Source of the DNA: an uncultured Brachymonas sp.
GTDB taxonomy: Bacteria > Pseudomonadota > Gammaproteobacteria > Burkholderiales > Burkholderiaceae_C
Reading direction: 5' to 3'
DNA: 64,000 nt
Assembly (NCBI GenBank): GCA_964618495.1
Contig: CAZUBE010000006.1
Span: 2,727 to 66,726 of the forward strand
The notes below the pieces were generated by a model. That model was not told the origin of the DNA, made no database searches, and was given only the letters and a program-made list of their open reading frames with translations. Of the stretch, positions 1 to 64,000 are shown one piece after another (within the stretch, counting starts at the first letter, position 1; every line of letters begins with the position of its first letter). Position numbers and translations under genes: made by a program.

Positions 1-2
1 AC

Positions 3-515
3 GTCTACACCAAGGCGCGCTATCCAAAGTTGCACAAGGCATGGGGCGATGCCGGGATGAAACGCATAAATGAGCTTAAGCCAAAAGCTGCGCTTGCTGT
101 GGCGGCGCACCAAAGCTGTGACCGCGTAGAAGTGATTGAAATTTCCGATTCCCGCAGCAGCCCTCCAAAGGAGGCAGTATTTTTTGTGGACTGCGCCAAC
201 AAAGAGCGCTTCTATGTGACAGAGGCTGAAATTGCCAGCGGCAAATCATCCGGCTCAGAGCGCGAAAAAATGGAGTCGCGGAGCGCAGGTGAATACCTCA
301 CAGAATGCGAAAACAGAATTAAGGCGCAACTCAAGAATCCATCTTCTTTTGATAGGGCTAGATCCGATACCGAGACTCGACTGGCTCGTACTGGTTCAAT
401 GATCGTTCGCTTCCAATTCACTGCCCAAAATGACTTTGGGGCCAAGTTGGACTCTTGGGCTGAATGTAGTTTTAGGAGCGATGGGCGGACAACCGCAACA
501 ATTGCTAGGCGCTAA
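3..515 (+). CDS. Hypothetical protein, 5'-truncated by the window edge (island/prophage cargo)
   Basis: Frame is open from position 3 (VYTKARYPKLHKAWGDAG...) to TAA at 513-515, followed by an intrinsic terminator. No family recognised with certainty. Confidence 0.7.
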   Translation, partial: VYTKARYPKLHKAWGDAGMKRINELKPKAALAVAAHQSCDRVEVIEISDSRSSPPKEAVFFVDCANKERFYVTEAEIASGKSSGSEREKMESRSAGEYLTECENRIKAQLKNPSSFDRARSDTETRLARTGSMIVRFQFTAQNDFGAKLDSWAECSFRSDGRTTATIARR

Positions 516-560
516 TCGCCGCTGGTGAAAAAGAAACGCCAGCAGGCGCAGGAATTAAAC

Positions 561-582
561 AAGGGGCTTCGGCCCCTTTTTT
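561..582 (+). terminator. Intrinsic terminator
   Basis: AAGGGG-CTTCGG-CCCCTT followed by a T run, downstream of the 3..515 ORF. Confidence 0.85.
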
Positions 583-661
583 ATAGCCACGATTTATTCC
601 CGATGTGGCCGCTTCCTGCACATCGGCGGGAAATTTTCGGAGTGCCTAAAAAGAGCGCCGC

Positions 662-702
662 CATGCGTTCCCTTTTTTATTGGCTGGGTTTGGGGCTGGG
701 TG
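662..702. repeat. Imperfect direct repeat, copy 1 (left of hicAB)
   Basis: CATGCGTTCCCTTTTTTATTGGC (662-684) + 6 nt + TGGGGCTGGGTG (691-702). Both blocks recur at 1405-1447. Confidence 0.9.
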
Positions 703-751
703 ATGCCCTCAATGCGCTATCATGTTTATTGCAAAGTGCTATCATTAAGCC

Positions 752-1006
752 ATGAACAACAAACACAGAAAAGCCCTGCAAGAGCTATTTACCGACCCCA
801 TCAATGGCGGCATGGAATGGGGGCGCATAGAGGCGCTATTGATTGGGCTAGGGTGTAGGGTAATAGAGGGCGCGGGTTCGTCGGTAACCTTTGAGCGCGA
901 TTCCATGCGGGCAACCTTTCACCGACCACACCCAAACAGGCAAGCCCTACGCTACCGCGTAAAGGCAGCCAGAGACTACATAGAGCGACTAGGAGAGCAA
1001 CCATGA
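752..1006 (+). CDS. hicA: HicA-family toxin (mRNA interferase)
   Basis: 84 aa with EG.GSSVTF...FHRPHP motif typical of HicA. ATGA overlap with the downstream HicB-like gene. Confidence 0.9.
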   Translation: MNNKHRKALQELFTDPINGGMEWGRIEALLIGLGCRVIEGAGSSVTFERDSMRATFHRPHPNRQALRYRVKAARDYIERLGEQP

Positions 1007-1362
1007 ATAACGCCACCAACAACACCATGCACTACAAAGGCTACACCGCCAGCATGAATTACGACGCAGAAGACATGCTCATAATCGGGCGCGTGCTAGA
1101 CATTGCAGACGTAATCACCTTTCACGGTGAATCAGTAGCAGAGTTTGAAAGCAGCTTTCATGCTGCAATAGATGATTACTTGGCAGCATGTGCGCAGCTA
1201 GGGCAAGCAGCAGACAAGCCAGCCAGTGGAAAGGTAATGCTACGCATAGCGCCAGAGATACACGCCGCCGCGCTCAAAGCCGCCGCGCGCAGTGGCACGA
1301 GCTTAAACAAATGGGCAGAGCAAGCCATAAGCACAGCCACCATGCAGCACCAGCACGCATAA
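1003..1362 (+). CDS. hicB: HicB-family antitoxin with C-terminal ribbon-helix-helix
   Basis: MHYKGY..., VITFHGESVAEFESSFHAAIDDYL, KPASGKVMLRIAPEIH...SLNKW are HicB hallmarks. Confidence 0.92.
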   Translation: MNNATNNTMHYKGYTASMNYDAEDMLIIGRVLDIADVITFHGESVAEFESSFHAAIDDYLAACAQLGQAADKPASGKVMLRIAPEIHAAALKAAARSGTSLNKWAEQAISTATMQHQHA

Positions 1363-1392
1363 AGCCAGCTTCACCACTGGCACGACATCGAG

Positions 1393-1421
1393 GGGAGCGC
1401 AGCGCATGCGTTCCCTTTTTT
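1393..1421 (+). terminator. Intrinsic terminator after hicB
   Basis: GGGAGCGCA...TGCGTTCCC stem followed by T6. Confidence 0.75.
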
Positions 1422-1447
1422 ATTGGCACATGTATTGGGGCTGGGTG
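1405..1447. repeat. Imperfect direct repeat, copy 2 (right of hicAB)
   Basis: CATGCGTTCCCTTTTTTATTGGC (1405-1427) + 8 nt + TGGGGCTGGGTG (1436-1447). Confidence 0.9.
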
Positions 1448-1828
1448 TATCTGCACCATGCCAGCACCGTGCTACTCTGATGCTTGCATGGGGCTTGCAG
1501 ATGTTTGGCAGCCAGACCATCAACCATGCCACTACAGCAGCACAGGCAGGCAATAGGGGGGGCTATAGGTACTCTTGGAGCAAACGGGCGTGAGGGTGAT
1601 TCGCCCCTCGTTGAAAATCTAGACACTGGTTTTTTGAATTGGTGAAATTTAACCAAGCAACGCAAACTGGTACGCAAAACGAGGTGCGCAAGCAGGTGCG
1701 CACAGAAACCCAGCCCCATGCCGTGACTTTTGCCAGTGGTTAAAAACAGGCAAAACAGGGGGGTACTTTTCAAAAACATGGCGGAAAACATGGCGCAATT
1801 TGACTTACTGCAACGCCACTACTTTATA

Positions 1829-1841
1829 AATCAACAGGTTA
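1829..1841 (+). promoter_or_regulatory. IHF-binding consensus next to the att site
   Basis: AATCAACAGGTTA matches WATCAANNNNTTR exactly and ends 10 bp upstream of the tRNA fragment. Confidence 0.65.
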
Positions 1842-1850
1842 AGTTGCAAA

Positions 1851-1873
1851 TTCGTTCCCAGTACCGCCCACCA
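1851..1873 (+). other. att site: duplicated 3' end of a tRNA (probably tRNA-Val)
   Basis: TTCGTTCCCAGTACCGCCCACCA = T-loop, 3' T-stem, 3' acceptor strand and CCA. The 5' half of the tRNA is absent. Matches my recollection of betaproteobacterial tRNA-Val 3' ends (TTCGATCCCAGTACCGCCCACCA) with one mismatch. Confidence 0.75.
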
Positions 1874-1889
1874 AAACAAAGCCACTTCT

Positions 1890-1923
1890 AAAAGACACCG
1901 ATCTACCTGACGGTGTCTTTTTT
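1890..1923. terminator. Bidirectional intrinsic terminator
   Basis: AAAAGACACCG-10 nt-CGGTGTCTTTTTT, between the att site and the convergent tesA. Confidence 0.85.
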
Positions 1924-1961
1924 ATTGGTCTCCCTTAACAAAACATTGCACCACTTCAGCC

Positions 1962-2669
1962 CTAGCGCAGCAGTCGCACAAGCTGCGGCCATGCGTTGGC
2001 AAGCAGCAGCGATTGCGCCTGTGCGTTGGGGTGGATGCGGTCGCTCTGGAACCATTTTTGGCTGTCGGGCACGTCGCCCACGCCTTTGAGTAAAAACGGC
2101 ACCAACGCTGTTTTTTTGGCTTTGGCTACTTCAACAAAGGTTTGTGCAAAGGCACGACTGTAGTCTGCGCCGTAGTTAGGAGGCACTTGCATACCTAGCA
2201 ACAGCACCTGTGTTCTGGCTTTTTGCGCCATGTCTGTAATGGCTGCAAGGTTGGCTTGGGTTTGCTGCAAGGGCAAGCCGCGCAGGGCATCGTTAGCGCC
2301 CAGTTCCACAATCAGCACTTGCGGCTGGTGTTGTGCCAGTAACTGTGCCAACCGCGCACGGCCGCCAGCGGTGGTGTCGCCACTGATGCTGGCATTGACA
2401 ACTTGCCAAGGGCGTTTTTCGGCATCAAGCTTTTTCTGCAGCAAAGCCACCCAGCCCGCTCCCCGTGCCATGCCATATTCAGCGCTGATAGAGTCGCCCA
2501 AAACCAATATCTTGCGCGGCGCTGAGGCACTGGCCGAAACAGGTGCCAATGCCAAACATAAAAGCATGCACACACCCAACACCACCCGCCACTGCCTCCA
2601 ACACCTTTGCGCGATCAGCCCTTGCTGCATTTTCTTTCTCCGAAAAAAGATTTTTAAATTCTTGCACAT
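1962..2669 (-). CDS. tesA: Arylesterase / acyl-CoA thioesterase I (SGNH/GDSL hydrolase); true start probably ~12 codons downstream
   Basis: GDSISA, NASISGDTTAGG, ELGANDALRG and DRIHPN blocks, plus an N-terminal signal peptide. Confidence 0.9.
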   Translation of the reverse strand: MCKNLKIFFRRKKMQQGLIAQRCWRQWRVVLGVCMLLCLALAPVSASASAPRKILVLGDSISAEYGMARGAGWVALLQKKLDAEKRPWQVVNASISGDTTAGGRARLAQLLAQHQPQVLIVELGANDALRGLPLQQTQANLAAITDMAQKARTQVLLLGMQVPPNYGADYSRAFAQTFVEVAKAKKTALVPFLLKGVGDVPDSQKWFQSDRIHPNAQAQSLLLANAWPQLVRLLR

Positions 2670-2815
2670 TCCACACAGACATAGCCGAGCTATAGCCAGA
2701 GCCTACAAATAATATGCCCCGCTTTTATGGGTTCTATTTACTGCCAATCCCCAATACACAAGAACCTGTTTTTTTATAGACTTATCAAACAGTTACGCTC
2801 ACTGTTGATAGATTC

Positions 2816-2845
2816 TTGCACAATACGCCCATGCTATGCTAAAAT
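2816..2845 (+). promoter_or_regulatory. Putative sigma70 promoter of rplU-rpmA
   Basis: TTGCAC-N18-TAAAAT with an extended -10 TG, about 60 bp upstream of the rplU ATG. Confidence 0.55.
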
Positions 2846-2904
2846 GCTTGGCTCTGTTTGAAATTCTTCAGCAGAGTCAATCATTTACGACGAGGTTTCT
2901 CATC

Positions 2905-3216
2905 ATGTACGCAGTCATAAAAACCGGAGGCAAGCAGTATCGCGTTGCCGCTGGCGACAAAATCAAGGTAGAACAGATTGCTGCGGACGAAGGTAAAGAG
3001 ATCACCATCGATCAGGTGCTGGCCATTGGTAATGGCGAAACCCTGACCGTGGGAACTCCCTTGGTGTCCGGCGCAACAGTAGTAGCCAAAGTGCTCACAC
3101 ACGGCAAGCACGACAAAGTGCACATTTTCAAAATGCGCCGTCGCAAGCATTATCAAAAACGTCAAGGGCATCGCCAGCTTTTCACCGAGCTGGAAATTGC
3201 TTCTATTAACGCCTGA
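2905..3216 (+). CDS. rplU: 50S ribosomal protein L21
   Basis: [14 protein letters not shown]...KRQGHRQ. Confidence 0.99.
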
Positions 3217-3237
3217 AGGCTCTAGGGAGAGTAAACA

Positions 3238-3498
3238 ATGGCACAGAAAAAAGGCGGCGGCTCTACGCGAAACGGGCGAGATTCCAAGCCCAAAATGCTC
3301 GGCGTCAAAGCATTTGGCGGCGAACTCATCAGTGCTGGCTCCATCATCGTGCGCCAGCGCGGTACACGCTTTCACGCTGGCAACAACGTGGGCGTGGGCA
3401 AAGACCACACCTTGTTTGCTCTGGTTGACGGTCACGTCTCCTTCGGGCATCGCGGTGCGTTGAATCGCCACGTAGTTGATGTTACACCGGCTGCCTAA
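3238..3498 (+). CDS. rpmA: 50S ribosomal protein L27
   Basis: [16 protein letters not shown]...IIVRQRGT. Confidence 0.99.
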
Positions 3499-3518
3499 GC
3501 CCTGTTGTATCACACCGC

Positions 3519-3549
3519 AAAGCCCCGATAATTCGGGGCTTTGTTTTTT
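3519..3549 (+). terminator. Intrinsic terminator after rpmA
   Basis: AAAGCCCCGA-TAAT-TCGGGGCTTT followed by a T run. Confidence 0.85.
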
Positions 3550-3581
3550 GGGCTGTATGGCTTATTGCCCCTATTTGTTAG

Positions 3582-4874
<1,293 letters not shown>

Positions 4875-4896
4875 CTCAAAATCGGCAAAGGCTTAA

Positions 4897-5058
4897 GGAA
4901 GCGCTGATTTATTGCAGTTTCGTATAAAAACGCAATCGCCCGTCATTCCCGCGTAGGCGGGAATCCACAGCTGCGCCAATATGCGGATGGATTCCCGCCT
5001 ACGCGGGAATGACGACTTTCTGATTTTTCTCTTGCATGAAGAATAAATCAACGCTTCC
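4897..5058 (+). mobile_element. MITE/REP-doublet element, copy A (complete)
   Basis: 17-bp TIRs GGAAGCGCTGATTTATT / AATAAATCAACGCTTCC, flanked by TTAA / CTAA. Internal inverted REP pair at 4941-4966 and 4989-5014 (CGTCATTCCCGCGTAGGCGGGAATCC). Confidence 0.88.
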
Positions 5059-5125
5059 CTAAACAGGCGCATTGATGCAGCATATCTGCATCATTCTTGC
5101 ACCTTGTTTGCGCCTTATGGCTACC

Positions 5126-5163
5126 AAAGTGGCATGCTCAAGAGCAGCATGCCACTTTTTTTT
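5126..5163 (+). terminator. Strong intrinsic terminator downstream of obgE
   Basis: 13-bp stem AAAGTGGCATGCT / AGCATGCCACTTT ending in a T8 run. Confidence 0.8.
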
Positions 5164-5217
5164 GTCATAGCATGCTTTCATCTGAAAAATCGCACTCTAT
5201 CAACAATAAATTTTGAT

Positions 5218-5773
5218 TTATGCACAGTGTTGATATCTTGCAGCAAAAGCATTTCAGACACTTTTCGAAGCTGTATCGGCATTTCAATATAGATCGCTAA
5301 CCCATTGATTATATTAATATTTCCATGATTACACAAATTTCGAAAGAGTTTCTAAGCCATTGATTTCAAAGCATTAGGATTCGCTCACTGTTTTTTTATT
5401 CACAAAGTTATGCACAGGCAGAAAAAACCTTTGTGCAAAGCGGGTTTAGCGTATCTTTCGCAAAAAAACTTCATAAATTAGCGGTAAAACGAATGCTTTT
5501 AAGTTAATTGGTACTCAATTTCGTGTCTTGTAGAGCAGATGCTGCGAGTAATTGGGTTCGCTTGAAAAAAACACTGCCATGCGTATACAAGACTCATGCC
5601 ATGACTCAACGGCATTGTCTGGCTATTGCCCCTGCATCAAGTACAAAAACAAGGTAAGTCATTGATTTTATTTGCTTTCACAAATCTGCCTCATTTATCG
5701 GCAGATTGTGCAAACCCTTGATTTTGCAGGCTTTAAAAACTTGTCAACGCAGTCATACACAAAGTTATCCACA
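5218..5773. promoter_or_regulatory. AT-rich non-coding cluster of IHF consensus sites and DnaA boxes
   Basis: Four co-oriented YAANNNNTTGATW matches (5298, 5353, 5655, 5711). DnaA boxes TTATGCACA (5218, 5408) and TTATCCACA (5765), plus one-mismatch TCATACACA (5753). Confidence 0.65.
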
Positions 5774-5824
5774 TGAATTGTGGCTAAAAATGCAAGTTGC
5801 TTTTTCAAGCCGCATGCTGCAAAT

Positions 5825-6493
5825 TCAGGGCGCTGTTTCGCTGGGCATGAGCCAGCGTTTCTGTGCGGCAAATACGGCATTGGGATACTGTGGCTGACCA
5901 CGTGAGCCGTTGTAGCGCCCCAGCGCCATGTACATATTGCCGTTTTCACGGTGCAGGTAGTGGCGCAAAATGCTGCAGCCAAAGCGCAGATTGGTTTGCA
6001 TGTGAAACAGCTTGCCCGCGTCGCCATCACCAATGACGCGCGCCCAAAATGGCATGACCTGCATCAGCCCGCGTGCGCCTGCGTAAGAAATAGCGTATTT
6101 GCGAAAGTTGCTCTCTACCTGTATGAGCCCAAGCACGAGCGATATTTCCAGCCCCGCGCGCGCGGCTTCGTACCAAACGGTTTGCAAAAACTCTTGCCTG
6201 CTGAGCTCATCTACCATGCGGTTGCCAATGCGCGCGCTCATGGTGGTGAGCCAATACTGGTATTCGCGCTGGCTTTTGGCATCGGTAAAGTGCGGTATGG
6301 GTGGCGCACTGTTGCTGATTGCTGCGCTCAGTGCGGTGCGCACCGAGTCCACCATATGCTCTTCTTTTTGTGCGCCCGCGTGGACGGGGCTGTGCAAGCT
6401 GCCCAATGCTGACCCCAGCAAGCCCATCAGGCTGCCAGAAGCTGCTACTCCACCTAAACTTTGCAATACATTGCGGCGACTGACAAAACGCAC
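5825..6493 (-). CDS. Lytic transglycosylase (SLT domain) with twin-arginine-like leader
   Basis: LIQVESNF, GARGLMQVMP, NLRFGC and ALGRYNGS motifs. N-terminal SRRNVL. Confidence 0.92.
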   Translation of the reverse strand: MRFVSRRNVLQSLGGVAASGSLMGLLGSALGSLHSPVHAGAQKEEHMVDSVRTALSAAISNSAPPIPHFTDAKSQREYQYWLTTMSARIGNRMVDELSRQEFLQTVWYEAARAGLEISLVLGLIQVESNFRKYAISYAGARGLMQVMPFWARVIGDGDAGKLFHMQTNLRFGCSILRHYLHRENGNMYMALGRYNGSRGQPQYPNAVFAAQKRWLMPSETAP

Positions 6494-6507
6494 GGCTACA
6501 ACCCTCC

Positions 6508-8253
6508 TTATAGTTTGACTTGTGTTTGAACGAAGCTGGCAATATCGGCCAGAGCGATTTTTTGCGCTTCACCTGCGCGGCGGTGCAGGTATTCGCACTC
6601 GTCGGCGGCAATGCCTTTGTCTGAAAACACCACGCGGTGCGGCACGCCGATTAGCTCCCAGTCGGCAAACATCACGCCAGGGCGCTCGCCACGGTCGTCA
6701 AGCATGACATCCACACCTGCAGCCAGCAAGGTTTCGTACAGGCGCAAGGCTTCGGTTTTAACGACTTCGCTGCGCTCCATGCCGATGGGGCAAATCACCA
6801 CGGTAAACGGCGCAATGGCATCAGGCCAAATCATGCCGCGCTCGTCGTGGTTTTGCTCAATGGCGGCAGCGGGCAGGCGCGATACGCCGATGCCATAGCA
6901 CCCCATCTCGAAGAACTGGCTCTTGCCGTTGGCATCCAAAAAAGTAGCGTTCATAATTTGGCTGTATTTGGTGCCGAGGTAAAACACATGCCCCACCTCA
7001 ATGCCGCGCTCAACCGCCAGCGTGCCGTTGCCGCAGGGTGACAAGTCGCCATCAACCACGTTGCGCAAGTCTGCCACCAGTTGCGGCTCGGGCAAGTCGC
7101 GCGACCAGTTTACGCCTGTGATGTGAGCGTCTGCTTCGTTGGCTCCGCACACCCAGTCTGCCATCAGCACCACTTCGCGGTCTGCCACCACGGTAACGGG
7201 CTTGCGGGTATTTACAGGCCCCAAATAGCCAGGCTTGGTGCCAAAGTGAGCCAGCACTTCTTCTTCGGTGGCAAAGCGAAAGCCCTTTTCAAACCCGGGC
7301 AATTTGCCGACCTTGACTTCGTTCATATCGCGGTCGCCACGCAGCAGCAGCAGCCAGATATGGCTTTCCACCACAGCGCCTTGCTCGTTGCATTCATCCG
7401 TTGCCAGCACCAGCGATTTAACGGTGTTTTGCAGCGGCAGCTTGAGAAAAGCGGCAACATCGGCGCAGGTGCTTTGCCCGGGCGTAGGCACAACTTGCAT
7501 GGCTTGCGAAGCGGCTGGGCGTGTGTGAGTGGGCGCTTGCGCTTCGGCTTTTTCCATATTGGCGGCATAGCTGCTTTGGGGGCAATACACAATGGCATCT
7601 TCACCCGTAGCGGCAATAACCTGAAACTCCTCGCTCAAATCGCCACCAATTGCGCCGCTGTCAGCCGCTACAGCGCGGTAGTTCAGACCAAAACGGTCAA
7701 AAATGCAGCGGTATGCCTGCGCCATGTTTTGGTAGCTGAGCTGGGCGCTGGCAGCGTCTTTGTCAAAGCTGTAGGCGTCTTTCATGATGAACTCGCGCCC
7801 ACGCATCAGGCCAAAACGGGGGCGGCGTTCGTCGCGGAATTTGGTTTGAATCTGATAAAAGTTTTTAGGCAACTGCTTGTAGCTGCGCAAATCTTGCCGC
7901 GCAATGTCAGTAACCACTTCTTCGCTGGTGGGCTGAATTACGAACTGGTTTTCGTGGCGGTCTTGAATACGCAGCAGCTCGGGGCCCATTTTCTCGAAGC
8001 GCCCTGTTTCCTGCCACAACTCGGCAGGCTGCACGATGGGCATGGTGCATTCAATCGCGCCCGCGCGGTTCATCTCCTCGCGCACAATGGCTTCAACCTT
8101 GCGAATCACGCGCAAGCCCATAGGCATATAAGTGTAAATACCTGCGCCCAAACGCTTGATAAAACCAGCGCGCATCATCAGTTGGTGGCTAACGACTTCG
8201 GCATCGGCAGGCGCATCGCGCAGGGTGGTGAAGTGAAATTGAGAAGCTTTCAT
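6508..8253 (-). CDS. proS: Proline--tRNA ligase
   Basis: MKASQF..., [25 protein letters not shown], insertion editing domain, GIEVGHVF and MGCYGIG. Confidence 0.99.
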
Positions 8254-8388
8254 GGCAGTATCTGGGTAAGAATGAAGAAATCGTGCGCTGCACTTTGTAC
8301 AGGCAATAACAGGAATGTAGCCATATTTTCCTTGATATCGGCGCGTTGCCGTGCATAATGCACATAATTCAAGAATCTGGAGTTAATC

Positions 8389-9051
8389 ATGCTGGACCAA
8401 GAGGGCTTTCGCCCCAACGTCGGCATCATTTTGCTCAACCGTAAGAATCAGGTCTTCTGGGGCAAGCGTATCCGTACGCATAGCTGGCAGTTTCCACAAG
8501 GAGGCATAGACAGGGGCGAATCGCCTGAACAGGCTATGTTTCGCGAGCTGCACGAAGAAGTTGGTCTGCAACCGCACCATGTGCGCATTGTGGCCAGAAC
8601 CCGTGATTGGTTGCGCTATGAGGTGCCCGACCGCTACATTCGCCGCGACGCGCGCGGCCACTACAAAGGCCAAAAACAAATCTGGTACTTGCTGCAAATG
8701 CTGGGGCAAGACTGGGATTTGAACCTGCGCGCCACCAACCACCCCGAGTTTGACGCTTGGCGCTGGAACGACTACTGGGTGCCGCTAGACGTAGTCATCG
8801 AATTCAAACGCGGCGTGTACGAAATGGCGCTCACCGAGCTGGCGCGCTACGTGCCACGCCACGAATCGCGCAACCGCTACCTGCGCGCCAACCACAAAGG
8901 GCGCGAGCGCAACATGGAGCAAGAGCGCGAACCGTTTAGCCAACAGCTTTATGTGCCCAATGCCTTGCCACAAACGGCGCAGGCAGCTCCCCAGCTATTT
9001 GTGCCAGCAACGGCATTGCACTGCCCTTTGACTAAGGAAGAGCCCAAATGA
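8389..9051 (+). CDS. rppH: RNA pyrophosphohydrolase (Nudix) with C-terminal extension
   Basis: [24 protein letters not shown] and Nudix box RELHEEVG. Confidence 0.97.
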
Positions 9052-9581
9052 CATCTTTGCCAAACTGGCCGCGCCATGCTGTGCTTTGTCTGTCTAGCTG
9101 CTTGCTTGCAAGCGCAGCGCATGCACAACTGTTTTCAGACGCTGATACCCACTGGCGCGAAGGCGAAGTGCCCCAGCCCCCAGCCCTGAGCAGCAAAAAC
9201 ATGGTGCAGATCGACATGCCCTCTTACTCCGACTTGTTGGTAGGCGTGGATGTAGATAGCGTAAACGTTACCCCAAACGATGGCGTGGTGCGCTACGTTA
9301 CCGTGCTGCAAGGCGCTGATGGCTCGCTTTCGGCCTACTACCAAGGCGTGCATTGCGCCAACTACACGGGCCGCACTTACGCCCGCTACCGTTTTGATGC
9401 AAACCCGCCCGCATGGGAAAACATTGATGCCGAATGGCAAGAGTTGCGTGGAAGCAAAGCACGCTACGCCAATGCAGCCGCCCGTGCAGGCGCCTGCGAA
9501 AACTTTGTGCCCGCCAGCGACACCGCTACAGCCAAGCGCAACTACGCCAAAAACAGCAAGTGGACGGGCAAGCGGTTTTAA
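9048..9581 (+). CDS. CNP1-like family exported protein
   Basis: Signal peptide, W.E..VP.PP and DGVVRYV...G...YQGVHC pattern. ATGA-coupled to rppH, the usual Burkholderiales neighbour. Confidence 0.8.
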
Positions 9582-9583
9582 GC
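9495..9583 (+). repeat. 89-bp direct repeat, copy 1 (3' end of the CNP1-like gene)
   Basis: Identical to 10460-10548 at 88 of 89 positions (G9566 vs A10531). Confidence 0.97.
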
Positions 9584-9766
9584 TGCACCAACCTGAGACG
9601 CAGAGCCCCTGGCAATAAGTAGGAAAGAGTTCCAAACAGTCAGGATGCGCTACATATCAACTATACCAAATATGCCTAAAAGGTAATTTCAAGGCTTCCA
9701 TAGGGAGGCTTGAAAAATTTTAGTTACACACCAGAAAACACAAATTCAAACTATTTGGAGTTAAAC

Positions 9767-10430
9767 ATGAAAACATTTAACAATGAAAGATGTTATTATC
9801 TTGATACATTTAACTTATGGGAATGTCTAATTCGCCAAAAAAAGACAATAATCGCTGTATTTACTCTGGTGACAACAATCTCTATTATATATATTACAAG
9901 CCGCCCAACACTCTATCAAAGCCAAGCCAGCGTTATGATTGGAGAGCTGCTTTTTTTTTGAGACACAACCTATAGAAAGTCAAGAATCCATAAAATATCG
10001 CTACTCTACAGTTTTGGAAATAAGACCCATAAAAAATACACGCATTATAGAGGTCATATCCACATCAACAAACTCTGAAGAATCTAAGCATCAAGTAAAT
10101 AATACGATAGAAAAAATTATCAATGAACATGCGTCAATCTTTGATAAAAAAAGATCGGATTTTTTAAAATATGCCAATGAAATCTATAATAAAGACTTGG
10201 CCCCTAACAAAAAAAATATGCTCAACATGCTTGATTCGGCATCTTCTTCTAATGCAACACAGCAAATATCAGAAATAAGTACTACTGAATTTTATTATGG
10301 AGGAAATATTCGATCTAAACTCTCCATCGCCTTTGTATTAGGGCTTAGTCTTTCCCTTGTTTCTGCATTTTTAAAAGATTTTTTCGAAAGCAAAAAACTA
10401 TTTTCAAAAAATCAGTGTCGAATGGATTAA
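9767..10430 (+). pseudogene. Wzz/GumC-like polysaccharide chain-length-determinant gene, frameshifted at a T9 tract (pseudogene, phase-variable allele or sequencing error)
   Basis: RBS GGAG before ATG 9767. N-terminal TM followed by PTLYQSQASVMIG, and a C-terminal TM (IAFVLGLSLSLVSAFL). ORFs 9767-9961 and 9939-10430 fuse into 220 aa if T9 (9951-9959) is T8. About 30% GC in sampled lines. Confidence 0.7.
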
Positions 10431-10459
10431 ACTTTCAAGCCGTAACCCACGCATGTGCT

Positions 10460-10548
10460 TGCGAAAACTTTGTGCCCGCCAGCGACACCGCTACAGCCAA
10501 GCGCAACTACGCCAAAAACAGCAAGTGGACAGGCAAGCGGTTTTAAGC
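10460..10548 (+). repeat. 89-bp direct repeat, copy 2 (orphan duplicate of the CNP1-like 3' end)
   Basis: See copy 1. Runs directly into MITE copy B. Confidence 0.97.
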
Positions 10549-10707
10549 ACGCGCTGATTTGCGCCAGTTTCGTATAAGAACGCAATCGCTCGCCATTCAC
10601 GCGCAGGCGGGAATCTACAGCTATGCCCCTTATACGGATGGATTCCCGCCTGCGCGGGAATGACGGCTTTCTGAACTCTTTCTTGTAAAAAATAAATCGG
10701 CGTTTCT
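10547..10707 (+). mobile_element. MITE/REP-doublet element, copy B (complete, degenerate TIRs)
   Basis: Arms homologous to copy A; REPs at 10591-10616 and 10640-10665. TTAA on both sides (10543-46, 10708-11). Confidence 0.85.
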
Positions 10708-10756
10708 TTAAGAGGTTTTGTTTTTATTTTACGTTATATATACAACTGAGGGCTGT

Positions 10757-11518
10757 ATGGAAGTAATCTTATTAATAGTTGCTGCTTTTGTGGCCATCTT
10801 GGTTTTTGCCATTAATATTGATGACAAAAAACATAAAAGTGAAAAACAAAAAGTTGAAAAATTAACGCAAACAGTAGAACATATTGAGTCTATCATTCTC
10901 CCGCATGCCCGAACGCTTGCCATCAAATGGGATCAGCTGCCCTATAAAGATGATTACGGGAATTACATCTTTGATGATTGGGATAGAGAAGTCGAATATT
11001 TTATTACCAGTGTACTCCTGCAAGATGATGTGGCACGCCAGTTTTTAAATTCAGGGAATTTTGATGTTGATAACCAACGTCTTGCCACTGTAAGGGAAAT
11101 GGTGTCTGATATAGCTCACAAAGAAACTGAAAGAATGCTTGATGCAGCTTCAGATGAATATCTCGACGTTGATACTCTGACAGGCGAAGAATATGAGCGC
11201 TATTGCGCCTCTCTATTGAACAAACACGGATGGGATGCAAACCCCACAACGGCAACGGGCGATCAAGGCATAGACATTATCGGAAAAATAAATGGCATTA
11301 CTGCTGTTTTTCAATGCAAAAGATATTCGCAACCAGTTGGCAATGCCGCAGTGCAAGAAGTAATTGCTGGAAAAACTTTTGCACAAGCCCAATATGCAGC
11401 CGTTGTAAGCAACAGCACGTTTACAAAATCTGCCAGACAATTAGCCGATACAGCCAATGTATATTTACTGCACCATTCAGAACTTGAAGAATTTGCTGAA
11501 ATGATTTTGCCAAAATAA
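10757..11518 (+). CDS. Membrane-anchored Mrr-like (PD-(D/E)xK) restriction endonuclease domain protein
   Basis: GAGGG RBS. N-terminal hydrophobic helix (VILLIVAAFVAILVFAI). C-terminal EEYERYCASLL...GDQGIDII...FQCKRYSQPVGNAAVQEV...SNSTFTKSARQLA is the Mrr catalytic-domain pattern. AT-rich. Confidence 0.85.
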   Translation: MEVILLIVAAFVAILVFAINIDDKKHKSEKQKVEKLTQTVEHIESIILPHARTLAIKWDQLPYKDDYGNYIFDDWDREVEYFITSVLLQDDVARQFLNSGNFDVDNQRLATVREMVSDIAHKETERMLDAASDEYLDVDTLTGEEYERYCASLLNKHGWDANPTTATGDQGIDIIGKINGITAVFQCKRYSQPVGNAAVQEVIAGKTFAQAQYAAVVSNSTFTKSARQLADTANVYLLHHSELEEFAEMILPK

Positions 11519-11526
11519 TAATTTCG

Positions 11527-11665
11527 GGATGCGCTAACTTGTTTTTCATGCAAGAAAAAGCTCCGCACGTTGTCATTCCCGCGCAGGCGGGAATCTACTC
11601 GCATAAGGGGCGCAGCTGTGGATTCCCGCCTGCGCGGGAATGACGGTTTTCTGCATTCTTTCTTA
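11527..11665 (-). mobile_element. MITE/REP-doublet element, copy C (inverted, hybrid, one end truncated)
   Basis: Reverse-complement right arm at 11527-11570, REP doublet at about 11572-11644 with an inverted spacer, then a truncated forward right arm. Confidence 0.8.
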
Positions 11666-11797
11666 ACTGTGCGGATGTGCAAGTCACCCGCGCTATGTCT
11701 CCCACGCTACGCTTGCTGACCCAACTCACAGGCCTATGAACGATGCTGCAAGCTAGCTTCTTGCCAAGCCATACCCAAGCGGCACGCACCCCACCGA

Positions 11798-12484
11798 TTA
11801 CACCAACGGCATTAACCCACTTTGCGCCATAGAGGTGGTACGGCCTTGCGCCACGATGAGGTGGTCGAGCACGGCTATTTCTAGCAAGCCCAGTGCTTGT
11901 TGCAAGTGGCGGGTAAGGGCTATATCGGCAGATGAAGGCTCGGCGCAGCCGCTGGGGTGGTTGTGAGCCAGTAGCACGCTGGCGGCGTGGTGGTGCAGGG
12001 CGCGGCGGGCTACTTCGCGGGGGTAGACGCTGGTTTGGTTGAGGGTGCCGGTAAAGAGTGTTTCCATGCAGATAAGCTGGTGCTGGGAGTCGAGAAACAG
12101 CACGGCAAAACACTCGTGTGGCAAGTGTGCAAGGTGCATTTGCGCGTATTGGGCGGCAAGCTCGGGCTGGTTAAGGTGGGGGCGCTGTTGCATTTGCTGG
12201 GTGATGGCACGGCGAGCCAGCTCCATTACGGCTAATAGCTCAGCGCGTTTGGCTGTGCCGCCCAGCCCTTTGATGTTTTTGAGTTGCTCGGCGCTGGCAT
12301 TGAGCAAACCCGCCATGCCGCCGCAGTGCTCAAGCACTTCTTGCGCCATGATGAGGACGTTGCGGCCTGCTGTGCCTGTGCGTAGCAGCAAGGCGAGTAG
12401 CTCGGCATCGCTCAGCGCCGCTGCGCCGCGTGCCAGCAGTTTTTCGCGTGGCATGGCTTCTGTGGGGATGTGTTTGATTGCCAT
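11798..12484 (-). CDS. radC: RadC-family JAB/MPN domain protein
   Basis: [32 protein letters not shown] and AHNHPSG...PSSAD...LDHLIV. Confidence 0.95.
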
Positions 12485-12545
12485 AGTTAAAACCCGTTTT
12501 ACCAAATCTTCGCCAGATGTTTACCAGATGTTTGCTCAATGGCTA

Positions 12546-13031
12546 TTAGCCGCCCTTGGCATTGGCACTGCCCGCAAAGCCGCATTGCCGCCATGCTTCA
12601 AACACGACTACGGCTACGGCGTTTGACAAATTGAGACTGCGCTGCTCGGGAAGCATGGGCAGGCGCAGGCGCTGCGCGGGGGCAATGCTTTCGCGCACTG
12701 CGGGCGGCAAGCCAGCGCTTTCGCGGCCAAACAGCAACCAGTCGCCAGGCTGGAAACAGGTTTGGTGCACATGCTGCTGGCCTTTGGTGGTGAGGGCAAA
12801 CAGGCGCTGCGGGTTGGGTTGGGCAGTATCGAGAAAAGCCTGCCAGTTGGCGTGCCGCTGTACGCTGGCGTATTCGTGGTAGTCAAGACCAGCGCGGCGC
12901 ATTTGCTTGTCTTGCATGTCAAAGCCCAAGGGTTCTATCAAGTGCAGGGTGCAGCCCGTGTTGGCCGCAAGGCGAATGATGTTGCCGGTATTGGGCGGTA
13001 TTTCCGGCTGGTAGAGGATGATGTTAAACAT
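12546..13031 (-). CDS. trmL: tRNA (cytidine/uridine-34 2'-O)-methyltransferase (SPOUT)
   Basis: EIPPNTGNIIRL, RRAGLDYHE, FGRESAGLP and RSLNLSNAVAV. Confidence 0.97.
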   Translation of the reverse strand: MFNIILYQPEIPPNTGNIIRLAANTGCTLHLIEPLGFDMQDKQMRRAGLDYHEYASVQRHANWQAFLDTAQPNPQRLFALTTKGQQHVHQTCFQPGDWLLFGRESAGLPPAVRESIAPAQRLRLPMLPEQRSLNLSNAVAVVVFEAWRQCGFAGSANAKGG

Positions 13032-13121
13032 GGTGCGGCGCAGTGTAGCGCGTGTGCAGTGCTTATGGGCGCGTATGGGTGCGTGTGATTCCGATTCCAG
13101 ACAAAAAATGCACTAGATTTC

Positions 13122-13149
13122 CGTCATTTCCGCTTAGGCGGGAATGACG
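13122..13149. repeat. Collapsed single REP palindrome, copy D (remnant)
   Basis: CGTCATTTCCGCTTAGGCGGGAATGACG, with weak left-arm-like sequence upstream. Confidence 0.75.
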
Positions 13150-13294
13150 CTATGTGCGTAAAGCAAGGCTCTGCGCGGGGATAGCAGTTATTGTTTTTGA
13201 AGGTGGAAATGGAATAAGTGGCGTGCATGCGCTGCACGCGGCTGCCTTGTAGCCATGTGCTGGCTTGGGGCTGCCGCAAGGCGCTATCACAGCT

Positions 13295-14173
13295 TTAGGC
13301 CAGTGCGCGTTTACGCAACTCCATCATGCGCCAGACAAAGGGCGTAAAGATGAGCTGCATGGCGAGCTCCATTTTGCCGCCGGGTACAACGATGGTGTTG
13401 GCACGGCTCATGTAGCTGTCATGAATCATCGAAAGCAGATAGGGGAAGTCGATGCCTTTGGGGTTGGCAAAGCGGATAACAACCATGCTTTCGTCAGCGC
13501 TGGGGATGTCTTTAGCGATGAAGGGGTTGGAAGTATCAACCACCGGCACGCGCTGGAAATTGACGTGCGTACGCGAGAATTGCGGGCAGATGACGTTTAC
13601 ATAGTCGGGCATGCGACGCAGAATGGTGTCGGTTACGGCTTCGCTGCTGTAGCCGCGCAGTTTTTGGTCGCGCCAGAGTTTTTGTATCCACTCAAGGTTG
13701 ATGACAGGTACTACACCAATCAGCAAATCGGGGTATTGGGCGATGTTGATTTCTGGCGTGACGACACCACCATGCAGGCCTTCGTAGAAGAGGATGTCGG
13801 TATCTGCAGGCAGGTCTTGCCACTCGGTAAAGGTGCCGGGCTCTTGCTTGTAGGGTGCGGCTTCGCCAGCGTCGTGCAGGTAGCGGCGCGCCCTGCCCTG
13901 CCCAGTTTCGGCGTAAGAGGCAAACAGGGCTTGCAATTCGTCAAGCAGGTTGTTGTCCAGACCAAAATGGCTGAAGTGTGCATTGCCCTGCTGCTCGGCC
14001 TGCGCCTGCATGACCTTCATTTCCTTGCGGTTGTAGCGGTGAAAGCTGTCGCCTTCGATATTGGCCGCTTTGACTCCTTCGCGATTAAAAATGCCCGCAA
14101 AGGTGCGCGTAACGGTAGTTGTGCCTGCACCAGAAGAACCTGTGATGGCAATGATGGGGTGACGTTCAGACAT
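13295..14173 (-). CDS. prk: Phosphoribulokinase (class I, proteobacterial)
   Basis: IIAITGSSGAGTTT, EGDSFHRY, FYEGLHG and DTILRRMPDYV. Confidence 0.98.
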   Translation of the reverse strand: MSERHPIIAITGSSGAGTTTVTRTFAGIFNREGVKAANIEGDSFHRYNRKEMKVMQAQAEQQGNAHFSHFGLDNNLLDELQALFASYAETGQGRARRYLHDAGEAAPYKQEPGTFTEWQDLPADTDILFYEGLHGGVVTPEINIAQYPDLLIGVVPVINLEWIQKLWRDQKLRGYSSEAVTDTILRRMPDYVNVICPQFSRTHVNFQRVPVVDTSNPFIAKDIPSADESMVVIRFANPKGIDFPYLLSMIHDSYMSRANTIVVPGGKMELAMQLIFTPFVWRMMELRKRALA

Positions 14174-14241
14174 GGTTCGGTGTCCTTATGGAATGGTTAA
14201 AAAAACGTGTAGCACCTGCCCCAAAAGCAGGTTGCTGTGTA

Positions 14242-15363
14242 TCAGTGCCTAAACAGGCCGCGCTGTGCAAACAGCGGGTTGTGCAGCTCACATTGCGATT
14301 TTTCAGTGTGGTAGCGCTCAATACGCTCCACTTCATTTTTTGAGCCAAACACCAGCCCGATGCGTTGATGCAGCGATTCGGGCTGCACTTGCAAAATAGG
14401 GCAACGGCCTGTAGAGGCACGGCCACCAGCCTGCTCGATGATGAAGCCGATCGGGTTGGCCTCGTAGAGCAGGCGCAGACGGCCGGGTTTGCAGGGGTCT
14501 TTGGTGTCGCGCGGGTACATGAATACGCCGCCACGCATCAAAATACGATGCGCTTCAGCCACCATGCTGGCAATCCACCGCATATTGAAGTCTTTGCCGC
14601 GTGTGCCGGTTTTGCCTGCCAGACATTCATCTACATAGCGTTTAACGGGCGCTTCCCAAAAGCGGGCATTGCTGGCGTTGATGGCAAATTCTTGTGTATC
14701 GGGCGGTATGACCATATTGGGGTGGGTGAGCATGAACTGGCTCAGGTTGGGGTCAAGTGTGAAGCCGACCACGCCACGCCCCACGCTTAAGACCAGCATG
14801 GTGGTGGGGCCATACAGGGCGTAGCCTGCAGCAACCTGCTCGCAGCCGGGCTGCAAAAAGTCGGCAGCTACTACGTCGCGGCCGCTGTCAATCACTTCTT
14901 GCGGGGCGCGCAGAACCGAGAAGATACTGCCTACGGTAACGTTTACGTCGATATTGCTGGAGCCATCAAGCGGATCAAATACCAGCAGGTATTTACCACG
15001 TACCTGTCCTTCTGGGATTTGGTAGGGGTGCTCCATTTCTTCAGATGCCATGCCTGCCAAATGACCGCCCCAGTCGTTCATTTGGGTGAAGTATTCGTTG
15101 CTGATGACATCAAGCTCTTTTTGCTCTTCGCCCTGTATATTGACACCCGTTTGCACACAGTCTATGCCAGCAGTGGCATCCATGCTATTGATGGGCTGCC
15201 CGGGCATGGCGCCCAGCTTGCCAAAGGCGACCGCACGCGAAATGGCTTTGCAGGCCAGAGCCACATCGTGCATCAAGGCGTTAAAGGTACCGCTGGCATG
15301 TGGAAAGTGCTTGCGGTTATCAATCAAGTATTGCGTAAAAGTAATGCGGCGGTGCAGTGGCAT
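14242..15363 (-). CDS. fbp: Fructose-1,6-bisphosphatase class 1 (CbbF type)
   Basis: [34 protein letters not shown] and [11 protein letters not shown]. Confidence 0.97.
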
Positions 15364-15448
15364 GGCGGGCTTTCTGGGACAAGGTTAAAAAACTTTGGCA
15401 GCTTGCAACAGAGCTGTAGATACGGGCGCAGGTACGCGGCAAACGGGC

Positions 15449-16150
15449 TTATGCCGCAGCAGGCGCGGCGGCTGCTTGGCGCAACGACTGCATGACGGAG
15501 CGGTAACCACCATCAGCATCGGGGGCGCCAAACACAGCACTGCCGGCAACAAAGGTATCTGCACCAGCGGCAGCTATTGCGCCGATATTGCTGACCTTGA
15601 CGCCGCCATCGACTTCCAGCCAGATGGGCTGACCACCATCGGCCATATAGGCATCAATGCGGCGGCGCGCCTCGCGCAGCTTGGGCAAAGCGCTGGGTAT
15701 GAACGATTGGCCACCAAAGCCCGGGTTGACGCTCATCAGCAGCACAATATCGAGCTTGTCCATGATGTGATCCATCCACTGCAAGGGGCTGGCAGGGGTG
15801 AGCACAATGCCTGCCTTGCAGCCGTGGTCGCGTATCAGTTGCAGTGTGCGGTCAACATGGCGGCTGGCTTCAGGGTGAAAGGTGATGATGTTGGCACCAG
15901 CCTTGGCAAACATGGGGATAAGGCTATCGACAGGCTCAACCATCAGGTGCACATCAATAGGAATTTGCACATGCGGACGGATGGCCTCACACACCAAGGG
16001 GCCGATGGTAAGGTTGGGCACGTAGTGGTTGTCCATCACATCAAAATGCACCAGATCACAACCAGCAGCTTCAATGGCACGCACTTCTTCGCCCAAGCGG
16101 GCAAAATCGGCAGAGAGGATAGAGGGTGCAAGGCGGACAGGTTGGTTCAT
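15449..16150 (-). CDS. rpe: Ribulose-phosphate 3-epimerase
   Basis: [40 protein letters not shown] and EVDGG. Confidence 0.98.
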
Positions 16151-16211
16151 GGTGAATAAAAGACAGACGAAAGTTAAAAAAGGCCAAAAACAATCAACGG
16201 CAACTATGGCA

Positions 16212-16946
16212 TCATGCTGCGGGCTCTGGCAAAGGCTCTGCCTCATGCCAAGCACGCAATTGCTCAAGCGTTACGCCAGCAAGACTGGGCAACACCCGCA
16301 AAGCGCCTGTAAAGTCATGCTTAACAGTAAAACGGTTGCAAGTCACTACCGTGTGCAAGCCTGCAGCCAGAGCAGATCTCAGGCCGTTGGCCGAATCTTC
16401 AAATGCCAAGCAGGCACTGGCAGGCAATTTAAGCTGTGCCAATGTTTGCAGGTAAACCTGCGGATGCGGTTTTTTGTGCGGCGCAGTACTGGCATCTTCA
16501 ATCACTGCAAAATTCTCCTGCCACGCTTCGCCCAAGGCATGGCGCAACAAAGCCACAATGTTGACAGGCGATGTGGTGGTAGCAATGGCCAGCGTCAAGC
16601 CGGCAGCACGTGCCTCTTGCAACAAATCAAGTGCGCCGATACGCAGTTTCACCTCGCCTTGCTGTACAGCCTGCTCGTAATACGCTGTTTTTATGGAGTG
16701 CAGTCGCAATACCGTATCTCGCACACCTGCGCCCAAATCAACCAAATCAGGCTGAATGCTTTTCCAGTAATGCAAGATACGCTCTTTGCCGCCTGATATT
16801 TCAAGCAGCTTGGTGTATTCAGTTTCGCTCCAGTGCCAGTCCAGACCTTCTTCGGCGAAGGCCTGATTGAAAGCGGCCAGATGCGCTGACTCAGTGTCTG
16901 CCAAGGTGCCGTCTACGTCAAAAATAAGTGCCTGTAACATGGACAT
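16212..16946 (-). CDS. cbbY: CbbY HAD-family phosphatase
   Basis: [27 protein letters not shown] and FEDS; located in the cbb cluster. Confidence 0.9.
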
Positions 16947-17088
16947 GGTATTGCTGAATAAGAAAAAAATTGTGATTTAAAACGTGGCGTGCATTGCTTA
17001 CCTACACGGTACCAACTGTAGTTGGGTAAAATCATCAAAACAAGTCATGTTTTCTATTTTATACATCAATAATTTCTGATACTTAATA

Positions 17089-18000
17089 GTGCGCAACTAC
17101 ACCTTAAAGCAAATTCAGACCTTTATTGAGGTAACCCGCCAAGGCTCTGTATCTAAAGCGGCCGAGAAACTGTGCGTAACGCAACCAGCCGTTTCCATGC
17201 ATATTCGCCAGCTTGAAGAGGCTTTTGGTGTAGCCCTGTTTGAAGCACAAGGCAGAGGTATCAGGCTCACCGATGCTGGGCGCACTTTTGCAGGACGCGC
17301 CATTACGGTAATGGCCGAGCTGCACGAACTCGAATCGCTGATGGCGGAATATGCCGGCGCAAAAAAAGGCCGTATCGCGCTAGCAGTTGTGAGCACAGCC
17401 AAGTATTTTGTTCCCATGCTGCTGGTACGCTTTGCACGCCTGTACCCGGATATTGACGTAGTGCTGCACATCGAAAACCGCGAAAGCGTACTGGGCTTGC
17501 TTGAGCGCAGCGAAGCCGATCTGGTCATCATGGGGCGTGCGCCGCGCAACATAACGACCGAGGCCGTAGCTTTTGCTACCAACCCCATGGGCATTATTGC
17601 GGCTCCCACCCATGCCCTGGCCACACGCAAAAACCTGCCATTTTCCGCAATGGCAGACTATGCTTTTGTCATGCGCGAATCGGGCTCGGGCACACGCGCC
17701 GCCATGGAGCGCCTGTTTGCCCAGCATGAAGTGCCGCTGAAAGTGGCTATGGAAATGCCCAGCAACGAAACCATCAAGCAAGCTGTGATGGCAGGCATGG
17801 GCTTGAGCTTTCTATCCATGCGCACGGTACGCCAAGAGCTGGCTGGCGGTCATCTGGTTCAGCTTGATATCAACGGCATGCCTATCATTGGCCAATGGTT
17901 TGTTACCCATATGGCAAGTAAAACGCTTTCGCCTGCTGCGCGTGCATTCAAGGCCTTTCTTATCGAGCAAGGTGGCGCATTGATGGACTCGTTTATATAA
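17089..18000 (+). CDS. cbbR: LysR-type Calvin-cycle regulator CbbR
   Basis: GTG start, LysR HTH (SKAAEKLCVTQPAVS), STAKYFVP, RESGSGTR and SNETIKQAVMAGMG. Confidence 0.93.
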   Translation: MRNYTLKQIQTFIEVTRQGSVSKAAEKLCVTQPAVSMHIRQLEEAFGVALFEAQGRGIRLTDAGRTFAGRAITVMAELHELESLMAEYAGAKKGRIALAVVSTAKYFVPMLLVRFARLYPDIDVVLHIENRESVLGLLERSEADLVIMGRAPRNITTEAVAFATNPMGIIAAPTHALATRKNLPFSAMADYAFVMRESGSGTRAAMERLFAQHEVPLKVAMEMPSNETIKQAVMAGMGLSFLSMRTVRQELAGGHLVQLDINGMPIIGQWFVTHMASKTLSPAARAFKAFLIEQGGALMDSFI

Positions 18001-18001
18001 A

Positions 18002-18041
18002 TAAAAAGTGATGATTTGCGCTGCAGAATAAATTTATCTGA
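18002..18041 (+). promoter_or_regulatory. Putative CbbR (LysR T-N11-A) boxes upstream of cbbM
   Basis: TAA-N7-TGA at 18002-18014 and again at 18029-18041. Confidence 0.5.
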
Positions 18042-18110
18042 TAGGTAAGACTGGTTACAGTAGCGGCAGATTCACTCACCCCCCAACCATGCAGACAAAG
18101 GAGATACTCC

Positions 18111-19490
18111 ATGGATCAATCCCAACGCTACGCCGACCTGAGCCTGAAAGAAGCAGACCTGATCGCAGGTGGCCGCCATATTCTGTGTGCCTACAAAATG
18201 AAACCCAAAAGCGGCAGCTATCTGGAAGCAGCAGCCCACTTTGCGGCTGAATCATCCACTGGCACCAACGTAGAAGTCTCCACCACCGACGACTTCACCA
18301 AAGGCGTAGATGCGCTGGTTTACTACATTGACGAAGCCAGCGAAGACATGCGCATTGCCTACCCGCTAGACTTGTTTGACCGCAACATGATTGATGGCCG
18401 CATGATGCTGGCCAGCTTCCTGACGCTGACCATTGGCAACAACCAAGGCATGGGCGATATCGAGCACGCCAAGATGATTGATTTCTACATGCCTCGCCGC
18501 GCCATTGAGCTATTTGACGGCCCCGCCAAAGACATTTCTGACTTGTGGCGCATTCTGGGTCGCCCCGTGAAAGACGGCGGCTACATCAGCGGCACCATCA
18601 TCAAGCCCAAGCTGGGCTTGCGCCCCGAGCCGTTTGCCAAGGCGGCTTATGAATTTTGGCTGGGTGGCGACTTCATCAAAAACGACGAACCACAAGGCAA
18701 CCAGGTTTTTGCCCCCATGAAAAAAACCATCCCGCTGGTAGCCGATGCCATGAAGCGCGCCATGGATGAAACTGGCGAAGCCAAGCTTTTTTCTGCCAAT
18801 ATCACCGCCGACGACCACTACGAAATGCTGGCACGCGGCGAATTTATTCTCGAAGCCTTTGGCGCAGATGCCGACAAAGTGGCATTTCTGGTTGATGGCT
18901 ACGTAGGCGGCCCAGGCATGATTACCACTGCGCGGCGCAACTTCCCCAACCAATACCTGCACTACCACCGCGCAGGCCACGGCGCTGTAACCAGCCCCAG
19001 CAGCAAGCGCGGCTACACCGCCTATGTACTGGCCAAAATGAGCCGTCTGCAAGGGGCAAGCGGCATCCACGTCGGCACTATGGGCTACGGCAAGATGGAA
19101 GGCGAGAAAGACGACCGCGCCATTGCCTACATCATCGAGCGCGACAGCTACACCGGCCCCATCTACCACCAAGAATGGTACGGCATGAAGCCCACCACCC
19201 CCATCATCAGCGGCGGCATGAATGCACTGCGCCTGCCCGGTTTCTTCCAGAATCTGGGGCATGGCAACGTGATTAACACCGCTGGCGGCGGCAGCTACGG
19301 CCACATCGACAGCCCCGCAGCAGGCGCACGCTCACTACGCCAAGCCTACGAATGCTGGAAAGCAGGCGCAGACCCCATCGCATGGGCCAAACAGCACCGC
19401 GAATTTGCCCGCGCCTTTGCCAGCTTCCCCGCTGATGCCGACAAGCTCTACCCCGGCTGGCGCGAGCAACTGGGCGCTGCAGCGCAATAA
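18111..19490 (+). CDS. cbbM: RuBisCO form II large subunit
   Basis: [10 protein letters not shown] start, [20 protein letters not shown] (carbamylated Lys motif), HYHRAGHG and SGGMN; 459 aa; no small-subunit gene. Confidence 0.98.
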
Positions 19491-19531
19491 ACGCCGCGAA
19501 AACCGCTCAAGCCGCTAAAACCAAAAGCTTA

Positions 19532-19695
19532 GAAGGCGCTGGTTTATTCCAGCTTCAGATAAAAATGCCATAGCCCGTCATTCCCGCGCAGGCGGGAATC
19601 CACGGCTGCGCTTCTTATTGCAATGGATTCCCGCCTGCGCGGGAATGACAACATGCTGCGTTTTTCTCTTGCATGAAAAACAAATCAGCGCCTCC
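19532..19695 (+). mobile_element. MITE/REP-doublet element, copy E (complete, second arm subtype)
   Basis: GAAGGCGCTGGTTTATT ... AACAAATCAGCGCCTCC followed by CTAA. REPs at 19576-19601 and 19625-19650. Confidence 0.88.
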
Positions 19696-19722
19696 CTAAA
19701 AAGCCAAGGCGCAATGACAAAT

Positions 19723-19756
19723 ACGGGAATGGACGCAACGTTCACTCCCGTTTTTT
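19723..19756 (+). terminator. Probable intrinsic terminator downstream of cbbM
   Basis: ACGGGAATGGAC / GTTCACTCCCGT imperfect stem followed by a T run. Confidence 0.55.
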
Positions 19757-19947
19757 GCATATCGGCTCTGTAGCCAACCAGCAACCACACCAGCAGCCAA
19801 AAATCACCCAAACAGACACCGTTTTGTCACGCATTGGCAACTCTAAGCCGTATGATGCAAGTGTGGCTGGTAGCACGCCAAATCAGGCTTGCCCGCATCT
19901 GCCCGTTTAAAACCATCCCTTTTTGCCTACTTCTGTGGAGACTGGCC

Positions 19948-22236
19948 TTGAAATTTCGCTTCCCCATAGTCATCATCGACGAAGATTACCGCACCGAAAA
20001 CACCTCGGGCTTTGGCATACGCGCCTTGGCAGAAGCCATAAAAGAAGAAGGCTTCGAGGTGCTTGGCGTAACCAGCTATGGCGACTTGAGCCAGTTTGCC
20101 CAGCAGCAAAGCCGCGCCAGCGCGTTTATCTTGGCGATTGATGACGACGAATTCAGCCCAGGCCCCGAGATGGACCCAGCCGTGCTCAACCTGAGCACCT
20201 TCATCGAAGAAGTGCGCCGCAAAAACCCCGATGTGCCCATCTACATCTACGGCGAAACCAAAACCAGCCAGCACTTGCCCAACGACATTTTGCGCGAGCT
20301 GCACGGCTTTATCCACATGTTCGAGGACACGCCCGAATTTGTGGCGCGTCACATCATCCGCGAGGCAAAAACCTACCTTGAAGGCATACAGCCGCCGTTT
20401 TTCAAAGCCCTGCTCGATTACGCCGAAGACGGCTCATACTCATGGCACTGCCCCGGGCACTCGGGCGGCGTGGCGTTCCTCAAAAGCCCCATCGGGCAGA
20501 TGTACCACCAGTTTTACGGCGAAAACATGCTCCGCGCCGACGTGTGCAATGCCGTAGAAGAACTCGGCCAGTTGCTTGACCACAACGGCGCTATTGGCGA
20601 AAGCGAGCGCAACGCCGCCCGCATATTCAATTCAGACCACTGCTTTTTCGTCACCAACGGCACCAGCACCAGCAACAAAATCGTGTGGCACCACACCGTA
20701 GCCCCTGGCGACGTGGTGGTGGTAGACCGCAACTGCCACAAATCCATCCTGCACAGCATCATCATGACGGGTGCAATTCCCGTATTTTTAAAACCCACGC
20801 GCAACCACTACGGCATCATCGGCCCCATACCCAAAAGCGAATTTGAGCCAGCCAAAATCCGCGCAAAAATCCGTGCCAACCCGCTGCTCAAAGGCGTAGA
20901 CGCTCAAACCATCAAGCCGCGCGTGCTCACGCTCACGCAATCCACCTACGACGGCGTGCTCTACAACACCGAAACCATCAAAAAAATGCTCGACGGCTAC
21001 GTTGAAAACCTGCATTTTGACGAAGCATGGCTGCCGCACGCAGCCTTTCACCCGTTCTACGGCACGTTTCACGCCATGGGCAGAAAGCGCCCACGGCCTA
21101 AAAAATCGGTGGTCTACTCCACCCAATCCATCCACAAGCTGCTCGCGGGCATCAGCCAAGCCAGCCATGTGCTGGTGCAAAACTCGCAAACCACCAAGCT
21201 CGACCGCCACCTGTTTAACGAGTCTTACCTCATGCACACCAGCACCAGCCCACAATACAGCATCATTGCCAGTTGCGACGTGGCCGCTGCCATGATGGAG
21301 CCACCCGCAGGCACATCGCTGGTTGAAGAAAGCATTGCCGAAGCGCTCGATTTTCGCCGCGCCATGCGCAAAGTAGATGACGACTTTGGCAAAGACGACT
21401 GGTGGTTTCAAGTCTGGGGCCCAGACAAACTCGCCGAAGACGGCCTAGGCCGTGCCGAAGACTGGATTTTGAAAGTAGGCTCCAGCCGCAGCGCCAACTG
21501 GCACGGCTTTGGCAACCTGGCAGCGGGCTTTAACATGCTCGACCCCATCAAATCCACCATCGTCACCCCCGGGCTGAATATGGACGGGCGCTTTGCCAAA
21601 ACGGGCATACCCGCCAGCATCGTGAGCAAATACCTCACTGAAAACGGCGTAGTCGTTGAAAAAACTGGCCTCTACAGCTTCTTCATCATGTTTACCATCG
21701 GCATCACCAAAGGCCGCTGGAACACACTCGTCACCGCCCTGCAGCAGTTTAAAGACGACTACGACAAAAACCAGCCCCTGCGCCGCATCATGCCCGAATT
21801 TTGCGAGCAAATGTCGCGCCGCCCGGGTGGCAACCGCTACGAAGGCATGGGCTTGCGCGATATGTGCCAAATGGTGCACCAAATGTACGCCCGCCACGAC
21901 ATAGCACGGCTCACCACCGAAATGTACCTAAGCGACCTCACCCCCGCCATGCGCCCCGCAGACGCTTACGCAGCCATCGCCCGCCGCGAAACCGAGCGCG
22001 TACCCATCGACCAGCTCGAAGGCCGCATCACCACCAGCCTAGTCACGCCCTACCCGCCAGGCATACCGCTGCTCATCCCAGGCGAAGTCTTCAACAAAAA
22101 AATCGTGGACTACCTTAAATTCTCGCGCAACCTCTCCAAAGAATGCCCGGGCTTTGAAACCGACATCCACGGTTTGGTTGAAGAAGTTGATAGCGACGGC
22201 AAAGTATCGTACTTTGCCGATTGCGTAAAAGAATAA
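19948..22236 (+). CDS. Arginine/lysine/ornithine decarboxylase (fold type I, wing domain)
   Basis: TTG start MKFRFPIVIIDED, WHCPGHSGG, VTNGTSTSN, DRNCHKS, HFDEAW and PLP motif TQSIHK. Substrate cannot be assigned from sequence. Confidence 0.95.
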   Translation: MKFRFPIVIIDEDYRTENTSGFGIRALAEAIKEEGFEVLGVTSYGDLSQFAQQQSRASAFILAIDDDEFSPGPEMDPAVLNLSTFIEEVRRKNPDVPIYIYGETKTSQHLPNDILRELHGFIHMFEDTPEFVARHIIREAKTYLEGIQPPFFKALLDYAEDGSYSWHCPGHSGGVAFLKSPIGQMYHQFYGENMLRADVCNAVEELGQLLDHNGAIGESERNAARIFNSDHCFFVTNGTSTSNKIVWHHTVAPGDVVVVDRNCHKSILHSIIMTGAIPVFLKPTRNHYGIIGPIPKSEFEPAKIRAKIRANPLLKGVDAQTIKPRVLTLTQSTYDGVLYNTETIKKMLDGYVENLHFDEAWLPHAAFHPFYGTFHAMGRKRPRPKKSVVYSTQSIHKLLAGISQASHVLVQNSQTTKLDRHLFNESYLMHTSTSPQYSIIASCDVAAAMMEPPAGTSLVEESIAEALDFRRAMRKVDDDFGKDDWWFQVWGPDKLAEDGLGRAEDWILKVGSSRSANWHGFGNLAAGFNMLDPIKSTIVTPGLNMDGRFAKTGIPASIVSKYLTENGVVVEKTGLYSFFIMFTIGITKGRWNTLVTALQQFKDDYDKNQPLRRIMPEFCEQMSRRPGGNRYEGMGLRDMCQMVHQMYARHDIARLTTEMYLSDLTPAMRPADAYAAIARRETERVPIDQLEGRITTSLVTPYPPGIPLLIPGEVFNKKIVDYLKFSRNLSKECPGFETDIHGLVEEVDSDGKVSYFADCVKE

Positions 22237-22380
22237 ACAACGCACTTCCCCAAAAAGCCATGTTTTGCTTATACTGAGAAAAATCTGATAGCCGTGTTTA
22301 TGCGGCTTGTAGGGAACAATCTGGCTGCAAGGCTCATAAACACTGGTTCTCGGCTTCAACAAGCGCAGTGTAGGTGTTGA

Positions 22381-22476
22381 GGAAACACTGATTTATTCTT
22401 CAAGCAAGAAAAATATCAGAAAGCCGTCATTCCCGCGAAGGCGGGAATCCAGAATTGCGCCTGAGCGGGAGTGACG
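22381..22476 (-). mobile_element. MITE/REP element, copy F (inverted, partial)
   Basis: GGAAACACTGATTTATT plus reverse-complement right arm, a REP at 22425-22450, then a partial second REP. Confidence 0.8.
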
Positions 22477-22615
22477 AATGGGGCGTGTGCTTAAGCCCAA
22501 GTTCAAATCCCACCCCTTTTTCTGGTATTTTTTCTGTGTCCTCTGCGCAACTTCTGCGCCCTCTGCGTCCCGCCCCCGTATTTACCCCCGCCAACACCGC
22601 CCACCTGCCCCAACC

Positions 22616-23236
22616 ATGTCGCACCCCTTTACCGCCCTGCCCCGCAACTTGCCACCAGCGCCCGACTGTTTGCTTGAAACCACTGTTGCGCAAGAAAAAA
22701 TACTCACTGGCCGCTTTCTGCATGCCGTGCGCGATACGGTGCGCCTGCCCGATGGCAACACAGCCATGCGCGAATACATCCAGCACCCTGGGGCAGCCGT
22801 TATCGTGCCTTGTTTGGGCGATGGGCTTTATCTGGTTGAATACCAATACCGCCACCCCATGCGCCGCGCCATGATTGAGTTTCCCGCTGGCAAGCTCGAA
22901 GCGGGCGAGCCTGAGCTGCTCTGCGCCCAGCGCGAATTGCGCGAAGAAACGGGCTTTACCGCAGGGCTTTGGGCGCACGCTGGCACGATGCACAACTGCA
23001 TTGGCTACTCTGACGAGCGTATAGAAATCTGGTTTGCCCGCGATTTGCAGTTTCAAGGGCAGCAGCTTGATGCGGGTGAGTTTTTGCAAATCCACACGGC
23101 TACTTTGGCCGACCTGCTGCAACGCGCGCGCGAAGGCACGCTAACAGATGCCAAAACCCTAACCGCCCTGCTTTGGGCGCAACAGCTTGCCAGCGGCGCA
23201 TGGCAGCTAGACTGGCATAGCAGCTCGCAGCCATAG
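22616..23236 (+). CDS. Nudix hydrolase (ADP-ribose pyrophosphatase-like)
   Basis: REYIQHPGAA, EFPAGKLE...AQRELREETG and IGYSDERI. Confidence 0.92.
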   Translation: MSHPFTALPRNLPPAPDCLLETTVAQEKILTGRFLHAVRDTVRLPDGNTAMREYIQHPGAAVIVPCLGDGLYLVEYQYRHPMRRAMIEFPAGKLEAGEPELLCAQRELREETGFTAGLWAHAGTMHNCIGYSDERIEIWFARDLQFQGQQLDAGEFLQIHTATLADLLQRAREGTLTDAKTLTALLWAQQLASGAWQLDWHSSSQP

Positions 23237-23269
23237 TCTTCAGGTTAAACGGATTAAACCCTCTAGCCG

Positions 23270-23367
23270 CATTCCCGCGCAGAGCCACGCCATGCACGAA
23301 AGCATGGGGCGAGAATCTATGTGTGCAAGTGGCACTGTTGTAGATTCCCGCCCGCGCGGTAATGGCG
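23270..23367. repeat. Degenerate REP doublet, copy G
   Basis: CATTCCCGCGCAG-[hairpin insert]-GCGAGAATCTA ... TAGATTCCCGCCCGCGCGGTAATGGCG. Confidence 0.65.
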
Positions 23368-23537
23368 TAAATCAAATGTGCTTTTTCTCGGATTTGAAAT
23401 CAAAACCCAATCCACATTCTCGTAACGCGCACAAGCCACCTACAACCCTGCCGCGTGCCTTTTGCCCGCATAAGCAAACGCAAGGCGCTACAAAAGACGC
23501 TACAAAAGGCGCATATCCGCTTATCTCTTGTAGCGCA

Positions 23538-25310
23538 TTACAGCACCTCATTGGCAAAGTCTGCCAAGCGCGAACGCTCACCGCGCGCCAGTGTGATATG
23601 CCCGCTGTGCGGCCAGCCTTTGAATTTATCTACCACGGCAGTCAAGCCCGAGGAGCCTTCGGTTAAATAGGGCGTATCAATCTGCGCCAAGTTGCCCATG
23701 CAGATGATTTTGCTTCCAGGGCCCGCGCGGGTTATCAGTGTTTTGAGTTGTTTGGGCGTGAGGTTTTGCGCCTCATCGATGATGACGTACTTGTTCATGA
23801 AAGTGCGCCCGCGCATAAAGTTCATGCTTTTGATTTTGATGCGGCTGCGCACCAGCTCTTGCGTAGCGGCGCGTCCCCATTCGCCTGCGCCGCCTGCACC
23901 TGCGGAGCCATCGCCCTTGATGAGAAACTCAAGGTTGTCATCGAGCGCACCCATCCACGGGCCCATTTTTTCTTCTTCTGTGCCGGGTAAAAAGCCAATA
24001 TCTTCGCCCACGCTGACTGTGGCGCGGGTCATGATGATTTCGCTGTAGCGGCGCTCATCAAGCACCTGCGTTAAGCCGCAAGCCAGCGCCAGCAGGGTTT
24101 TGCCCGTGCCTGCATTGCCCGCCAGCGTAACGAAGTCAATTTCGGGGTCGAGCAGCAGGTTCATGGCAAAGTTTTGCTCGCGGTTGCGTGCCGTAACTCC
24201 CCATGCGCTTTGTTTGGGGTGGGTGCAATCACGCAAGGTTTTAAGCACGGCACTGCTGCCGCGAATTTCAACCACGCGGGCATACAGGCTAGTCTCGCCA
24301 GGCTGCTCAAAATAGACGAACTGGTTGATTAAAAGCTGCTGCACCAGCTCACCATGAATGCGATAGAAGGTGTGTGCGCCCTCTTTCCAGCTTTCCATCT
24401 GCTCGGGCTGTGTTTCCCAAAAGTTGGCAGGTAGCGCCAGCATGCCGTTGTAGAGCAGCTCATCGTCTTCCAGCGCCTTGTCGTTTTGGTAGTCTTCTGC
24501 TGCCAGCCCCAAGGCACGCGCTTTTACGCGCATATTGATGTCTTTAGACACCAGCACCACTTCGCGCCCCGCGTGCTGCTTCTCGAGCGCGGCAACTACG
24601 CCCAGAATCTGGTTGTCTGCCTTGCCTTGCGGCAGCGCATTCAGCGGCAGGCTGTAGTCCAGCATTTGCGTCTGGAAAAATAGCCGCCCTGTTGCCTCTC
24701 TGTTGCCAATGGCAGATAGCGGCATGCCTTCGCCCAACTGGTCTTTAGGCGCAGTTGCCACCAGCGCATCGAGCATGCGGCTGGCTTGGCGCACGTTGCG
24801 CGCTACTTCATTGGCGCCTTTTTTGTGGCTATCCATCTCCTCCAGCACAATCAGCGCCAGATAAACGTCATGCTCCTCAAAGCGAAACAGGCAAGTCGGG
24901 TCGTGCATCAGCACGTTGGTATCAAGTACAAACAGCTTGCTTACACCTGTAGCCACTTTGGAGGCAGCAGCTTTTCTAGTTACAGGGCGTGCTTCTGCCT
25001 TGCCAACTACTGCACGATCACTTGGCGCTACAACAGGGGGTATTGGCGCTGAGGCAGCCTGACGACCTTTTCGCTTCACCGCAGCAGCAGGAGACATCTC
25101 CATTGGCGCGGCTACCTCATTGCTGAGAACCTGCTCCACTGGCTTCGCACTCATTAAAGCTGAAGTCGTTGCAGCACGCTTTTTGGGTGCCGCCGCACTC
25201 CCTCCACGGTTTATAACTGCAGCAGGCTTTGACGCTTCAGCAGGGGCATTAGAAAAACTGCTTTTTGACAGAGTACTGGCACGCTTTTGGGGGGGAGGAG
25301 GCAAAGGCAT
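23538..25310 (-). CDS. PhoH-family ATPase with N-terminal PIN domain (PhoH2 type)
   Basis: FVLDTNVLMHDP (PIN), GNAGTGKT (Walker A), RGRTF, IIDEAQNLT and GNLAQID; long basic low-complexity N-terminus. Confidence 0.95.
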   Translation of the reverse strand: MPLPPPPQKRASTLSKSSFSNAPAEASKPAAVINRGGSAAAPKKRAATTSALMSAKPVEQVLSNEVAAPMEMSPAAAVKRKGRQAASAPIPPVVAPSDRAVVGKAEARPVTRKAAASKVATGVSKLFVLDTNVLMHDPTCLFRFEEHDVYLALIVLEEMDSHKKGANEVARNVRQASRMLDALVATAPKDQLGEGMPLSAIGNREATGRLFFQTQMLDYSLPLNALPQGKADNQILGVVAALEKQHAGREVVLVSKDINMRVKARALGLAAEDYQNDKALEDDELLYNGMLALPANFWETQPEQMESWKEGAHTFYRIHGELVQQLLINQFVYFEQPGETSLYARVVEIRGSSAVLKTLRDCTHPKQSAWGVTARNREQNFAMNLLLDPEIDFVTLAGNAGTGKTLLALACGLTQVLDERRYSEIIMTRATVSVGEDIGFLPGTEEEKMGPWMGALDDNLEFLIKGDGSAGAGGAGEWGRAATQELVRSRIKIKSMNFMRGRTFMNKYVIIDEAQNLTPKQLKTLITRAGPGSKIICMGNLAQIDTPYLTEGSSGLTAVVDKFKGWPHSGHITLARGERSRLADFANEVL

Positions 25311-25542
25311 AAAAAGTAACTTTCAAGTCTGCAGCGAATGCAGTTGGTTGAGATACCCCAATATACATTACAACTGCTACAGTCATAAACTTGCCACACC
25401 GAGTCAATGTATCCAGCTACTATTACTCTCGAAAAAAACAACACCAGACCAGTTTCCTGACAGTTAATTTACAGCCGCAATTCCGTAAACCAGAAATCGC
25501 GCTACCATTACCAGACCTACTACCGCATCCTGCATCCACGCC

Positions 25543-27090
25543 ATGAACCCACCTCTTTCCTTTGCCCGCCAGAGCATCCTATTCGTTGCTTTCGCACTGG
25601 CTACACTGTCACAATCTGCACAAAGTGCAGATTTCCGCTGGCTAGACACAAGAAACCAACCGCGCCCTGTTGCAATACAGGCCGCCACGCAGCTGACCGC
25701 TGCAGAAAACGATGGCTTACTACCCGCAGACTATGAAGCAGCCAAGATTGCCAGCGCTGTGGCTTCTGCAAGCAAAGTGCCTCTTTCGCCCGAAGAAGCC
25801 ATAAAACTCGATGCATTACTCACCCAAAGCGTATTGCGTTATTCCAACGAACTGCACCATGGTCGTATAGACCCTAAAACCATTCGCGAAAATTATTCTG
25901 CTGATGCACGTGTGCCTTTCGATGCCAATGTGTTGCTCACACAATCGCTGGCAGCAGGCGACCTCAAGCCATTATGGCTGGCTGCCACCCCAAAAGCCCC
26001 CATGTACGATGAGCTACGCACGGAGCTGCAACGCTACTTGCGTCTGCGCAGTAATCCAGCCTGGAGCACTCCGTTGCCTGCACTGGCCAAAACAGCGAAT
26101 ATTCGCCCTGAGCAAGAATGGTCTGGGTTACCCATACTGGCACAGCGCCTTGTTGCTTTAGGCTATTTGTCCGCAAATACAGCTAAGGACCCTGTTAAAT
26201 TCACACCTGAACTTCAGCAAGCTGTTGCAACTTACCAAAAATTCCATAGCCTGAAGCAAAGCGGACTGATTGACCGCGCAACCGTTGAAAGCATAAATAT
26301 TTCACCGACTGAACGTGCAGCACAAATAGCACAAACACTAGAACGCCTGCGCTGGGCTCCATTGCAACAAACTCAGCGCATGATTGTGGTCAATATCCCA
26401 GAATACCGTCTGCGCGCCTATACGCTGTACAACTACAAAGCCATACAAACAGTGCCTATCAACGTCATAGTTGGCCGCGCACACAGCAACCCCACACCTT
26501 TATTCAACAAAGACATGCAATATGTCGAATTCAGCCCATTCTGGAACGTACCACCATCCATTTTGCGCAAGGAGATGCTGCCGCGTCTACAACGCGATCC
26601 CAACTATCTTCAGCGCGGCAATTATGAAGTCGTAGGGCGCAATGGCAAAAAAGTTGATGTCACACCCGAAACTCTGGCCGGGCTTGCCAACGGCTCCATG
26701 CGTGTGCGCCAGCGCCCCGGGCGTGGCAACGCACTGGGTGGTGTCAAGTTTGTATTCCCCAACAACGACAACATCTACCTGCATCACACCTCATCGCCCG
26801 GCCTGTTCAAACGTGATTACCGCGCCTTGAGCCACGGCTGCGTGCGTGTTGAGGAGCCTAAAGCTCTTGCAAAATATGTATTGCAAGATGACCCGGAATG
26901 GACTGCACAGCGTATCAGCAATGCCATAGACAGGCATGCTGGCGGCACTGTGCACCTCAAACAGCCCATACCAGTAGTAATTACCTACCTGACCACCGTT
27001 ATTGGCGAAGACAAGAATCTGTATTTCCTGCCTGACGTCTATGGTCAGGACAAAGTGCTGAAACATGCGCTGGAAAAACGATTACGTTAA
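25543..27090 (+). CDS. L,D-transpeptidase (YcbB/LdtD-like) with scaffold and peptidoglycan-binding domains
   Basis: Signal peptide, LERLRW, VNIPEYRL, FSPFWNVPPSI, PGRGNALG.VKF.FPN and YLHHT...SHGCVRV. Confidence 0.92.
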   Translation: MNPPLSFARQSILFVAFALATLSQSAQSADFRWLDTRNQPRPVAIQAATQLTAAENDGLLPADYEAAKIASAVASASKVPLSPEEAIKLDALLTQSVLRYSNELHHGRIDPKTIRENYSADARVPFDANVLLTQSLAAGDLKPLWLAATPKAPMYDELRTELQRYLRLRSNPAWSTPLPALAKTANIRPEQEWSGLPILAQRLVALGYLSANTAKDPVKFTPELQQAVATYQKFHSLKQSGLIDRATVESINISPTERAAQIAQTLERLRWAPLQQTQRMIVVNIPEYRLRAYTLYNYKAIQTVPINVIVGRAHSNPTPLFNKDMQYVEFSPFWNVPPSILRKEMLPRLQRDPNYLQRGNYEVVGRNGKKVDVTPETLAGLANGSMRVRQRPGRGNALGGVKFVFPNNDNIYLHHTSSPGLFKRDYRALSHGCVRVEEPKALAKYVLQDDPEWTAQRISNAIDRHAGGTVHLKQPIPVVITYLTTVIGEDKNLYFLPDVYGQDKVLKHALEKRLR

Positions 27091-27206
27091 ACCAGCACCT
27101 TATGACAAAATCATGCACACTTTAGCGTAACATCCCACCTCAAGGGCAGCTATACTAGAGGTGTCAGCTGATAGTTTTTTTCTGTTTTTTGCCCGAAAGG
27201 ATGTTC

Positions 27207-27428
27207 ATGTTTCCAGAGTATCGCGACCTGATTAGCAAGCTCAAGACCGAAGATGCCCGTTTTGAGCGTTTGTTTGACAAACACAACGAGCTTGACCAGC
27301 AAATCAAAAATATGGAGGCACGTATCATTTCCGCTAGCAGCGAAGAGATTGATACCCTGAAAAAAGAAAAACTTGCCCTGAAAGATGAGCTCTACCAGAT
27401 TTTGCGTAAAGCCTCTGCACAAGCATAA
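27207..27428 (+). CDS. YdcH/DUF465-family small coiled-coil protein
   Basis: MFPEYRDLISKLK...HNELDQQI...LKKEKLALKDELY. Confidence 0.85.
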   Translation: MFPEYRDLISKLKTEDARFERLFDKHNELDQQIKNMEARIISASSEEIDTLKKEKLALKDELYQILRKASAQA

Positions 27429-27449
27429 GACGAATTGATTTTTGTCTGT

Positions 27450-27481
27450 AAAAAAGGGAGTCATAGTGACTCCCTTTTTTT
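27450..27481. terminator. Bidirectional intrinsic terminator
   Basis: AAAAAAGGGAGTCA-TAG-TGACTCCCTTTTTTT between convergent genes. Confidence 0.9.
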
Positions 27482-27590
27482 ATCCCTTGACCCGTCCCGA
27501 AATACATTGACAAGTTTTAGCTTTTAAAAAGCTGCATAGAAATAGTAGGTGTGCATCATGACTTTTAAGTTACCAAATGTTTCTACTTGC

Positions 27591-28514
27591 TTACCATTGC
27601 AGAGCCATCTCGCCAAACCCGACGGGAGCAGCAGCTTCCCGCTCGAAAGTCACCTCTTCAAACGCATCTTGCTGCTCCAGCAAGGCGCGCAACAGCAGAT
27701 TATTGAGCGCATGCCCACTGCGATACGCTGTATAGCTTGCCAGTAAAGGCCGACCAATCAGATACAGATCACCCATGGCATCAAGAATTTTGTGCTTGGC
27801 AAATTCGTCATCGTAGCGTAGCCCTTCACTGTTGAGTACCCGGTAATCATCCAGCACAATCGCGTTATCAAGGCTGCCGCCCAGCGCCAAACCACGCGAA
27901 CGCATCATTTCAACATCGCGGGTAAATCCAAAAGTACGGGCTCGGGCAATATCGCGCACATAATTGTTTGTTGACAAATCAAACTCAACACATTGCCCTG
28001 TACTATCTACCGCAGGATGTGCAAAGTCGATTTCAAACCGCAAACGATACCCATGGTATGGCTCCAGACGTGCCCATTTACCTTGCGCACCTTCTCCCTC
28101 ACGCACTTCTACTGGGCGCAATACACGGATAAATTTACGCGCAGAGCGCTGTTTGACAATGCCAGCACTTTGCAACAGGTAAACAAAAGAGGCGGCAGAA
28201 CCATCCAGAATTGGCACTTCCTCAGCAGTAATGTCAATGTAAAGATTGTCCAACCCCAACCCTGCACAAGCCGACATCAGATGCTCAACCGTATGCACCT
28301 TGGCTGCACCATTGGATATGGTAGATGCCATGCGGGTATCAGTAACAGAGTGCGCTGACACAGGAATATCCACCGGATGCGGCAGATCGACACGGCGAAA
28401 AACAATGCCCGTATCAATTGCAGCTGGGCGCAATGTCAGCTCCACCCGCTGGCCGCTATGCAAGCCTACACCTACTGCGCGCGTAATGGTTTTAATGGTT
28501 CTTTGTTCAATCAT
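27591..28514 (-). CDS. lpxC: UDP-3-O-acyl-GlcNAc deacetylase
   Basis: [22 protein letters not shown] and HKILD. Confidence 0.98.
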
Positions 28515-28736
28515 GGCGCTATTGTAAAAGTTATGCTGCCATCAGGTGTTTATAAATGCCTATGGCCATCTTTAAAGAAAGCTTTTGCTAAAGCATCTCC
28601 ATATGCGAAACAACTACTTCTCACTGCTGTGCCCAATGCAGGCAGCATAACTAACAACCTTGACCTACACATCTGGCATATGTACAAACGGCGCACATTG
28701 AAAACAACATACGCCGTTTTAACCGATGCCCAAAGC

Positions 28737-29975
28737 TCAATCTGCCTGTTTACGCAAGAATGCTGGTATCTCGTAATCATCCAGACCACTTGAAGCCAGC
28801 TGGCTTACGCGTACAGATGCCGGATTGGCTTCGGCAACGCGCCCAGTCTGCCAGACACTGGCACCAACTGTTCCTGCAGGAGAAACATTGGTCATAACCG
28901 GAATGGTTACGCCTGCTGGCGGAGTAGCTGAAGACGGGACAAAACTACCTGCAACGTCATCAGTGCCCGTGCGGCTGATGACTTGCATAGGGGGGACATG
29001 GCGGCGAACACTTTGCCTGCTCAGGCCGGTCGCAACCACAGTGACACGAATGTTGTCACCTATGCTGTTGTCATAAGCTGCGCCATAAATAATGTGTGCA
29101 TCTGGCGAGGCATAGGCACGAATGGTATTCATCGCCAACTTGGACTCATTGAGTTTGAGCGAGCCTTGTGCGGCTGTAATCAGCACCAGCACACCACGTG
29201 CGCCTGACAGGTCAATACCCTCAAGCAGTGGGCAGGCTACGGCCTGCTCTGCCGCAATGCGTGCGCGATCGGGGCCGCTGGCTATGGCTGTGCCCATCAT
29301 GGCTTTGCCTGGCTCACTCATGATGGTTTTGACGTCTTCAAAGTCAACGTTAATCTGGCCAGACTCATTGATGATTTCTGCAATGCCGCCTACGGCGTTT
29401 TTCAAAACGTCATTGGCATGCGCGAAGGCTTCATCCTGGGTGACGTCATCGCCAAGCACTTCTTGCAGTTTCTCGTTGAGCACCACAATCAGCGAATCGA
29501 CGTTTTCTTCCAGCTCGGCAACGCCTGCGTCGGCATTGGCCATGCGGCGGCCACCTTCCCATTCAAACGGTTTGGTAACTACGCCTACGGTGAGGATGCC
29601 CATTTCACGCGCTACCCGTGCGATGACAGGTGCAGCTCCAGTGCCTGTGCCGCCGCCCATACCTGCAGTGATAAATACCATGTTGGCACCATCAAGTACG
29701 CTGCGTATTTCTTCTACGGCCACTTCAGCAGCATCGCGCCCTTTATCGGGTTTGCTTCCTGCACCCAGACCCGAGCTGCCGAGCTGAATAATGCGATGTG
29801 CGCTGCTATGACTCAATGCCTGCGCATCGGTATTGGCACAAATAAACTCAACGCCTTCTACATGGCGATCAATCATATGCTGCACCGCATTGCCGCCACC
29901 GCCGCCAACCCCCAAGACCTTGATTTGGGTGCCAGAATGGAATTCTTCAGTATTAATCATTTCAATGGGCATCAT
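28737..29975 (-). CDS. ftsZ: Cell division GTPase FtsZ
   Basis: GVGGGGGNAV, AGMGGGTGTG, NVDFEDV and the C-terminal IPAFLRKQAD tail. Confidence 0.99.
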   Translation of the reverse strand: MMPIEMINTEEFHSGTQIKVLGVGGGGGNAVQHMIDRHVEGVEFICANTDAQALSHSSAHRIIQLGSSGLGAGSKPDKGRDAAEVAVEEIRSVLDGANMVFITAGMGGGTGTGAAPVIARVAREMGILTVGVVTKPFEWEGGRRMANADAGVAELEENVDSLIVVLNEKLQEVLGDDVTQDEAFAHANDVLKNAVGGIAEIINESGQINVDFEDVKTIMSEPGKAMMGTAIASGPDRARIAAEQAVACPLLEGIDLSGARGVLVLITAAQGSLKLNESKLAMNTIRAYASPDAHIIYGAAYDNSIGDNIRVTVVATGLSRQSVRRHVPPMQVISRTGTDDVAGSFVPSSATPPAGVTIPVMTNVSPAGTVGASVWQTGRVAEANPASVRVSQLASSGLDDYEIPAFLRKQAD

Positions 29976-30175
29976 GTTGCTCCTCTCAGTTTCTGGATAG
30001 TTTAAATGGAAAAAGTGTTTATGCTGAAAATGGATTAACCATTGCTGCAAGGATAAAAATATTTAACGACATATCTGATAAAGCTTCCTTTCCTGTGCGG
30101 CAATATGCCAGCATCGAAACGGGCTGCCGCGTGCCCAGCGGATACGGGAAAAATGAAATGGATTGCCTGCCATGA

Positions 30176-31408
30176 TTAAAAGTTCCTCACAACAAATTCC
30201 CTGATGCGGCCAAACCAGCCACGCGATGGATCACTTTTTCTGGCTGGCGCATAGCCACGCTGCTGCGACATCCAGGTATCTTCAAGCATGCCCATTACCA
30301 CTGAGGCACGCGATTGGCACAGCATGTCAGCCAGCGTGCTGCTGTATTGCGGCATGCCTATGCGTACGGGCTTCAGGAATATGTCTTCACCCAGCTCGAC
30401 CATGCCTGGCATCATCGCACTGCCGCCAGTCAACACTACCCCTGATGAAGCAAGATGCTCAAAGCCGGATTTCTGCACTTCTTTTTGCACGAGTTCAAAA
30501 ATTTCTTCTACGCGCGGCTCAATAACTCCAGCGAGCACCTGCTTGCTAAGTTGAGGGGGTTGACGCCGGCCGCTCAAGCCGGCTACTTCAATACGCGCAT
30601 CGGGGTCAGCCAATAGCTGTTTGGCGCACCCATGCTGCAGTTTGATATCTTCTGCATCGTCGGTTGGCGTGCGAAACGCCATGGCGATATCGCTGGTTAT
30701 TGAGCCACCTGCCACTGGCAGTACGGCTGTATGACGGATAGCACCGCCAGAAAAAACTGCCACGTCGGTAGTGCCTGCACCTATATCTACCAACACTACG
30801 CCCAATTCACGCTCATCTTCGGTCAGTGTCGCCATGCTGGCTGCAAGCGGATTGAGCATGAGATGATCTACCTCCAGACCGCATCGACGCACACATTTGA
30901 TAATGTTTTCAGCTGCACTTTGGGCGCAGGTGACGATATGCACTTTGGATTCAAGGCGCAGCCCACTCATGCCTATGGGTTCTTTGACTTCCTGACCATC
31001 AATGACAAACTCCTGAGGCTCAATCAACAATGGACGCTGATCTGTGCTGATATTGATGGCGCGCGCAGTTTCAAGAACTTTGGCGACATCACTGGGCGAG
31101 ACCTCTCGATCGCGCACTGCCACCATTCCTACTGAATTGCGTCCCCGAATATGGCTGCCAGTGATGCCTGTGATGACGCGCGTGATTTTGCAAGCTGCCA
31201 TCATTTCTGCTTCACGTACTGCCTGCTGTATGCTTTGCACGCACGCTTCGATATTGACCACAACACCACGCTTCATACCAGTGCTTGGTGCCACGCCCAT
31301 ACCCAGTACTCTGATACCTGTACCAGCCTGCATCTCGGCCACTACGGCCATGATTTTGCTGGTTCCTATATCGAGCCCGACAATTAAATCTTTGTATTCC
31401 TTGGCCAT
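30176..31408 (-). CDS. ftsA: Cell division protein FtsA
   Basis: VGLDIGTSK, VDIGAGTTD and LTGGSA. Confidence 0.98.
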   Translation of the reverse strand: MAKEYKDLIVGLDIGTSKIMAVVAEMQAGTGIRVLGMGVAPSTGMKRGVVVNIEACVQSIQQAVREAEMMAACKITRVITGITGSHIRGRNSVGMVAVRDREVSPSDVAKVLETARAINISTDQRPLLIEPQEFVIDGQEVKEPIGMSGLRLESKVHIVTCAQSAAENIIKCVRRCGLEVDHLMLNPLAASMATLTEDERELGVVLVDIGAGTTDVAVFSGGAIRHTAVLPVAGGSITSDIAMAFRTPTDDAEDIKLQHGCAKQLLADPDARIEVAGLSGRRQPPQLSKQVLAGVIEPRVEEIFELVQKEVQKSGFEHLASSGVVLTGGSAMMPGMVELGEDIFLKPVRIGMPQYSSTLADMLCQSRASVVMGMLEDTWMSQQRGYAPARKSDPSRGWFGRIREFVVRNF

Positions 31409-31414
31409 GTTGTT

Positions 31415-32257
31415 TTACATGCTCCGTATTGATTCAGGTTTTTGGGTAGATTTTTTTGCCACTTCGCTGTCACCCACAGTGCCAACGCCTTTAAGTCGAA
31501 GCGCATACCCGGCCTTGTAACGCAGGTCGGCATATTGCACATCGGCCATACTTCTGTTGTAACGCGCTACTACAGCGCCAATGGTTTGTACAAATTGGTT
31601 GATACGCTGTTGCATTTCTGCTGCAGAAGTGTTGCCCAGTACCAGTGTGGTGTCCTGATCAAATACCAATGTCCAACCACCACGGCTGTCAACAGACAAA
31701 CGCGCAATGCGGCTATGCAAAGGCTCTAACAACGGATTGAGCTGCCTCCAGGTTGCCAGCACCTGCTGCGCTGCATCATCCGGGCCATCAAGCTCGGGCA
31801 GGTTTTCTCGGCCTACTTCGTCTGGATTGGCATCGAAAATAATGCCTTCGGTATTGAGCAGGCGAAAACCTTGCTCTTCATTGCCCCAGAAAGCCGCTTC
31901 TTCGTGCTCCTGCAGTTGCACTACCAGCTGATTGGGAAACTCCCTGCGAACAGTTGCCTGGCGAATCCACGGCTGGGCTAAAAAAGTCTTGCGAACATCG
32001 TCAAGCCTGATAGTGAAAAAATTACCCCGCAACTGTGGCAGCACCTGATTTCGTACCGCAAACACATTGCTGTGCGTGGTTTGCCCTGTAATACGAATCT
32101 GGGCTATGCTAAATACTGGCAAATGAATGAGGCGCCATAACATTGCGAGCAACGCAGCAACAAACACCAACGCAAACAGCGCAGCAGCGATGACGTTCAT
32201 CACCCTGATGCTGACAGTTTCAATGCTTGATGTTTGTGCTTGCGAAGAAGATGTCAT
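31415..32257 (-). CDS. ftsQ: Cell division protein FtsQ
   Basis: TM + POTRA (PWIRQATVRREFPNQL) + DLRYKAGYA; position in dcw. Confidence 0.93.
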   Translation of the reverse strand: MTSSSQAQTSSIETVSIRVMNVIAAALFALVFVAALLAMLWRLIHLPVFSIAQIRITGQTTHSNVFAVRNQVLPQLRGNFFTIRLDDVRKTFLAQPWIRQATVRREFPNQLVVQLQEHEEAAFWGNEEQGFRLLNTEGIIFDANPDEVGRENLPELDGPDDAAQQVLATWRQLNPLLEPLHSRIARLSVDSRGGWTLVFDQDTTLVLGNTSAAEMQQRINQFVQTIGAVVARYNRSMADVQYADLRYKAGYALRLKGVGTVGDSEVAKKSTQKPESIRSM

Positions 32258-32275
32258 GGACAGTTTCCCTTTATG

Positions 32276-33310
32276 TTAGCCTGCAGGACTAGACACAGCA
32301 GGCTGTGCATTGTCCAAACTGGCACTGGCCAAAATCAGCATGCATAAATCCGCATAGGCAATGCCGATCGACTGTGCAGACATAGGCACGAGCGAGTGTC
32401 CAGTCATGCCAGGGGAGGTGTTGATTTCGAGCAAGTAGGGTTGTTGGTCGCGGCTGTTTACCATGACATCAACCCTACCCCAGCCGCGACAGCCCAGCGC
32501 ACGGTATGCCTGCAAGGCTTCTTGCTGGATACGGGCTTGCAGCTCGGCGGGCATGTTTGCGGGCGGGCAGATGTAGCGCACTTCGTCGGTAAAGTATTTT
32601 TGCTGGTAGTCGTAGTTGCCTTCTGGCGGGCAAATGTGTACCAGCGGCAAGGCGCGTGCCTGTGCGCCGCTGCCCAAAATGGGGCAGGTGTATTCTTCGC
32701 CTTGCACCATGGCTTCGCACAAGATGGCTTGGTCAATTGCTGCTACGGCTTGCATGGCTTGTGCGGTTTCAGCCACGGTGTGGACTTTGTACACGCCAAT
32801 GGACGAGCCTTCGCGCGGGGCTTTGACAACCATGGGCAAGCCAACTTTGGCAACGGCTTGCTGCACCAGTTGCGCTTGCGCGGCGCTGCTGGCTTGGGTG
32901 AAGTCGTGCGCGTCGATTTGCCAGTAGGCGGGTGTGGATATGCCTTGTGCGAGCCAAATACGTTTGGTCATGATTTTGTCCATGCCGACGCTGGAGGCCA
33001 TTACGCCTGGGCCCGTGTAGGGTATGCCCATCAATTCCAGCGCACCTTGCACCGTGCCGTCTTCACCGTAGCGGCCGTGCAGGGTGATAAAGCAGCGCTC
33101 AAAGCCTTGCTCTTTCAGGGCAAACAGGTTTTGGCTGTTTGGGTCGAAAGCATGTGCATCTACGCCTTTGTCACGCAGGGCTTGTAGCACGCCATTGCCT
33201 GACATGAGCGAGATTTCGCGCTCGGCGGAGCGCCCGCCCATCAGCACGGCGACTTTGCCCATAGCGCGTGGGTCGATGTGTGTTGCGGTGTTGTCGGCGG
33301 CGTTGCTCAT
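32276..33310 (-). CDS. ddl: D-alanine--D-alanine ligase
   Basis: [27 protein letters not shown] and [10 protein letters not shown]. Confidence 0.98.
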
Positions 33311-34764
33311 GCTGCATCTCCTTTGCCTGCTATGTTGCTTGCTTCTTGGTTTTCTTCTCTGCCTTCGCCTGCTGCCAGTTTGGCGGGTATGGCGCCGATG
33401 GTGCCAGCGCCCATGCAAATGACGACGTCGCCAGCGCGTGCCACGCGGTGCACAGCGGCAGGAAAATCGGCTACTTGCTCTACGAAATAAGGCTCGACTT
33501 TGCCCGCTACACGCAAGGCGCGCATCAAGGCGCGGCTGTCGGCCGCCACAATGGGCTCTTCGCCAGCGGCATAAACTTCGCCCAGCAGCACCATATCGGC
33601 TTGCCCCAGCACTTTGACGAAGTCTTCAAAACAGTCGCGCGTGCGGCTATAGCGGTGCGGCTGAAAAGCCAGCAGCAGCCTGCGACCAGGGTACGCACCT
33701 CGCGCGGCGGCTAGTGTTGCTGCCATTTCTACGGGGTGGTGGCCGTAGTCGTCAATCACGGTAAAGCTGCCACCGCATTGCAAAGCCACGTCGCCGTAGT
33801 TTTGAAAGCGCCGCCCTACGCCTTTGAAATTGGCTAGTGCTTTGAGCACGGCTTCGTCTGGGATATTGAGTGTTTGTGCAATGCCGATGGCTGATAGCGC
33901 ATTGAGTACGTTGTGTTCGCCAGGCAGGTTGAGCACTACGGGCAAATCGGGCAGGCATTCGCCTGTGACGCGGTTGCAGCGGCGCACGGTAAATCGCATT
34001 TTGCCGTTATCGGGCTGCACGTTGATGGCGCGAATCTGGGCATCTTCAGACATGCCGTAAGTGGTAACGGGGCAAGTCACCATGGGCAAGATGTCGCGCA
34101 AGGCGGGGCTGTCTATGCACAGCATGGCGTGGCCATAAAACGGCATGCGGTGCAGAAAATCGACAAAGGCTTTTTTCAGGCTGCCAAAGTCGTGCCCGTA
34201 GGTTTCCATATGGTCGGTGTCGATGTTGGTGACTACGGCCATAACTGGCAAGAGCTTGAGGAAGGATGCATCAGATTCGTCTGCTTCAACTACGATGTGC
34301 TCGCCTTTGCCCAGCCGCGCGTTAGCGCCCGCACTGTTGAGCTTGCCGCCAATGACAAACGTGGGGTCTAGCCCCGCTTCGGCCAGCACACTGGTTACAA
34401 GGCTGGTGGTGGTGGTTTTGCCATGCGTGCCAGCAATGGCTATGCCGTGGCGAAAGCGCATCAACTCGGCCAGCATGAGCGCACGCGGAATGACTGGAAT
34501 ACGCGCCTGACGAGCCGCAAGCACTTCGGGGTTATCGTCTTTAACGGCGGTGGATGCCACCAGCACGTCTGCGCCTTGCATGTGGCTTTTGTCGTGCCCT
34601 GTAAAAACGCGCATACCCAGCGCTGCCAAACGGCGCGTGGTGGCGTTGTCTGCCTGATCTGAGCCTGATACGGCATAGCCCAGATGGTGCAAAATTTCGG
34701 CAATGCCACTCATGCCTGAGCCGCCTATGCCTACGAAGTGGATGTGTTTTACGGCGTTTTTCAT
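33307..34764 (-). CDS. murC: UDP-N-acetylmuramate--L-alanine ligase
   Basis: [24 protein letters not shown] and DDYGHHP. Confidence 0.98.
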
Positions 34765-35885
34765 GCTATTAGCTCCTCGCACGCGGCTATGATGTATTCG
34801 GTGGCGTGCAGTTTTTCCATTGTTTTGGCTTTTTGTGCTTTTTCCAGCAGTTGCTCACGGGTGATGCCGCTTAAAAAGTCTGCCAGCCACTGCGCGGTAA
34901 ATTGCGCTTGCGGCTGCAACCATGCCGCGTTGGCATCAACCAGATAGCGGGCGTTGGCGGTTTGGTGGTCATCTACCGCGTAGGGAAATGGCACAAATAC
35001 CGCCGCAGCGCCTACGGCTGCCAGCTCGGTCACAGTGCTGGCTCCTGCGCGGCAAACCACCAAATCGGCTTGGGCAAAAGCCTCGGCGGTGTTGTCGATA
35101 AAAGGCAGCAGCGTAGCTACAACGCCTGCTTGCGCATAGGCTTGACGCAGTGCATCAATCTGCTTGGCACCGCTTTGGTGCATAACGTGCGGGCGATGTG
35201 CTTCATCAAGCAGTGCGAGCGCCTGCGGTACGGTGTCGTTTAACGCTTTGGCTCCCAGGCTGCCACCCACCACCAGCAATTGCAGTTTGCCTGTGCGCCC
35301 TGCCATGCGCTGCTGTGGTGCGTCTTGCTGCAAAAAGATGGTGCGCAAGGGGTTGCCTACCCAGCAGGCTTTGCCTGTGCCGCCTGCAAAGGCTGCGCCC
35401 TTGTCAGTATGGCTGCTTGCACCCAGCACATTGGGGTAAGCTGTAAAGACCCGCTTGGCAAAGCGCGAGAGCCATTTGTTAGCCATGCCTGCAACCGAAT
35501 TTTGTTCATGCAGCATCAATGGTATGCCTAAACTGGCTGCCACCAACCCCGCAGGCGCAGTAATGTAGCCACCAAAGCCGATAACAACGGCGGGCTGCAA
35601 TCTACGCAGTACAGCACGGCTTTGTTGCATAGCGCCCAGCATGCGCAATGGCAGACGCAATAAAGCGCCCATGCCTTTACCGCGCACGCCAGAAAAGTGC
35701 ACGCATTCAAAGGCAAAGCCGCGTGCTGGCACCAACTTACTTTCCATGCTATCAGGCCCGCCCAGCCAATGCACCGCCCAACCTTGGGTACGCAAAGCTT
35801 CGGCCACAGCCAGCCCCGGGAAAATGTGCCCGCCCGTGCCTCCTGCCATGATGACAGCGGTTTTGTTTATACCCAGCTTCGTCAT
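34761..35885 (-). CDS. murG: Lipid II GlcNAc transferase MurG
   Basis: [26 protein letters not shown] and RAGASTVTE. Confidence 0.98.
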
Positions 35886-37207
35886 AAGCGCCCCCCGTGC
35901 ATCAAGGTACGGTTCTCATGGTCGATACGCATGACTACAGCAAGTGCCACCATATTGAGCAAAATCGCTGAGCCGCCATAGCTCATTAAAGGCAAAGTAA
36001 GCCCTTTGGTTGGCAAGGCGCCCAAATTAACCCCAATATTGATAAATGCCTGAAAACCTATCCACAGGCCTATACCCTGTGCTGTAAGCCCAGCAAAAAC
36101 CCGCTCCAGACCTATGGCTTGGCGGCCAATCACGATCACTCTCCGCGTTAGCCAGAAAAACATGCCTATCAACAACACAATGCCTGCAAAGCCAAACTCT
36201 TCACCTATGACTGCCAGCAAAAAGTCGGTATGAGCCTCTGGCAACCAGTGCAATTTCTCTACGCTGCCACCGAGCCCTACCCCAAACCACTCACCTCGCC
36301 CCACTGCAATCAGCGCATGTGAAAGCTGATAACCTTTGCCCAGCACATGCTCGGCTGCCCAAGGGTTGAGGTAGGCAAAAATGCGCTCGCGCCTGAAAGG
36401 AGACATGGCAATGATGAGCGCAAACACACCCACCAAAACAACAGCTATCAGAAAAAACATGCGTGCATTGACTCCGCCCAGGAATAAAATGCCCATGGCC
36501 ACCACAGCAATGACCAGAAAAGCTCCCATATCTGGCTCTGCCAGCAACAATCCGCCCATAAAGGCTATGGTGAAGGCAATAGGCGCTACAGCACGGAAAA
36601 AGCGTTCAGCATCGCCCATATGCGTGCTTTTCTCCTGCACATCCATCTTGCGGCGAATGTAATCAGCGGCATAGAGCACAGTGGCAAATTTAGCCAGCTC
36701 TGAAGGTTGAAAATTGATAATGCCCAGACTAATCCAGCGTCTGGCACCATTCACACCTTTACCAATCCCCGGAATCAACACTGCGACCAGCAATACCAGA
36801 GACAACACAAAAAGCCAGATCGCATATTTTTCCCAAATCTTCACTGGTATATGAAACGCCAGCACAGACAATACAGACCCCATTGCCAAGGCAAATAAAT
36901 GGCGCGTCAGAAAATGTGTAGCCGCATATTTGGCAAAGCGTGGGTTGTCTGGCATAGCAATAGAGGCTGAATACACCATGACCAGCCCCCACAACAGCAG
37001 CAACACCACACTCCACAGCAAGCCCTGATCGATACCAAGCTGTGCCACCGTCAAGGAGGGCGCTTTACTTTGCCCATAGCAACGCATATGCATACGCACT
37101 GGCAAATCATCGCTCTGATTGCTGCCAGCTGTCCGCCAACGCGCTGGCAGCAGTGCCAACATACGCTGCATCAAGCTCGGGCGTGTGGGTGGCAATACTG
37201 CGCTCAT
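35882..37207 (-). CDS. ftsW: SEDS peptidoglycan polymerase FtsW
   Basis: NGARRWI, QPSELAK, EPDMG and LPEAHTDF. Confidence 0.97.
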
Positions 37208-38790
37208 ACCCCTCCCTCCAGCATTACACCTTTATCCTGCGCATAAATCTGCACGGCTTGCCTGAATACTTCGGCGCGATGAGCGTAATCTTTGAACATA
37301 TCAAAACTGGCGCATGCTGGCGACAGCAACACCGCATCGCCTGCCTGCGCCTGTGCGCTAGCGATTTGTACTGCTTCATCCATGCTGGATGCATGGATTA
37401 ACGGTACACCTGCTTCTTGCAGTGCTTGCGCGATCAGAGGCGCATCGCGCCCAATAAGCACAACAGCACGGCAACTTGCGCGCACAGCTGCGGCAAGCGC
37501 TGCAAAGTCCTGCCCTTTGCCTTCACCGCCCAAGATGGCAACCAGCTTGCGCTCGGCACCCAACCCTTGCAACGCTGCCAGTGTTGCGCCTACGTTGGTG
37601 CCTTTGCTGTCATCAAAATATTCCACGCTTGCAATACTGCCTACGGGTTCAACGCGGTGCGGCTCACCTCGGTATTCACGCAAGCCGTAAAGCATAGGAG
37701 CCAAAGCCGCGCCCGCTTGCTCCGCCAGCGCCAGAGCAGCCAGTGCGTTGCAGGCATTGTGGCGGCCACGAATACGCAGTGCGTCTGCTGGCATCAGACG
37801 CTGGATGTAAATATTCTCGGCGCTGCTTGTAGCGCCTGCTACCACTGCCGTGCGAATGGCTTTGGCTGGTGCCGCATCGTCAGTAGCTGCAGCGCGTACC
37901 AGCCATGTCATGCCATTGACGTGTTCTAGACCAAAATCTCCTGCGCGTTCGGGCAAGCCCGCTCCAAAGCTGAACCATGCCCGCACAGCCTGCGTTTTAC
38001 TGCTTTTAACGGCTTTAGGCTCATTGGCAGCAACTGGCAGCAATTGCTCTAGCAGCGCCATCACTGCAGGGTCATCACGATTAAGTATGGCCGTGCCATG
38101 TTTGCCAAAGATGTTGGCCTTGGCTGCTGTGTAGTTTTCAATACTACCGTGCCAGTCAAGATGGTCTTGCGTGATATTCAAAATGGTAGCCGCTGCAGGC
38201 TCAAATACCGTACATGTATTGAGCTGAAAGCTCGAGAGTTCCAGCACCCAGCTTTGAGGCAAAGCATCTGCATCCAGCGCCTGCGTCAGTGTTCCAAGCA
38301 GGGTCGGGCCAATATTGCCCGCCACGGCTACCGTTTGCCCTGCGCGCGCCAACAGTTGCCCTGTTAGGGATGTCACTGTGGTTTTGCCATTGGTACCTGT
38401 AATGCCCAGCACCTTGGGCGCATAACCACGCTCTTGCTGCAATTGTCCTAAAGCATGGACGAACAAATCAAGCTCACCGCCCACCCACAACCCTTTTTGG
38501 CGTGCAGCATCCAGCACGTCACGCGTATCTGCGGGGCTAAGCCCGGGGCTGACAAAGACTGCACACACATCAGGCTGCAACAGATCAATCGTAAAACGGC
38601 CTGCTACAAAGCGCACCTGTGGCACATCGTGCTGCAAGGCTGCCAGCTGAGGCGGCGTATCACGGCTATCTGCCACGGTCAGCTGCGCCCCACAACGTGC
38701 GCACCAACGCGCCATAGCCAGCCCTGAAGCGCCCAGCCCGAGCACCAGTACATGGCGTTGCGAAAGTGTGTTGGAGATAGTTTGCTCCAT
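37204..38790 (-). CDS. murD: UDP-MurNAc-L-Ala--D-Glu ligase
   Basis: [28 protein letters not shown] and SPACASFD. Confidence 0.98.
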
Positions 38791-38793
38791 GTT

Positions 38794-39972
38794 TTAACGC
38801 AGTTTCAAAGTTGACAAGCCTGCCAAACACAGCAGTATGGTGATAATCCAAAAGCGCACAACAACCTGTGTTTCACGCCATCCGTTTTTTTCGAAATGGT
38901 GATGCAGCGGCGCCATTTTGAACAGTCGCTGTCCCGTGCCGTAACGCTTTTTGGTATAGCGAAAATACGTTACCTGCAACATGACTGAAAGCGCCTCGAC
39001 CACAAAGATACCGCCCATGATGGCAAACACAATTTCTTGCCGCACAATCACCGCAATAGTGCCCAGTGCCCCGCCCAGGGCCAACGCACCTACATCACCC
39101 ATAAACACCTGTGCAGGGTGCGTGTTAAACCATAAAAAAGCCAAGCCTGCACCCATCATGGCGCCACAAAATACCAGCAGCTCTCCTGCGCCCGCGATGT
39201 GCGGCAAAAACAGATATTCTGAATAAACCTTGCTGCCTGTCACATAGGCAAAAATGCCCAAGGCCGAGCCCACCATGACTACAGGCATGATGGCCAGTCC
39301 GTCAAGACCGTCTGTCAAATTCACTGCATTGCTGCTGCCCACTATCACCATAAAGGTCAGCGCCACAAAGCCCCATACGCCCAACGGATAGCTGATTTGC
39401 TTGATAAACGGGAGCATCAGCCCTGCCTTCGGTGGTAAATTGACACTAAAACCCGAGCTGATCCACTCCATAATCAGTTGTAGAACCCGGTAGTTATTAC
39501 TCTCTGAAATACTAAAAACCAAAAACAGCGAAGCACCCAGACCAATCAGGCTTTGCCACATGAATTTTTCGCGAGATGGCATGCCTTCGGGGTCTTTACG
39601 CACTACTTTGCGCCAGTCGTCTGACCAGCCTACTGCGCCAAAGCCAAAGGTCACAATCAACACCGTCCAGACAAAACGGTTATTCAAATCAACCCACAGC
39701 AGGGTTGAAACTGCTATCGCCAGCAAAATCAGCACACCGCCCATGGTAGGCGTGCCGCTTTTAACCAGATGGGTTTCCATGGCGTAGCCACGCACGGGCT
39801 GGCCAATTTTCAGGGCGCGCAAGCGGTTAATCACCCAAGGGCCCGCTAGCAGGCCGATGAGCAGCGCAGTCATGGCTGCCATAACTGCACGAAATGTCAG
39901 GTACTGAAAAACGCGAAGAAAACCCAGCTCGGGGTGCATCTGCAAGAGCCATTGCGTCAGCTTCATCAGCAT
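38794..39972 (-). CDS. mraY: Phospho-MurNAc-pentapeptide transferase
   Basis: [25 protein letters not shown] and APLHHHFE. Confidence 0.98.
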
Positions 39973-41477
39973 GTGCCTGCCTCCTTGTGTGCGGCTTGCT
40001 CTGAAGCGGCTTGCACCAGTTGGCTGGCTATCCTGTCCATCTGCATAAAACGCGAACCTTTCACGACGATGCTTTTGACTTGCGGTAGCAGCGTTTGCAC
40101 GGCTTGCCACAGTGTGTTGATGTGTTCTGCGTTGCTGGCGCTATCGCCGCAATGCTGTGCAGCGGGATGCTGCAAGGCGCTGTGCTGCGCCAGTGCGCCC
40201 AAGGTGAGCAAGTGCTCAATGCCCTGTTGCGCGGCGTATTGCCCCACTTCGGCATGAAAAGTAGCGCCCTGATTGCCCACTTCGCCCATATCGCCCAGCA
40301 CCAGCAGGCGCGGCGCGGGTAGCTCGCGCAATACGTCAATGGCGGCGAGTACCGAGTCGGGGTTGGCGTTGTAGCTGTCATCCACCAGCGTTAAAGGCCT
40401 GCCTTGCCAGTGCAAAGTCACTGCGCGCGAGCGTCCTGCCACTGGAGTGAAGGCGGTAAGCCCCTGTGCAATGTGAGGCAGACCCACCCCTGCTGCCAAG
40501 GCGCAAGCTGCAGCGGCCAGCGCGTTTTTTACATTGTGCTTGCCTGCTATGTGCAAGGCAAACTGGCACGCACCAGCAGGGGTGTGTGCCAGCACTTGCC
40601 AATGGTCGCCTTGCCATATGAGGGCGCTGGCGTAGATGTCGGCTGCGCAGCTTGGCGCAGACGCGGGCATGCTTGCATCTAACGCAAAGCGCAGGCACTG
40701 GCGCTGCCCTGCCATTTGTTGCCATAGTTGGCTGTAGGTATCGTCGGCAGGAAATACGGCTATACCGTTTTCTGGCAGGCTGGCTATGGCTTGCCCGTTT
40801 TCGTGGGCTACGGCTTCGACCGTTCCCATAAATTCCTGATGCTCACGCTGCGCGTTATTTACCAGTGCTACCGTGGGTGCTGCCATAGCAGCCAAGGCTG
40901 CAATTTCACCTGGATGGTTCATGCCCAGCTCAACTACGGCGAGCTTGTGCGTGGGACGTAAGCGCAGCAGAGTGAGTGGCACGCCAATGTCGTTATTCAG
41001 GTTGCCCTGTGTTGCCAGCGCAGCATCGTTTTCTGTATTGGCTGCTGTGGCGTTGTTTGATGCGTCAGATGTAGCTGCGTGCAGTATGCTGGCAATCATC
41101 TGTGTAACGGTGGTTTTGCCATTGCTGCCTGTTACGGCAATGAGTGGCAAGGCAAACTGCTTGCGCCATGCGCTGGCGAGTTGCTGCAAGGCTTGGTGGG
41201 TGTCGCTCACTTCCAGCCCGCTCCAGCCCATAGCTTGCAAATGTGCACGGTGGCATAGCGCGGCAGCAGCTCCTGCGGCGCGGGCTTGCTCTAAAAAATT
41301 GTTGGCATCAAAGCGCTCGCCGCGCAAGGCAACAAACAAGTCGCCTGCTTGCAGGGTGCGGGTGTCGGTGTGCACGCGGTTAATCGCTAGTGCGCCATCG
41401 CCTACCAAAGTGGCTTGCGTGTTTTGTAGCAGCAAGCCTGCCAGTTGTGCCAAGGTGGTCATGGGCTGCTGGTTCAT
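39966..41477 (-). CDS. murF: UDP-MurNAc-tripeptide--D-Ala-D-Ala ligase
   Basis: [35 protein letters not shown] and KGSRF. Confidence 0.97.
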
Positions 41478-43087
41478 GGTTGTGGCTCTTTCTTGGCGGT
41501 GCAGCCAGCGCCATCTGTGCGTGCTTGCAGGGCAAGGCGCACGTGCTGCTGGTCGCTAAACGGGTGGCGCACGCCGCATATTTCCTGGTAGTCTTCGTGG
41601 CCTTTGCCTGCTACCAGCACGATGTCTGCTGCTGCGGCTTGATTGATGGCGTGGCCAATGGCGCGGGCGCGGTCTGGCTCGCTGTGTACGTTTGCGCCTG
41701 CGCTAAAGCCTGCTGCGATTTGCGCCATGATGGTTTGTGGCGCTTCGTTGCGTGGGTTGTCGCTGGTGAGCACGATGCTGTCTGCGCCGCTTTCGGCTTC
41801 CTGCGCCATAAGCGGGCGCTTGAGTGGGTCGCGGTTGCCACCGCAGCCAAATACGCACCAGAGCCGCCCGCCACGCTGTGCAGCCAGCGGGCGCAAGGCT
41901 TGCAGGGCTTTGGCTACTGCGTCAGGCGTGTGGGCATAGTCCACTGCCACCAGCGGCTGCCCAGCTTGGTTTATACATTCCATGCGGCCAGGCACGGGCT
42001 GCAAGCCATCGCACAGAGCCACGGCTTGCGCCAAAGACGTGCCTCGCGCACGCAAGCAGGCGAGCACGCCCAGCAGGTTGGCTACGTTGTAGTGTCCAAT
42101 CAGGGCGCTGTGTACGGTGATGGTTTGTGCCTCTTGTGCCTCTTGCCCGCCTTGTGCGATTTGCTCGCGCAGGTCAAAAATCAGCCCATCTTGGCCGTAG
42201 CGGATGTTGCTGGCTTGCAAACGGGCGCTGGGGTTTTGCTCTGGCTGGCAGGTAAGCGTCCAGATGTCCAGATTGTTGTATTGTTGCAGTTGTTGCAACT
42301 CTTGCGCCAATTGCCTGCCGTGGGCATCGTCGCAGTTGATGATGGCAGCACGCAGCCCTTGCCAGTCAAACAGTTTACGCTTGGCTTGCCAGTAGGCGGC
42401 CATGCTGCTGTGGTAGTCCAAGTGGTCTTGCGTGAAATTGGTAAACAGCGCCATGCCTATGCGCGTGCCGTCTAGCCTGTGCTCTTCAATGCCAATGGAG
42501 GAAGCCTCCATCACGCAGGTGCGCACACCTTGCTCCAGCAAAGAGTGCAGGTGGTGTTGTAGTGCTACGGGGTCTGGTGTAGTCAGGCCTGTGGCGGTAA
42601 TGGCTGCATCTTGCCCCGTAAAGCGCCCTACTCCCAGCGTGCCGACCATGCCTGCGCCAGCTGCATGTTGGCGTGCCAGCACCTGTGCCAACCACCACGC
42701 TGTGCTGGTTTTACCATTGGTACCTGTTACGGCAATCACGTCCATTGCTTGCGATGGATGGCGGTAAAACTCGGCTGCAATCAGTGCTGTAGCTTCGCGC
42801 AAGCCTTGGTACAGAGCCACTTTGCCTGCATGGCTTGCGGCTGCCTGCGGCTGGGCAAAGGCAAATGCACTGGCACCATCAGCTTCTGCTAGACAGGCTG
42901 TTGCGCCACGCTGCAACGCGGCTTCCACATGCGCGCGGGCATCGTGCGCCGCGCCTGGCCATGCAATAAAGGCTTGCCCTGCTTGCAATCGGCGACTGTC
43001 AGTCTGCAATACTGCAGCATGTCGCAGCAACCAGTCTGCGGCAGCTTGGACACTATTCAATAAAGGCAATACATATTGCTGCTTCAT
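41474..43087 (-). CDS. murE: UDP-MurNAc-dipeptide--meso-DAP ligase
   Basis: TGTNGKTS, TTPDP, MEASS, DYAHTPD and SDNPR (DAP-specific). Confidence 0.97.
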   Translation of the reverse strand: MKQQYVLPLLNSVQAAADWLLRHAAVLQTDSRRLQAGQAFIAWPGAAHDARAHVEAALQRGATACLAEADGASAFAFAQPQAAASHAGKVALYQGLREATALIAAEFYRHPSQAMDVIAVTGTNGKTSTAWWLAQVLARQHAAGAGMVGTLGVGRFTGQDAAITATGLTTPDPVALQHHLHSLLEQGVRTCVMEASSIGIEEHRLDGTRIGMALFTNFTQDHLDYHSSMAAYWQAKRKLFDWQGLRAAIINCDDAHGRQLAQELQQLQQYNNLDIWTLTCQPEQNPSARLQASNIRYGQDGLIFDLREQIAQGGQEAQEAQTITVHSALIGHYNVANLLGVLACLRARGTSLAQAVALCDGLQPVPGRMECINQAGQPLVAVDYAHTPDAVAKALQALRPLAAQRGGRLWCVFGCGGNRDPLKRPLMAQEAESGADSIVLTSDNPRNEAPQTIMAQIAAGFSAGANVHSEPDRARAIGHAINQAAAADIVLVAGKGHEDYQEICGVRHPFSDQQHVRLALQARTDGAGCTAKKEPQP

Positions 43088-44943
43088 AGTGACTCCTGCG
43101 CTGCATCAACAATAATACCTGGTTGCACCGACATGTCTGGTGAGACACCCAGCAAACGCAGGGTTTGTTGCGTCACATCACTAAAAACAGGCGCTGCCAC
43201 TGTACTGCCATAAATACTACCCTGAGGCTCGTCAATCATCACACCAATAACCACACGTGGCGCTTCAATCGGCGCGATGCCAACAAACGAAGCCCTGTAT
43301 TTGCCGCCTGCATAGCTTTTGCCTACCTGCTTGCGTGCAGTACCGGTTTTGCCTCCGACCGAATACCCCACCGTTTGCGCCTGCTGCGCTGTACCACCTG
43401 GCAAAGTAACGTTATGCAGCATGCGAAGCACGTCTTTGGCAACCTTGCCGCTAAAAACACGCGTCCCCTGCTGGGCTGCAAGTGGCTGAATTTTTCCTGC
43501 CTTATCTGCCGCTCCGTCACGCACCAGCGTGACAGGCATCAATATGCCATCACGTGCAAAAACAGAATACATGCGCGTTAACTGAAACAGACTGGTTGAC
43601 AAACCATAGCCATACGACATAGTCGCATGCTCAATGGGACGCCAACTCTTCCAGGGCCGCAAGCGACCACTTGCCATACCAGGAAATGGCAGATCAGGCT
43701 TTTGACCCAAGCCAACACTATGGAAGCTCTCCCACATATCACGGGCAGACATGCGCTGTGCAATTTTGACAACCCCCACGTTGCTTGATTTCTGAATAAC
43801 ACCACTAACAGTTAATGAACCGTAGTTATGCACATCGCCAATGGTTGCGCCATTGATGGTCATTTTTCCGGGCTCGGTAACGATTTGCGTATTCGGTGTT
43901 ACTTTTTGCTGCTCCAGCGCCAGAGCCACCGTTAAAGGCTTGATGGTTGAGCCTGGTTCATAAATATCCGTCAACGCACGGTTACGCAATTGCTCCCCAC
44001 TCAAATTCTTGCGGTTGCCGGGATCGTAGCTGGGGTAATTAGCCAACGCCAAAACCTCACCCGTTTGCACATCCAGCACTACTACACTGCCACCTTTGGC
44101 ACGTTGCGCCAAAACAGCATCTCGCAATTTCTGCCAAGCAAAATACTGCACTTTGCTATCAATCGTCAGATGAATATCCTTCCCATCCATTGGTGGCACT
44201 TCATCACCGATACTTTCCACCACACGCCCCAGCCTGTCACGAATCACTCGCCGCGAACCCGTGCGCCCCGCCAACTGTGCATTGAAAGTGCGCTCCATTC
44301 CCTCTTGGCCTTTGTCCTCAACATCGGTAAAGCCAACGATATGCGCTACAGCACTGCCCTCGGGATATTGCCGACGGTATTCCTTGCGCTGATAAATACC
44401 TTTAATCCCCAGCGCAGCTATCTGCTTGGAAATATCCTCATCCACCTGCCGCTTGATATAAACAAAATTTTTTTCATCATTGGACAGTCTGCTTTTCACC
44501 TCTTTCAGTGGCATTCCCAACAACCGTGCCATTTTCACAATTTTTTCGTGATCAGCCTGCTGCGCAACCTCTTCAGGAAAAGCCCAAATAGCCTGCGCTG
44601 GAACGCTTGAAGCCAGAATCAATCCATTACGATCAAGAATACGCCCACGATTTGCAGGCAACTCCAATGTGCGCACAAATCGCACTTCACCTTGTTTGAT
44701 AAAGAAATCATTGCCTATGATTTGCACATAGGCTGCACGTCCTGCAAGCCCCAAGAAACCCAAGGCCAAACAGATCAGCATCAACTGGCTACGCCATACG
44801 GGCGTATAGCTTGTCAGCAGAGGATTAACTCCTAGAGAAATGTTATTGACGCCTTTGACGCTGGTAATTCCGCGCAGGCTTTTCTGCAGCGCCTTGTCTT
44901 GCCTGCTCTGCTTGCCCCCTGGTAAGCGCAACCACGGCATCAT
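43084..44943 (-). CDS. ftsI: Penicillin-binding protein 3 (FtsI)
   Basis: RGRILDRNG, EPGSTIK (SxxK), SSN and KTGT. Confidence 0.97.
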   Translation of the reverse strand: MMPWLRLPGGKQSRQDKALQKSLRGITSVKGVNNISLGVNPLLTSYTPVWRSQLMLICLALGFLGLAGRAAYVQIIGNDFFIKQGEVRFVRTLELPANRGRILDRNGLILASSVPAQAIWAFPEEVAQQADHEKIVKMARLLGMPLKEVKSRLSNDEKNFVYIKRQVDEDISKQIAALGIKGIYQRKEYRRQYPEGSAVAHIVGFTDVEDKGQEGMERTFNAQLAGRTGSRRVIRDRLGRVVESIGDEVPPMDGKDIHLTIDSKVQYFAWQKLRDAVLAQRAKGGSVVVLDVQTGEVLALANYPSYDPGNRKNLSGEQLRNRALTDIYEPGSTIKPLTVALALEQQKVTPNTQIVTEPGKMTINGATIGDVHNYGSLTVSGVIQKSSNVGVVKIAQRMSARDMWESFHSVGLGQKPDLPFPGMASGRLRPWKSWRPIEHATMSYGYGLSTSLFQLTRMYSVFARDGILMPVTLVRDGAADKAGKIQPLAAQQGTRVFSGKVAKDVLRMLHNVTLPGGTAQQAQTVGYSVGGKTGTARKQVGKSYAGGKYRASFVGIAPIEAPRVVIGVMIDEPQGSIYGSTVAAPVFSDVTQQTLRLLGVSPDMSVQPGIIVDAAQESL

Positions 44944-45278
44944 GGCTTTTTCTCCACAGGAGCAGAACGCACTGCAGCGGCAGTCACGTTCGGTGCACTC
45001 ACCTGCACGACACCACCTTTTATGGAAACATATTGCGTAATAGCAGGAGTTGTCTCGCGCATCCCCAGCTTGGTACGCGCCATACTTTCTACCCTCAGGG
45101 CAGCAGCTTGCGCACGTTTTTGCACTTGAAGTGTTTCACGCTCAGTTTCGAGCTTGCGCGCCGCGGCTTGCGCCCTGTCCATTGCGGTATACAAAGTCCG
45201 CGACTGGTACTGCAAACGCACCAAATAAAAGGCGCTTGCCAGCACTGCGCCAAGCAACAAAAGGCTGATGCGCGTCAT
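44940..45278 (-). CDS. ftsL: Cell division protein FtsL
   Basis: TM + coiled coil, coupled between rsmH and ftsI. Confidence 0.9.
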
Positions 45279-46222
45279 ACCCGCACCTCACTGCGTGGCA
45301 TGTTACGCACCGCCACGCGCAAAATAGCGCTACGCGCACGCGGGTTTTGCTGCACCTCATCGCTGCTGGGGCGCAAGCGCACCACATCGCGCAGCGGCAT
45401 AGGCACAGGCGCTTGCGCAAAAGCGGCAGGCAAACGCCTATCGAAAACTTCGCGCGAATGCTGCACCATGAATTGCTTGACTATGCGGTCTTCCAGCGAA
45501 TGGAAAGTAATCACCGCCAAGCGCCCTTCGGGTTTGAGCACGGTGAGCGCCGACTCTAGCGCCTGCCGCAACTCCTCAAGCTCGGCGTTGATGTAAATCC
45601 TAAAAGCCTGAAATGTCCGCGTTGCAGGGTCCTTACCCGGCTCGCGGGTTTTGACCGCACCAGCCACGATGCTGGCCAGTTCGGCTGTGCTTGTAATAGC
45701 GCCCCGCTCTTGTCGGCGAGCATCAATCGCCTTTGCAATTTGTGTAGCAAACCGTTCTTCGCCATAGTCACGTATCACCTCCGCAATGTGTTCAGTTTTC
45801 GCCGTCGCCAGCCAGTCGGCCACGCTCACGCCGCGCGTGGTGTCCATGCGCATATCGAGCGGGCCGTCGTGCCTGAAAGAAAAACCCCGCTCTGGCGTAT
45901 CAATTTGCGGGGAGCTCACTCCCAAATCCAGCAGCACTCCATCTACGCTGTGCGCTGGTAAGGCGGCAAGGGCTGTAAAGCTTTCGTGCCGAATGGAAAA
46001 ACGGGTGTCTTCAATCGCATTGGCGCAAGCAATCGCTTGCGGGTCTTTGTCAAAAGCAATCAAGCGCCCGCCAAGCTCCAGCCTGCCCAAAATGGCGCGG
46101 CTATGCCCGCCACGGCCAAAAGTACCATCCACATAGCAGCCCGATGCGGTATGCACCAACGCATCAACCGCCTCATTGAGCAGTACGGGAATGTGGCTTG
46201 TTTCCAGATTCATGGCAGCCAC
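45275..46222 (-). CDS. rsmH: 16S rRNA m4C1402 methyltransferase
   Basis: [37 protein letters not shown] and NPRARSA. Confidence 0.98.
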
Positions 46223-46224
46223 TC

Positions 46225-46674
46225 CTAGAACACGAAATTGGCCAATGTTTCAGGCAAGGGCTGCTGGCGCGCCAGTGCCTCTTTGGCTGCGTAGACTTGC
46301 TTGTCCCACAACTCGAAATGGCTGCCATTGCCTAGCAGCATGGCATCTTTGCCCAGCATGCAGGCCTCACGCAGCTCAGGCGATATCAAAATGCGGCCGC
46401 TGCTCTGATCCATATCCAGCCCCACTGCGTTGCCTAGCACGATGCGCTTTTGCCAACTGGCAGACATGGGCCATGCGGCAACGCGGTCGCGGAATGTTTC
46501 CCACTCCACTTCAGGGAAAAGCAGCAAGCAATCTTCTTGAAAATGCCGTGTGATGTGCAGGCGGCCGCCACCCATCGCAAGCAATGCTTCGCGGTAGCGG
46601 GTCGGGATAGATACCCGGCCTTTAACATCAACAGAAAGAGCGGTTGCGCCTTCAAACACGACAGTTCCGATCAA
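46225..46674 (-). CDS. mraZ: dcw transcriptional regulator MraZ
   Basis: [15 protein letters not shown] and GNGSHFELW; first gene of dcw. Confidence 0.95.
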
Positions 46675-46720
46675 AGAGGTTCAAGAATGGAGTTAAAAAT
46701 TAACAAAAATGGCTCTTTTT

Positions 46721-46750
46721 GCCACTTCTCTCCACCTTTCGCCACTTTAC
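46721..46750 (-). promoter_or_regulatory. Putative MraZ-binding direct repeats
   Basis: Three 10-bp-period repeats on the minus strand (GTAAAGTGGC GAAAGGTGGA GAGAAGTGGC) just upstream of mraZ. Confidence 0.75.
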
Positions 46751-46918
46751 CAGCAAAGAAGGCTCAATACAACCTTATCAAGAAAAAAATTTAATGAAAT
46801 CAATGCATTAGTCACGCTTGGGCAAGCTGACTAGCAAGCTCTGCAAACAAATAAACCCGCTAAAAATAACAACTTAGGCAACACTATCAAAGTGCTGCCT
46901 TAAACATGTTTGTCATAT

Positions 46919-48253
46919 TTACAAAATGTAGCGCGACAGGTCTTCGTTGCAACTTAGCTCCGCCAGGCGTGCGTCGACATAGGCAGCATCAATCACCATG
47001 GTTTGGCCCTGCAGATTGCTGGCGGTGAAGCTGATGTCATCAAGCAAGCGCTCCATTACGGTAGCTAGCCGCCTAGCTCCAATGTTTTCGGTGCGCTCGT
47101 TTACCGAGAATGCAATATGCGCCAATCTGGTAATGCCTTCTGGCTCAAACTGCAGCGTCACGCCTTCGGTTGCAAGCAAGGCTTGGTATTGCTTGACCAG
47201 CGAAGCATGGGTTTGCGTGAGGATGGCCTCGAAGTCTTGCACCGACAGGCTTTGCAACTCCACCCGTATCGGAAAGCGCCCTTGCAGCTCGGGTATCAGG
47301 TCGCTGGGTTTGCTCAAATGGAAAGCGCCCGAGGCCACAAACAGGATGTGGTCGGTCTTGATCATGCCGTATTTGGTGCTTACCGTAGTGCCTTCAACCA
47401 GCGGCAGCAAGTCGCGCTGCACGCCTTGGCGCGATACATCTGCGCCGCTGCGCTCGTTGCTGCCTGCTACTTTGTCAATTTCGTCAATAAAAACGATGCC
47501 GTTTTGCTCGGCGTTTTCTAGCGCGTGGCTGCGTATTTCTTCTTCATTGACCAGTTTGGCTGCTTCTTCGTCGGCGAGTTGGCGCAAAGCCTCAGCCACC
47601 TTGATACGGCGCGTTTTGCGCTTGTCTTGCCCCATGCTGCTAAACATGCCCCGCAATTGCTCGGCCATTTCTTCCATGCCCGCAGGACCCATGATTTGCA
47701 TGGCTGGCGCAGCATCTGCCAAGTCAATTTCAATGTCTTTGTCGTTGAGTTGACCTTCGCGCAGTTTTTTGCGAAATATCTGGCGCGTATTGCTCTCGCT
47801 ACTGCCTTCGCTGGCAGGCGCGTCTTCGGCCGTGCGTGCGCCTGGCAGCAGTGCATCAAGTATGCGCTCCTCAGCAGCAGCCTCAGCCTTGGTGCGCACT
47901 TCGCGCATGGCTACTTCGCGGGTTTGCTTGACAGCTACTTCGGCCAAATCGCGGATGATGGCATCTACATCTTTGCCCACATAGCCCACTTCGGTGAACT
48001 TGGTAGCCTCAACCTTGATAAAGGGTGCATCGGCCAGCCGTGCCAGCCGACGCGCAATTTCTGTTTTGCCAACGCCTGTGGGCCCAATCATCAAGATGTT
48101 TTTGGGCGTAATTTCAGGGCGTAATTTTTCATCCACCTGCTGCCTGCGCCAGCGGTTACGCAAAGCAATGGCTACAGCGCGTTTGGCTTGTTGTTGGCCA
48201 ACAATGTGGCGGTCGAGTTCGGAGACGATTTCCTGCGGGGTCATGGAAGACAT
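46919..48253 (-). CDS. hslU: ATP-dependent protease ATPase subunit HslU
   Basis: [27 protein letters not shown] and ELQGRFP. Confidence 0.98.
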
Positions 48254-48356
48254 GGCTATGTGTTGTGTGCTACGGGTCAAAGGGGAAAACGGGCATTTAA
48301 GCCGCAAAGGCTAAATACGCGGGTAACAGAAAAAAGATTGTGCTGCGTGCTAGTCG

Positions 48357-48902
48357 TTACAGCGTTTCTATCGTGTGCTGCATATTGGTGTAAATGCACA
48401 GCTCGCCAGCTATGGCAAGCGACTTGCGCACGATTTCTTCGGCTGAAAGCTCGGTGTTATCGAGCAATGCCTTGGCAGCAGATTGGGCATAAGCACCGCC
48501 CGAGCCGATGGCAACAATGCCGTTTTCAGGCTCAAGCACGTCACCATTGCCTGTGATGATGAGGGAGGCATCTTTGTTGGCTACGGCCAGCATGGCTTCG
48601 AGCTTGCGCAGTACGCGGTCGGTACGCCAGTCTTTGGTCAGCTCAATGGCTGCGCGCACAAGATGCCCTTGGTGCTTTTCGAGCTTGGCCTCAAAGCGCT
48701 CAAACAGGGTAAAAGCATCGGCCGTAGCGCCCGCAAAACCAGCCAAAACCTGGTCTTTGTAGAGTTTGCGCACTTTACGTGCCGTGCCTTTCACAACGAT
48801 ATTGCCCAGCGTAACCTGCCCGTCGCCGCCTATGGCAAGTTGCAAGCCTTGTGGTGTGTTGCGGCGCACGCTGATAATTGTGGTTCCGTGGTACTGTTCC
48901 AT
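48357..48902 (-). CDS. hslV: ATP-dependent protease peptidase subunit HslV
   Basis: [18 protein letters not shown] and IGSGG. Confidence 0.98.
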
Positions 48903-49066
48903 ATCTGCTTGAAGTTTCTGTTTTTTAAAAAGATTTCTAAAAGATGGGGTGCTTGCCAGATTTTGCAAGTGGCGCGGCCTATGTCTGCAATAACATTGGC
49001 TACAAAACGGCGATAAAACCCATTATCTTTTTCAAGATATATAGCCTAGCCTACTCACGGCATACT

Positions 49067-49486
49067 TCAGGCAAGCGCTTGCGGCAGGCCAAAAACCCTG
49101 TCAAAAACCCAAGTAAAAACGATGGTATAGACGAAGAAGAAGACAAATATCCCCAATTCAAGCAAAAACGCATCAAACAGCGACACCTTCATCCACCACG
49201 CCATAACAGGAACCAATATAAAAACCAGCCCGCCTTCAAAACCCAAGCCATGCACGGCGCGGCGCAAGAAGGTGCGGTTTTTGTCTGCCTGGCGGCTCTC
49301 CCAACGCTCAAACAAGGTGTTAAATACATAATTCCACGCCAAAGCAATGCCCGAAATGGCAGCCGAAAAACCCAGTGCCGACAGCATGGGCTTGCCGCTC
49401 AGGTGCGCCATAACAGGCCCCATCCCCAAAATCGCAACAATTTCATATAGCACCGCATAAACAACGCGGCGGGTTTTGGGCGACAT
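49067..49486 (-). CDS. PACE-family (AceI-like) efflux transporter
   Basis: RRVVYAVLYE...WNYVFN.LFE and RRAVHGLGFEGG...Y...F.W.FD tandem BTP repeats. Confidence 0.9.
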   Translation of the reverse strand: MSPKTRRVVYAVLYEIVAILGMGPVMAHLSGKPMLSALGFSAAISGIALAWNYVFNTLFERWESRQADKNRTFLRRAVHGLGFEGGLVFILVPVMAWWMKVSLFDAFLLELGIFVFFFVYTIVFTWVFDRVFGLPQALA

Positions 49487-49713
49487 GCTAACTTGAATAA
49501 GGGCTTGCTTGGACATGACTTTTTTGCTCTGAAAGAAAAGCGCACCAGTCTAACAAACAATAAAAAACAGAAGTTTTTTGCCAAAGCCGCCCATTTTTTA
49601 GCTCTTCGCATGCCATATGCTGCTATCTTTGGTTCTGCTCCTGTTTGCAGCTCTTGTTTACAGCCCTTGCATTGGCAGCGCCACCCACCACCACTTTGCC
49701 CCCAAAAAACCCG

Positions 49714-51354
49714 ATGAGCCGACCTTCAGCCCCAAAGCCACGCACTGCCACCAGCGCCCGCAATAGCCAGCCGCGCACCCACGCGCACGGCAGCACCAGC
49801 ATACGCAGCGACTCTCCCCGCGCTCTGTGGCAGCAATTGCAACAAGTGGCGGCTTTGGTGCAGGCGGTGCAAGCGGGCAGCAGCGCCACCGCCGTGCTTG
49901 AACAAATGGATGCGGCGCATCGCCCTGGCGTGCAGGCATTGGGCTATGCCGTGCTGCGTAATTTGGGTGTGGCGCAATGGCTGCTTGGGCAACTGGTGCA
50001 ACGCAAACCACCCGCCCCAGTGCTGGCGCTACTTTGCTCGGCACTGGCTTTGGCATGGCAAAGCCCTGCACACAAGCCAGCCGAGCAAGAAGCATGTACT
50101 AACACTGGCAGCGGCAATGGCAAGCAGCTAGCCCAACCCGCCGCTGTCACGCCATCAGCCACCACACCCACAACACATGCCAGCAGTGCCAGCAGCGCCC
50201 TGCCAGAGTACACCGACTTTACGCTGGTCAGCCAAGCGGTTGAAGCCGCCAAGCGCCACCCACAAATGCAGCACCAAGCCAGCTTGGTTAATGCCTGCCT
50301 GCGCCGCTTTTTGCGAGAGCGAGCGCTTTGGCTACAACGCTGCCAACAAGCTAGCCCACAGGGACAAACCGCCTTGCTCAACCTGCCTAACTGGTGGCTC
50401 AAGCAACTGCAACACGACCACCCCAGCAACGCAACCGAAATCGCTCTGGCAGGCCAACAGCAAGCACCCATGACGCTGCGCGTTAATGCGCAGCATATGT
50501 CAGCCCACACTTACTTGCACACGCATTTGCAAGCCGCTGGCCTGTCTGGCACATTAACGGGCAGCGCAGGCATTGTGTTACACCAGCCTTGCGCTGTGCA
50601 GCACTTGCCTGGCTTTGCGCAAGGCAGGGTCTCAGTCCAAGACGCTGGCGCACAGCTCGCAGCCCCGTTGCTGCTTGATGCCCTCAGCGCCCGCACCAGC
50701 CAGCACGCTGCCCAGCCAGCCCCGCTGCGCCTGCTTGATGCCTGCTCTGCCCCAGGCGGCAAAACCGCGCACCTGCTCGAACTGGCCAACCACACCGTTA
50801 CCGCGCTGGATATAGATGCCCAGCGCTGCCAGCGCGTTGCCGAAACCCTGCAACGCTTGGGGCTACAAGCCAGTCTGCGCACGGCAGATGCAGCCGCACC
50901 GCAAGACTGGTGGGATGGCAAGCCATTTGACGGCATTTTGCTTGATGCACCCTGCACCGCTTCAGGCATTGTGCGCCGCCACCCCGATATTGTCTGGCTA
51001 CGCAGACCGCAAGACATTGCCAGCTTGGCCGCCCAGCAGCAACGCTTGCTTGAGGCGCTATGGCCGCTGCTGGCTGTGGGCGGCGTTATGCTGTACTGCA
51101 CTTGCTCGGTATTCAAGGCCGAAGGCGAAACGCAAATACAGGCATTTTGCGCGCGCCACCGCAACGCCAAGCGCCTGCCTGCTCCCGGGCACTTATTACC
51201 CGCTTTGCGCTACACCCATAAAATAACGCCAGAAAATCATGCGCTTAACGCCGATAATTCAGCAAGCTCGGCAAATGCGGCACAATCACCCTGTATTAAG
51301 CACACCTTCGATCATGACGGTTTTTTCTATGCCCTACTTGCCAAAACCGACTGA
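49714..51354 (+). CDS. rsmB: 16S rRNA m5C967 methyltransferase (Sun/RsmB)
   Basis: VQDAGAQ, DACSAPGGKT, LDAPCTASG and YCTCS; low-complexity internal insert. Confidence 0.93.
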   Translation: MSRPSAPKPRTATSARNSQPRTHAHGSTSIRSDSPRALWQQLQQVAALVQAVQAGSSATAVLEQMDAAHRPGVQALGYAVLRNLGVAQWLLGQLVQRKPPAPVLALLCSALALAWQSPAHKPAEQEACTNTGSGNGKQLAQPAAVTPSATTPTTHASSASSALPEYTDFTLVSQAVEAAKRHPQMQHQASLVNACLRRFLRERALWLQRCQQASPQGQTALLNLPNWWLKQLQHDHPSNATEIALAGQQQAPMTLRVNAQHMSAHTYLHTHLQAAGLSGTLTGSAGIVLHQPCAVQHLPGFAQGRVSVQDAGAQLAAPLLLDALSARTSQHAAQPAPLRLLDACSAPGGKTAHLLELANHTVTALDIDAQRCQRVAETLQRLGLQASLRTADAAAPQDWWDGKPFDGILLDAPCTASGIVRRHPDIVWLRRPQDIASLAAQQQRLLEALWPLLAVGGVMLYCTCSVFKAEGETQIQAFCARHRNAKRLPAPGHLLPALRYTHKITPENHALNADNSASSANAAQSPCIKHTFDHDGFFYALLAKTD

Positions 51355-52012
51355 TTGTCTGCACGCCCTCAAGCGCCTGCGGCATAGTTGGCGCAGCTAT
51401 CTCTGCATGGCTGCATGCCTGCTGGCCGTCTTTTTCTGCCTGCCCGCACGCTACGCTTACGCACAAGGCAGCACCAACACCATCACCGACGTGCGTTTTG
51501 AGAGCATAGATGATGCCGTGCGCATGAGTGGCAACGTGCGCTTTACCTTATCTGATTCGCTTCATGGCACGCTTGACAAAGGAGTGCCTGTTTACTTCCT
51601 GTTTGAAACCAGCACATCGCGCAGCCGCTGGTATTGGGCAGACAAGGTAATTCACAGCAGCAAGCGCCATATTCGCCTGATGTACCAACCACTAACACGC
51701 CGCTGGCGCGTAAATGTGAGCAGTGAGCCATTTAGCCGTGGGCTGGTTGGTGTGGTGCTCAACCAAAATTACGACTCGCTAGACGCTGCACTCAGCTCTA
51801 TCCAGCGCATATCCAACTGGCAAGTGCTCGACGCGCCAGACTGGTCGGGCGACGGCAGCTACACCGTACGCGCCCGCTTTCGGCTGGATTTATCGCAACT
51901 CCAGCGCCCGCTGCAACTGGGCACTGTAGGGCAATCGGAGTGGAAGCTCGATATAGAGCGCAGCTTTCGCCTGACTCAACAAGACTTGGGCAAGGCTTTT
52001 GCAGGTAACTAG
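51314..52012 (+). CDS. DUF4390-family exported protein
   Basis: GVPVYF, RWYWAD and YQPLTRRWRV; conserved position between rsmB and ntrY. Confidence 0.85.
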   Translation: MTVFSMPYLPKPTDCLHALKRLRHSWRSYLCMAACLLAVFFCLPARYAYAQGSTNTITDVRFESIDDAVRMSGNVRFTLSDSLHGTLDKGVPVYFLFETSTSRSRWYWADKVIHSSKRHIRLMYQPLTRRWRVNVSSEPFSRGLVGVVLNQNYDSLDAALSSIQRISNWQVLDAPDWSGDGSYTVRARFRLDLSQLQRPLQLGTVGQSEWKLDIERSFRLTQQDLGKAFAGN

Positions 52013-52099
52013 CGCCATGCCCATACATAGCCCCTTGACAACACCTTGCATCAGCAGCGTAGCTTGCCCTCCCGCCAGCTATTGCGTGCGCCAATTGCC

Positions 52100-54496
52100 A
52101 TGATTGCCACATTCAAACGCCTTTGGCAAAACTCTCGCGCCCTGCGCTGGTCTACGGCTGGCTGGGTCGCGATATTGGGCATGATTGCTCTGGCCATGAT
52201 TTATTTGCTGACGCAGGCAACCACCAACAACAGCGCCATTTACGAACGCAATTACCAACGTTTGCTCATTGCCAATCTGGTCGTGGTCGCCGCGCTGCTG
52301 GCTGTACTTTTCTGGCTGGCATGGCATATGTGGCAGCGCCTGCGCAAAGGCAAATTCGGCAGCCGTTTGCTGCTCAAACTAGCCATGGTCTTTGTACTGG
52401 TTGCCAGTGTGCCCGGGGCGCTGCTGTATTTGGTGTCATACCAGTTCGTCACACGCTCTATCGAAAGCTGGTTTGACGTAAAAGTAGAAACCGCCTTGAA
52501 TGCAGGCCTGAGCCTTGGGCGCAGCGTGCTTGATACGCTCACCACAGACGCCTCTAACAAAACCCGCGCCATCGCGCAGGAAATGGGCAATCAAACGGTA
52601 TTTGATATGGGACTTACGCTAGAACGCCTGCGTAGCCAGCAAAATGCAGATAGGCTGGTTATCTGGAGCCAGACTGGCACGCAGATTGCATCTTCATCCG
52701 TAGTGCGTTTTTTGCCTGCAAACACCCCCCCTTCGGCTGACGTATTTGAAACCCTTAAAACCCAACCAGTAATTGCCTTTATCGAGGGGCTTGATGATGC
52801 GCTTGACCCAGCCACAAGCAGCACTACCAGCCACACACAAGCCAAACCACTCACGCCTACCCGCATCGTGGTCTACAGCTTGGTGCGGCCTGCGCAATTC
52901 GGTCTGCAAAGTCAGGCATGGGTATTGCAGCTAGAGCAATCTATACCGCCAGAGCTGCTGCAAAACGCCATCATGGTGCAAGAAGCCAACCGCGACTACC
53001 AAGAACGCGCACTAGCCCGCCTTGGCCTGCAACGCATGTTCATCGGCACACTCACGCTCACCTTGTTTTTAGCCGTATTTGGCGCAGTGCTGCTCGCTTC
53101 ACTGCTGGCTGCACAACTCGCACGCCCTTTGCTGTATCTGGCTGAAGGCGTGCGCCAAGTCGCCGCTGGCGACCTCAGCCCCAAAAACATCGACACCGCA
53201 CAAGACGAGCTGGGCGGCCTCACGCGCTCTTTTGCCCAAATGACGCAGCAACTAGCCGACACCCGCCAGGCACTGACCAGCAGTATGAGCGAGCTTGACG
53301 CATCACGCTGTGAGCTGCAAACTATTTTAGACAACCTCACCTCGGGCGTACTCGTGCTGCAAGCCAATGGCACCATCTTGTCAGCCAACCCAGGAGCCAG
53401 CCGTATTTTGGGCATTACACAAGCACAGCTACAAGGGCAAATGCTGACCAACATCCCGGCCTTGCAAGTCATGGGCGAAGTCGTACAACAGCAATTTGAA
53501 AGCCTGCTCGACCCCGAGCAGACACAAACAACCAGCGCCAACCTGCCCGCGCCAGCTACCGAGCCAGAAAGCCCAGCCCCGACAAGCCCCAACAGCACCG
53601 CGCACAACGGCTACTGGCAGCATTCCATGGAGCTCAACCCACCCGCGCACGAAGGCCTGCAGCAAGACACCATGACGCTGGTGCTGCGCGGCGCCCTACT
53701 GCCCGAAGGTGCCGTACCCGATATGCGCCTGCTGGTATTTGAAGACATCTCAGCCATTGTCTCTGCCCAGCGCGCCCAAGCCTGGGGCGAAGTCGCTCGG
53801 CGGCTCGCACACGAAATCAAAAACCCGCTCACCCCCATACAACTATCGGCCGAGCGCCTCGAAATGAAACTCGGTGGCAGTCTGCCAGCCGAGCAGCAAG
53901 CCATCCTATCCAAATCAGTTCGCACCATCGTAGACCAAGTCGAAGCCATGAAGCGTCTAGTCAACGAATTTCGCGACTACGCCCGCCTGCCTGCCGCACA
54001 CCTGCTGCCCATAGACCTCAACGCACTCATTACCGACATCTTGCAGCTTTACGAAGCAGACAATGCCATCGTCCCCATCGTGGCTGAGCTTGACCCAGAG
54101 TGCCTGCCCGTTTTAGCCGACGCCGAACAACTGCGCCAAATCATCCACAACCTGCTGCAAAACGCCCAAGACGCCCAAGAGCAAACAGGCCACAGCAAGC
54201 AAGCCGTCACCATCCAAACCCAATGGCGCCCTGCCACACAGCGCGTACGCCTAAGCATCAACGACAACGGGCCAGGCTTTCCCGAGCACATCCTGCAACG
54301 CGCCTTCGAACCCTACGTCACCACCAAAACCAAAGGCACAGGCTTGGGGCTAGCCGTCGTCAAAAAAATTGCCGATGAACACGGCGCACGCATCAGCATC
54401 AGCAACCGCGTGCAAGACGGCGAAATACAAGGCGCACAAGTCAGCATCCTGCTGGCCACGCAGCAACAAAACGCCTCTGCCGCAACAGAGGCTTAA
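52100..54496 (+). CDS. ntrY: NtrY-like sensor histidine kinase (HAMP, PAS, HisKA)
   Basis: SIESWFD, AWGEVARRLAHEIKNPLTPIQLSAERL, NLLQNA and GTGLGL. Confidence 0.9.
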   Translation: MIATFKRLWQNSRALRWSTAGWVAILGMIALAMIYLLTQATTNNSAIYERNYQRLLIANLVVVAALLAVLFWLAWHMWQRLRKGKFGSRLLLKLAMVFVLVASVPGALLYLVSYQFVTRSIESWFDVKVETALNAGLSLGRSVLDTLTTDASNKTRAIAQEMGNQTVFDMGLTLERLRSQQNADRLVIWSQTGTQIASSSVVRFLPANTPPSADVFETLKTQPVIAFIEGLDDALDPATSSTTSHTQAKPLTPTRIVVYSLVRPAQFGLQSQAWVLQLEQSIPPELLQNAIMVQEANRDYQERALARLGLQRMFIGTLTLTLFLAVFGAVLLASLLAAQLARPLLYLAEGVRQVAAGDLSPKNIDTAQDELGGLTRSFAQMTQQLADTRQALTSSMSELDASRCELQTILDNLTSGVLVLQANGTILSANPGASRILGITQAQLQGQMLTNIPALQVMGEVVQQQFESLLDPEQTQTTSANLPAPATEPESPAPTSPNSTAHNGYWQHSMELNPPAHEGLQQDTMTLVLRGALLPEGAVPDMRLLVFEDISAIVSAQRAQAWGEVARRLAHEIKNPLTPIQLSAERLEMKLGGSLPAEQQAILSKSVRTIVDQVEAMKRLVNEFRDYARLPAAHLLPIDLNALITDILQLYEADNAIVPIVAELDPECLPVLADAEQLRQIIHNLLQNAQDAQEQTGHSKQAVTIQTQWRPATQRVRLSINDNGPGFPEHILQRAFEPYVTTKTKGTGLGLAVVKKIADEHGARISISNRVQDGEIQGAQVSILLATQQQNASAATEA

Positions 54497-54580
54497 CGCT
54501 TTTTCTATACGTTACAAAAACAGTTTTTACCTGTATCATTCAGACTAAAGACTTATGTCAGCGAAAGGCAACGCACAGCA

Positions 54581-55273
54581 ATGGCAAACATTCTGGTAGT
54601 GGATGACGAACACGGTATTCGAGACCTCCTCTCCGAAATACTCAATGATGAAGGTCACTCGGTTGATTTGGCCGAAAATGCAGCACAGGCTCGGCAGGCA
54701 CGTCTGCAAAACAGCTACGATCTGGTACTGCTTGATATCTGGATGCCAGATACCGACGGTGTTACCCTGCTCAAAGAGTGGGCAACCAACGGTCTGCTTA
54801 CTATGCCCGTAGTCATGATGAGTGGACATGCCACCATTGAAACAGCTGTTGAAGCCACAAAAATCGGTGCCCTTTCCTTCCTTGAAAAACCCATTACGAT
54901 GAACAAGCTGCTCAAGGCTGTTGAGCTTGGGCTTGCACGCGATCAAGCGCAACGGCCCGCACAAACCAACAATAGCAGCACGTCAGTAACACCAACCACA
55001 TCCACGCCTGCAACACCTGCCACCACCTCAGAGCCTGCCCCAGTTGCTGGCGCTATAGCACCTACGCAACTGGCAGCCATCCAGAGTTTTGAACTTGACA
55101 AGCCTCTACGCGAAGCACGAGATACATTTGAACGCGCCTACTTCAATTTTCACCTGCAGCGCGAAAACGGCTCCATGACCCGTGTTGCGATAAAAACAGG
55201 GCTTGAACGTACCCACTTGTATCGAAAACTCAAACAGCTTGATATGCCTTTTGGCCGTGAAAGAAAAAGCTAG
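54581..55273 (+). CDS. ntrX: NtrX-like response regulator (receiver + Fis-type HTH, no AAA+ domain)
   Basis: ILVVDDE, LDIWMPD, MSGH, EKP and LREAR..FER...TGLERTHLYRKLK. Confidence 0.88.
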   Translation: MANILVVDDEHGIRDLLSEILNDEGHSVDLAENAAQARQARLQNSYDLVLLDIWMPDTDGVTLLKEWATNGLLTMPVVMMSGHATIETAVEATKIGALSFLEKPITMNKLLKAVELGLARDQAQRPAQTNNSSTSVTPTTSTPATPATTSEPAPVAGAIAPTQLAAIQSFELDKPLREARDTFERAYFNFHLQRENGSMTRVAIKTGLERTHLYRKLKQLDMPFGRERKS

Positions 55274-55308
55274 GCAGCCTTTTACCGAGCCGATTTGCAT
55301 ATCCCCCT

Positions 55309-57468
55309 GTGACAATCACTCCATTGATGCCTGCATCCGTTACTGCTGCCAGCACAGACACTAGCAGCATCGTTCTCAACGTACTGGTTGCTCTTCCCGC
55401 ACATATTGCATTGGCAGCAGCGCCATTGCACTATTTGTACGCAACACCTCTGTTGCCTGGTACTCTAGTACGCGTTCCGCTGGGAAAGCGTCAAGTTCTG
55501 GGCATCGTCTGGGATGCATCTACCCAAATAGACAGTACAGCACCAGACAGCAGCGCGCTCAAGCATGTTAGCGAAGCCTTCAATGATCTGCCTGCACTCA
55601 ATGCAGCATGGCGCCAACTTGTAACTTTTACAGCCCGCTATTACCAGCGCAGCATGGGCGAAGTGGCTTTAGCAGCCCTACCGCCACAACTACGGGAACT
55701 CGATAGCAAACAGCTTGCCAGAAGAATGAAAACTCTAGCAAAAAGCAACACCATCCTTCCCTGCCCTGACCCCACTACGCCAGCCAAACCCACGCTAACA
55801 GCACAGCAACAACTGGCTGTCAAAGCCACATTGCCTTCGTCACAAAGCCAAACTCCACCAGCACCTATTCTGCTTTTTGGTAGCACAGGCAGCGGGAAAA
55901 CCGAAGTGTATCTGCATGCTGTTGAGCAGCTATTGCAGCAAGACACTCATGCGCAAGCACTGGTCATGGTGCCTGAAATCAATCTCACACCACAACTCGA
56001 ACAACGATTTGCCAGCCGTTTTCCCGGCCTGTACCTTGCCACTCTGCACAGCGGCATGACGGCAGCACAGCGCCTGCAAAGCTGGCTGGCCGCACATACT
56101 GGCAAAGCACGCATTGTGTTGGGCACGCGCATGGCTATTCTGGCTTCCATCCCGCATCTTCGTCTTGTCATCGTCGACGAAGAGCATGACCCAAGCTACA
56201 AGCAACAAGAAGGCGCACGCTATTCGGCACGCGATTTAGCCATTTATCGTGGGCACCACAGCTGCGCGCAGGTACTTTTAGGCTCGGCCACTCCTTCACT
56301 GGAAAGCTGGTACAACAGCCGTCCTCCTGCTCCAGATGATGATGGTGGCCGATACATCCGGCTTGAAATGCCCCAACGCATTGGCAACGCACCACCAGCC
56401 GCTGTGCACCTGATAAACATGGCACAGCAACCGCGCAACACCGTACTAAGCCCGCACCTGCTCCAAGCAATCACCGCCCGCGCTGCCCGAGGCGAACAAA
56501 GCCTGCTACTCCTGAATCGCCGTGGCTACGCCCCCATCCTGCACTGCAAAGAATGCGGCTGGAAAAGCGAGTGCCCCCACTGTAGCGCCTACCGCGTCTT
56601 TCACAAAAGCGACCGCAGCCTGCGCTGCCACCATTGCGCCTACACCGAGCGCGTACCACGCACCTGTCCTGGCTGCGGCAATCAAGACCTGCTCACACTG
56701 GGCATGGGCACTGAGCAACTAGAAGAGGCTCTGGCACAACAACTACAACAAATACAGCGCCCTGATGGCCAGCCACTAAACATCATTCGCATTGATGCCG
56801 ACACCACCCGCCGCGCAGGCAGTTTGGTCGCGCAACTCACACGCGTACACAGCGGCGAAGTCGATGTTCTTGTTGGCACACAAATGGTCGCCAAAGGGCA
56901 TGACTTTCGACGAGTCACACTCGTGGCTGCGCTCAACCCTGACACGTCTCTCTTTAGCAGCGACTTCCGTGCCCCCGAACGGTTATTTTCGTTGTTGATG
57001 CAGGCAGGTGGCCGCGCTGGACGCGATGCAGCGATCAACACACGCAGCGAGTTGTGGATACAAACACACTTTCCCACCCACCCGCTATTTGCAGCACTGC
57101 AACAGCACGACTACCCGGCTTTTGCACAGCAGCAGCTTCAAGAGCGCCAGATGGCTGCCATGCCACCATTCAGCTTTCAGGCACTCATTCGTGCAGAAAG
57201 CCGCGAACAACAGACTGCACAAGACTTTCTCAACGCCACCAGCCTCGCTGCACAACACTTGCCAGATGCCACTTGCGTCACCTGTTACCCAGCTGTGCCC
57301 ATGTCGCCCCAACGCATAGCCAATCGCGAACGGGCCCAGATGCTGGTTGAGAGCAGCAGCCGATCTGCCTTGCAACGATTCCTGCATGGCTGCACATCCG
57401 TCTTGCATCAACAAAGCAAACGCAACATTCTGCGCTGGATGATTGATGTAGATCCACAGGAAATCTGA
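55309..57468 (+). CDS. priA: Primosomal protein N' (helicase); start could be 55327
   Basis: GSTGSGKTEVY, DEEHD, four CxxC motifs and GTQMVAKGHDF. Confidence 0.97.
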   Translation: MTITPLMPASVTAASTDTSSIVLNVLVALPAHIALAAAPLHYLYATPLLPGTLVRVPLGKRQVLGIVWDASTQIDSTAPDSSALKHVSEAFNDLPALNAAWRQLVTFTARYYQRSMGEVALAALPPQLRELDSKQLARRMKTLAKSNTILPCPDPTTPAKPTLTAQQQLAVKATLPSSQSQTPPAPILLFGSTGSGKTEVYLHAVEQLLQQDTHAQALVMVPEINLTPQLEQRFASRFPGLYLATLHSGMTAAQRLQSWLAAHTGKARIVLGTRMAILASIPHLRLVIVDEEHDPSYKQQEGARYSARDLAIYRGHHSCAQVLLGSATPSLESWYNSRPPAPDDDGGRYIRLEMPQRIGNAPPAAVHLINMAQQPRNTVLSPHLLQAITARAARGEQSLLLLNRRGYAPILHCKECGWKSECPHCSAYRVFHKSDRSLRCHHCAYTERVPRTCPGCGNQDLLTLGMGTEQLEEALAQQLQQIQRPDGQPLNIIRIDADTTRRAGSLVAQLTRVHSGEVDVLVGTQMVAKGHDFRRVTLVAALNPDTSLFSSDFRAPERLFSLLMQAGGRAGRDAAINTRSELWIQTHFPTHPLFAALQQHDYPAFAQQQLQERQMAAMPPFSFQALIRAESREQQTAQDFLNATSLAAQHLPDATCVTCYPAVPMSPQRIANRERAQMLVESSSRSALQRFLHGCTSVLHQQSKRNILRWMIDVDPQEI

Positions 57469-57583
57469 GAAGGCGCTGATTTATTCCAGTTTTGGATAAA
57501 AATGCCATAGCTCGTCATTCCCGCACAGGCGGGAATGACAACATGCTGGGTTTTTCTTGCATGAAGAATAAATCAGTGCCTCC
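57469..57583 (+). mobile_element. MITE/REP element, copy H (both TIRs, REP doublet collapsed to one palindrome)
   Basis: GAAGGCGCTGATTTATT begins right after the priA TGA. Single CGTCATTCCCGCACAGGCGGGAATGACA. Ends AATAAATCAGTGCCTCC followed by CTAA. Confidence 0.88.
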
Positions 57584-57618
57584 CTAAGCACCATCTCCAG
57601 CAACGCACTACCCTGCAG

Positions 57619-57655
57619 GCAACAAAAAAGCCCCTTAACGGGGCTTTTTTGTTGC
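57619..57655. terminator. Bidirectional intrinsic terminator (ompA/priA)
   Basis: Perfect 16-bp stem GCAACAAAAAAGCCCC-TTAAC-GGGGCTTTTTTGTTGC. Confidence 0.92.
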
Positions 57656-57672
57656 TAGAAGCAAATCAAAGA

Positions 57673-58248
57673 TTAGCGTGAGCCAACCACTTCAACTTCC
57701 ACGCGGCGGTTTTGTGCACGGCCAGCAGCAGTCTTGTTGGTTGCAACAGGCTTGGTTTCGCCTTTGCCTTCAACAACAATGCGATCAGCAGGAATACCTT
57801 GAGCAACCAGATATGCCTTAACAGCATTGGCACGACGCACAGACAGACGCTGGTTGTATGCGTCAGAACCGATAGAGTCGGTATGACCAGTAGTAATCAG
57901 GGTTTCAAGCTTGATAGCTTTGATCTTGGCAGCCAGATCGCTGAGTGTAGCTTTACCTTGTGGCTTCAGGGTAGCCTTATCAAAGTCGAAGAAAGCGTCA
58001 GCAGAGAAAGTTACACGGCTGCTAACTGGAGCAGGCTCTGGCTTAACGACTGGTTTTGACGCGACCAATGCACCATCACAACCAGCAGCAGCTGTTGCTG
58101 GTGTCCAGAAATTGTTACGCCAGCACAACTCGTTAGTGCCGTTTTTCCATTGCTGGTTATCAACGTTATTCCAGTTATCAGAAGCCACAGCGCTACCTGC
58201 TACGGCGACCGTTGCGAACAACACAGCCAGTTTATTCAGTTTCTTCAT
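57673..58248 (-). CDS. ompA: OmpA-family outer-membrane/peptidoglycan-associated protein
   Basis: Signal peptide, ELCWRNNFWTPA, FFDFDKA, GHTDSIG and NRRVEVEV; divergent from gyrA. Confidence 0.93.
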   Translation of the reverse strand: MKKLNKLAVLFATVAVAGSAVASDNWNNVDNQQWKNGTNELCWRNNFWTPATAAAGCDGALVASKPVVKPEPAPVSSRVTFSADAFFDFDKATLKPQGKATLSDLAAKIKAIKLETLITTGHTDSIGSDAYNQRLSVRRANAVKAYLVAQGIPADRIVVEGKGETKPVATNKTAAGRAQNRRVEVEVVGSR

Positions 58249-58527
58249 GTTTATCCTCTTGAAAAATACCACAGCAGGAGCTGCACGATTAATGCGAGTT
58301 TGCGATGCTTAAAGCTCAACCCGTCAGGCCAATTGTGCCACAAGCACACACCAACTGTAACCTGTATCCATGTTTTACAGCAAATCAAGGCGGGTCTAGC
58401 CGACTTCTTTGTTGCATCATTGCCACACAACCTGCATGACAATGCCATGGAATATACCGCATTTATCAGCGGATAGAATAGATGACTTAGAAATTTATCT
58501 GCTCTGTAACATTACTGCTAGCTCCGC

Positions 58528-61257
58528 ATGACCCAATTTGCCAAAGAAACACTGCCCATCAGCCTTGAAGAGGAGATGCGACGCAGCTACCTTGACTACG
58601 CCATGAGTGTAATCGTAGGACGCGCCCTGCCTGATGCCCGTGACGGTTTAAAACCCGTGCACCGTCGGGTGTTGTATGGCATGCACGACCAGAATAATGA
58701 CTGGAACCGCCCATACCGCAAGTCTGCCCGCATTGTGGGTGACGTAATGGGTAAATACCACCCGCACGGCGACTTGGCCATTTACGACACCATTGTGCGT
58801 ATGGCGCAACCGTTTTCTCTGCGCCATGTGCTGGTTGATGGGCAGGGCAACTTCGGCTCGGTTGATGGTGATAGCGCCGCTGCCATGCGTTACACCGAAA
58901 TCCGCCTGTCAAAAATCGCGCACGAAATGCTGACCGATATTGACAAAGATACGGTAGATTTTGGCCCCAACTACGACGGCTCAGAAAAAGAACCCCTGGT
59001 GCTGCCCAGCCGCTTGCCCAACTTGCTGATTAATGGCAGCTCTGGCATTGCCGTGGGTATGGCTACCAATATTCCGCCGCATAACTTGAATGAAGTGGTG
59101 GATGCTTGTTTGCACCTGTTGCGCCAGCCTGATGCCAGCATTGATGATTTGATGGAAATCATTCCTGCGCCAGATTTTCCAACCGCTGGCATTATTTATG
59201 GCGTGCATGGCGTGCGCGAAGGGTATCGCACAGGGCGCGGGCGCGTCATTATGCGTGCGGCGTGCCATTTTGAAGATATCGACCGCGGCCAGCGCCAAGC
59301 CATCATCGTTGATGAGCTGCCCTATCAGGTCAATAAAAAGACGCTGCAAGAGCGCATTGCCGAGCTGGTGCACGAGAAAAAGATTGAGGGCATCAGCCAC
59401 ATTCAGGATGAGTCTGACAAATCGGGCATGCGTTTGGTCATTGAGCTTAAGCGTGGCGAAGTGCCTGAAGTTGTGCTCAACAACCTGTACAAGCAAACGC
59501 AGTTGCAAGACACCTTTGGCATCAACATGGTGGCTCTGGTTGAAGGGCAGCCCAAGCTGTGCAACCTCAAGGATTTAATCAGCATTTTCCTGCAGCACCG
59601 CCGCGAAGTGATTACACGGCGCACAGTCTTTAATCTGCGCAAAGCGCGCGACCGCGGGCATGTGCTTGAAGGCTTGGCTGTGGCTTTGGCCAATATCGAT
59701 GAATTTATCCGCATCATCCGCGAATCGCCCACGCCCCCAGTGGCCAAAGCCGAGCTGATGAGCCGCATGTGGGACAGCCAGGTGGTGCGCGAAATGCTCA
59801 CCCGCGCCCGCGCCGATGGCAGCACCATCAATGCCGATGACTACCGCCCCGAGTCACTCGAGCGCCAGTTTGGTCTGGCGCAAGACGGCTTGTACCGCCT
59901 GAGCGACGTGCAAACGCAAGAGATTTTGCAGATGCGCTTGCAACGCCTTACAGGCTTGGAGCAAGACAAAATCGTTGCCGAATACAAAGAAGTGATGGCT
60001 GAAATTGACGACTTGCTGGATATTCTGGCCAAGCCCGAGCGTGTTTCTACCCTTATTTCTGATGAGCTTATTGCCATCAAAACCGAATTTGGCCAAACCA
60101 AAGCAGGCGCGCGCCGCAGCCAGATTGAGCACAACACGCAAGAGCTGGGCACGGAAGACTTGATTACGCCTACCGATATGGTCGTTACCTTGAGCCATAC
60201 GGGTTACATCAAAAGCCAGCCCCTGTCTGAATACCGCGCACAAAAACGCGGCGGGCGCGGCAAACTGGCTACTGCCACCAAAGAAGACGACTGGATTGAC
60301 CAGCTCTTTATTGCCAACACGCACGAATACATTTTGTGCTTCAGCAACCGTGGGCGGCTGTACTGGCTCAAGGTGTGGGAAGTGCCCACAGGCAGCCGTG
60401 GCTCGCGCGGTCGGCCCATCGTCAATATGTTCCCCTTGCAGGAAGACGAAAAAATCACCGTGGTGCTGCCCCTGCCCGGCGAGGCAAGCCGCTTCCCTGA
60501 AGACTGCTACACCTTTATGGCTACCGCCAAAGGCACAGTCAAGAAAACGGCACTGTCTGAATTTAGCAACCCGCGCAAAGCAGGCATCATTGCCGTTGGC
60601 TTGGACGATGGCGACTACCTGATTGGCGCAGCACTTACCGATGGCTCGCACGACGTTATGCTCTTTAGCGATGGCGGCAAAGCCGTGCGCTTCGATGAAA
60701 ACGACGTGCGCCCTATGGGACGCAACGCCCGCGGCGTGCGCGGCATGACGCTCGAAGAAGGGCAAAACGTGATTGCCATGCTGGTATCTGGCGGCAGGCA
60801 AGCGGGTGAAAAATCCAGCGCCCCCACCACGCGCAACAGCGTGCTCACTGCCACCGAAAACGGCTTTGGCAAACGCACCCTGATTGACGAATACACACGC
60901 CACGGCCGTGGCACCAAAGGCATGATTGCCATTCAGCAAAGCGAGCGCAACGGCAAAGTGGTTGCCGCCACCTTGGTGCATGACGATGATGAAATCATGC
61001 TGATTACCAACACGGGCGTGCTGGTGCGCACCCGCGCCATCGAAATCCGCGAAATGGGGCGTGCTACCCAAGGCGTAACGCTGATTGCACTGGATAAAGG
61101 CGCACAATTGATAGGCTTGCAACGCATTGTTGAAAACGATGCTTCTGACTACCTTGCGGGTAGCGAAAGCAACGCAGGCAATGAAGATGGCGAAAACGCT
61201 TCTGCTGCAGAGCCAATCGATAATGCAGGCAGCGCAGACGATGGCAACGCTACCTGA
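58528..61257 (+). CDS. gyrA: DNA gyrase subunit A
   Basis: [23 protein letters not shown], GyrA box QKRGGRG and acidic tail. Confidence 0.99.
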
Positions 61258-61327
61258 TAGCTCGGAGCAATAAAACTGCATCTTGCCAAATATTTTTAAA
61301 CTGAATAATTTTTAGCGACCACAATTC

Positions 61328-61894
61328 ATGAACCATTTTCCCTTTATCGGCCGCGCCTTTGCGCCTGCGGCGCTAGCCTGTTCTTTGCTCTGTCTGGCTC
61401 CTGTAGCATTAGCTCAAGATGCTGCAAAAAAAGAACTCGCCACACGTATTGTCAATCTGCAAAAAGCGCAAGACATGGACGCACTGATTGCACAGCTGGC
61501 AGGCTCTGCCAACAAAGTCGTAGTGAGCAATTGGCTACCCAAACTCGACAAACTGCCCGCTGCAAAGCAAAAGACCGCCGCCGACCAGTTGGACAGCGAA
61601 CTGAAAAAGTTCAATGACGATAATATGCGCACCATCAAGGCCAAGAATGACAAAATCAGCTTGGAAGTATTGGTGCCCGCTTATGCTGAAAAATTCAGTG
61701 CCGAGGAGTTAAAGCAACTGGTGTCTTTTCTCGAGTCGCCCGTTATTAAAAAATATTACGCTGCCAACCCGCAACTTGCCAACCAACTGGCACAAAAACT
61801 GGTTGAAGCTACCCGCGCCGATGTAGAAGCACGCATCAAGACTTTTGATCACAAAGCTGCACAAATCGTTGGTGCACCAGCGCAGCGCAACTAA
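61328..61894 (+). CDS. DUF2059-like exported protein
   Basis: Signal peptide and YAEKFSAEELKQLVSFLESPVIKKY pattern; usual position after gyrA. Confidence 0.75.
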   Translation: MNHFPFIGRAFAPAALACSLLCLAPVALAQDAAKKELATRIVNLQKAQDMDALIAQLAGSANKVVVSNWLPKLDKLPAAKQKTAADQLDSELKKFNDDNMRTIKAKNDKISLEVLVPAYAEKFSAEELKQLVSFLESPVIKKYYAANPQLANQLAQKLVEATRADVEARIKTFDHKAAQIVGAPAQRN

Positions 61895-61925
61895 CGCATT
61901 CTGGTTTCAATGAGGCATTCATACC

Positions 61926-63011
61926 ATGACACGTACCATTGCCGAACTGCGCGTAGCCATTGATGCGCTTGATAAGCAACTGCTGCAAACACTCAACCAG
62001 CGCGCAGAACTGGCCAATGAAGTAGGTGACATCAAGCGCAAAGAAGGCTCGCAAATTTTCCGCCCCGAGCGCGAGGCGCAAGTCATCCAGAAAATGCAGA
62101 CTGCCAATGGCGGCCCACTCAAAGACATCAACATTGCCAACATCTGGCGCGAGATTATGTCGGCCTGCCGTGCGCTGGAAGCGCCTCAGCGCGTTGCCTA
62201 TCTGGGGCCCGCAGGCACTTTTAGCGAGCAAGCCGCTGAAGCGTTTTTTGGAGTCAGTATCGACCATGTGCCTTGCAGCAGCTTTGACGAAGTATTCCAG
62301 GCTGTAGCATCTGGCCGCGCCGACTTTGGCGTAGTGCCGATGGAAAACTCTACTGAAGGTGTCGTAGCACGCTCGCTTGATTTGTTTCTCAGTTCGCCGC
62401 TGCACATCATTGGTGAAACCAGCCTGCTGGTGCGCCACAACTTGCTGCGCCTGCAAGCCGATTTGGATGGCATCGAAGCCGTTTACGCACACCCGCAAGC
62501 ACTTGCCCAATGTCAAAACTGGCTTACTACTCACCTGCCCCAAGCAGAGCGCCATGCCGCATCCAGCAATGCCGAAGGCGCACGTCTGGCCGCTACCAAT
62601 CCGCGCTGGGCAGCCATTGCCAGCTTGCGCGCGGGCAGCCAATTTGGGCTGCATGTGGCAGCTCCTGCCATTCAGGATGATGCCTACAACCGCACCCGCT
62701 TTGCCGTAATGTGCCTGCCGCAAACGCTGGCCATGCCAGAAGCATCGGGTAACGACTGCACCAGTCTGGTCGTATCAGTCGTTAATCGCCCAGGCGCTGT
62801 GTACGAACTCATTGAGCCCATCAAGCGCCACGGCGTGTCTATGACGCGGTTTGAATCGCGCCCCGCCCGCAGTGGCCAGCCGTGGGAATATTTTTTCTAC
62901 ATCGACCTGCAAGGCCACATCAGCCAGCCGCAAATACAGGCCACACTCACCGACCTGCGCCCCATCTGCGCCTTCTACAAAGTGCTGGGCTCTTACGCCA
63001 TCAACGGATAA
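61926..63011 (+). CDS. pheA: Chorismate mutase / prephenate dehydratase
   Basis: LRVAIDALD, RPEREAQV, YLGPAGTFS, ENSTEG, NRTRF and ESRP. Confidence 0.97.
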   Translation: MTRTIAELRVAIDALDKQLLQTLNQRAELANEVGDIKRKEGSQIFRPEREAQVIQKMQTANGGPLKDINIANIWREIMSACRALEAPQRVAYLGPAGTFSEQAAEAFFGVSIDHVPCSSFDEVFQAVASGRADFGVVPMENSTEGVVARSLDLFLSSPLHIIGETSLLVRHNLLRLQADLDGIEAVYAHPQALAQCQNWLTTHLPQAERHAASSNAEGARLAATNPRWAAIASLRAGSQFGLHVAAPAIQDDAYNRTRFAVMCLPQTLAMPEASGNDCTSLVVSVVNRPGAVYELIEPIKRHGVSMTRFESRPARSGQPWEYFFYIDLQGHISQPQIQATLTDLRPICAFYKVLGSYAING

Positions 63012-63033
63012 CAAGCAAAAAGGCAAACACACC

Positions 63034-63918
63034 ATGTTCAACCGTTTGGGGCTAATTGGCTGCGGCCTGATGGGCGGCTCACTCTCTTTGGCATTGCAGC
63101 GGGCGCAACTCGTCAAGCAAGTCGTGGGCTACAGCACCTCGCAACACACGCTGGAAGTGGCTTACCGCAACGGCGTAATCCATGCAGCCGCACCCAGCGC
63201 AGCCGAAACCGCCGCCAGTGCCGACCTTATCGTCATCGCCGTACCCGTAGCCGCCACAGGCAAAGTGCTGCAATCCATAGGCATGTACCTGCGCGATGGC
63301 GCAGTGGTAATGGACGTGGGCTCCACCAAGCAAAACGTGGTTGATGCTGCCACCTCGGCACTGGGCAGCCGCTTGGGGCAATTTGTGCCAGCCCACCCCA
63401 TTGCAGGCAAAGAAGTAGCAGGCATAGAACACGCCGAAGCCGACCTGTACCGCGGCAAGCAAGTCATCCTCACCCCCACACGCCGCACCCAAATCGGTGC
63501 CTTGCAGCAAATCACCGCCATGTGGGAAGCACTTGATTGCCGCGTGCAAACCATGACCCCACAAGCACACGATGCCGCCTTTGCCGCTATCAGCCACCTG
63601 CCGCACATGGCAGCCTTTGCGCTCATGCACAGCATCTTGCAGCAAAACGACGCCGCCGACATACTCGCGCTGGCAGGCTCGGGCTTTCGCGACTTCAGCC
63701 GCATAGCCGCCAGCGACCCCGCCATATGGCGCGACATATTTTTGTGCAACCGCGACGAAATGCTGCGCCAAACCGATATGCTCGTCCTTGCCCTGCAAAC
63801 CTTTGCCACCTGCATAGCCAACAACGACGCACAACGCCTGCAAAACCTGATAGCCCAAGCCAGCCAAGCCCGAAGCCAGTGGCACATGACCACCAAAGAC
63901 AACAACTCGCTGCCCTGA
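63034..63918 (+). CDS. tyrA: Prephenate/arogenate dehydrogenase
   Basis: GLIGCGLMGGS, DVGSTK, HPIAGKE, SHLPH and GFRDFSRIA. Confidence 0.95.
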   Translation: MFNRLGLIGCGLMGGSLSLALQRAQLVKQVVGYSTSQHTLEVAYRNGVIHAAAPSAAETAASADLIVIAVPVAATGKVLQSIGMYLRDGAVVMDVGSTKQNVVDAATSALGSRLGQFVPAHPIAGKEVAGIEHAEADLYRGKQVILTPTRRTQIGALQQITAMWEALDCRVQTMTPQAHDAAFAAISHLPHMAAFALMHSILQQNDAADILALAGSGFRDFSRIAASDPAIWRDIFLCNRDEMLRQTDMLVLALQTFATCIANNDAQRLQNLIAQASQARSQWHMTTKDNNSLP

Positions 63919-64000
63919 ATGAACTTGCCCGCCACGTCCAAAGCCAGAGTGTGTTGCTTGTTTGCTTTTGATTTTTTGTAGGATGGGTGACTTGCTCATA

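Follow-up and report, generated by a model that had tools for sequence, protein, structure and literature searches.

How does a CGTC-tagged REP doublet come to lie between the terminal inverted repeats (TIRs) of an insertion sequence (IS), and do the two move together? This question is raised by a composite element of about 160 bp that recurs in the genome of an uncultured Brachymonas sp., of which we analysed a stretch of 64 kb (hereafter, the window). The eight loci listed in the original prediction are all present where it had placed them, and no additional copies were found in the 64-kb window. They comprise four complete elements (A, B, E and H), two right-hand halves (C and F) and two loci that contain only REPs (D and G). 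With at most one mismatch, the core motif ATTCCC-N8-GGGAAT is matched 12 times in the 64-kb window (0.06 expected), while the 17-bp TIR, GGARGCGCTGATTTATT, is matched eight times with up to three mismatches (0.24 expected). Copy-to-copy identity is 72-91%, and an Rfam scan of the window returned no family at the gathering score. These repeats are real, old copies of a small non-coding transposon.

Copy A (4893-5062, + strand), a complete composite MITE of subtype 1, displays the full order of parts: a TTAA flank (4893-4896), the left TIR (4897-4913), a left arm (4914-4940), a first REP (4941-4967), a spacer, a second REP (4988-5014), a right arm (5015-5041), the right TIR (5042-5058) and a CTAA flank (5059-5062). 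It lies 22 nt past the stop codon of obg, and a terminator-like hairpin (5126-5158) is found downstream of it. Copy B (10543-10711, + strand), also complete and of subtype 1, has mutated TIRs (10547-10563 and 10691-10707) around its two REPs (10591-10617 and 10639-10665). Copy E (19528-19699, + strand) is a complete composite of subtype 2 located 42 nt past the stop codon of cbbM, which encodes form II RuBisCO; between a CTTA and a CTAA flank, its TIRs (19532-19548 and 19679-19695) enclose REPs at 19576-19602 and 19624-19650. Copy H (57465-57587, + strand) belongs to subtype 2 as well, and its core has collapsed to one REP (57513-57539) between TIRs at 57469-57485 and 57567-57583; its left flank, CTGA (57465-57468), contains the stop codon of priA, and its right flank is CTAA (57584-57587). 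Consequently, the expectation that complete copies hold an inverted pair of REPs stands for A, B and E and fails for H. The two arm subtypes that had been proposed are real, as pairwise identity separates A and B (82% alike) from E and H (91% alike), and the left and right arms are diverged inverted repeats of each other.

The other loci are partial. Copy C (11527-11672, - strand) is a mosaic in reverse orientation that retains the right half of the element (REP, right arm and TIR). In it, a degenerate TIR (11527-11543) is accompanied by a subtype-2 right arm and a REP doublet (11571-11597 and 11619-11645), the far side being formed by a truncated R1-like arm without TIR, and the spacer is inverted with respect to the plus-strand reading of A, B and E. 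This copy starts 9 nt past the stop codon of an Mrr-family gene. Copy F (22381-22476, - strand), a right-half remnant in reverse orientation that lacks the left arm and the second TIR, consists of a TIR (22381-22397), an R1-type arm, a REP (22425-22451) and a degenerate second REP that extends to 22476; it lies 145 nt past the stop codon of an Orn/Lys/Arg decarboxylase gene, where synteny with a related Brachymonas MAG stops. Locus D (13122-13149, unstranded) is a solo REP singlet without TIR or arms, and at the orthologous site a perfect REP doublet is present in the related strain L237 and a degenerate one in the Brachymonas MAG (L007). Locus G (23270-23367, unstranded) is a degenerate solo doublet, also without TIR or arms, in whose first REP the loop is interrupted by a hairpin-like insertion, a variant shared by L003, L330 and L127.

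The inner palindromes had been attributed to the dRS3/CGTC type, and their structure bears this out. Each REP reads CGTC ATTCCCGC GYAG GCGGGAAT CCA, which fits the published definition of the CGTC-1 family (including Neisseria dRS3): a CGTC tag, an 8-bp stem starting with AT, a 4-nt loop and a CCA tail, mostly arranged as inverted dimers downstream of genes (Di Nocera et al. 2013). Inverted doublets are found in A, B, C and E, plus D of L237, with spacers of 20-27 nt that form one homologous family. The REPs of the window share with CGTC-1 REPs the tag, stem, loop, tail and inverted dimers 3′ of genes, but they are mostly enclosed by IS5-type arms and TIRs. The connection to Neisseria does not extend beyond the class of REP, the host being a member of the Comamonadaceae.

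What, then, are the outer ends? The prediction that they are of IS5 type is supported by their identity, at 16-17 of 17 positions, to the ends of ISBmu2-like elements of the IS5 family flanked by CTAG. The TIR, GGAAGCGCTGATTTATT, is identical at 16 of 17 positions to the end of ISBmu2, a 1210-bp element of B. multivorans plasmid pBMUL01 with CTAG on both flanks and a gene for a 330-aa IS5 transposase (NF033581, 359 bits), and at all 17 positions to an IS5 element of Aromatoleum EbN1. This parent IS was found via a plasmid collection; among 120 genome loci, none had it beside the TIRs, and the matches there were chance or MITEs. According to the literature, ISBmu2 and ISBmu23 (IS5 family, IS5 group; Burkholderia multivorans ATCC 17616) are 1210 bp long, have 16-bp IRs and prefer CTAA. 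The element of the window shares with them a terminal repeat of 16-17 bp, GGAAACGCTGATTTATT, and a 4-bp duplication with a preference for CTAA/CTAG. By contrast, it has the transposase-proximal type of IR at either end, while the other IR of ISBmu2 reads ...GATCAATG, and complete elements are only 115-164 bp long, with no coding content and an interior that bears no relation to the IS. MITEPsy1 of Pseudomonas syringae, an element derived from IS5/ISPsy2 and shown to transpose, is likewise an IS5-type MITE of about 100 bp, whose 17-18-bp TIRs start with GGAAG and whose insertion at CTAG or YTAA duplicates 4 nt. Nevertheless, it has no REP core, and it was rejected as a named equivalent because its TIR (GGAAGGTCTGAAAAAGCC) differs. 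Plasmids of P. amygdali carry a separate 101-bp MITE with the TIR of the window (L218). The TIR string was in no paper found by literature search.

The ends are also recognizable by the duplications around them. Of 40 TIR pairs of the ISBmu2 type in unrelated genomes from many phyla, 24 have identical 4-bp flanks, which in 20 cases are CTAA, TTAG, TTAA or CTAG. Exact duplications are also observed around composite copies of the Brachymonas lineage, namely TTAA/TTAA for B (10543-10546 and 10708-10711), L329 and L003, and TTAG/TTAG for L342. Both sets of flanks agree with the 4-bp YTAR target that had been anticipated. Within the window, as first noted, only B has an exact TTAA duplication; the other three of the four complete copies (A, E and H) are each mismatched at one of the four flank bases, and L001 is also one base off. 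A duplication of the TA dinucleotide (IS630- or Correia-like) had been considered from the window copies alone and was dropped because relatives show non-palindromic 4-bp direct flanks (CTAA, CTTA, ATAG, GAAG and TTTG). Copies start 0-145 nt past stop codons, and the complete ones are found at unrelated loci, after obg, the CNP1-like gene, cbbM and priA. For instance, the left TTAA of B includes a TAA equivalent to the stop codon of the CNP1-like gene. As YTAR contains TAA or TAG, insertions would often fall on or just past stop codons and leave the gene unbroken.

Regular 4-bp duplications are a signature of DDE transposases, and their presence weighs against the idea that all 160 bp of the palindrome form a long REPIN which a tyrosine transposase (RAYT/TIRYT-type) mobilises and whose ends resemble an IS5 IR by coincidence. 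The unit does fold into a long hairpin made up of REP-like subunits, TIR-flanked tyrosine transposases are known from the literature and, as in the REPIN-RAYT system (Bertels and Rainey 2011), the core consists of two inverted REPs that form one hairpin with a short spacer, with singlets as decay products. However, the identity of 16-17 of 17 positions to ISBmu2-type IRs would have to be fortuitous, and elsewhere the same ends bound elements whose interior is unrelated or missing altogether, as in TIR-TIR units of 42 bp. Moreover, the tag is CGTC instead of GTAG, the unit that bears the duplications is bounded by DDE-type TIRs, there is no Y1 transposase or RAYT in the window and, according to Di Nocera et al. 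(2013), genes for tyrosine transposases do not accompany CGTC repeats. We therefore regard this idea as extremely improbable.

Whether REPs and ends travel together can be judged from the arms. All 71 matches to the arm motif (window, MAG loci and metagenome loci) are adjacent to a REP; as no arm was found without one, the composite moves as one unit. Composite copies with target duplications are present at unrelated loci in the window, in the related MAG and in metagenomes, and these two observations uphold the original prediction of spread as a unit. The doublet could instead be an independently mobile, REPIN-like unit that has, on repeated occasions, entered the middle of an IS5-type MITE or palindrome, so that the composite would have arisen many times. 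Solo doublets with the same spacer family do exist (D in L237 and 8 of about 12 doublet loci from metagenomes), lineages differ in the REP stems that this TIR encloses, and the dimers of Halothiobacillus neapolitanus have been described as inserted within palindromes (Di Nocera et al. 2013). Yet the REP-arm junctions are identical in all copies of both subtypes, the composites have their own target duplications at the outer TIRs, REP-less arms are as absent from H. neapolitanus in the 2013 study as from our loci, and CGTC REPs have no linked transposase and no known mobiliser (Di Nocera et al. 2013), all of which makes repeated insertion unlikely.

Hence, we favour, with a probability of roughly 80%, the reading of the ~160-bp unit as a MITE with ISBmu2-type IS5 transposase-proximal IRs at both ends and a CGTC-1 (dRS3-class) REP doublet as its core. 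It accounts for the identity of the ends with those of an IS, the YTAR flanking duplications and the presence of the unit at unrelated loci, as well as for doublets that occur on their own, with no TIRs around them, for a distribution restricted to this lineage and for copies that are old and fixed. Under this MITE reading, an IS5-family DDE transposase supplied in trans would bind both TIRs and insert the complete unit into YTAR sites with duplication of 4 bp, and the element would settle in the 3′ untranslated region, on or just past the stop codon, with the host gene intact. A tblastn search of the window and of about 250 kb of related contigs detected no cognate IS5 transposase, Pfam scans of the window ORFs revealed no RAYT, IS110 or IS5 transposase genes, and the composite pattern had no matches in viral contigs. 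The original suggestion of two mobilisers, a DDE transposase acting at the TIRs and a REP-associated nuclease or recombinase acting at the core, is accordingly speculative, as neither the window nor the literature on CGTC REPs lends it support. The core of L342 has collapsed from doublet to singlet, as in D and H, and the spacer of L001 is inverted relative to its arms, C having the same flipped spacer; such changes, together with loop insertions as in G, might be produced after insertion by recombination or slippage between REP arms. Predicted RNA folds of three elements have energies of -87.3, -90.5 and -56 kcal/mol (z-scores of -11.6, -10.0 and -8.5). Judging from its position and folding, this very stable hairpin may be tolerated in the 3′ untranslated region, or may be of slight use in forming the 3′ end of an RNA or in stabilising it.

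Comparison with other strains informs on the age of the copies. The decarboxylase locus is 88-98% identical in nucleotides to that of the Brachymonas MAG, and near-identical contigs were recovered from wastewater metagenomes, on which grounds an origin of the window in Neisseria was rejected. In every near-identical strain contig, the sites of A, C, E and H are filled or the contig ends inside the REP; no clean pair of filled and empty sites was found among the recovered strain contigs, the E site of the MAG being a run of N and the MAG not appearing in a scan with obg. L222 lacks B-Mrr-C, but this is due to the exchange of a cassette and does not give a clean empty site. The low-GC Mrr cassette has B on one side and C on the other, and another strain has a different cassette in its place. 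The composite family looks old and currently inactive in this genome, the window copies being old and fixed and probably no longer able to move.

This swapped cassette, the mosaic structure of C, the spacer flipped alike in L001 and C and the dRS3-class core are also what would be expected of recombination modules similar to the NIMEs of Neisseria, which likewise combine a dRS3-class palindrome with mosaic copies and variable gene cassettes. In NIMEs, however, dRS3 pairs flank RS units of 50-150 bp, often in arrays, whereas the REP pairs of the window enclose only the 20-27-nt spacer; no arrays of RS units separated by dRS3 and no recombinase gene are found nearby. Furthermore, the outer ends are IRs of a known IS with 4-bp YTAR duplications, and NIMEs have been reported as specific to Neisseria, whereas the host here belongs to the Comamonadaceae. 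An origin as NIME-like modules is thus very improbable.

The last question is how novel this MITE with a REP core is. In about 2.7 Mb from some 159 other Comamonadaceae species, we found 0 TIRs and 5 REP-like matches, versus 8 and 12 in the 64 kb of the window. Within this family, TIR and REP occur together only in the Brachymonas lineage, which would fit an import of the REP family on the MITE and a subsequent release of solo doublets. The same TIR also surrounds CGTC doublets in Gallionella (Gallionellaceae), Sulfuricella, Thiobacillus and Hydrogenophilales, and the REP stems inside it vary by lineage (ATTCCCGC, GTTCCCGC, ATCCCCGC, ATGCCCGC, ATTCCGGC and ACCCCGGC) with compensated changes. 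In H. neapolitanus, CGTC-1 dimers lie within 41-bp palindromes, and no empty palindromes were found (Di Nocera et al. 2013). Compared by their published description, these dimers resemble the element of the window in being nested in a longer palindrome starting with GGGAAGC, but the outer sequence is GGGaaGCTT-GAAAaACC, no target duplication was reported and the palindrome was not recognised as an IS5-type MITE; in the Halothiobacillus loci that we retrieved, it had no convincing match. Consequently, the original prediction of an undescribed architecture holds only in part: both components are catalogued, similar nesting was reported in 2013 and the design recurs in other Betaproteobacteria. 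The element is a combination of two known things that is uncommon, not unprecedented. That ISBmu2-type IS5 MITEs serve as a general vehicle for orphan CGTC-1 REP dimers is a tentative, rather doubtful proposal. As a weaker extension, the REP may be derived from the GC-rich hairpin that follows the IR in full-length ISs; in the IS5 element of Aromatoleum, the IR is directly followed by CGTC and a hairpin. Such hairpins, however, resemble the REP too weakly for a claim, and the idea that the REP is itself the subterminal hairpin of the IS was rejected.

The significance for this window by itself is modest, the copies mainly explaining why assemblies break and why the DNA is locally rearranged. 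Many bacteria have abundant CGTC-tagged REPs, Neisseria dRS3 among them, for which no spreading enzyme is known. The presence of a CGTC-1 doublet inside the ends of a well-characterised and experimentally mobile IS5-type element provides a concrete, testable route for their spread, in which an ordinary DDE transposase could bring REP hairpins to new sites and genomes. It also offers an example of how a YTAR-targeting element can come to lie on stop codons and spread through 3′ untranslated regions with no damage to genes.

Each of the eight repeat loci (A to H) that the original prediction had claimed was found in place, and a wider scan of the 64-kb window gave no further copies. The dRS3-like motif ATTCCC-N8-GGGAAT, with at most one mismatch, has 12 matches in the window versus 0.06 expected from shuffles, and the proposed end GGARGCGCTGATTTATT, with at most three mismatches, has 8 versus 0.24 expected. 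Alignment of the copies identifies complete elements at 4897-5058 (A), 10547-10707 (B), 19532-19695 (E) and 57469-57583 (H), with two arm subtypes, A/B (82% alike) and E/H (91%); other pairs are 71-83% alike. C and F are in reverse orientation and have kept the right half alone (REP, right arm and terminal inverted repeat, TIR), and D and G consist of REP only, without arms or TIRs. The two arms of an element are inverted repeats that have diverged from each other, which makes the entire unit a single long, imperfect palindrome. The structure originally read from this DNA (TIRs, two arm subtypes and a REP pair) is supported.

At the core, each REP reads CGTC ATTCCCGC GYAG GCGGGAAT CCA, which fits the CGTC-1 definition: a CGTC tag, an 8-bp stem starting with AT, a 4-nt loop and a CCA tail. 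CGTC-1 REPs, equated by the authors of the family definition with the Neisseria dRS3 (defined in PMC1797815), are known mainly as inverted dimers and without an associated transposase (PMC3733652). In the window elements, the REP pair and its 20-27-nt spacer make up one hairpin, and the predicted RNA folds of whole elements are of -87.3 kcal/mol for copy A (z -11.6), -90.5 kcal/mol for E (z -10.0) and -56 kcal/mol for H (z -8.5). The instability of the core takes predictable forms, namely the collapse from doublet to singlet (D, H and L342; L-numbers denote fetched comparison loci), the inversion of the spacer relative to the arms (L001; C has the same flipped spacer) and a hairpin-like insertion within the REP loop (G, L003, L330 and L127). 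This insertion, of about 20-25 GC-rich nucleotides (window 23270-23320; L003, about 2930-2980; L330; L127, 5349-5486), is exemplified by CATTCCCGCGCAG-AGCC...GGGGCG-AGAATC, recurs across different lineages and looks like a REP partly duplicated inside itself.

The ends of the composite are the same as those of ISBmu2-type IS5 elements. Autonomous relatives were sought among annotated plasmids with a 50-nt TIR-TIR query, and pBMUL01 of Burkholderia multivorans ATCC 17616 was found to carry a 1210-bp element bounded by GGAAACGCTGATTTATT and GGAAACGCTGATCAATG, with CTAG at either side and annotated as an IS5-like ISBmu2 family transposase. Its 330-aa protein matches NCBIfam NF033581 (IS5 family) with 359 bits and shares 54% identity with the transposases of IS5 and ISKpn26. 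The exact 17-mer GGAAGCGCTGATTTATT is present on an IS5-family element of Aromatoleum EbN1 plasmid 2, and the same end is found on a Ralstonia relative. The window element has, at either end, the inverted-repeat type that adjoins the transposase start codon. In published work, ISBmu2 and ISBmu23 measure 1210 bp, end in inverted repeats of 16 bp and prefer CTAA (PMC3091744).

A TIR scan of one genome per species, in which many matches are due to chance, also gave many short elements bounded by inverted copies of the window TIR, in Thiobacillus, Halothiobacillus, Gallionella, Sulfuricella, Nitrosomonas, Pseudomonas, spirochaetes and others, among them 42-bp units with little besides the two TIRs. 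Such minimal elements (42-44 bp), some of them nested or tandemly arranged with longer relatives, were seen in termite-gut type spirochaete MAGs (L101, L109, L151, L188 and L194) and in Dialister (L184), and therefore the ISBmu2-type TIR family extends well past the Proteobacteria. Identical 4-bp flanks were present in 24 of the 40 inverted TIR pairs of the genome scan (CTAA in 8, TTAG in 7, TTAA in 3, CTAG in 2, and TTTG, CAAG, GAAG and ATAG in one each). Elements with the window TIR make a 4-bp target duplication with YTAR preferred; these flanks displaced the TA duplication of a first reading of the window copies and, together with the IS5-type ends, uphold the proposed IS5/YTAR assignment. 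A Pseudomonas amygdali pv. aesculi plasmid also has a MITE of 101 bp (L218, 1505-1605), different from MITEPsy1, which bears the same TIR (GGAGGCGCTGATTTATT) and is flanked by a CTAA/CTAA duplication; a XopAH/AvrB-family type III effector gene lies some 100 bp away.

Exact duplications adjoin the outer TIRs of composites in B, L329 and L003 (TTAA/TTAA) and in L342 (TTAG/TTAG), and the outer flanks of A, E, H and L001 are one base off. Arm motifs gave 71 matches across every fetched locus, all of them adjoining a REP, and this search yielded no REP-less form of the element; the REP-arm junctions are identical between both arm subtypes in the alignment. Given its own target duplications, the lack of REP-less arms and the shared junctions, the composite transposes as a unit, in agreement with the original prediction. 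The REP doublet exists independently too, without arms. Site D has a perfect arm-less doublet, whose spacer belongs to the same family, in a closely related strain (L237), a decayed doublet in the Brachymonas MAG and a singlet in the window, and a metagenome scan with REP1 plus the spacer start, a query not selective for arms, gave about 12 distinct loci, 4 with TIR arms and 8 solo. The idea of two mobilisers, a transposase at the TIRs and a second one at the REP core, was not supported; searches of the window revealed no gene for a transposase, a RAYT or an IS110-type protein.

The genes of the window are housekeeping ones, including obg, proS, a Calvin-cycle cluster with form II RuBisCO, the dcw cluster, priA and gyrA. 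Neisseria was rejected as host, since the locus of the Orn/Lys/Arg decarboxylase has 88-98% nucleotide identity to a MAG labelled Brachymonas sp. (JAGONG01), and wastewater and sludge metagenomes yielded contigs that share 99.9-100% identity with the window. The Calvin-cycle cluster (13295-19490; phosphoribulokinase, FBPase, ribulose-phosphate epimerase, HAD phosphatase, LysR regulator and form II RuBisCO) suggests a capacity for CO2 fixation in this Brachymonas-like organism.

About 159 other Comamonadaceae species (about 2.7 Mb) gave no TIRs and 5 REP-like matches, versus 8 TIR and 12 REP matches in the 64 kb of the window, and the family is therefore confined to this lineage within the Comamonadaceae. 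Judging from their divergence (72-91% alike) and from their duplications, which are imperfect in three of the window's four complete copies, the copies are old within the lineage. A, C, E and H are present in all strain contigs that extend to them, many contigs terminate within a REP, and no clean empty site was found among the strain contigs compared. The nearest case is L222, where B, the Mrr gene and C (10546-11790) are swapped for a different low-GC cassette, with the left breakpoint at most one base from the outer end of copy B.

That replacement cassette has 906 bp and a 210-aa ORF; in the window, B and C bracket a low-GC Mrr_cat restriction-endonuclease gene (10718-11518). The 3′ end of the neighbouring CNP1-like gene forms a 103-nt direct repeat (9481-9583 and 10446-10548; 94% identical) bracketing an 867-bp, low-GC (33-39%) insert (9584-10450) that encodes a 163-aa ORF with no Pfam match. 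Strains L221 and L228 are without this insert, their CNP1-like gene being joined straight to copy B, and the interval from this gene to radC looks like a hot spot for variable cassettes. Upstream of position 653 (window 1-652 compared with L087 1-2416 and L088 1-81), divergence is complete from contigs otherwise 99.8-99.9% identical; in that region, AAA_25, SSB-like and HicB genes are found on L087 and the HicB gene on L088, suggestive of an island that varies among strains. Synteny with the Brachymonas MAG stops just past the decarboxylase gene, at remnant F (22236-22600; L007 10640-11100), where both genomes have short CTGCG/CGCAG-rich repeats and share a GTCTCCCACGC-like motif, also present near 11700.

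As to known systems, the core is that of the CGTC-1/dRS3 REP family. MITEPsy1, an IS5-type MITE with a 4-nt duplication, has been shown to move (PMC3189936), but its TIRs differ from those of the window element. In Halothiobacillus neapolitanus, CGTC-1 dimers nested in longer palindromes starting with GGGAAGC have been mentioned in passing; no empty palindromes were found, and the nesting was not read as an IS5-type MITE (PMC3733652). Among the fetched loci, the TIR immediately adjoins a CGTC-1 doublet in Gallionellales, Gallionella, Sulfuricella, Hydrogenophilales/Hydrogenophilaceae and unclassified Proteobacteria MAGs, and in T. denitrificans (L108) a related hairpin with a CGTC tag is next to a window-type TIR; the REP stems vary by lineage with complementarity kept. 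The architecture is therefore recurrent and not unique to the window. To our knowledge, it has been neither named nor analysed as such. With its ends and core known, the nesting noted for H. neapolitanus and the architecture recurrent, the claim of an undescribed system is not supported. That ISBmu2-type MITEs are a general vehicle for otherwise orphan CGTC-1 REPs appears rather unlikely.

Every TIR-bearing copy starts shortly 3′ of a stop codon: A lies 22 nt after that of obg, C 9 nt after that of the Mrr-family gene, E 42 nt after that of cbbM, F 145 nt after that of the decarboxylase gene, and H directly after priA, whose stop codon is contained in the left flank CTGA; for B, the TTAA contains the TAA corresponding to the stop of the CNP1-like gene. 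This placement, with the gene left intact, is explained by the YTAR target, which contains TAA or TAG. Copy A has the obg stop on one side and, on the other, a terminator-like hairpin with a T-run (5126-5158); similar structures after E and H were seen by eye and were not listed by the scan. The hairpins and T-runs 3′ of A, E and H would place these elements in 3′ untranslated regions, where they may affect RNA stability or termination.

Follow-up and report, generated by a model that had tools for sequence, protein, structure and literature searches.

The DNA analysed in this study, a window of 64 kb, originates from a metagenome-assembled genome of Brachymonas (53 contigs, 97%-complete, 1.9 Mb). 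In a small variable islet between the gene of a CNP1-like lipoprotein and radC, it contains an insert of 876 bp (9584-10459) that is bracketed by two copies of the end of the former gene. The features of this region are listed below.

9048-9581, + strand: CNP1-like lipoprotein gene, 177 aa, intact (PF08750, E 4.5e-23)
9495-9583, + strand: left repeat R (attL-like), completes the CNP1-like gene, G at 9566
9584-9766, + strand: left non-coding part of the insert, holds a terminator-like stem-loop
9767-10430, + strand: predicted mini polysaccharide co-polymerase (mini-PCP, Wzz/Wzc-like) gene, 220 aa when intact
10418-10452, + strand: truncated REP2 copy, a degenerate and AT-shifted copy of a palindromic repeat at the right end of the insert, overlapping the last codons of the mini-PCP gene
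10453-10459, + strand: ATGTGCT, putative illegitimate joint between the truncated REP2 and R' (from alignments)
10460-10548, + strand: right repeat R' (attR-like), native end of the CNP1-like gene that was displaced and is untranslated, A at 10531
10549-11797, no strand assigned: Y1 flank, remainder of the variable islet as far as radC, context outside the insert
10549-10692, no strand assigned: MITE-like repeat, inverted repeat with 11544-11660
10757-11518, no strand assigned: gene of a membrane-anchored Mrr_cat nuclease (Mrr_cat E 5.4e-23; PADLOC matches to Mrr-like nuclease modules)
11544-11660, no strand assigned: inverted MITE copy, part of the Y1 flank
11798-12505, - strand: radC, conserved right-hand neighbour (Pfam RadC, E 2e-44)

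More than 10 public contigs encode exactly the protein of the CNP1-like gene. The final 29 codons of the gene and its stop are contained in R, whose right edge is located 2 nt past the TAA (9579-9581). By our own count, R and R' are identical at 88 of 89 positions, with the G at 9566 and the A at 10531 constituting the sole mismatch, 17 nt inside the right edge of R, which leaves 71 nt of uninterrupted identity to its left. A repeat finder extends the match to 103 nt (9481-9583 and 10446-10548, 94%), with the similarity past the left edge being patchy (9/14 over about 14 nt). Since there are exactly two copies of R across the full 1.9-Mb assembly, it is neither a dispersed repeat nor a chance match. 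A pattern scan for the 71-nt segment, termed r1, retrieved a single metagenome contig (L038) and none of the species-representative genomes. The repeat pair around a low-GC segment, described in a first-pass annotation of this DNA, is thus real by the repeat finder, our count and the two genomic copies. The GC content, put there at about 30%, is indeed low (33.9% vs 54% for the window), the stated figure being slightly underestimated. ORF list and Pfam also agree with the earlier description of a single Wzz-like gene and with the absence of integrase and transposase domains in or adjoining the insert.

The non-coding part that precedes the cargo gene contains a stem-loop (9687-9715) followed by A5T4, with a predicted folding energy of -14.7 kcal/mol (z -4.4) that was equalled by 0 of 200 shuffled sequences. 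From its sequence, this stem-loop would be a terminator-like element that is now found 3' of the CNP1-like gene. A search of Rfam returned only chance sub-threshold matches, and this left part is matched neither elsewhere in the genome nor in 40 relatives. At the opposite end, the insert terminates in the truncated copy of REP2, a repeat family marked by the sequence GTAGGGTGGGTTAGGCTGCAAGCCGTAACCCACGCGG, with genomic copies on contigs C22, C37 and C1. The right-end similarity score of 48 compares to 18.3 +/- 3.3 in shuffles, with 0 of 300 being as good, and the copy in the insert has lost its folding. A REP2-like right end is, according to our alignment, also found on the alternative cargo of a second flank type, Y2. 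The adjacent joint can be searched as ATGTGCT directly followed by TGCGAAAAC, and at 10459/10460 the identity between both regions falls sharply from 99% to about 50%. Together, joint and REP2 end account for the patchy 9/14 similarity to 9481-9494. As judged from these alignments, the right inner joint is probably illegitimate, situated beside a truncated palindromic repeat and with only patchy microhomology. An assignment of the 29 nt left of R' as a piece of a foreign CNP1 gene was dropped, as they align to the REP2 family. We rejected that the Y2 cargo terminates in a third CNP1 tail that has decayed, a reading that would have implied serial accretion, as the REP2 end explains the respective bases. 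We have also discarded mobilisation of the RAYT or IS200/IS605 type, in light of the absence of a Y1 HUH transposase (PF01797) from the 97%-complete genome and the presence of an 89-bp duplication.

The cargo is predicted to be a miniature polysaccharide co-polymerase, a PCP-like membrane protein. Pfam assigns 27.0 bits to the match of its N-terminal piece with Wzz and 24.3 bits to the intact protein, vs a gathering cut-off of 25.5. An AF2 model (pLDDT 70) comprises a helix at residues 25-44, strands, a long helix at 103-140 and a helix at 181-214, and it conforms to the PCP layout of an N-terminal transmembrane helix, a periplasmic alpha/beta base with helical hairpin and a C-terminal transmembrane helix. 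In a Foldseek search of the PDB, all top 50 matches are PCPs, the best being Wzc (7nhr, E 2.6e-6, TM(query) ~0.54), and the full-length polysaccharide co-polymerase 6rbg, KpsE and WzzE are found among the top matches. Proteins of the PCP-1 class usually comprise about 320-380 residues and carry a proline-rich motif before TM2. In the cargo, with its mere 220 residues, no motif of the type P-x2-P-x4-SPK was seen in front of TM2. Its homologues are confined to a rare family of 200-235-residue proteins (52 clusters in 1.84 billion). Searches of phage and plasmid collections with the cargo protein gave no match, PADLOC gave no hit for the cargo, and a search for a conserved partner gene of the mini-PCP found none. 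Across assemblies, three homopolymer runs, whose states were read in 16 contigs, switch the reading frame on and off: a run at 9951-9959, which is T9 and shifts the frame in the window while T8 leaves it intact, A7/A8 at 9830-9836 and A8/A9 at 10210-10217.

The described structure could in principle reflect an artefact of metagenome assembly, in which a repeat was collapsed or threaded wrongly or two strains were joined into a chimera, as may be suspected from the origin of the window in a MAG of 53 contigs, from a stretch of 71 identical nucleotides that exceeds common k values and from the breakage of contigs of the closest species at R. This explanation is, however, extremely improbable in light of the agreement between several assemblers and projects, which includes MEGAHIT contigs at k=127 and an independent 45-kb scaffold (L042) that rebuilds the structure and that is 99.988% identical over window positions 5767-14430, with T8 vs T9 as the only difference. 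One or both junctions are in addition crossed by at least 8 further contigs, obtained from different samples and assemblers, and L031 and L044 cover both. The linkage of the variable base, G to the cassette and A to the flank, is also constant, even in k=31 Logan unitigs from 12 samples.

In a census of contigs that span all 71 nt of r1, with X denoting the body of the CNP1-like gene, the left junction is found as X-r1-G-cassette in eight contigs and the right junction as joint-r1-A-Y1 in five, among them L052, whose r1 bears a private A-to-C change, or as joint-r1-A-Y2 in two. Empty sites are found as X-r1-A-Y1 in four (L030, L037, L051 and L055) and as X-r1-A-Y2 in three. The four empty Y1 sites, with the order X-R-Y1 and flanks that are 99.9-100% identical, correspond to the product that recombination between R and R' was predicted to restore in the first-pass annotation, and which is thus found in nature. 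As the k=31 Logan contig L030 passes R unbranched, its sample contains only the empty allele. Occupied and empty alleles were both found in wastewater metagenomes and in two cases within the same sample (L043 and L036 in ERZ15185466; L047 and L051 in ERZ28614435). The absence of the cassette DNA from 40 relatives contradicts an insertion that is fixed and ancient across them; the absence of substitutions in the cassette in all assemblies and the single difference between the repeats instead agree with the recent insertion that had been proposed.

The coexistence of both alleles in one sample and a cassette without substitutions despite its linkage to several flank haplotypes would both be accounted for by an active minicircle, where a 965-bp unit of cassette and one tail copy is repeatedly excised and re-integrated, acting as reversible switch or self-spreading DNA. 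We consider this process very unlikely, since co-occurring alleles may belong to separate strains, a repeat of 89 bp allows only rare RecA events, and recombinant, circle or tandem joints (joint-r1-G-cassette) are absent from the contig census. The uniformity of the cassette is uninformative in this respect, as the flank variants are mostly sister-lineage alleles that reflect introgression or mosaics made by the assembler, and alleles of this kind are not available to the cassette. For the same reason we have withdrawn the view that zero diversity in the cassette compared to diverse flanks would signify its recent spread. All four combinations of presence or absence of the cassette with either Y1 or Y2 exist, those with Y2 possibly as chimeras across a shared stretch of 86-107 bp. 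In particular, the occupied Y2 contigs (L031 and L044), with window-type DNA on the left and a G005-type radC (100% identical) on the right, could have been joined in this way during assembly. Haplotype arguments built on metagenome contigs are weak.

The single base that distinguishes both repeats provides insight into their origin. R' is identical to the allele of the empty site (L030 and L037) in 89 of 89 positions, whereas R matches it in 88. The private change found in R' of L052 is expected of a spare copy. G is found in all eight contigs that join the body of the CNP1-like gene to the cassette, while R' and every empty site of the lineage carry A, and it thus appears from sequence comparison that the left copy has come in with the insert. 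Since G is native in a contig of the sister lineage (L038), the ancestry of the left copy differs from that of the right. This pattern fits the Campbell topology that the first-pass annotation had put forward, with the left G being absent from empty sites of the lineage and the native A retained on the right. As a caveat, the G/A mismatch may have arisen by mutation after the insertion, which would make both copies native. Two native copies are implied in long target duplication in the strict sense, where a double-strand break with staggered or processed ends, located where the CNP1-like gene ends, would have received the foreign fragment by ligation or copying, with G 9566 then stemming from a subsequent synonymous change or from a short patch of gene conversion. 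All structural hallmarks of Furuta et al. 2010 are found at the locus (a genome-wide unique repeat above 30 bp, of which the empty site has one copy, and the lack of a mobility gene), and the neighbouring islet contains nuclease and restriction-modification genes, whose products generate breaks. Still, the difference between the copies matches the native allele of the sister lineage (L038) in position and base, for which random mutation would have a chance of about 1 in 100-300, and the cargo is not a restriction-modification system. We thus regard a break-induced duplication as improbable.

The 876-bp segment is a real and recent insertion of one foreign gene that falls into the class of insertions with long target duplication (ILTD). 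On balance, we hold it probable that it was acquired once and without involvement of a recombinase, when a foreign fragment that had closed into a circle entered by one Campbell-type crossover. In the proposed sequence of events, DNA would have come from a related locus containing a CNP1 tail with the G allele, the terminator, the mini-PCP gene and REP2, with cuts near codon 150 of CNP1 and within REP2 having released the donor piece. Self-closure at an illegitimate joint, now residing at 10453-10459, would have generated a circle of about 965 bp, whose 89-bp tail could have engaged with the chromosomal tail in one host RecA-type crossover. The product would be the gene body followed by the incoming tail (G), terminator, cargo, joint, displaced native tail (A) and the old flank. 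The observed structure is exactly what a single crossover of such a circle yields. The location of the cassette-borne terminator behind the rebuilt CNP1-like gene is in support of this route. Against it stand the lack of circle or tandem joints in the contigs and the finding of ComEC as the only competence gene, which is also present in E. coli, so that natural competence of Brachymonas is not implied. A donor locus with the mini-PCP gene and full REP2 but no R' was not encountered among the contigs, as every contig with the gene has the same junctions. Later spread may have proceeded by ordinary homologous recombination with the CNP1/rppH region and R' as arms, and later loss by recombination of R with R', leading to the empty site of other strains, with the direction of both being deduced. 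It is a distinctly doubtful extension of this scheme that the 965-bp unit of cargo and its own tail copy would be a self-sufficient mobile module that, without a recombinase, leaves as circle via R and R' and enters any CNP1 allele by its 89-bp arm, with recurrent contig ends at 9659 and 10447 reflecting a second molecular form. If true, the population would gain a copy of a phase-variable regulator of surface polysaccharides that can be turned on and off reversibly and passed on horizontally.

There is precedent for a single crossover of this kind in E. coli, where DNA with homology on one side only integrated mostly by a single crossover of a circle that had lost part of the homology, resulting in target duplications of 109-950 bp (Amarir-Bouhram et al. 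2011, PMC3240628). Common to both cases are the direct duplication of the retained homology, the lack of a dedicated recombinase and one novel illegitimate joint, and the process is related to homology-facilitated illegitimate recombination. In contrast to the laboratory plasmid and conjugation experiments in E. coli, the circle is only deduced in our case and the homology, with 89 bp, is shorter.

A different origin would be a relic or satellite resembling CIMEs, which are cis-mobilizable elements (Guedon et al. 2017, PMC5704250). An element with tyrosine integrase would have entered the 3' end of the CNP1-like gene with a replacement tail, and subsequent deletion would have left attL, one cargo gene and attR, with a remnant that an integrase could still move in trans. 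The likeness to such elements and to 3'-end integrase islands lies in the order attL-cargo-attR, in the left repeat that completes the gene, the right repeat that represents a spare tail and the end of the repeat at the stop codon. The same genome encodes six tyrosine recombinases and contains an 8.2-kb island with P4-type integrase behind the isocitrate lyase gene, whose 232-bp repeats end exactly at the stop codon. Elsewhere, a 36%-identical homologue of the cargo is found between two recombinase gene ends (L039). Yet the insert, with 876 bp and one gene, differs from CIMEs in lacking a cognate integrase, arm- or core-type sites and signs of descent from an ICE or IME. An integrase-bearing element occupies the site in none of about 40 contigs and 14 genomes of the genus, and the inner joint is located in a truncated repeat of host type instead of an arm-type region. 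These repeats bracket no second cargo. A dyad of 8/9-6-8/9 at 9474-9497, which would favour such an element, was rejected as recombinase core, since it is missing from the partner on the cassette side, the spacers of both partners differ and about 4% of random windows contain comparable dyads. We thus consider descent from an integrase-driven element unlikely. With neither a cognate integrase nor a shared recombinase-type core, the suggestion that the protein-coding 3' end serves as a dedicated attachment site also finds no support.

The event belongs to the known class of insertions with long target duplication, a phenomenon that is already in print and that was reportedly treated by Nobusato et al. 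in 2000 (Gene 259:99). Cases are known from many bacteria, among them Burkholderia and the comamonad Acidovorax (Furuta, Abe & Kobayashi 2010, PMC2853133). The insert shares with this class direct repeats above 30 bp (here 89 bp) with no further copies in the genome and with only one copy at the conspecific empty site, a small size (<20 kb), the lack of integrase and transposase, a deviant GC content and the overlap of the repeat with the 3' end of a gene. It differs in its cargo, a mini polysaccharide co-polymerase rather than a restriction-modification system (the latter being a search criterion of Furuta 2010 and not mechanistic), in the one-site mismatch that points to a foreign left copy, and in the observation of both alleles in population metagenomes. 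We see no novel type of mobile element in this locus. It instead provides a clean natural example of a single accessory gene entering a bacterial chromosome without integrase or transposase, where one marker base tells which gene tail came in and which native one was displaced, a distinction that few published ILTD cases permit. For a part of the ILTD cases at least, it argues in favour of the single-crossover (Campbell) route, and it extends the class beyond restriction-modification cargo.

The surrounding islet is itself variable. The suggestion that an adjacent mobile repeat may have assisted the insertion is unsupported, because the MITE-like repeat (10549-10692) takes part in neither junction and the cassette is also joined to a flank without it (L031 and L044). 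Differing whole-gene cargo between the same conserved genes of close relatives, in the absence of mobility genes, is reminiscent of the minimal mobile elements of Neisseria (Saunders & Snyder 2002; Snyder et al. 2007; as defined in PMC3787668), which, however, are exchanged via both flanks with no need for a duplication, whereas this insert brings its own copy of the left-flank tail. In other Brachymonas species (G008, G001 and G011), only about 26-235 bp separate the CNP1-like gene from radC. The sister lineage G005/L058 shows the order CNP1-R(A)-lipoprotein-radC. The cargo at this position consists of the mini-PCP gene with Mrr_cat in the window, of Mrr_cat alone in L030 and L051, of a 210-aa lipoprotein in L058 and of a C5-MTase::HpaII fusion in L038, with the neighbouring islet genes being nuclease or restriction-modification genes.

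The window derives from a 1.9-Mb Brachymonas MAG (53 contigs, Comamonadaceae), in which proS, rppH (NUDIX) and a CNP1-like lipoprotein gene are followed by 2.2 kb of low-GC DNA and by radC, trmL and prk. The features of this interval that are relevant for the insertion are listed with their window coordinates.

Features of the duplicated gene tail and the insert
9048-9581: CNP1-like lipoprotein gene
9495-9583: left repeat (R), made up of the closing 87 nt of the CNP1-like gene and the 2 nt behind its stop codon
9687-9715: stem-loop (-14.7 kcal/mol, z -4.4), then A5T4
9767-10430: only gene of the insert, a Wzz/Wzc-like polysaccharide co-polymerase gene (mini-PCP); intact form 220 aa, membrane helix at N- and C-terminal ends
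10418-10452: degenerate right end of the insert, an AT-shifted, truncated copy of the palindromic repeat REP2, into which the final codons of the gene run
10460-10548: right repeat (R'), 88/89 identical to R
11798-12505: radC, on the strand opposite to the upstream genes

The repeat is present in exactly two copies genome-wide, and the sole mismatch between them, G at 9566 versus A at 10531, affects a synonymous third-codon position. The enclosed segment comprises 876 bp with a GC content of 33.9%, compared to 54% for the window. The observation of the first-pass annotation is confirmed as stated, except for its estimate of about 30% GC for the cassette, which is corrected by the measured value.

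The duplicated-tail structure is not an assembly artefact. Among about 30 contigs gathered by exact-protein look-up from Logan, MEGAHIT (k=127), SPAdes and other pipelines, covering several projects including wastewater metagenomes, the independently assembled 45-kb scaffold L042 matches window positions 5767-14430 at 99.988% identity, the single difference being T8 in place of the T9 of the window. The connection from the gene body through the whole of R into the cassette is contained in eight contigs (G in 8/8), and that from the inner joint through R' into the downstream flank in seven (A in 7/7). Even the Logan unitigs built at k=31 (953-954 bp, 12 samples) prove that G leads into the cassette, the distinguishing base being located just 17 nt inside the right edge of R. 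The allele lacking the cassette, in which the CNP1-like gene proceeds directly to the downstream flank as expected from the first reading of the locus, is found in four public contigs (L030, L037, L051 and L055), which contain a single R with A between flanks of 99.9-100% identity. One of them, the 4.6-kb k=31 contig L030, is unbranched through R and its sample therefore harbours only the empty allele. The cassette was not found in 40 related genomes. Other Brachymonas species have about 26-235 bp between the CNP1-like gene and radC, and in the closest sister lineage (genome G005, about 92-96% identical in this region) the order is CNP1-R(A)-lipoprotein gene-radC, as contained in a 53-kb scaffold and at numerous comparable sites. 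The reconstruction of the same junctions by several pipelines, together with the empty sites and the absence from relatives, thus argues against both a misassembly and a fixed, ancient insertion. As a separate observation, contigs of independent assemblies start or end at identical positions within the cassette, namely at 9659 and 10447 (L043/L047 and L035/L046), and also at 9478 and 10514; these ends could be branch points of the assembly graph, in which case a 789-bp core would have a second context or a second form, or could alternatively originate from library bias at about 1x coverage.

The mismatch between the repeats bears on the origin of the two copies. All empty sites in the window's lineage have A, as does the displaced right copy; the left copy that completes the gene always has G. 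G is native at this position in the sister-lineage contig L038, and the chance that a new mutation would produce exactly this base at exactly this site is roughly 1 in 100-300. More simply, the left copy (or its right end at the least) would have arrived with the insert, R' being the recipient's own tail. A single crossover of the chromosomal tail with a circle that bears a CNP1 tail would place the incoming copy on the left and the native copy on the right. In contrast, such a distribution would not be predicted if the recipient's target had been duplicated de novo.

The ends of the insert can be reconciled with a single crossover. On the left, it begins with 183 nt of non-coding DNA, whose stem-loop and A5T4 look like a terminator at present serving the rebuilt CNP1-like gene. 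On the right, REP2, a repeat family (GTAGGGTGGGTTAGGCTGCAAGCCGTAACCCACGCGG...) that has genomic copies on contigs C1, C22 and C37, is separated from R' by the 7 nt ATGTGCT. The partial similarity initially noted to the left of R' is indeed present but patchy (9/14), and it consists of the REP2 end and these seven bases. Identity drops from 99% to about 50% at exactly 10459/10460. The stretch is an illegitimate joint rather than a degraded extension of the repeat. The truncated REP2 adjoining it fits a donor fragment that would have been broken within REP2 and then self-closed. An experimental precedent comes from E. coli: when homology-facilitated illegitimate recombination was sought there, most of the integrants recovered had arisen by a single crossover with a circle from which part of the homology had been lost, and contained target duplications of 109-950 bp (PMC3240628).

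As stated in the first-pass annotation, neither the insert nor its neighbouring genes encode an integrase or transposase. The genome contains no Y1 (IS200/RAYT) transposase, and no link was found between any of its six tyrosine recombinases and the CNP1 tail. A topology like that of R-cassette-R' is found in a classical 8.2-kb island that has integrated at the 3' terminus of the gene for isocitrate lyase (G000:C3:136297-144696 in the window's own MAG; L048 1798-10197), and whose 232-bp direct repeats are 99.6% identical and end at the stop codon. This island differs by its on-board P4-type tyrosine integrase (Arm-DNA-bind_3 + Phage_integrase), one of the six recombinases, which is accompanied by a DUF3631 protein. 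That the cassette would be a CIME-type relic or a trans-mobilised satellite is unlikely, with no positive sign in its favour. A dyad at 9474-9497 was rejected as recombinase core, being missing from the cassette-side partner and not unusual. The proposal of a cassette with a dedicated attachment site is not supported, as no second cargo was found between the same repeats in the contigs and relatives compared, nor is the suggested assistance by a mobile repeat, the MITE following R' being part of neither junction. What is supported is a recent, polymorphic insertion that fits a single-crossover topology; the initial observation is confirmed and its interpretation partly supported. The MITE/REP family (window 10576-10692 and 11544-11660; core ATTCCCGC-N4-GCGGGAAT) resembles dRS3-type repeats of Neisseria; 97 cores were counted across the 1.9 Mb of this genome, and the sister genome G005 gave about 90 BLAST hits. 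Elsewhere in the window, a hicAB toxin-antitoxin pair resides between imperfect direct repeats (664-702 and 1405-1447; CATGCGTTCCCTTTTTTATTGGC plus TGGGGCTGGGTG) and may constitute a second small recombinase-free insertion.

The Brachymonas insertion belongs to an already described class. It shows all structural hallmarks of an insertion with long target duplication, a class documented for restriction-modification genes across many bacteria, Acidovorax and Burkholderia among them (Furuta et al., 2010, PMC2853133). It is distinguished by its non-restriction-modification cargo, by a marker separating the incoming from the native tail and by the direct observation of both alleles in nature. The whole CNP1-radC interval behaves like a minimal mobile element (PMC3787668) with alternative gene contents.

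Alternative contents of the CNP1-radC islet
Window 10549-11664 (this lineage): MITE-flanked, membrane-anchored Mrr_cat nuclease gene
L031 2068-2973 (sister lineage): lipoprotein gene, 210 aa, 41% GC; the public collection lists it in 582 index blocks
L038 4876-6840 (minus strand of that locus): gene for a 654-aa C5-methyltransferase::HpaII endonuclease fusion

The mini-PCP and lipoprotein cargos, both of low GC, end in the same AT-shifted REP2 variant (right ends z about 9 versus shuffles); the similarity of their left ends versus shuffles is only marginal. Besides window 10418-10452, REP2 (starting GTAGGGTGGGTTAGGC...) is located at about 2898-2945 of L031 and, in the copy on C22, at about 620-720. 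This ending may go back to a donor common to both cargos, to a terminator that they share or to a site at which breaks are favoured. Occupied alleles are found on several flank haplotypes, with 0 substitutions in the cassette itself. Since most flank variants are sister-lineage alleles, which could stem from introgression or assembler mosaics, and since the sister lineage offers no counterpart with which the cassette could recombine, the cassette's lack of diversity was discarded as a sign of recent spread. In L031 and L044, window-type left DNA (99.2-99.5% on the rppH-CNP1 side) and the cassette are joined to the lipoprotein flank and radC of the sister lineage (radC side 90-93% identical to the window and, in L031, 100% to G005), so that each contig represents either a true recombinant between the lineages, with its breakpoint in R', or an assembly chimera formed over the 86-107 bp that they have in common.

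The Pfam Wzz scores of the mini-PCP are around the cut-off (27.0 and 24.3 bits), and the top PDB matches of its AlphaFold model (pLDDT 70) are exclusively polysaccharide co-polymerases (Wzc, a full-length polysaccharide co-polymerase (6rbg), WzzE and KpsE; best E 2.6e-6). The protein is ~100-150 aa shorter than classical Wzz proteins and belongs to a rare family of 200-235 aa (52 clusters among 1.84 billion representatives). A resident co-polymerase of Wzc size is encoded on a separate contig of the genome. Three homopolymer runs of the gene (9830-9836, 9951-9959 and 10210-10217) vary among assemblies.

Reading frame and run lengths at 9830, 9951 and 10210
Intact: A7, T8, A8; nine contigs, one of them a unitig from 7 samples
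Off: A7, T9, A8; window and L029 (the latter in 4 samples)
Off: A8, T8, A8; L034
Off: A7, T8, A9; L028

The frameshift in this assembly had been absent from the first-pass annotation. At the position of the T-run, homologues (38% identical) contain a variable poly-Q tract of 3-12 residues. With these differences in run length, a putative surface-polysaccharide modulator would seem to be phase-variable or to have been inactivated repeatedly. A 36%-identical homologue is found in L039 (1-2394), where two convergent tyrosine recombinase genes enclose, between their 3' ends, both this homologue and an unknown gene of 307 aa.

Follow-up and report, generated by a model that had tools for sequence, protein, structure and literature searches.

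In Neisseria, minimal mobile elements (Saunders & Snyder 2002) are exemplified by the drg endonuclease cassette at leuS/dam, and drg has a GC content of 40.5% in a 52% genome (PMC4269198, PMC3898611, PMC1797815). The dRS3/NTS/SRM hairpin repeats and the NIMEs are targets of the Ssn GIY-YIG single-strand nucleases (Chenal et al. 2025, PMC11893778). Genes laid out as NTS-gene-NTS are replaced less, not more, by transformation (PMC11893778). The locus described here can be compared with both. Like the minimal mobile elements, it is a site between conserved genes with strain-specific whole-gene cassettes and no mobility gene, and, as for drg, its low-GC cargo comprises a nuclease that stands alone, with no methylase. 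Unlike the Neisseria elements, it is found in a Comamonadaceae-type Brachymonas in whose genome no over-represented uptake sequence was detected, and it consists of two stacked slots, the first of which lies between two copies of a duplicated CNP1 3' end of ~100 nt. The best joint explanation, to which we assign a probability of roughly 60%, is a swappable slot carrying an acquired membrane nuclease, next to hairpin repeats that belong to a genome-wide family and are not transposon ends.

The window, i.e., the whole stretch of 64,000 nucleotides that was analysed and to which all positions refer, comes from a sewage Brachymonas represented by a 53-contig MAG (1.9-Mb genome). On the left, the variable site is bordered by a conserved CNP1-like gene (9048-9581, + strand; Pfam CNP1, E 4.5e-23) and on the right by radC (11798-12505, - strand; Pfam RadC, E 2e-44), which is convergent with the cargo gene. 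RadC is encoded in 13 of the 14 Brachymonas genomes, and four other species of the genus have CNP1 and radC side by side, 72-449 bp apart. In the window, they are separated by a variable insert of ~2.2 kb (9582-11797). Its ORFs and their Pfam matches comprise a wzz-like and an Mrr-like gene only, with no integrase or transposase in 9582-11797 and, as already claimed for the surroundings of the nuclease gene, no methyltransferase in the 2.2-kb insert. The last 132 bp before radC (11666-11797) are a spacer, which is part of the variable segment: the sister lineage has no counterpart to it, and homology with that lineage does not restart before the radC stop, at ~11791.

The first slot (9584-10445, + strand) contains a wzz-like cassette (Pfam Wzz) with a GC content of 0.30-0.37. 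It is located between two direct repeats, both on the + strand. Copy 1 (9481-9583) is the genuine CNP1 3' end, and its duplicate, copy 2 (10446-10548), is a CNP1 3' fragment whose final TAA overlaps the terminus of the adjacent repeat unit, B. The copies align over 103 nt with 94% identity, including a nearly identical core of 89 nt. In the window, the wzz-like ORF (9767-10430) is frameshifted by a T9 tract (9951-9959); six metagenome contigs have a T8 version with an intact wzz ORF of 220 aa. Four contigs (L022, L026, L058 and L065) do not contain the cassette, and its presence varies among contigs with identical CNP1 and Mrr proteins. The cassette ends were also searched for degraded copies of the CNP1 3' sequence, which would imply a common insertion mechanism; the local alignments stayed at shuffle level, and this idea was abandoned.

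The second slot is occupied by the Mrr-type nuclease gene, by a lipoprotein cassette or by nothing. The lipoprotein cassette, which is 906 bp long and free of repeats, is found at the same place in a sister-lineage contig (L085, 100% identical to L013, the contig of the closest relative). A single contig, L059, is a hybrid of wzz and lipoprotein cassettes, and it could be an assembly chimera across the identical 89-nt segment. The population data comprise four haplotypes of the slot. Comparison of strains thus reveals both presence/absence, in the case of wzz, and alternative cargo, and the two-slot hot spot between CNP1 and radC proposed in a preliminary description of this DNA is upheld. Divergence from the sister lineage sets in within the stop codon of CNP1 on one side and at that of radC on the other, and the flanks show a mosaic divergence (76-98%) against that lineage. 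As the alternative cargo of the sister lineage is free of repeats and extends to the flanking stop codons, it points to homologous recombination in the flanks. The insertion and the alternative cargo are direct observations. The mechanism of exchange, as read from the boundaries, would be that of a minimal mobile element-type site, with whole intergenic cassettes swapped via the conserved flanks, and it would need no dedicated mobility gene. By likeness to the Neisseria elements, such an exchange may proceed by transformation. In the haplotype of this genome, slot 2 is filled by a low-GC stand-alone gene, probably gained horizontally.

This gene (10757-11518, + strand, ATG to TAA) encodes a 253-aa protein with an Mrr_cat (PD-(D/E)xK) nuclease domain. 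Its 45-nt AT-rich leader (10712-10756, + strand) has a Shine-Dalgarno sequence, GAGGG (10748-10752), 4 nt before the start, and a strict sigma-70 match was not found in it. The tight packing of an AT-rich gene between two repeats is confirmed: GC is 0.39 between repeat units B and C, compared to 0.55-0.60 in the flanks and 0.54 in the genome, and the spacings initially given, 49 bp from B and 8 bp to C, are accurate within a few bases. The gene is present at one locus only in the genome. The identical protein is encoded on 21 metagenome contigs, with radC adjoining wherever the contig extends that far. None of the 60 relatives examined, 13 congeners and 47 others, has it. The sequence data support the view that it is a foreign, accessory, stand-alone gene, acquired horizontally.

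The architecture predicted at first, an N-terminal transmembrane helix and a C-terminal Mrr-type nuclease, stands. The helix spans residues 3-21 (mean Kyte-Doolittle 3.2) and is followed by a K-rich stretch; a long helix then extends to residue 60, a conserved middle domain covers residues ~45-135, and the nuclease domain residues 139-250. Pfam Mrr_cat matches residues 139-245 (E 5e-23). The GDQGID...FQCK motif is intact, with E147, D169, D173, Q186 and K188 invariant in 38 homologues. The AlphaFold model (pLDDT 93.9) was matched by Foldseek to the AF1548, MspJI, AspBHI and Hjc nuclease folds, and a PDB profile search with the protein gave a weak AF1548 match only. The Pfam match, the invariant residues and the modelled fold indicate an Mrr-type nuclease domain, whose activity is predicted accordingly from sequence and model. 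The protein thus shares with E. coli Mrr and the type IV enzymes MspJI and AspBHI the catalytic domain, the D...QxK motif, a matching fold and the absence of a cognate methyltransferase. It differs from them by a transmembrane helix, a coiled stalk and an uncharacterised ~90-aa domain, which take the place of Mrr_N or an SRA-like reader. As no Pfam match to an Mrr_N winged helix or an SRA-like reader was found in the N-terminal half, a specificity for modified DNA is unsupported.

Longer family members have a signal peptide, a periplasmic PG_binding_1 or Sel1 domain and a transmembrane helix, followed by the same module. Because the periplasmic domains precede the helix in these proteins, the nuclease is placed on the cytoplasmic side. 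The protein is thus predicted to have one inner-membrane helix, a long cytoplasmic helix, the ~90-aa domain and an Mrr/MspJI-type domain facing the cytoplasm, and it would cut DNA near the inner membrane. The family has 5,086 representatives at E<=1e-30 (clusters at 50% identity), and NCBIfam contains no curated family for the protein. With the middle domain alone as a query, a word-index search found only two proteins, and a PHROGs search gave matches to the nuclease domain only.

Its most likely use would be to restrict DNA that enters from phages, from plasmids or by transformation, with no methyltransferase as a partner, and a putative role as a defence or restriction gene is plausible. 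In PADLOC, only the nuclease domain was aligned, to ZorD (the best match, C-terminus, 2e-17), PDC-S02 (1e-10) and LmuA; the protein matched no full-length defence model, and no partner genes are present. Like the Zorya ZorAB-ZorD system, which pairs a membrane sensor bearing a peptidoglycan-binding domain with an Mrr-like nuclease effector (ZorD, whose C-terminal nuclease is this best match), the family joins a nuclease to PG-binding and transmembrane segments in its longer members. Unlike Zorya, the Brachymonas protein is a single polypeptide with neither a ZorA/B motor nor a helicase, and the resemblance is only one of concept and of one domain.

The strongest alternative is that the nuclease does not serve immunity, being instead involved in membrane-proximal DNA processing (repair, segregation or transforming DNA) or a selfish passenger, the slot being incidental. 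In Methylobacterium, the homologue is syntenic in 13 of 16 species, and it is found near purEK in Pseudomonas and Azoarcus, members of two bacterial classes. Both the synteny and the purEK linkage look more like a stable chromosomal function; the wider family is frequently located on chromosomes in conserved gene order, and its size indicates that it is very broad and stable. Across 38 diverse genera, the four genes nearest to the homologue are mostly housekeeping genes, with no excess of PADLOC-model matches over a control set several genes away; as the control set had as many matches, this enrichment is uninformative either way. Against a non-immune role, close homologues are located on Acinetobacter plasmids between toxin-antitoxin modules, on a 4.5-kb Zymomonas plasmid, in an integrase/AlpA island with GmrSD, in a DUF927-primase island and beside ParE/Phd and Fic genes. 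Moreover, the Brachymonas copy is specific to its strain and lineage and foreign in composition, and the periplasmic sensor-like domains of the longer members would suit a triggered effector. A non-immune role is considered possible but rather unlikely. A more speculative and doubtful reading is that the transmembrane helix, middle domain and Mrr_cat define a large uncharacterised family of "envelope-to-DNA" effectors (>5,000 clusters), of which the Brachymonas gene would be a minimal, sensor-less and swappable form. If true, a cue at the envelope, for instance from an adsorbing or injecting phage, would activate a cytoplasmic nuclease anchored where the DNA enters.

The two repeat units around the nuclease gene belong to a family of mosaic units, ~156 bp in length, whose framework is the Neisseria dRS3/NTS hairpin in two inverted copies. 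Full elements carry terminal inverted repeats (TTAAGGAA)GCGCTGATTTATTC. The 20-nt core is of the Nf1 type of dRS3, ATTCCCRCCTRCGCGGRAAK (PMC3898611), and occurs 146 times in the genome, in ~92 units; 12 core motifs were observed in the window, compared to 0.03 expected by chance. The 28-nt hairpin motif CGTCATTCCCGCGMAVGCGGGAATCYRG has 52 genome copies at <=1 mismatch and 113 at <=3, and pieces of dRS3 are the most over-represented 12-mers of the genome. The four arms around the nuclease gene match the published 28-nt NTS at 25-27 of 28 positions. Like NTS, the Brachymonas repeats are intergenic and mosaic and form an NTS-gene-NTS layout; unlike them, the motif is present as inverted doublets in units of ~156 bp that have terminal inverted repeats of their own. 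Within Brachymonas, no genome other than this one and that of its closest relative was found to contain the family. In an empty-site comparison with the sister genome, meant to reveal target duplications of the units, one site was an N gap and the other was diverged. Rfam gave only sub-threshold chance matches to the hairpins, and an XerC/D (dif)-like half-site in a repeat arm, TTTCGTATAA, was dismissed as a coincidence, as there is no XerD half.

Unit B (10543-10711) is a complete element: it has terminal inverted repeats, and its two NTS/dRS3 hairpin arms (10591-10618, + strand; 10638-10665, - strand) are inverted relative to each other. Its predicted RNA fold has an energy of -52.8 kcal/mol (z -4.2), and its best other genome copy is 81% identical. 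Unit C (11519-11665; arms 11571-11598, + strand, and 11618-11645, - strand) is truncated in its right arm and has no outer terminal repeat; it folds at -72.1 kcal/mol (z -7.4) and is followed by a U-rich tail. Its description as an inverted copy holds for the 27-nt loop and the left arm, and fails for the dRS3 arms and the right flank, which are direct relative to those of B. Unit C is probably a hairpin-plus-U terminator after the nuclease gene, and unit B probably insulates this gene from the upstream CNP1 and wzz. Repeat pairs also flank aroB, rlmB and a decarboxylase gene. An Ssn-type nuclease, if present in the cell, would make the repeats modulate recombination at the locus as well. Unlike in the NTS/Ssn system, where the motif usually flanks such a gene, a small single-domain Ssn-type GIY-YIG gene was not detected in the assembly or the sister genome, both of which are incomplete MAGs. 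The PF01541 search gave uvrC and a 306-aa GIY-YIG/DUF4357 gene beside a repeat doublet only, and uvrC only in the sister genome.

It had been supposed that the gene was delivered through these repeats. This is not supported, as the alternative cargo of the sister lineage is repeat-free and ends at the flanking stop codons; the published effect of an NTS-gene-NTS layout on transformation also speaks against it. A specific version, in which a 980-bp circle (the gene plus a hybrid unit) recombined by site-specific insertion at dRS3/NTS with a resident unit between CNP1 and radC, would fit the direct orientation of the dRS3 arms in B and C and their spacing of exactly 980 bp. Splitting the units at the arms yields one standard resident unit and one symmetric element, and such a mechanism has been hypothesised for array-flanked genes in Neisseria (PMC1797815, PMC3898611). 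Rearrangement at the dRS3 level is also seen in the population, in which one hybrid motif contrasts with a doublet at 13121-13148 and both loop orientations occur. Against it, the genome has no IS110/Piv-type transposase match, the sister lineage has the repeat family genome-wide and none in the slot, and an "empty" haplotype with a single unit was not seen, the contigs just breaking in the repeat. We regard this route as improbable. A contig joining unit C to another locus (L025, locus C15) was considered as a rearranged haplotype; it was rejected as an assembly chimera because of its 0.8x coverage and a join through an identical 67-bp core.

A minimal composite transposon, with the two units as ends that move the nuclease gene from site to site, would account for its tight packing between repeats of the same family (45 and ~0-8 bp) and for the MITE-like terminal inverted repeats of full elements, but this is very improbable: B and C are old, diverged copies and not recent twins, as they are 78% complementary (over 117 nt) and each 80-88% like other copies, neither being the other's best match in the genome; C has no outer terminal repeat; there is no flanking duplication at 10543 and 11665; the gene has one genome copy and one context in 21 contigs; a search for one transposase family, IS110-type (PF01548), gave no match in the 53-contig MAG; the same repeats flank core genes; and homologues elsewhere do not have such repeats.

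A swappable slot beside genome-wide repeats thus remains the preferred reading. For annotation, it suggests caution, as tight bracketing by repeats need not mean a transposon if these repeats are found genome-wide. Plasticity of the Neisseria style, with cassette slots and dRS3/NTS repeats beside variable genes, would appear to exist also in an unrelated sewage betaproteobacterium. Its nuclease belongs to a large and unstudied family of membrane-tethered Mrr-type proteins, and it is a reasonable candidate for single-gene restriction.

The CNP1-radC locus fits the published definition of a minimal mobile element (PMC3898611, PMC1797815). Four other Brachymonas species have the two genes as convergent neighbours, separated by 72-449 bp that contain no repeat. 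In the window, the interval between CNP1 (9048-9581, + strand) and radC (11798-12505, - strand) holds a wzz cassette (9584-10445) and an Mrr-like gene (10757-11518, + strand) lying between two repeat units, B (about 10543-10711) and C (about 11519-11665). The haplotypes compared here were derived from public contigs. For the sister lineage, metagenome contig L085 covers the whole locus; it is 100% identical to the CNP1 contig of this closest relative, and 99.95% to the radC contig. Its order is CNP1, a 906-bp repeat-free cassette with a GC of 0.40 and a gene for a 210-aa lipoprotein, and radC. Homology between the two lineages ends inside the CNP1 stop codon (TTTTA/A versus TTTTA/G, the slash marking the break) and restarts at the radC stop, so the unit of exchange is probably the whole intergenic segment. 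The two-slot hot spot proposed in the preliminary description is supported and sharpened, with a wzz cassette that is present or absent and a lipoprotein cassette in the sister lineage. A close precedent is the drg cassette of Neisseria, a low-GC stand-alone methyl-dependent endonuclease (PMC4269198).

The wzz cassette is missing from L022, L026, L058 and L065, in which CNP1 runs directly into repeat B; other contigs match the window. It is flanked by a duplication of ~100 nt of the CNP1 3' end (9481-9583 and 10446-10548), and at least four contigs lacking the cassette retain a single copy, a pattern consistent with single-crossover insertion or deletion between the repeats. The wzz-like gene is frameshifted in this assembly by a T9 tract (9951-9959), either by phase variation or by an assembly error; six independent metagenome contigs have T8 and an intact 220-aa ORF. 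Contig L059, a true recombinant or else a chimera formed over 89 nt of identical sequence, joins the CNP1-wzz part of this lineage to the lipoprotein-radC part of the sister lineage. The lipoprotein gene (L085:4001-4633; L059:2238-2870; GC 0.40; lipobox LAGC) is very common in public metagenomes, with 582 index blocks listing it, and its product matches no family in Pfam, NCBIfam or PHROGs. Depending on the position in the window, the flanks of the two lineages are between 76% and 98% identical, as would be expected with frequent recombination. Between 11800 and 20300, compared with L042/L085, nucleotide identity is 91% in radC, 84% from trmL to fbp, and 91% and 98% in further blocks; such swings over adjacent genes probably indicate mosaic recombination across the Calvin-cycle gene cluster.

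The repeats belong to the dRS3/NTS hairpin family, whose expansion within the genus is confined to this lineage and the closest relative (97 and 92 exact cores, respectively, against 0-1 in the other 12 congeners). The core of a unit is an inverted pair of 20-nt palindromes, ATTCCCGC-N4-GCGGGAAT, 27 nt apart. The motif is letter-for-letter the Nf1-type dRS3 of Neisseria, ATTCCCRCCTRCGCGGRAAK (PMC3898611), and in each of the four arms flanking the Mrr-like gene the motif plus its flanks agrees at 25-27 positions with the 28-nt NTS described by Chenal et al. 2025 (PMC11893778). Twelve motifs occur in the window, where 0.03 are expected (sites at 4945-5010, 10591-10665, 11571-11645, 13121-13148, 19580-19646, 22429, 23344 and 57517). 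The genome has 146 (≤2 mismatches) in 92 units, 54 of them doublets, and no other set of 12-mers is as over-represented genome-wide as this family. Units are packaged as mosaic elements of ~156 bp with terminal inverted repeats; the 15 complete ones measure 153-164 bp and end in (TTAAGGAA)GCGCTGATTTATTC. Arms, loops and loop orientation are freely combined, resembling the mosaic elements of Neisseria. The assembly (1.92 Mb, 53 contigs, GC 0.54) is not Neisseria contamination, since it contains only two copies of the 10-nt Neisseria uptake sequence; Brachymonas MAGs give matches of 57-98% identity to the neighbouring proteins.

The distances between gene and repeats reported earlier are correct to within a few bases. 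The B and C cores fold into stems of 27-29 bp (z -4.2 and -7.4), and the B terminus overlaps the CNP1 stop codon. Behind C comes a U-rich tail, 8 nt past the stop codon, which suggests a role as terminator or 3'-stabiliser. The earlier idea of delivery through the repeats meets an opposite effect in N. meningitidis, where SsnA cleavage lets the NTS-gene-NTS layout lower replacement by transformation (PMC11893778). A PF01541 search of this and the sister assembly detected no small Ssn-type GIY-YIG gene; it matched only uvrC and, in this genome, a 306-aa GIY-YIG/DUF4357 gene (contig C9, ~51.1-52.1 kb; L088:770-1827) ending ~70 nt from a repeat doublet. This gene is the sole non-UvrC GIY-YIG candidate in the assembly and is not a canonical small Ssn.

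A less likely reading is that a 980-bp circle was inserted through recombination of dRS3 arms. From B to C the arms are directly repeated at a spacing of exactly 980 bp, and the reading keeps some probability because change at the dRS3 level occurs in the population: at the trmL/prk spacer (13121-13148) the window has one hybrid dRS3, where L019 and L022 have a full inverted doublet with a 27-nt loop, a population-level collapse or expansion of the hairpin unit. Neither a recombinase of the IS110/Piv type nor an empty site with a single repeat unit was found. The "minimal composite transposon" first proposed is rejected: 23 pairs of units lie <4 kb apart in the genome, around housekeeping genes of ordinary GC (such as aroB, rlmB and a large amino-acid decarboxylase) and also around a pilin and an O-antigen-ligase-like gene, so bracketing is typical of the family in general; the two units B and C are not twins (78% complementary over 117 nt, each just 80-88% like its best match elsewhere, C having one arm type on both sides and lacking the outer terminal repeat); the Mrr-like gene is present once in the genome, an identical protein occurring on 21 public contigs with radC adjacent in all that reach that far; and the genome has no IS110-type transposase. 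Around homologues in other organisms, no repeats of the dRS3/NTS kind were found. On contig C3 (~127.3-133.4 kb), a 138-aa type IV pilin and a 579-aa O-antigen-ligase-like membrane protein are each repeat-bracketed (GC 0.45-0.50), an arrangement that recalls the repeat-embedded pilin loci of Neisseria.

The Mrr-like gene itself is real, as initially described. The reading frame of 253 codons opens with ATG, has GAGGG 4 nt ahead of it and closes with a double TAA; GC is 0.39 between the repeats versus 0.55-0.60 in the flanks, and ORF and Pfam content reveal no methyltransferase in the insert. Residues 139-245 match Mrr_cat (Pfam, E 5e-23), and aligning 38 homologues shows no variation at E147, D169, D173, Q186 and K188. 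A strongly hydrophobic helix (residues 3-21) is followed by DDKKHKSEKQK. In the AlphaFold model (pLDDT 93.9), a single helix (2-60) leads into a small domain made of a hairpin and a helix, and another long helix precedes the alpha/beta nuclease at the C-terminus; the top Foldseek matches are AF1548, MspJI, EcoT38I, AspBHI and archaeal Hjc. The term "Mrr-like" is valid for the catalytic domain only, because the protein lacks a reader domain for modified bases.

A defence role of this putative nuclease is a testable guess; we put the chance that it defends the cell, or in a wider sense restricts incoming DNA, at about one in three. The surroundings of homologues count in favour: close ones (45-61% identity) are found in an integrase/AlpA island that also has GmrSD, beside a DUF927 primase, and near ParE/Phd and Fic, and more distant ones (33-38%) between toxin-antitoxin modules of Acinetobacter plasmids, on an E. 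coli IncFIB plasmid and on a 4.5-kb Zymomonas plasmid. Against it count the linkage to purEK in Pseudomonas and Azoarcus, synteny in 13 of 16 Methylobacterium species and, across 38 genera, four nearest neighbours that are mostly housekeeping genes and match PADLOC models no more often than a control set.

The MME-type slot, the NTS/dRS3 repeats and the Mrr_cat nuclease are each of a known kind, whereas the family of membrane-tethered nucleases is as yet unstudied. Searched with a profile, 1.84 billion representatives gave 5,086 proteins at E≤1e-30, a score that needs the middle domain in addition to the nuclease. Among them, the protein from Brachymonas represents the minimal form, in which just two residues would lie outside the membrane. 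Longer members begin with a signal peptide and a periplasmic domain (PG_binding_1 in P0217, Sel1 repeats in P0230), then have a single TM helix with basic residues after it, one to three middle domains and finally the nuclease. This architecture would fix the nuclease on the cytoplasmic side, and suggests that the family is an envelope-linked effector.
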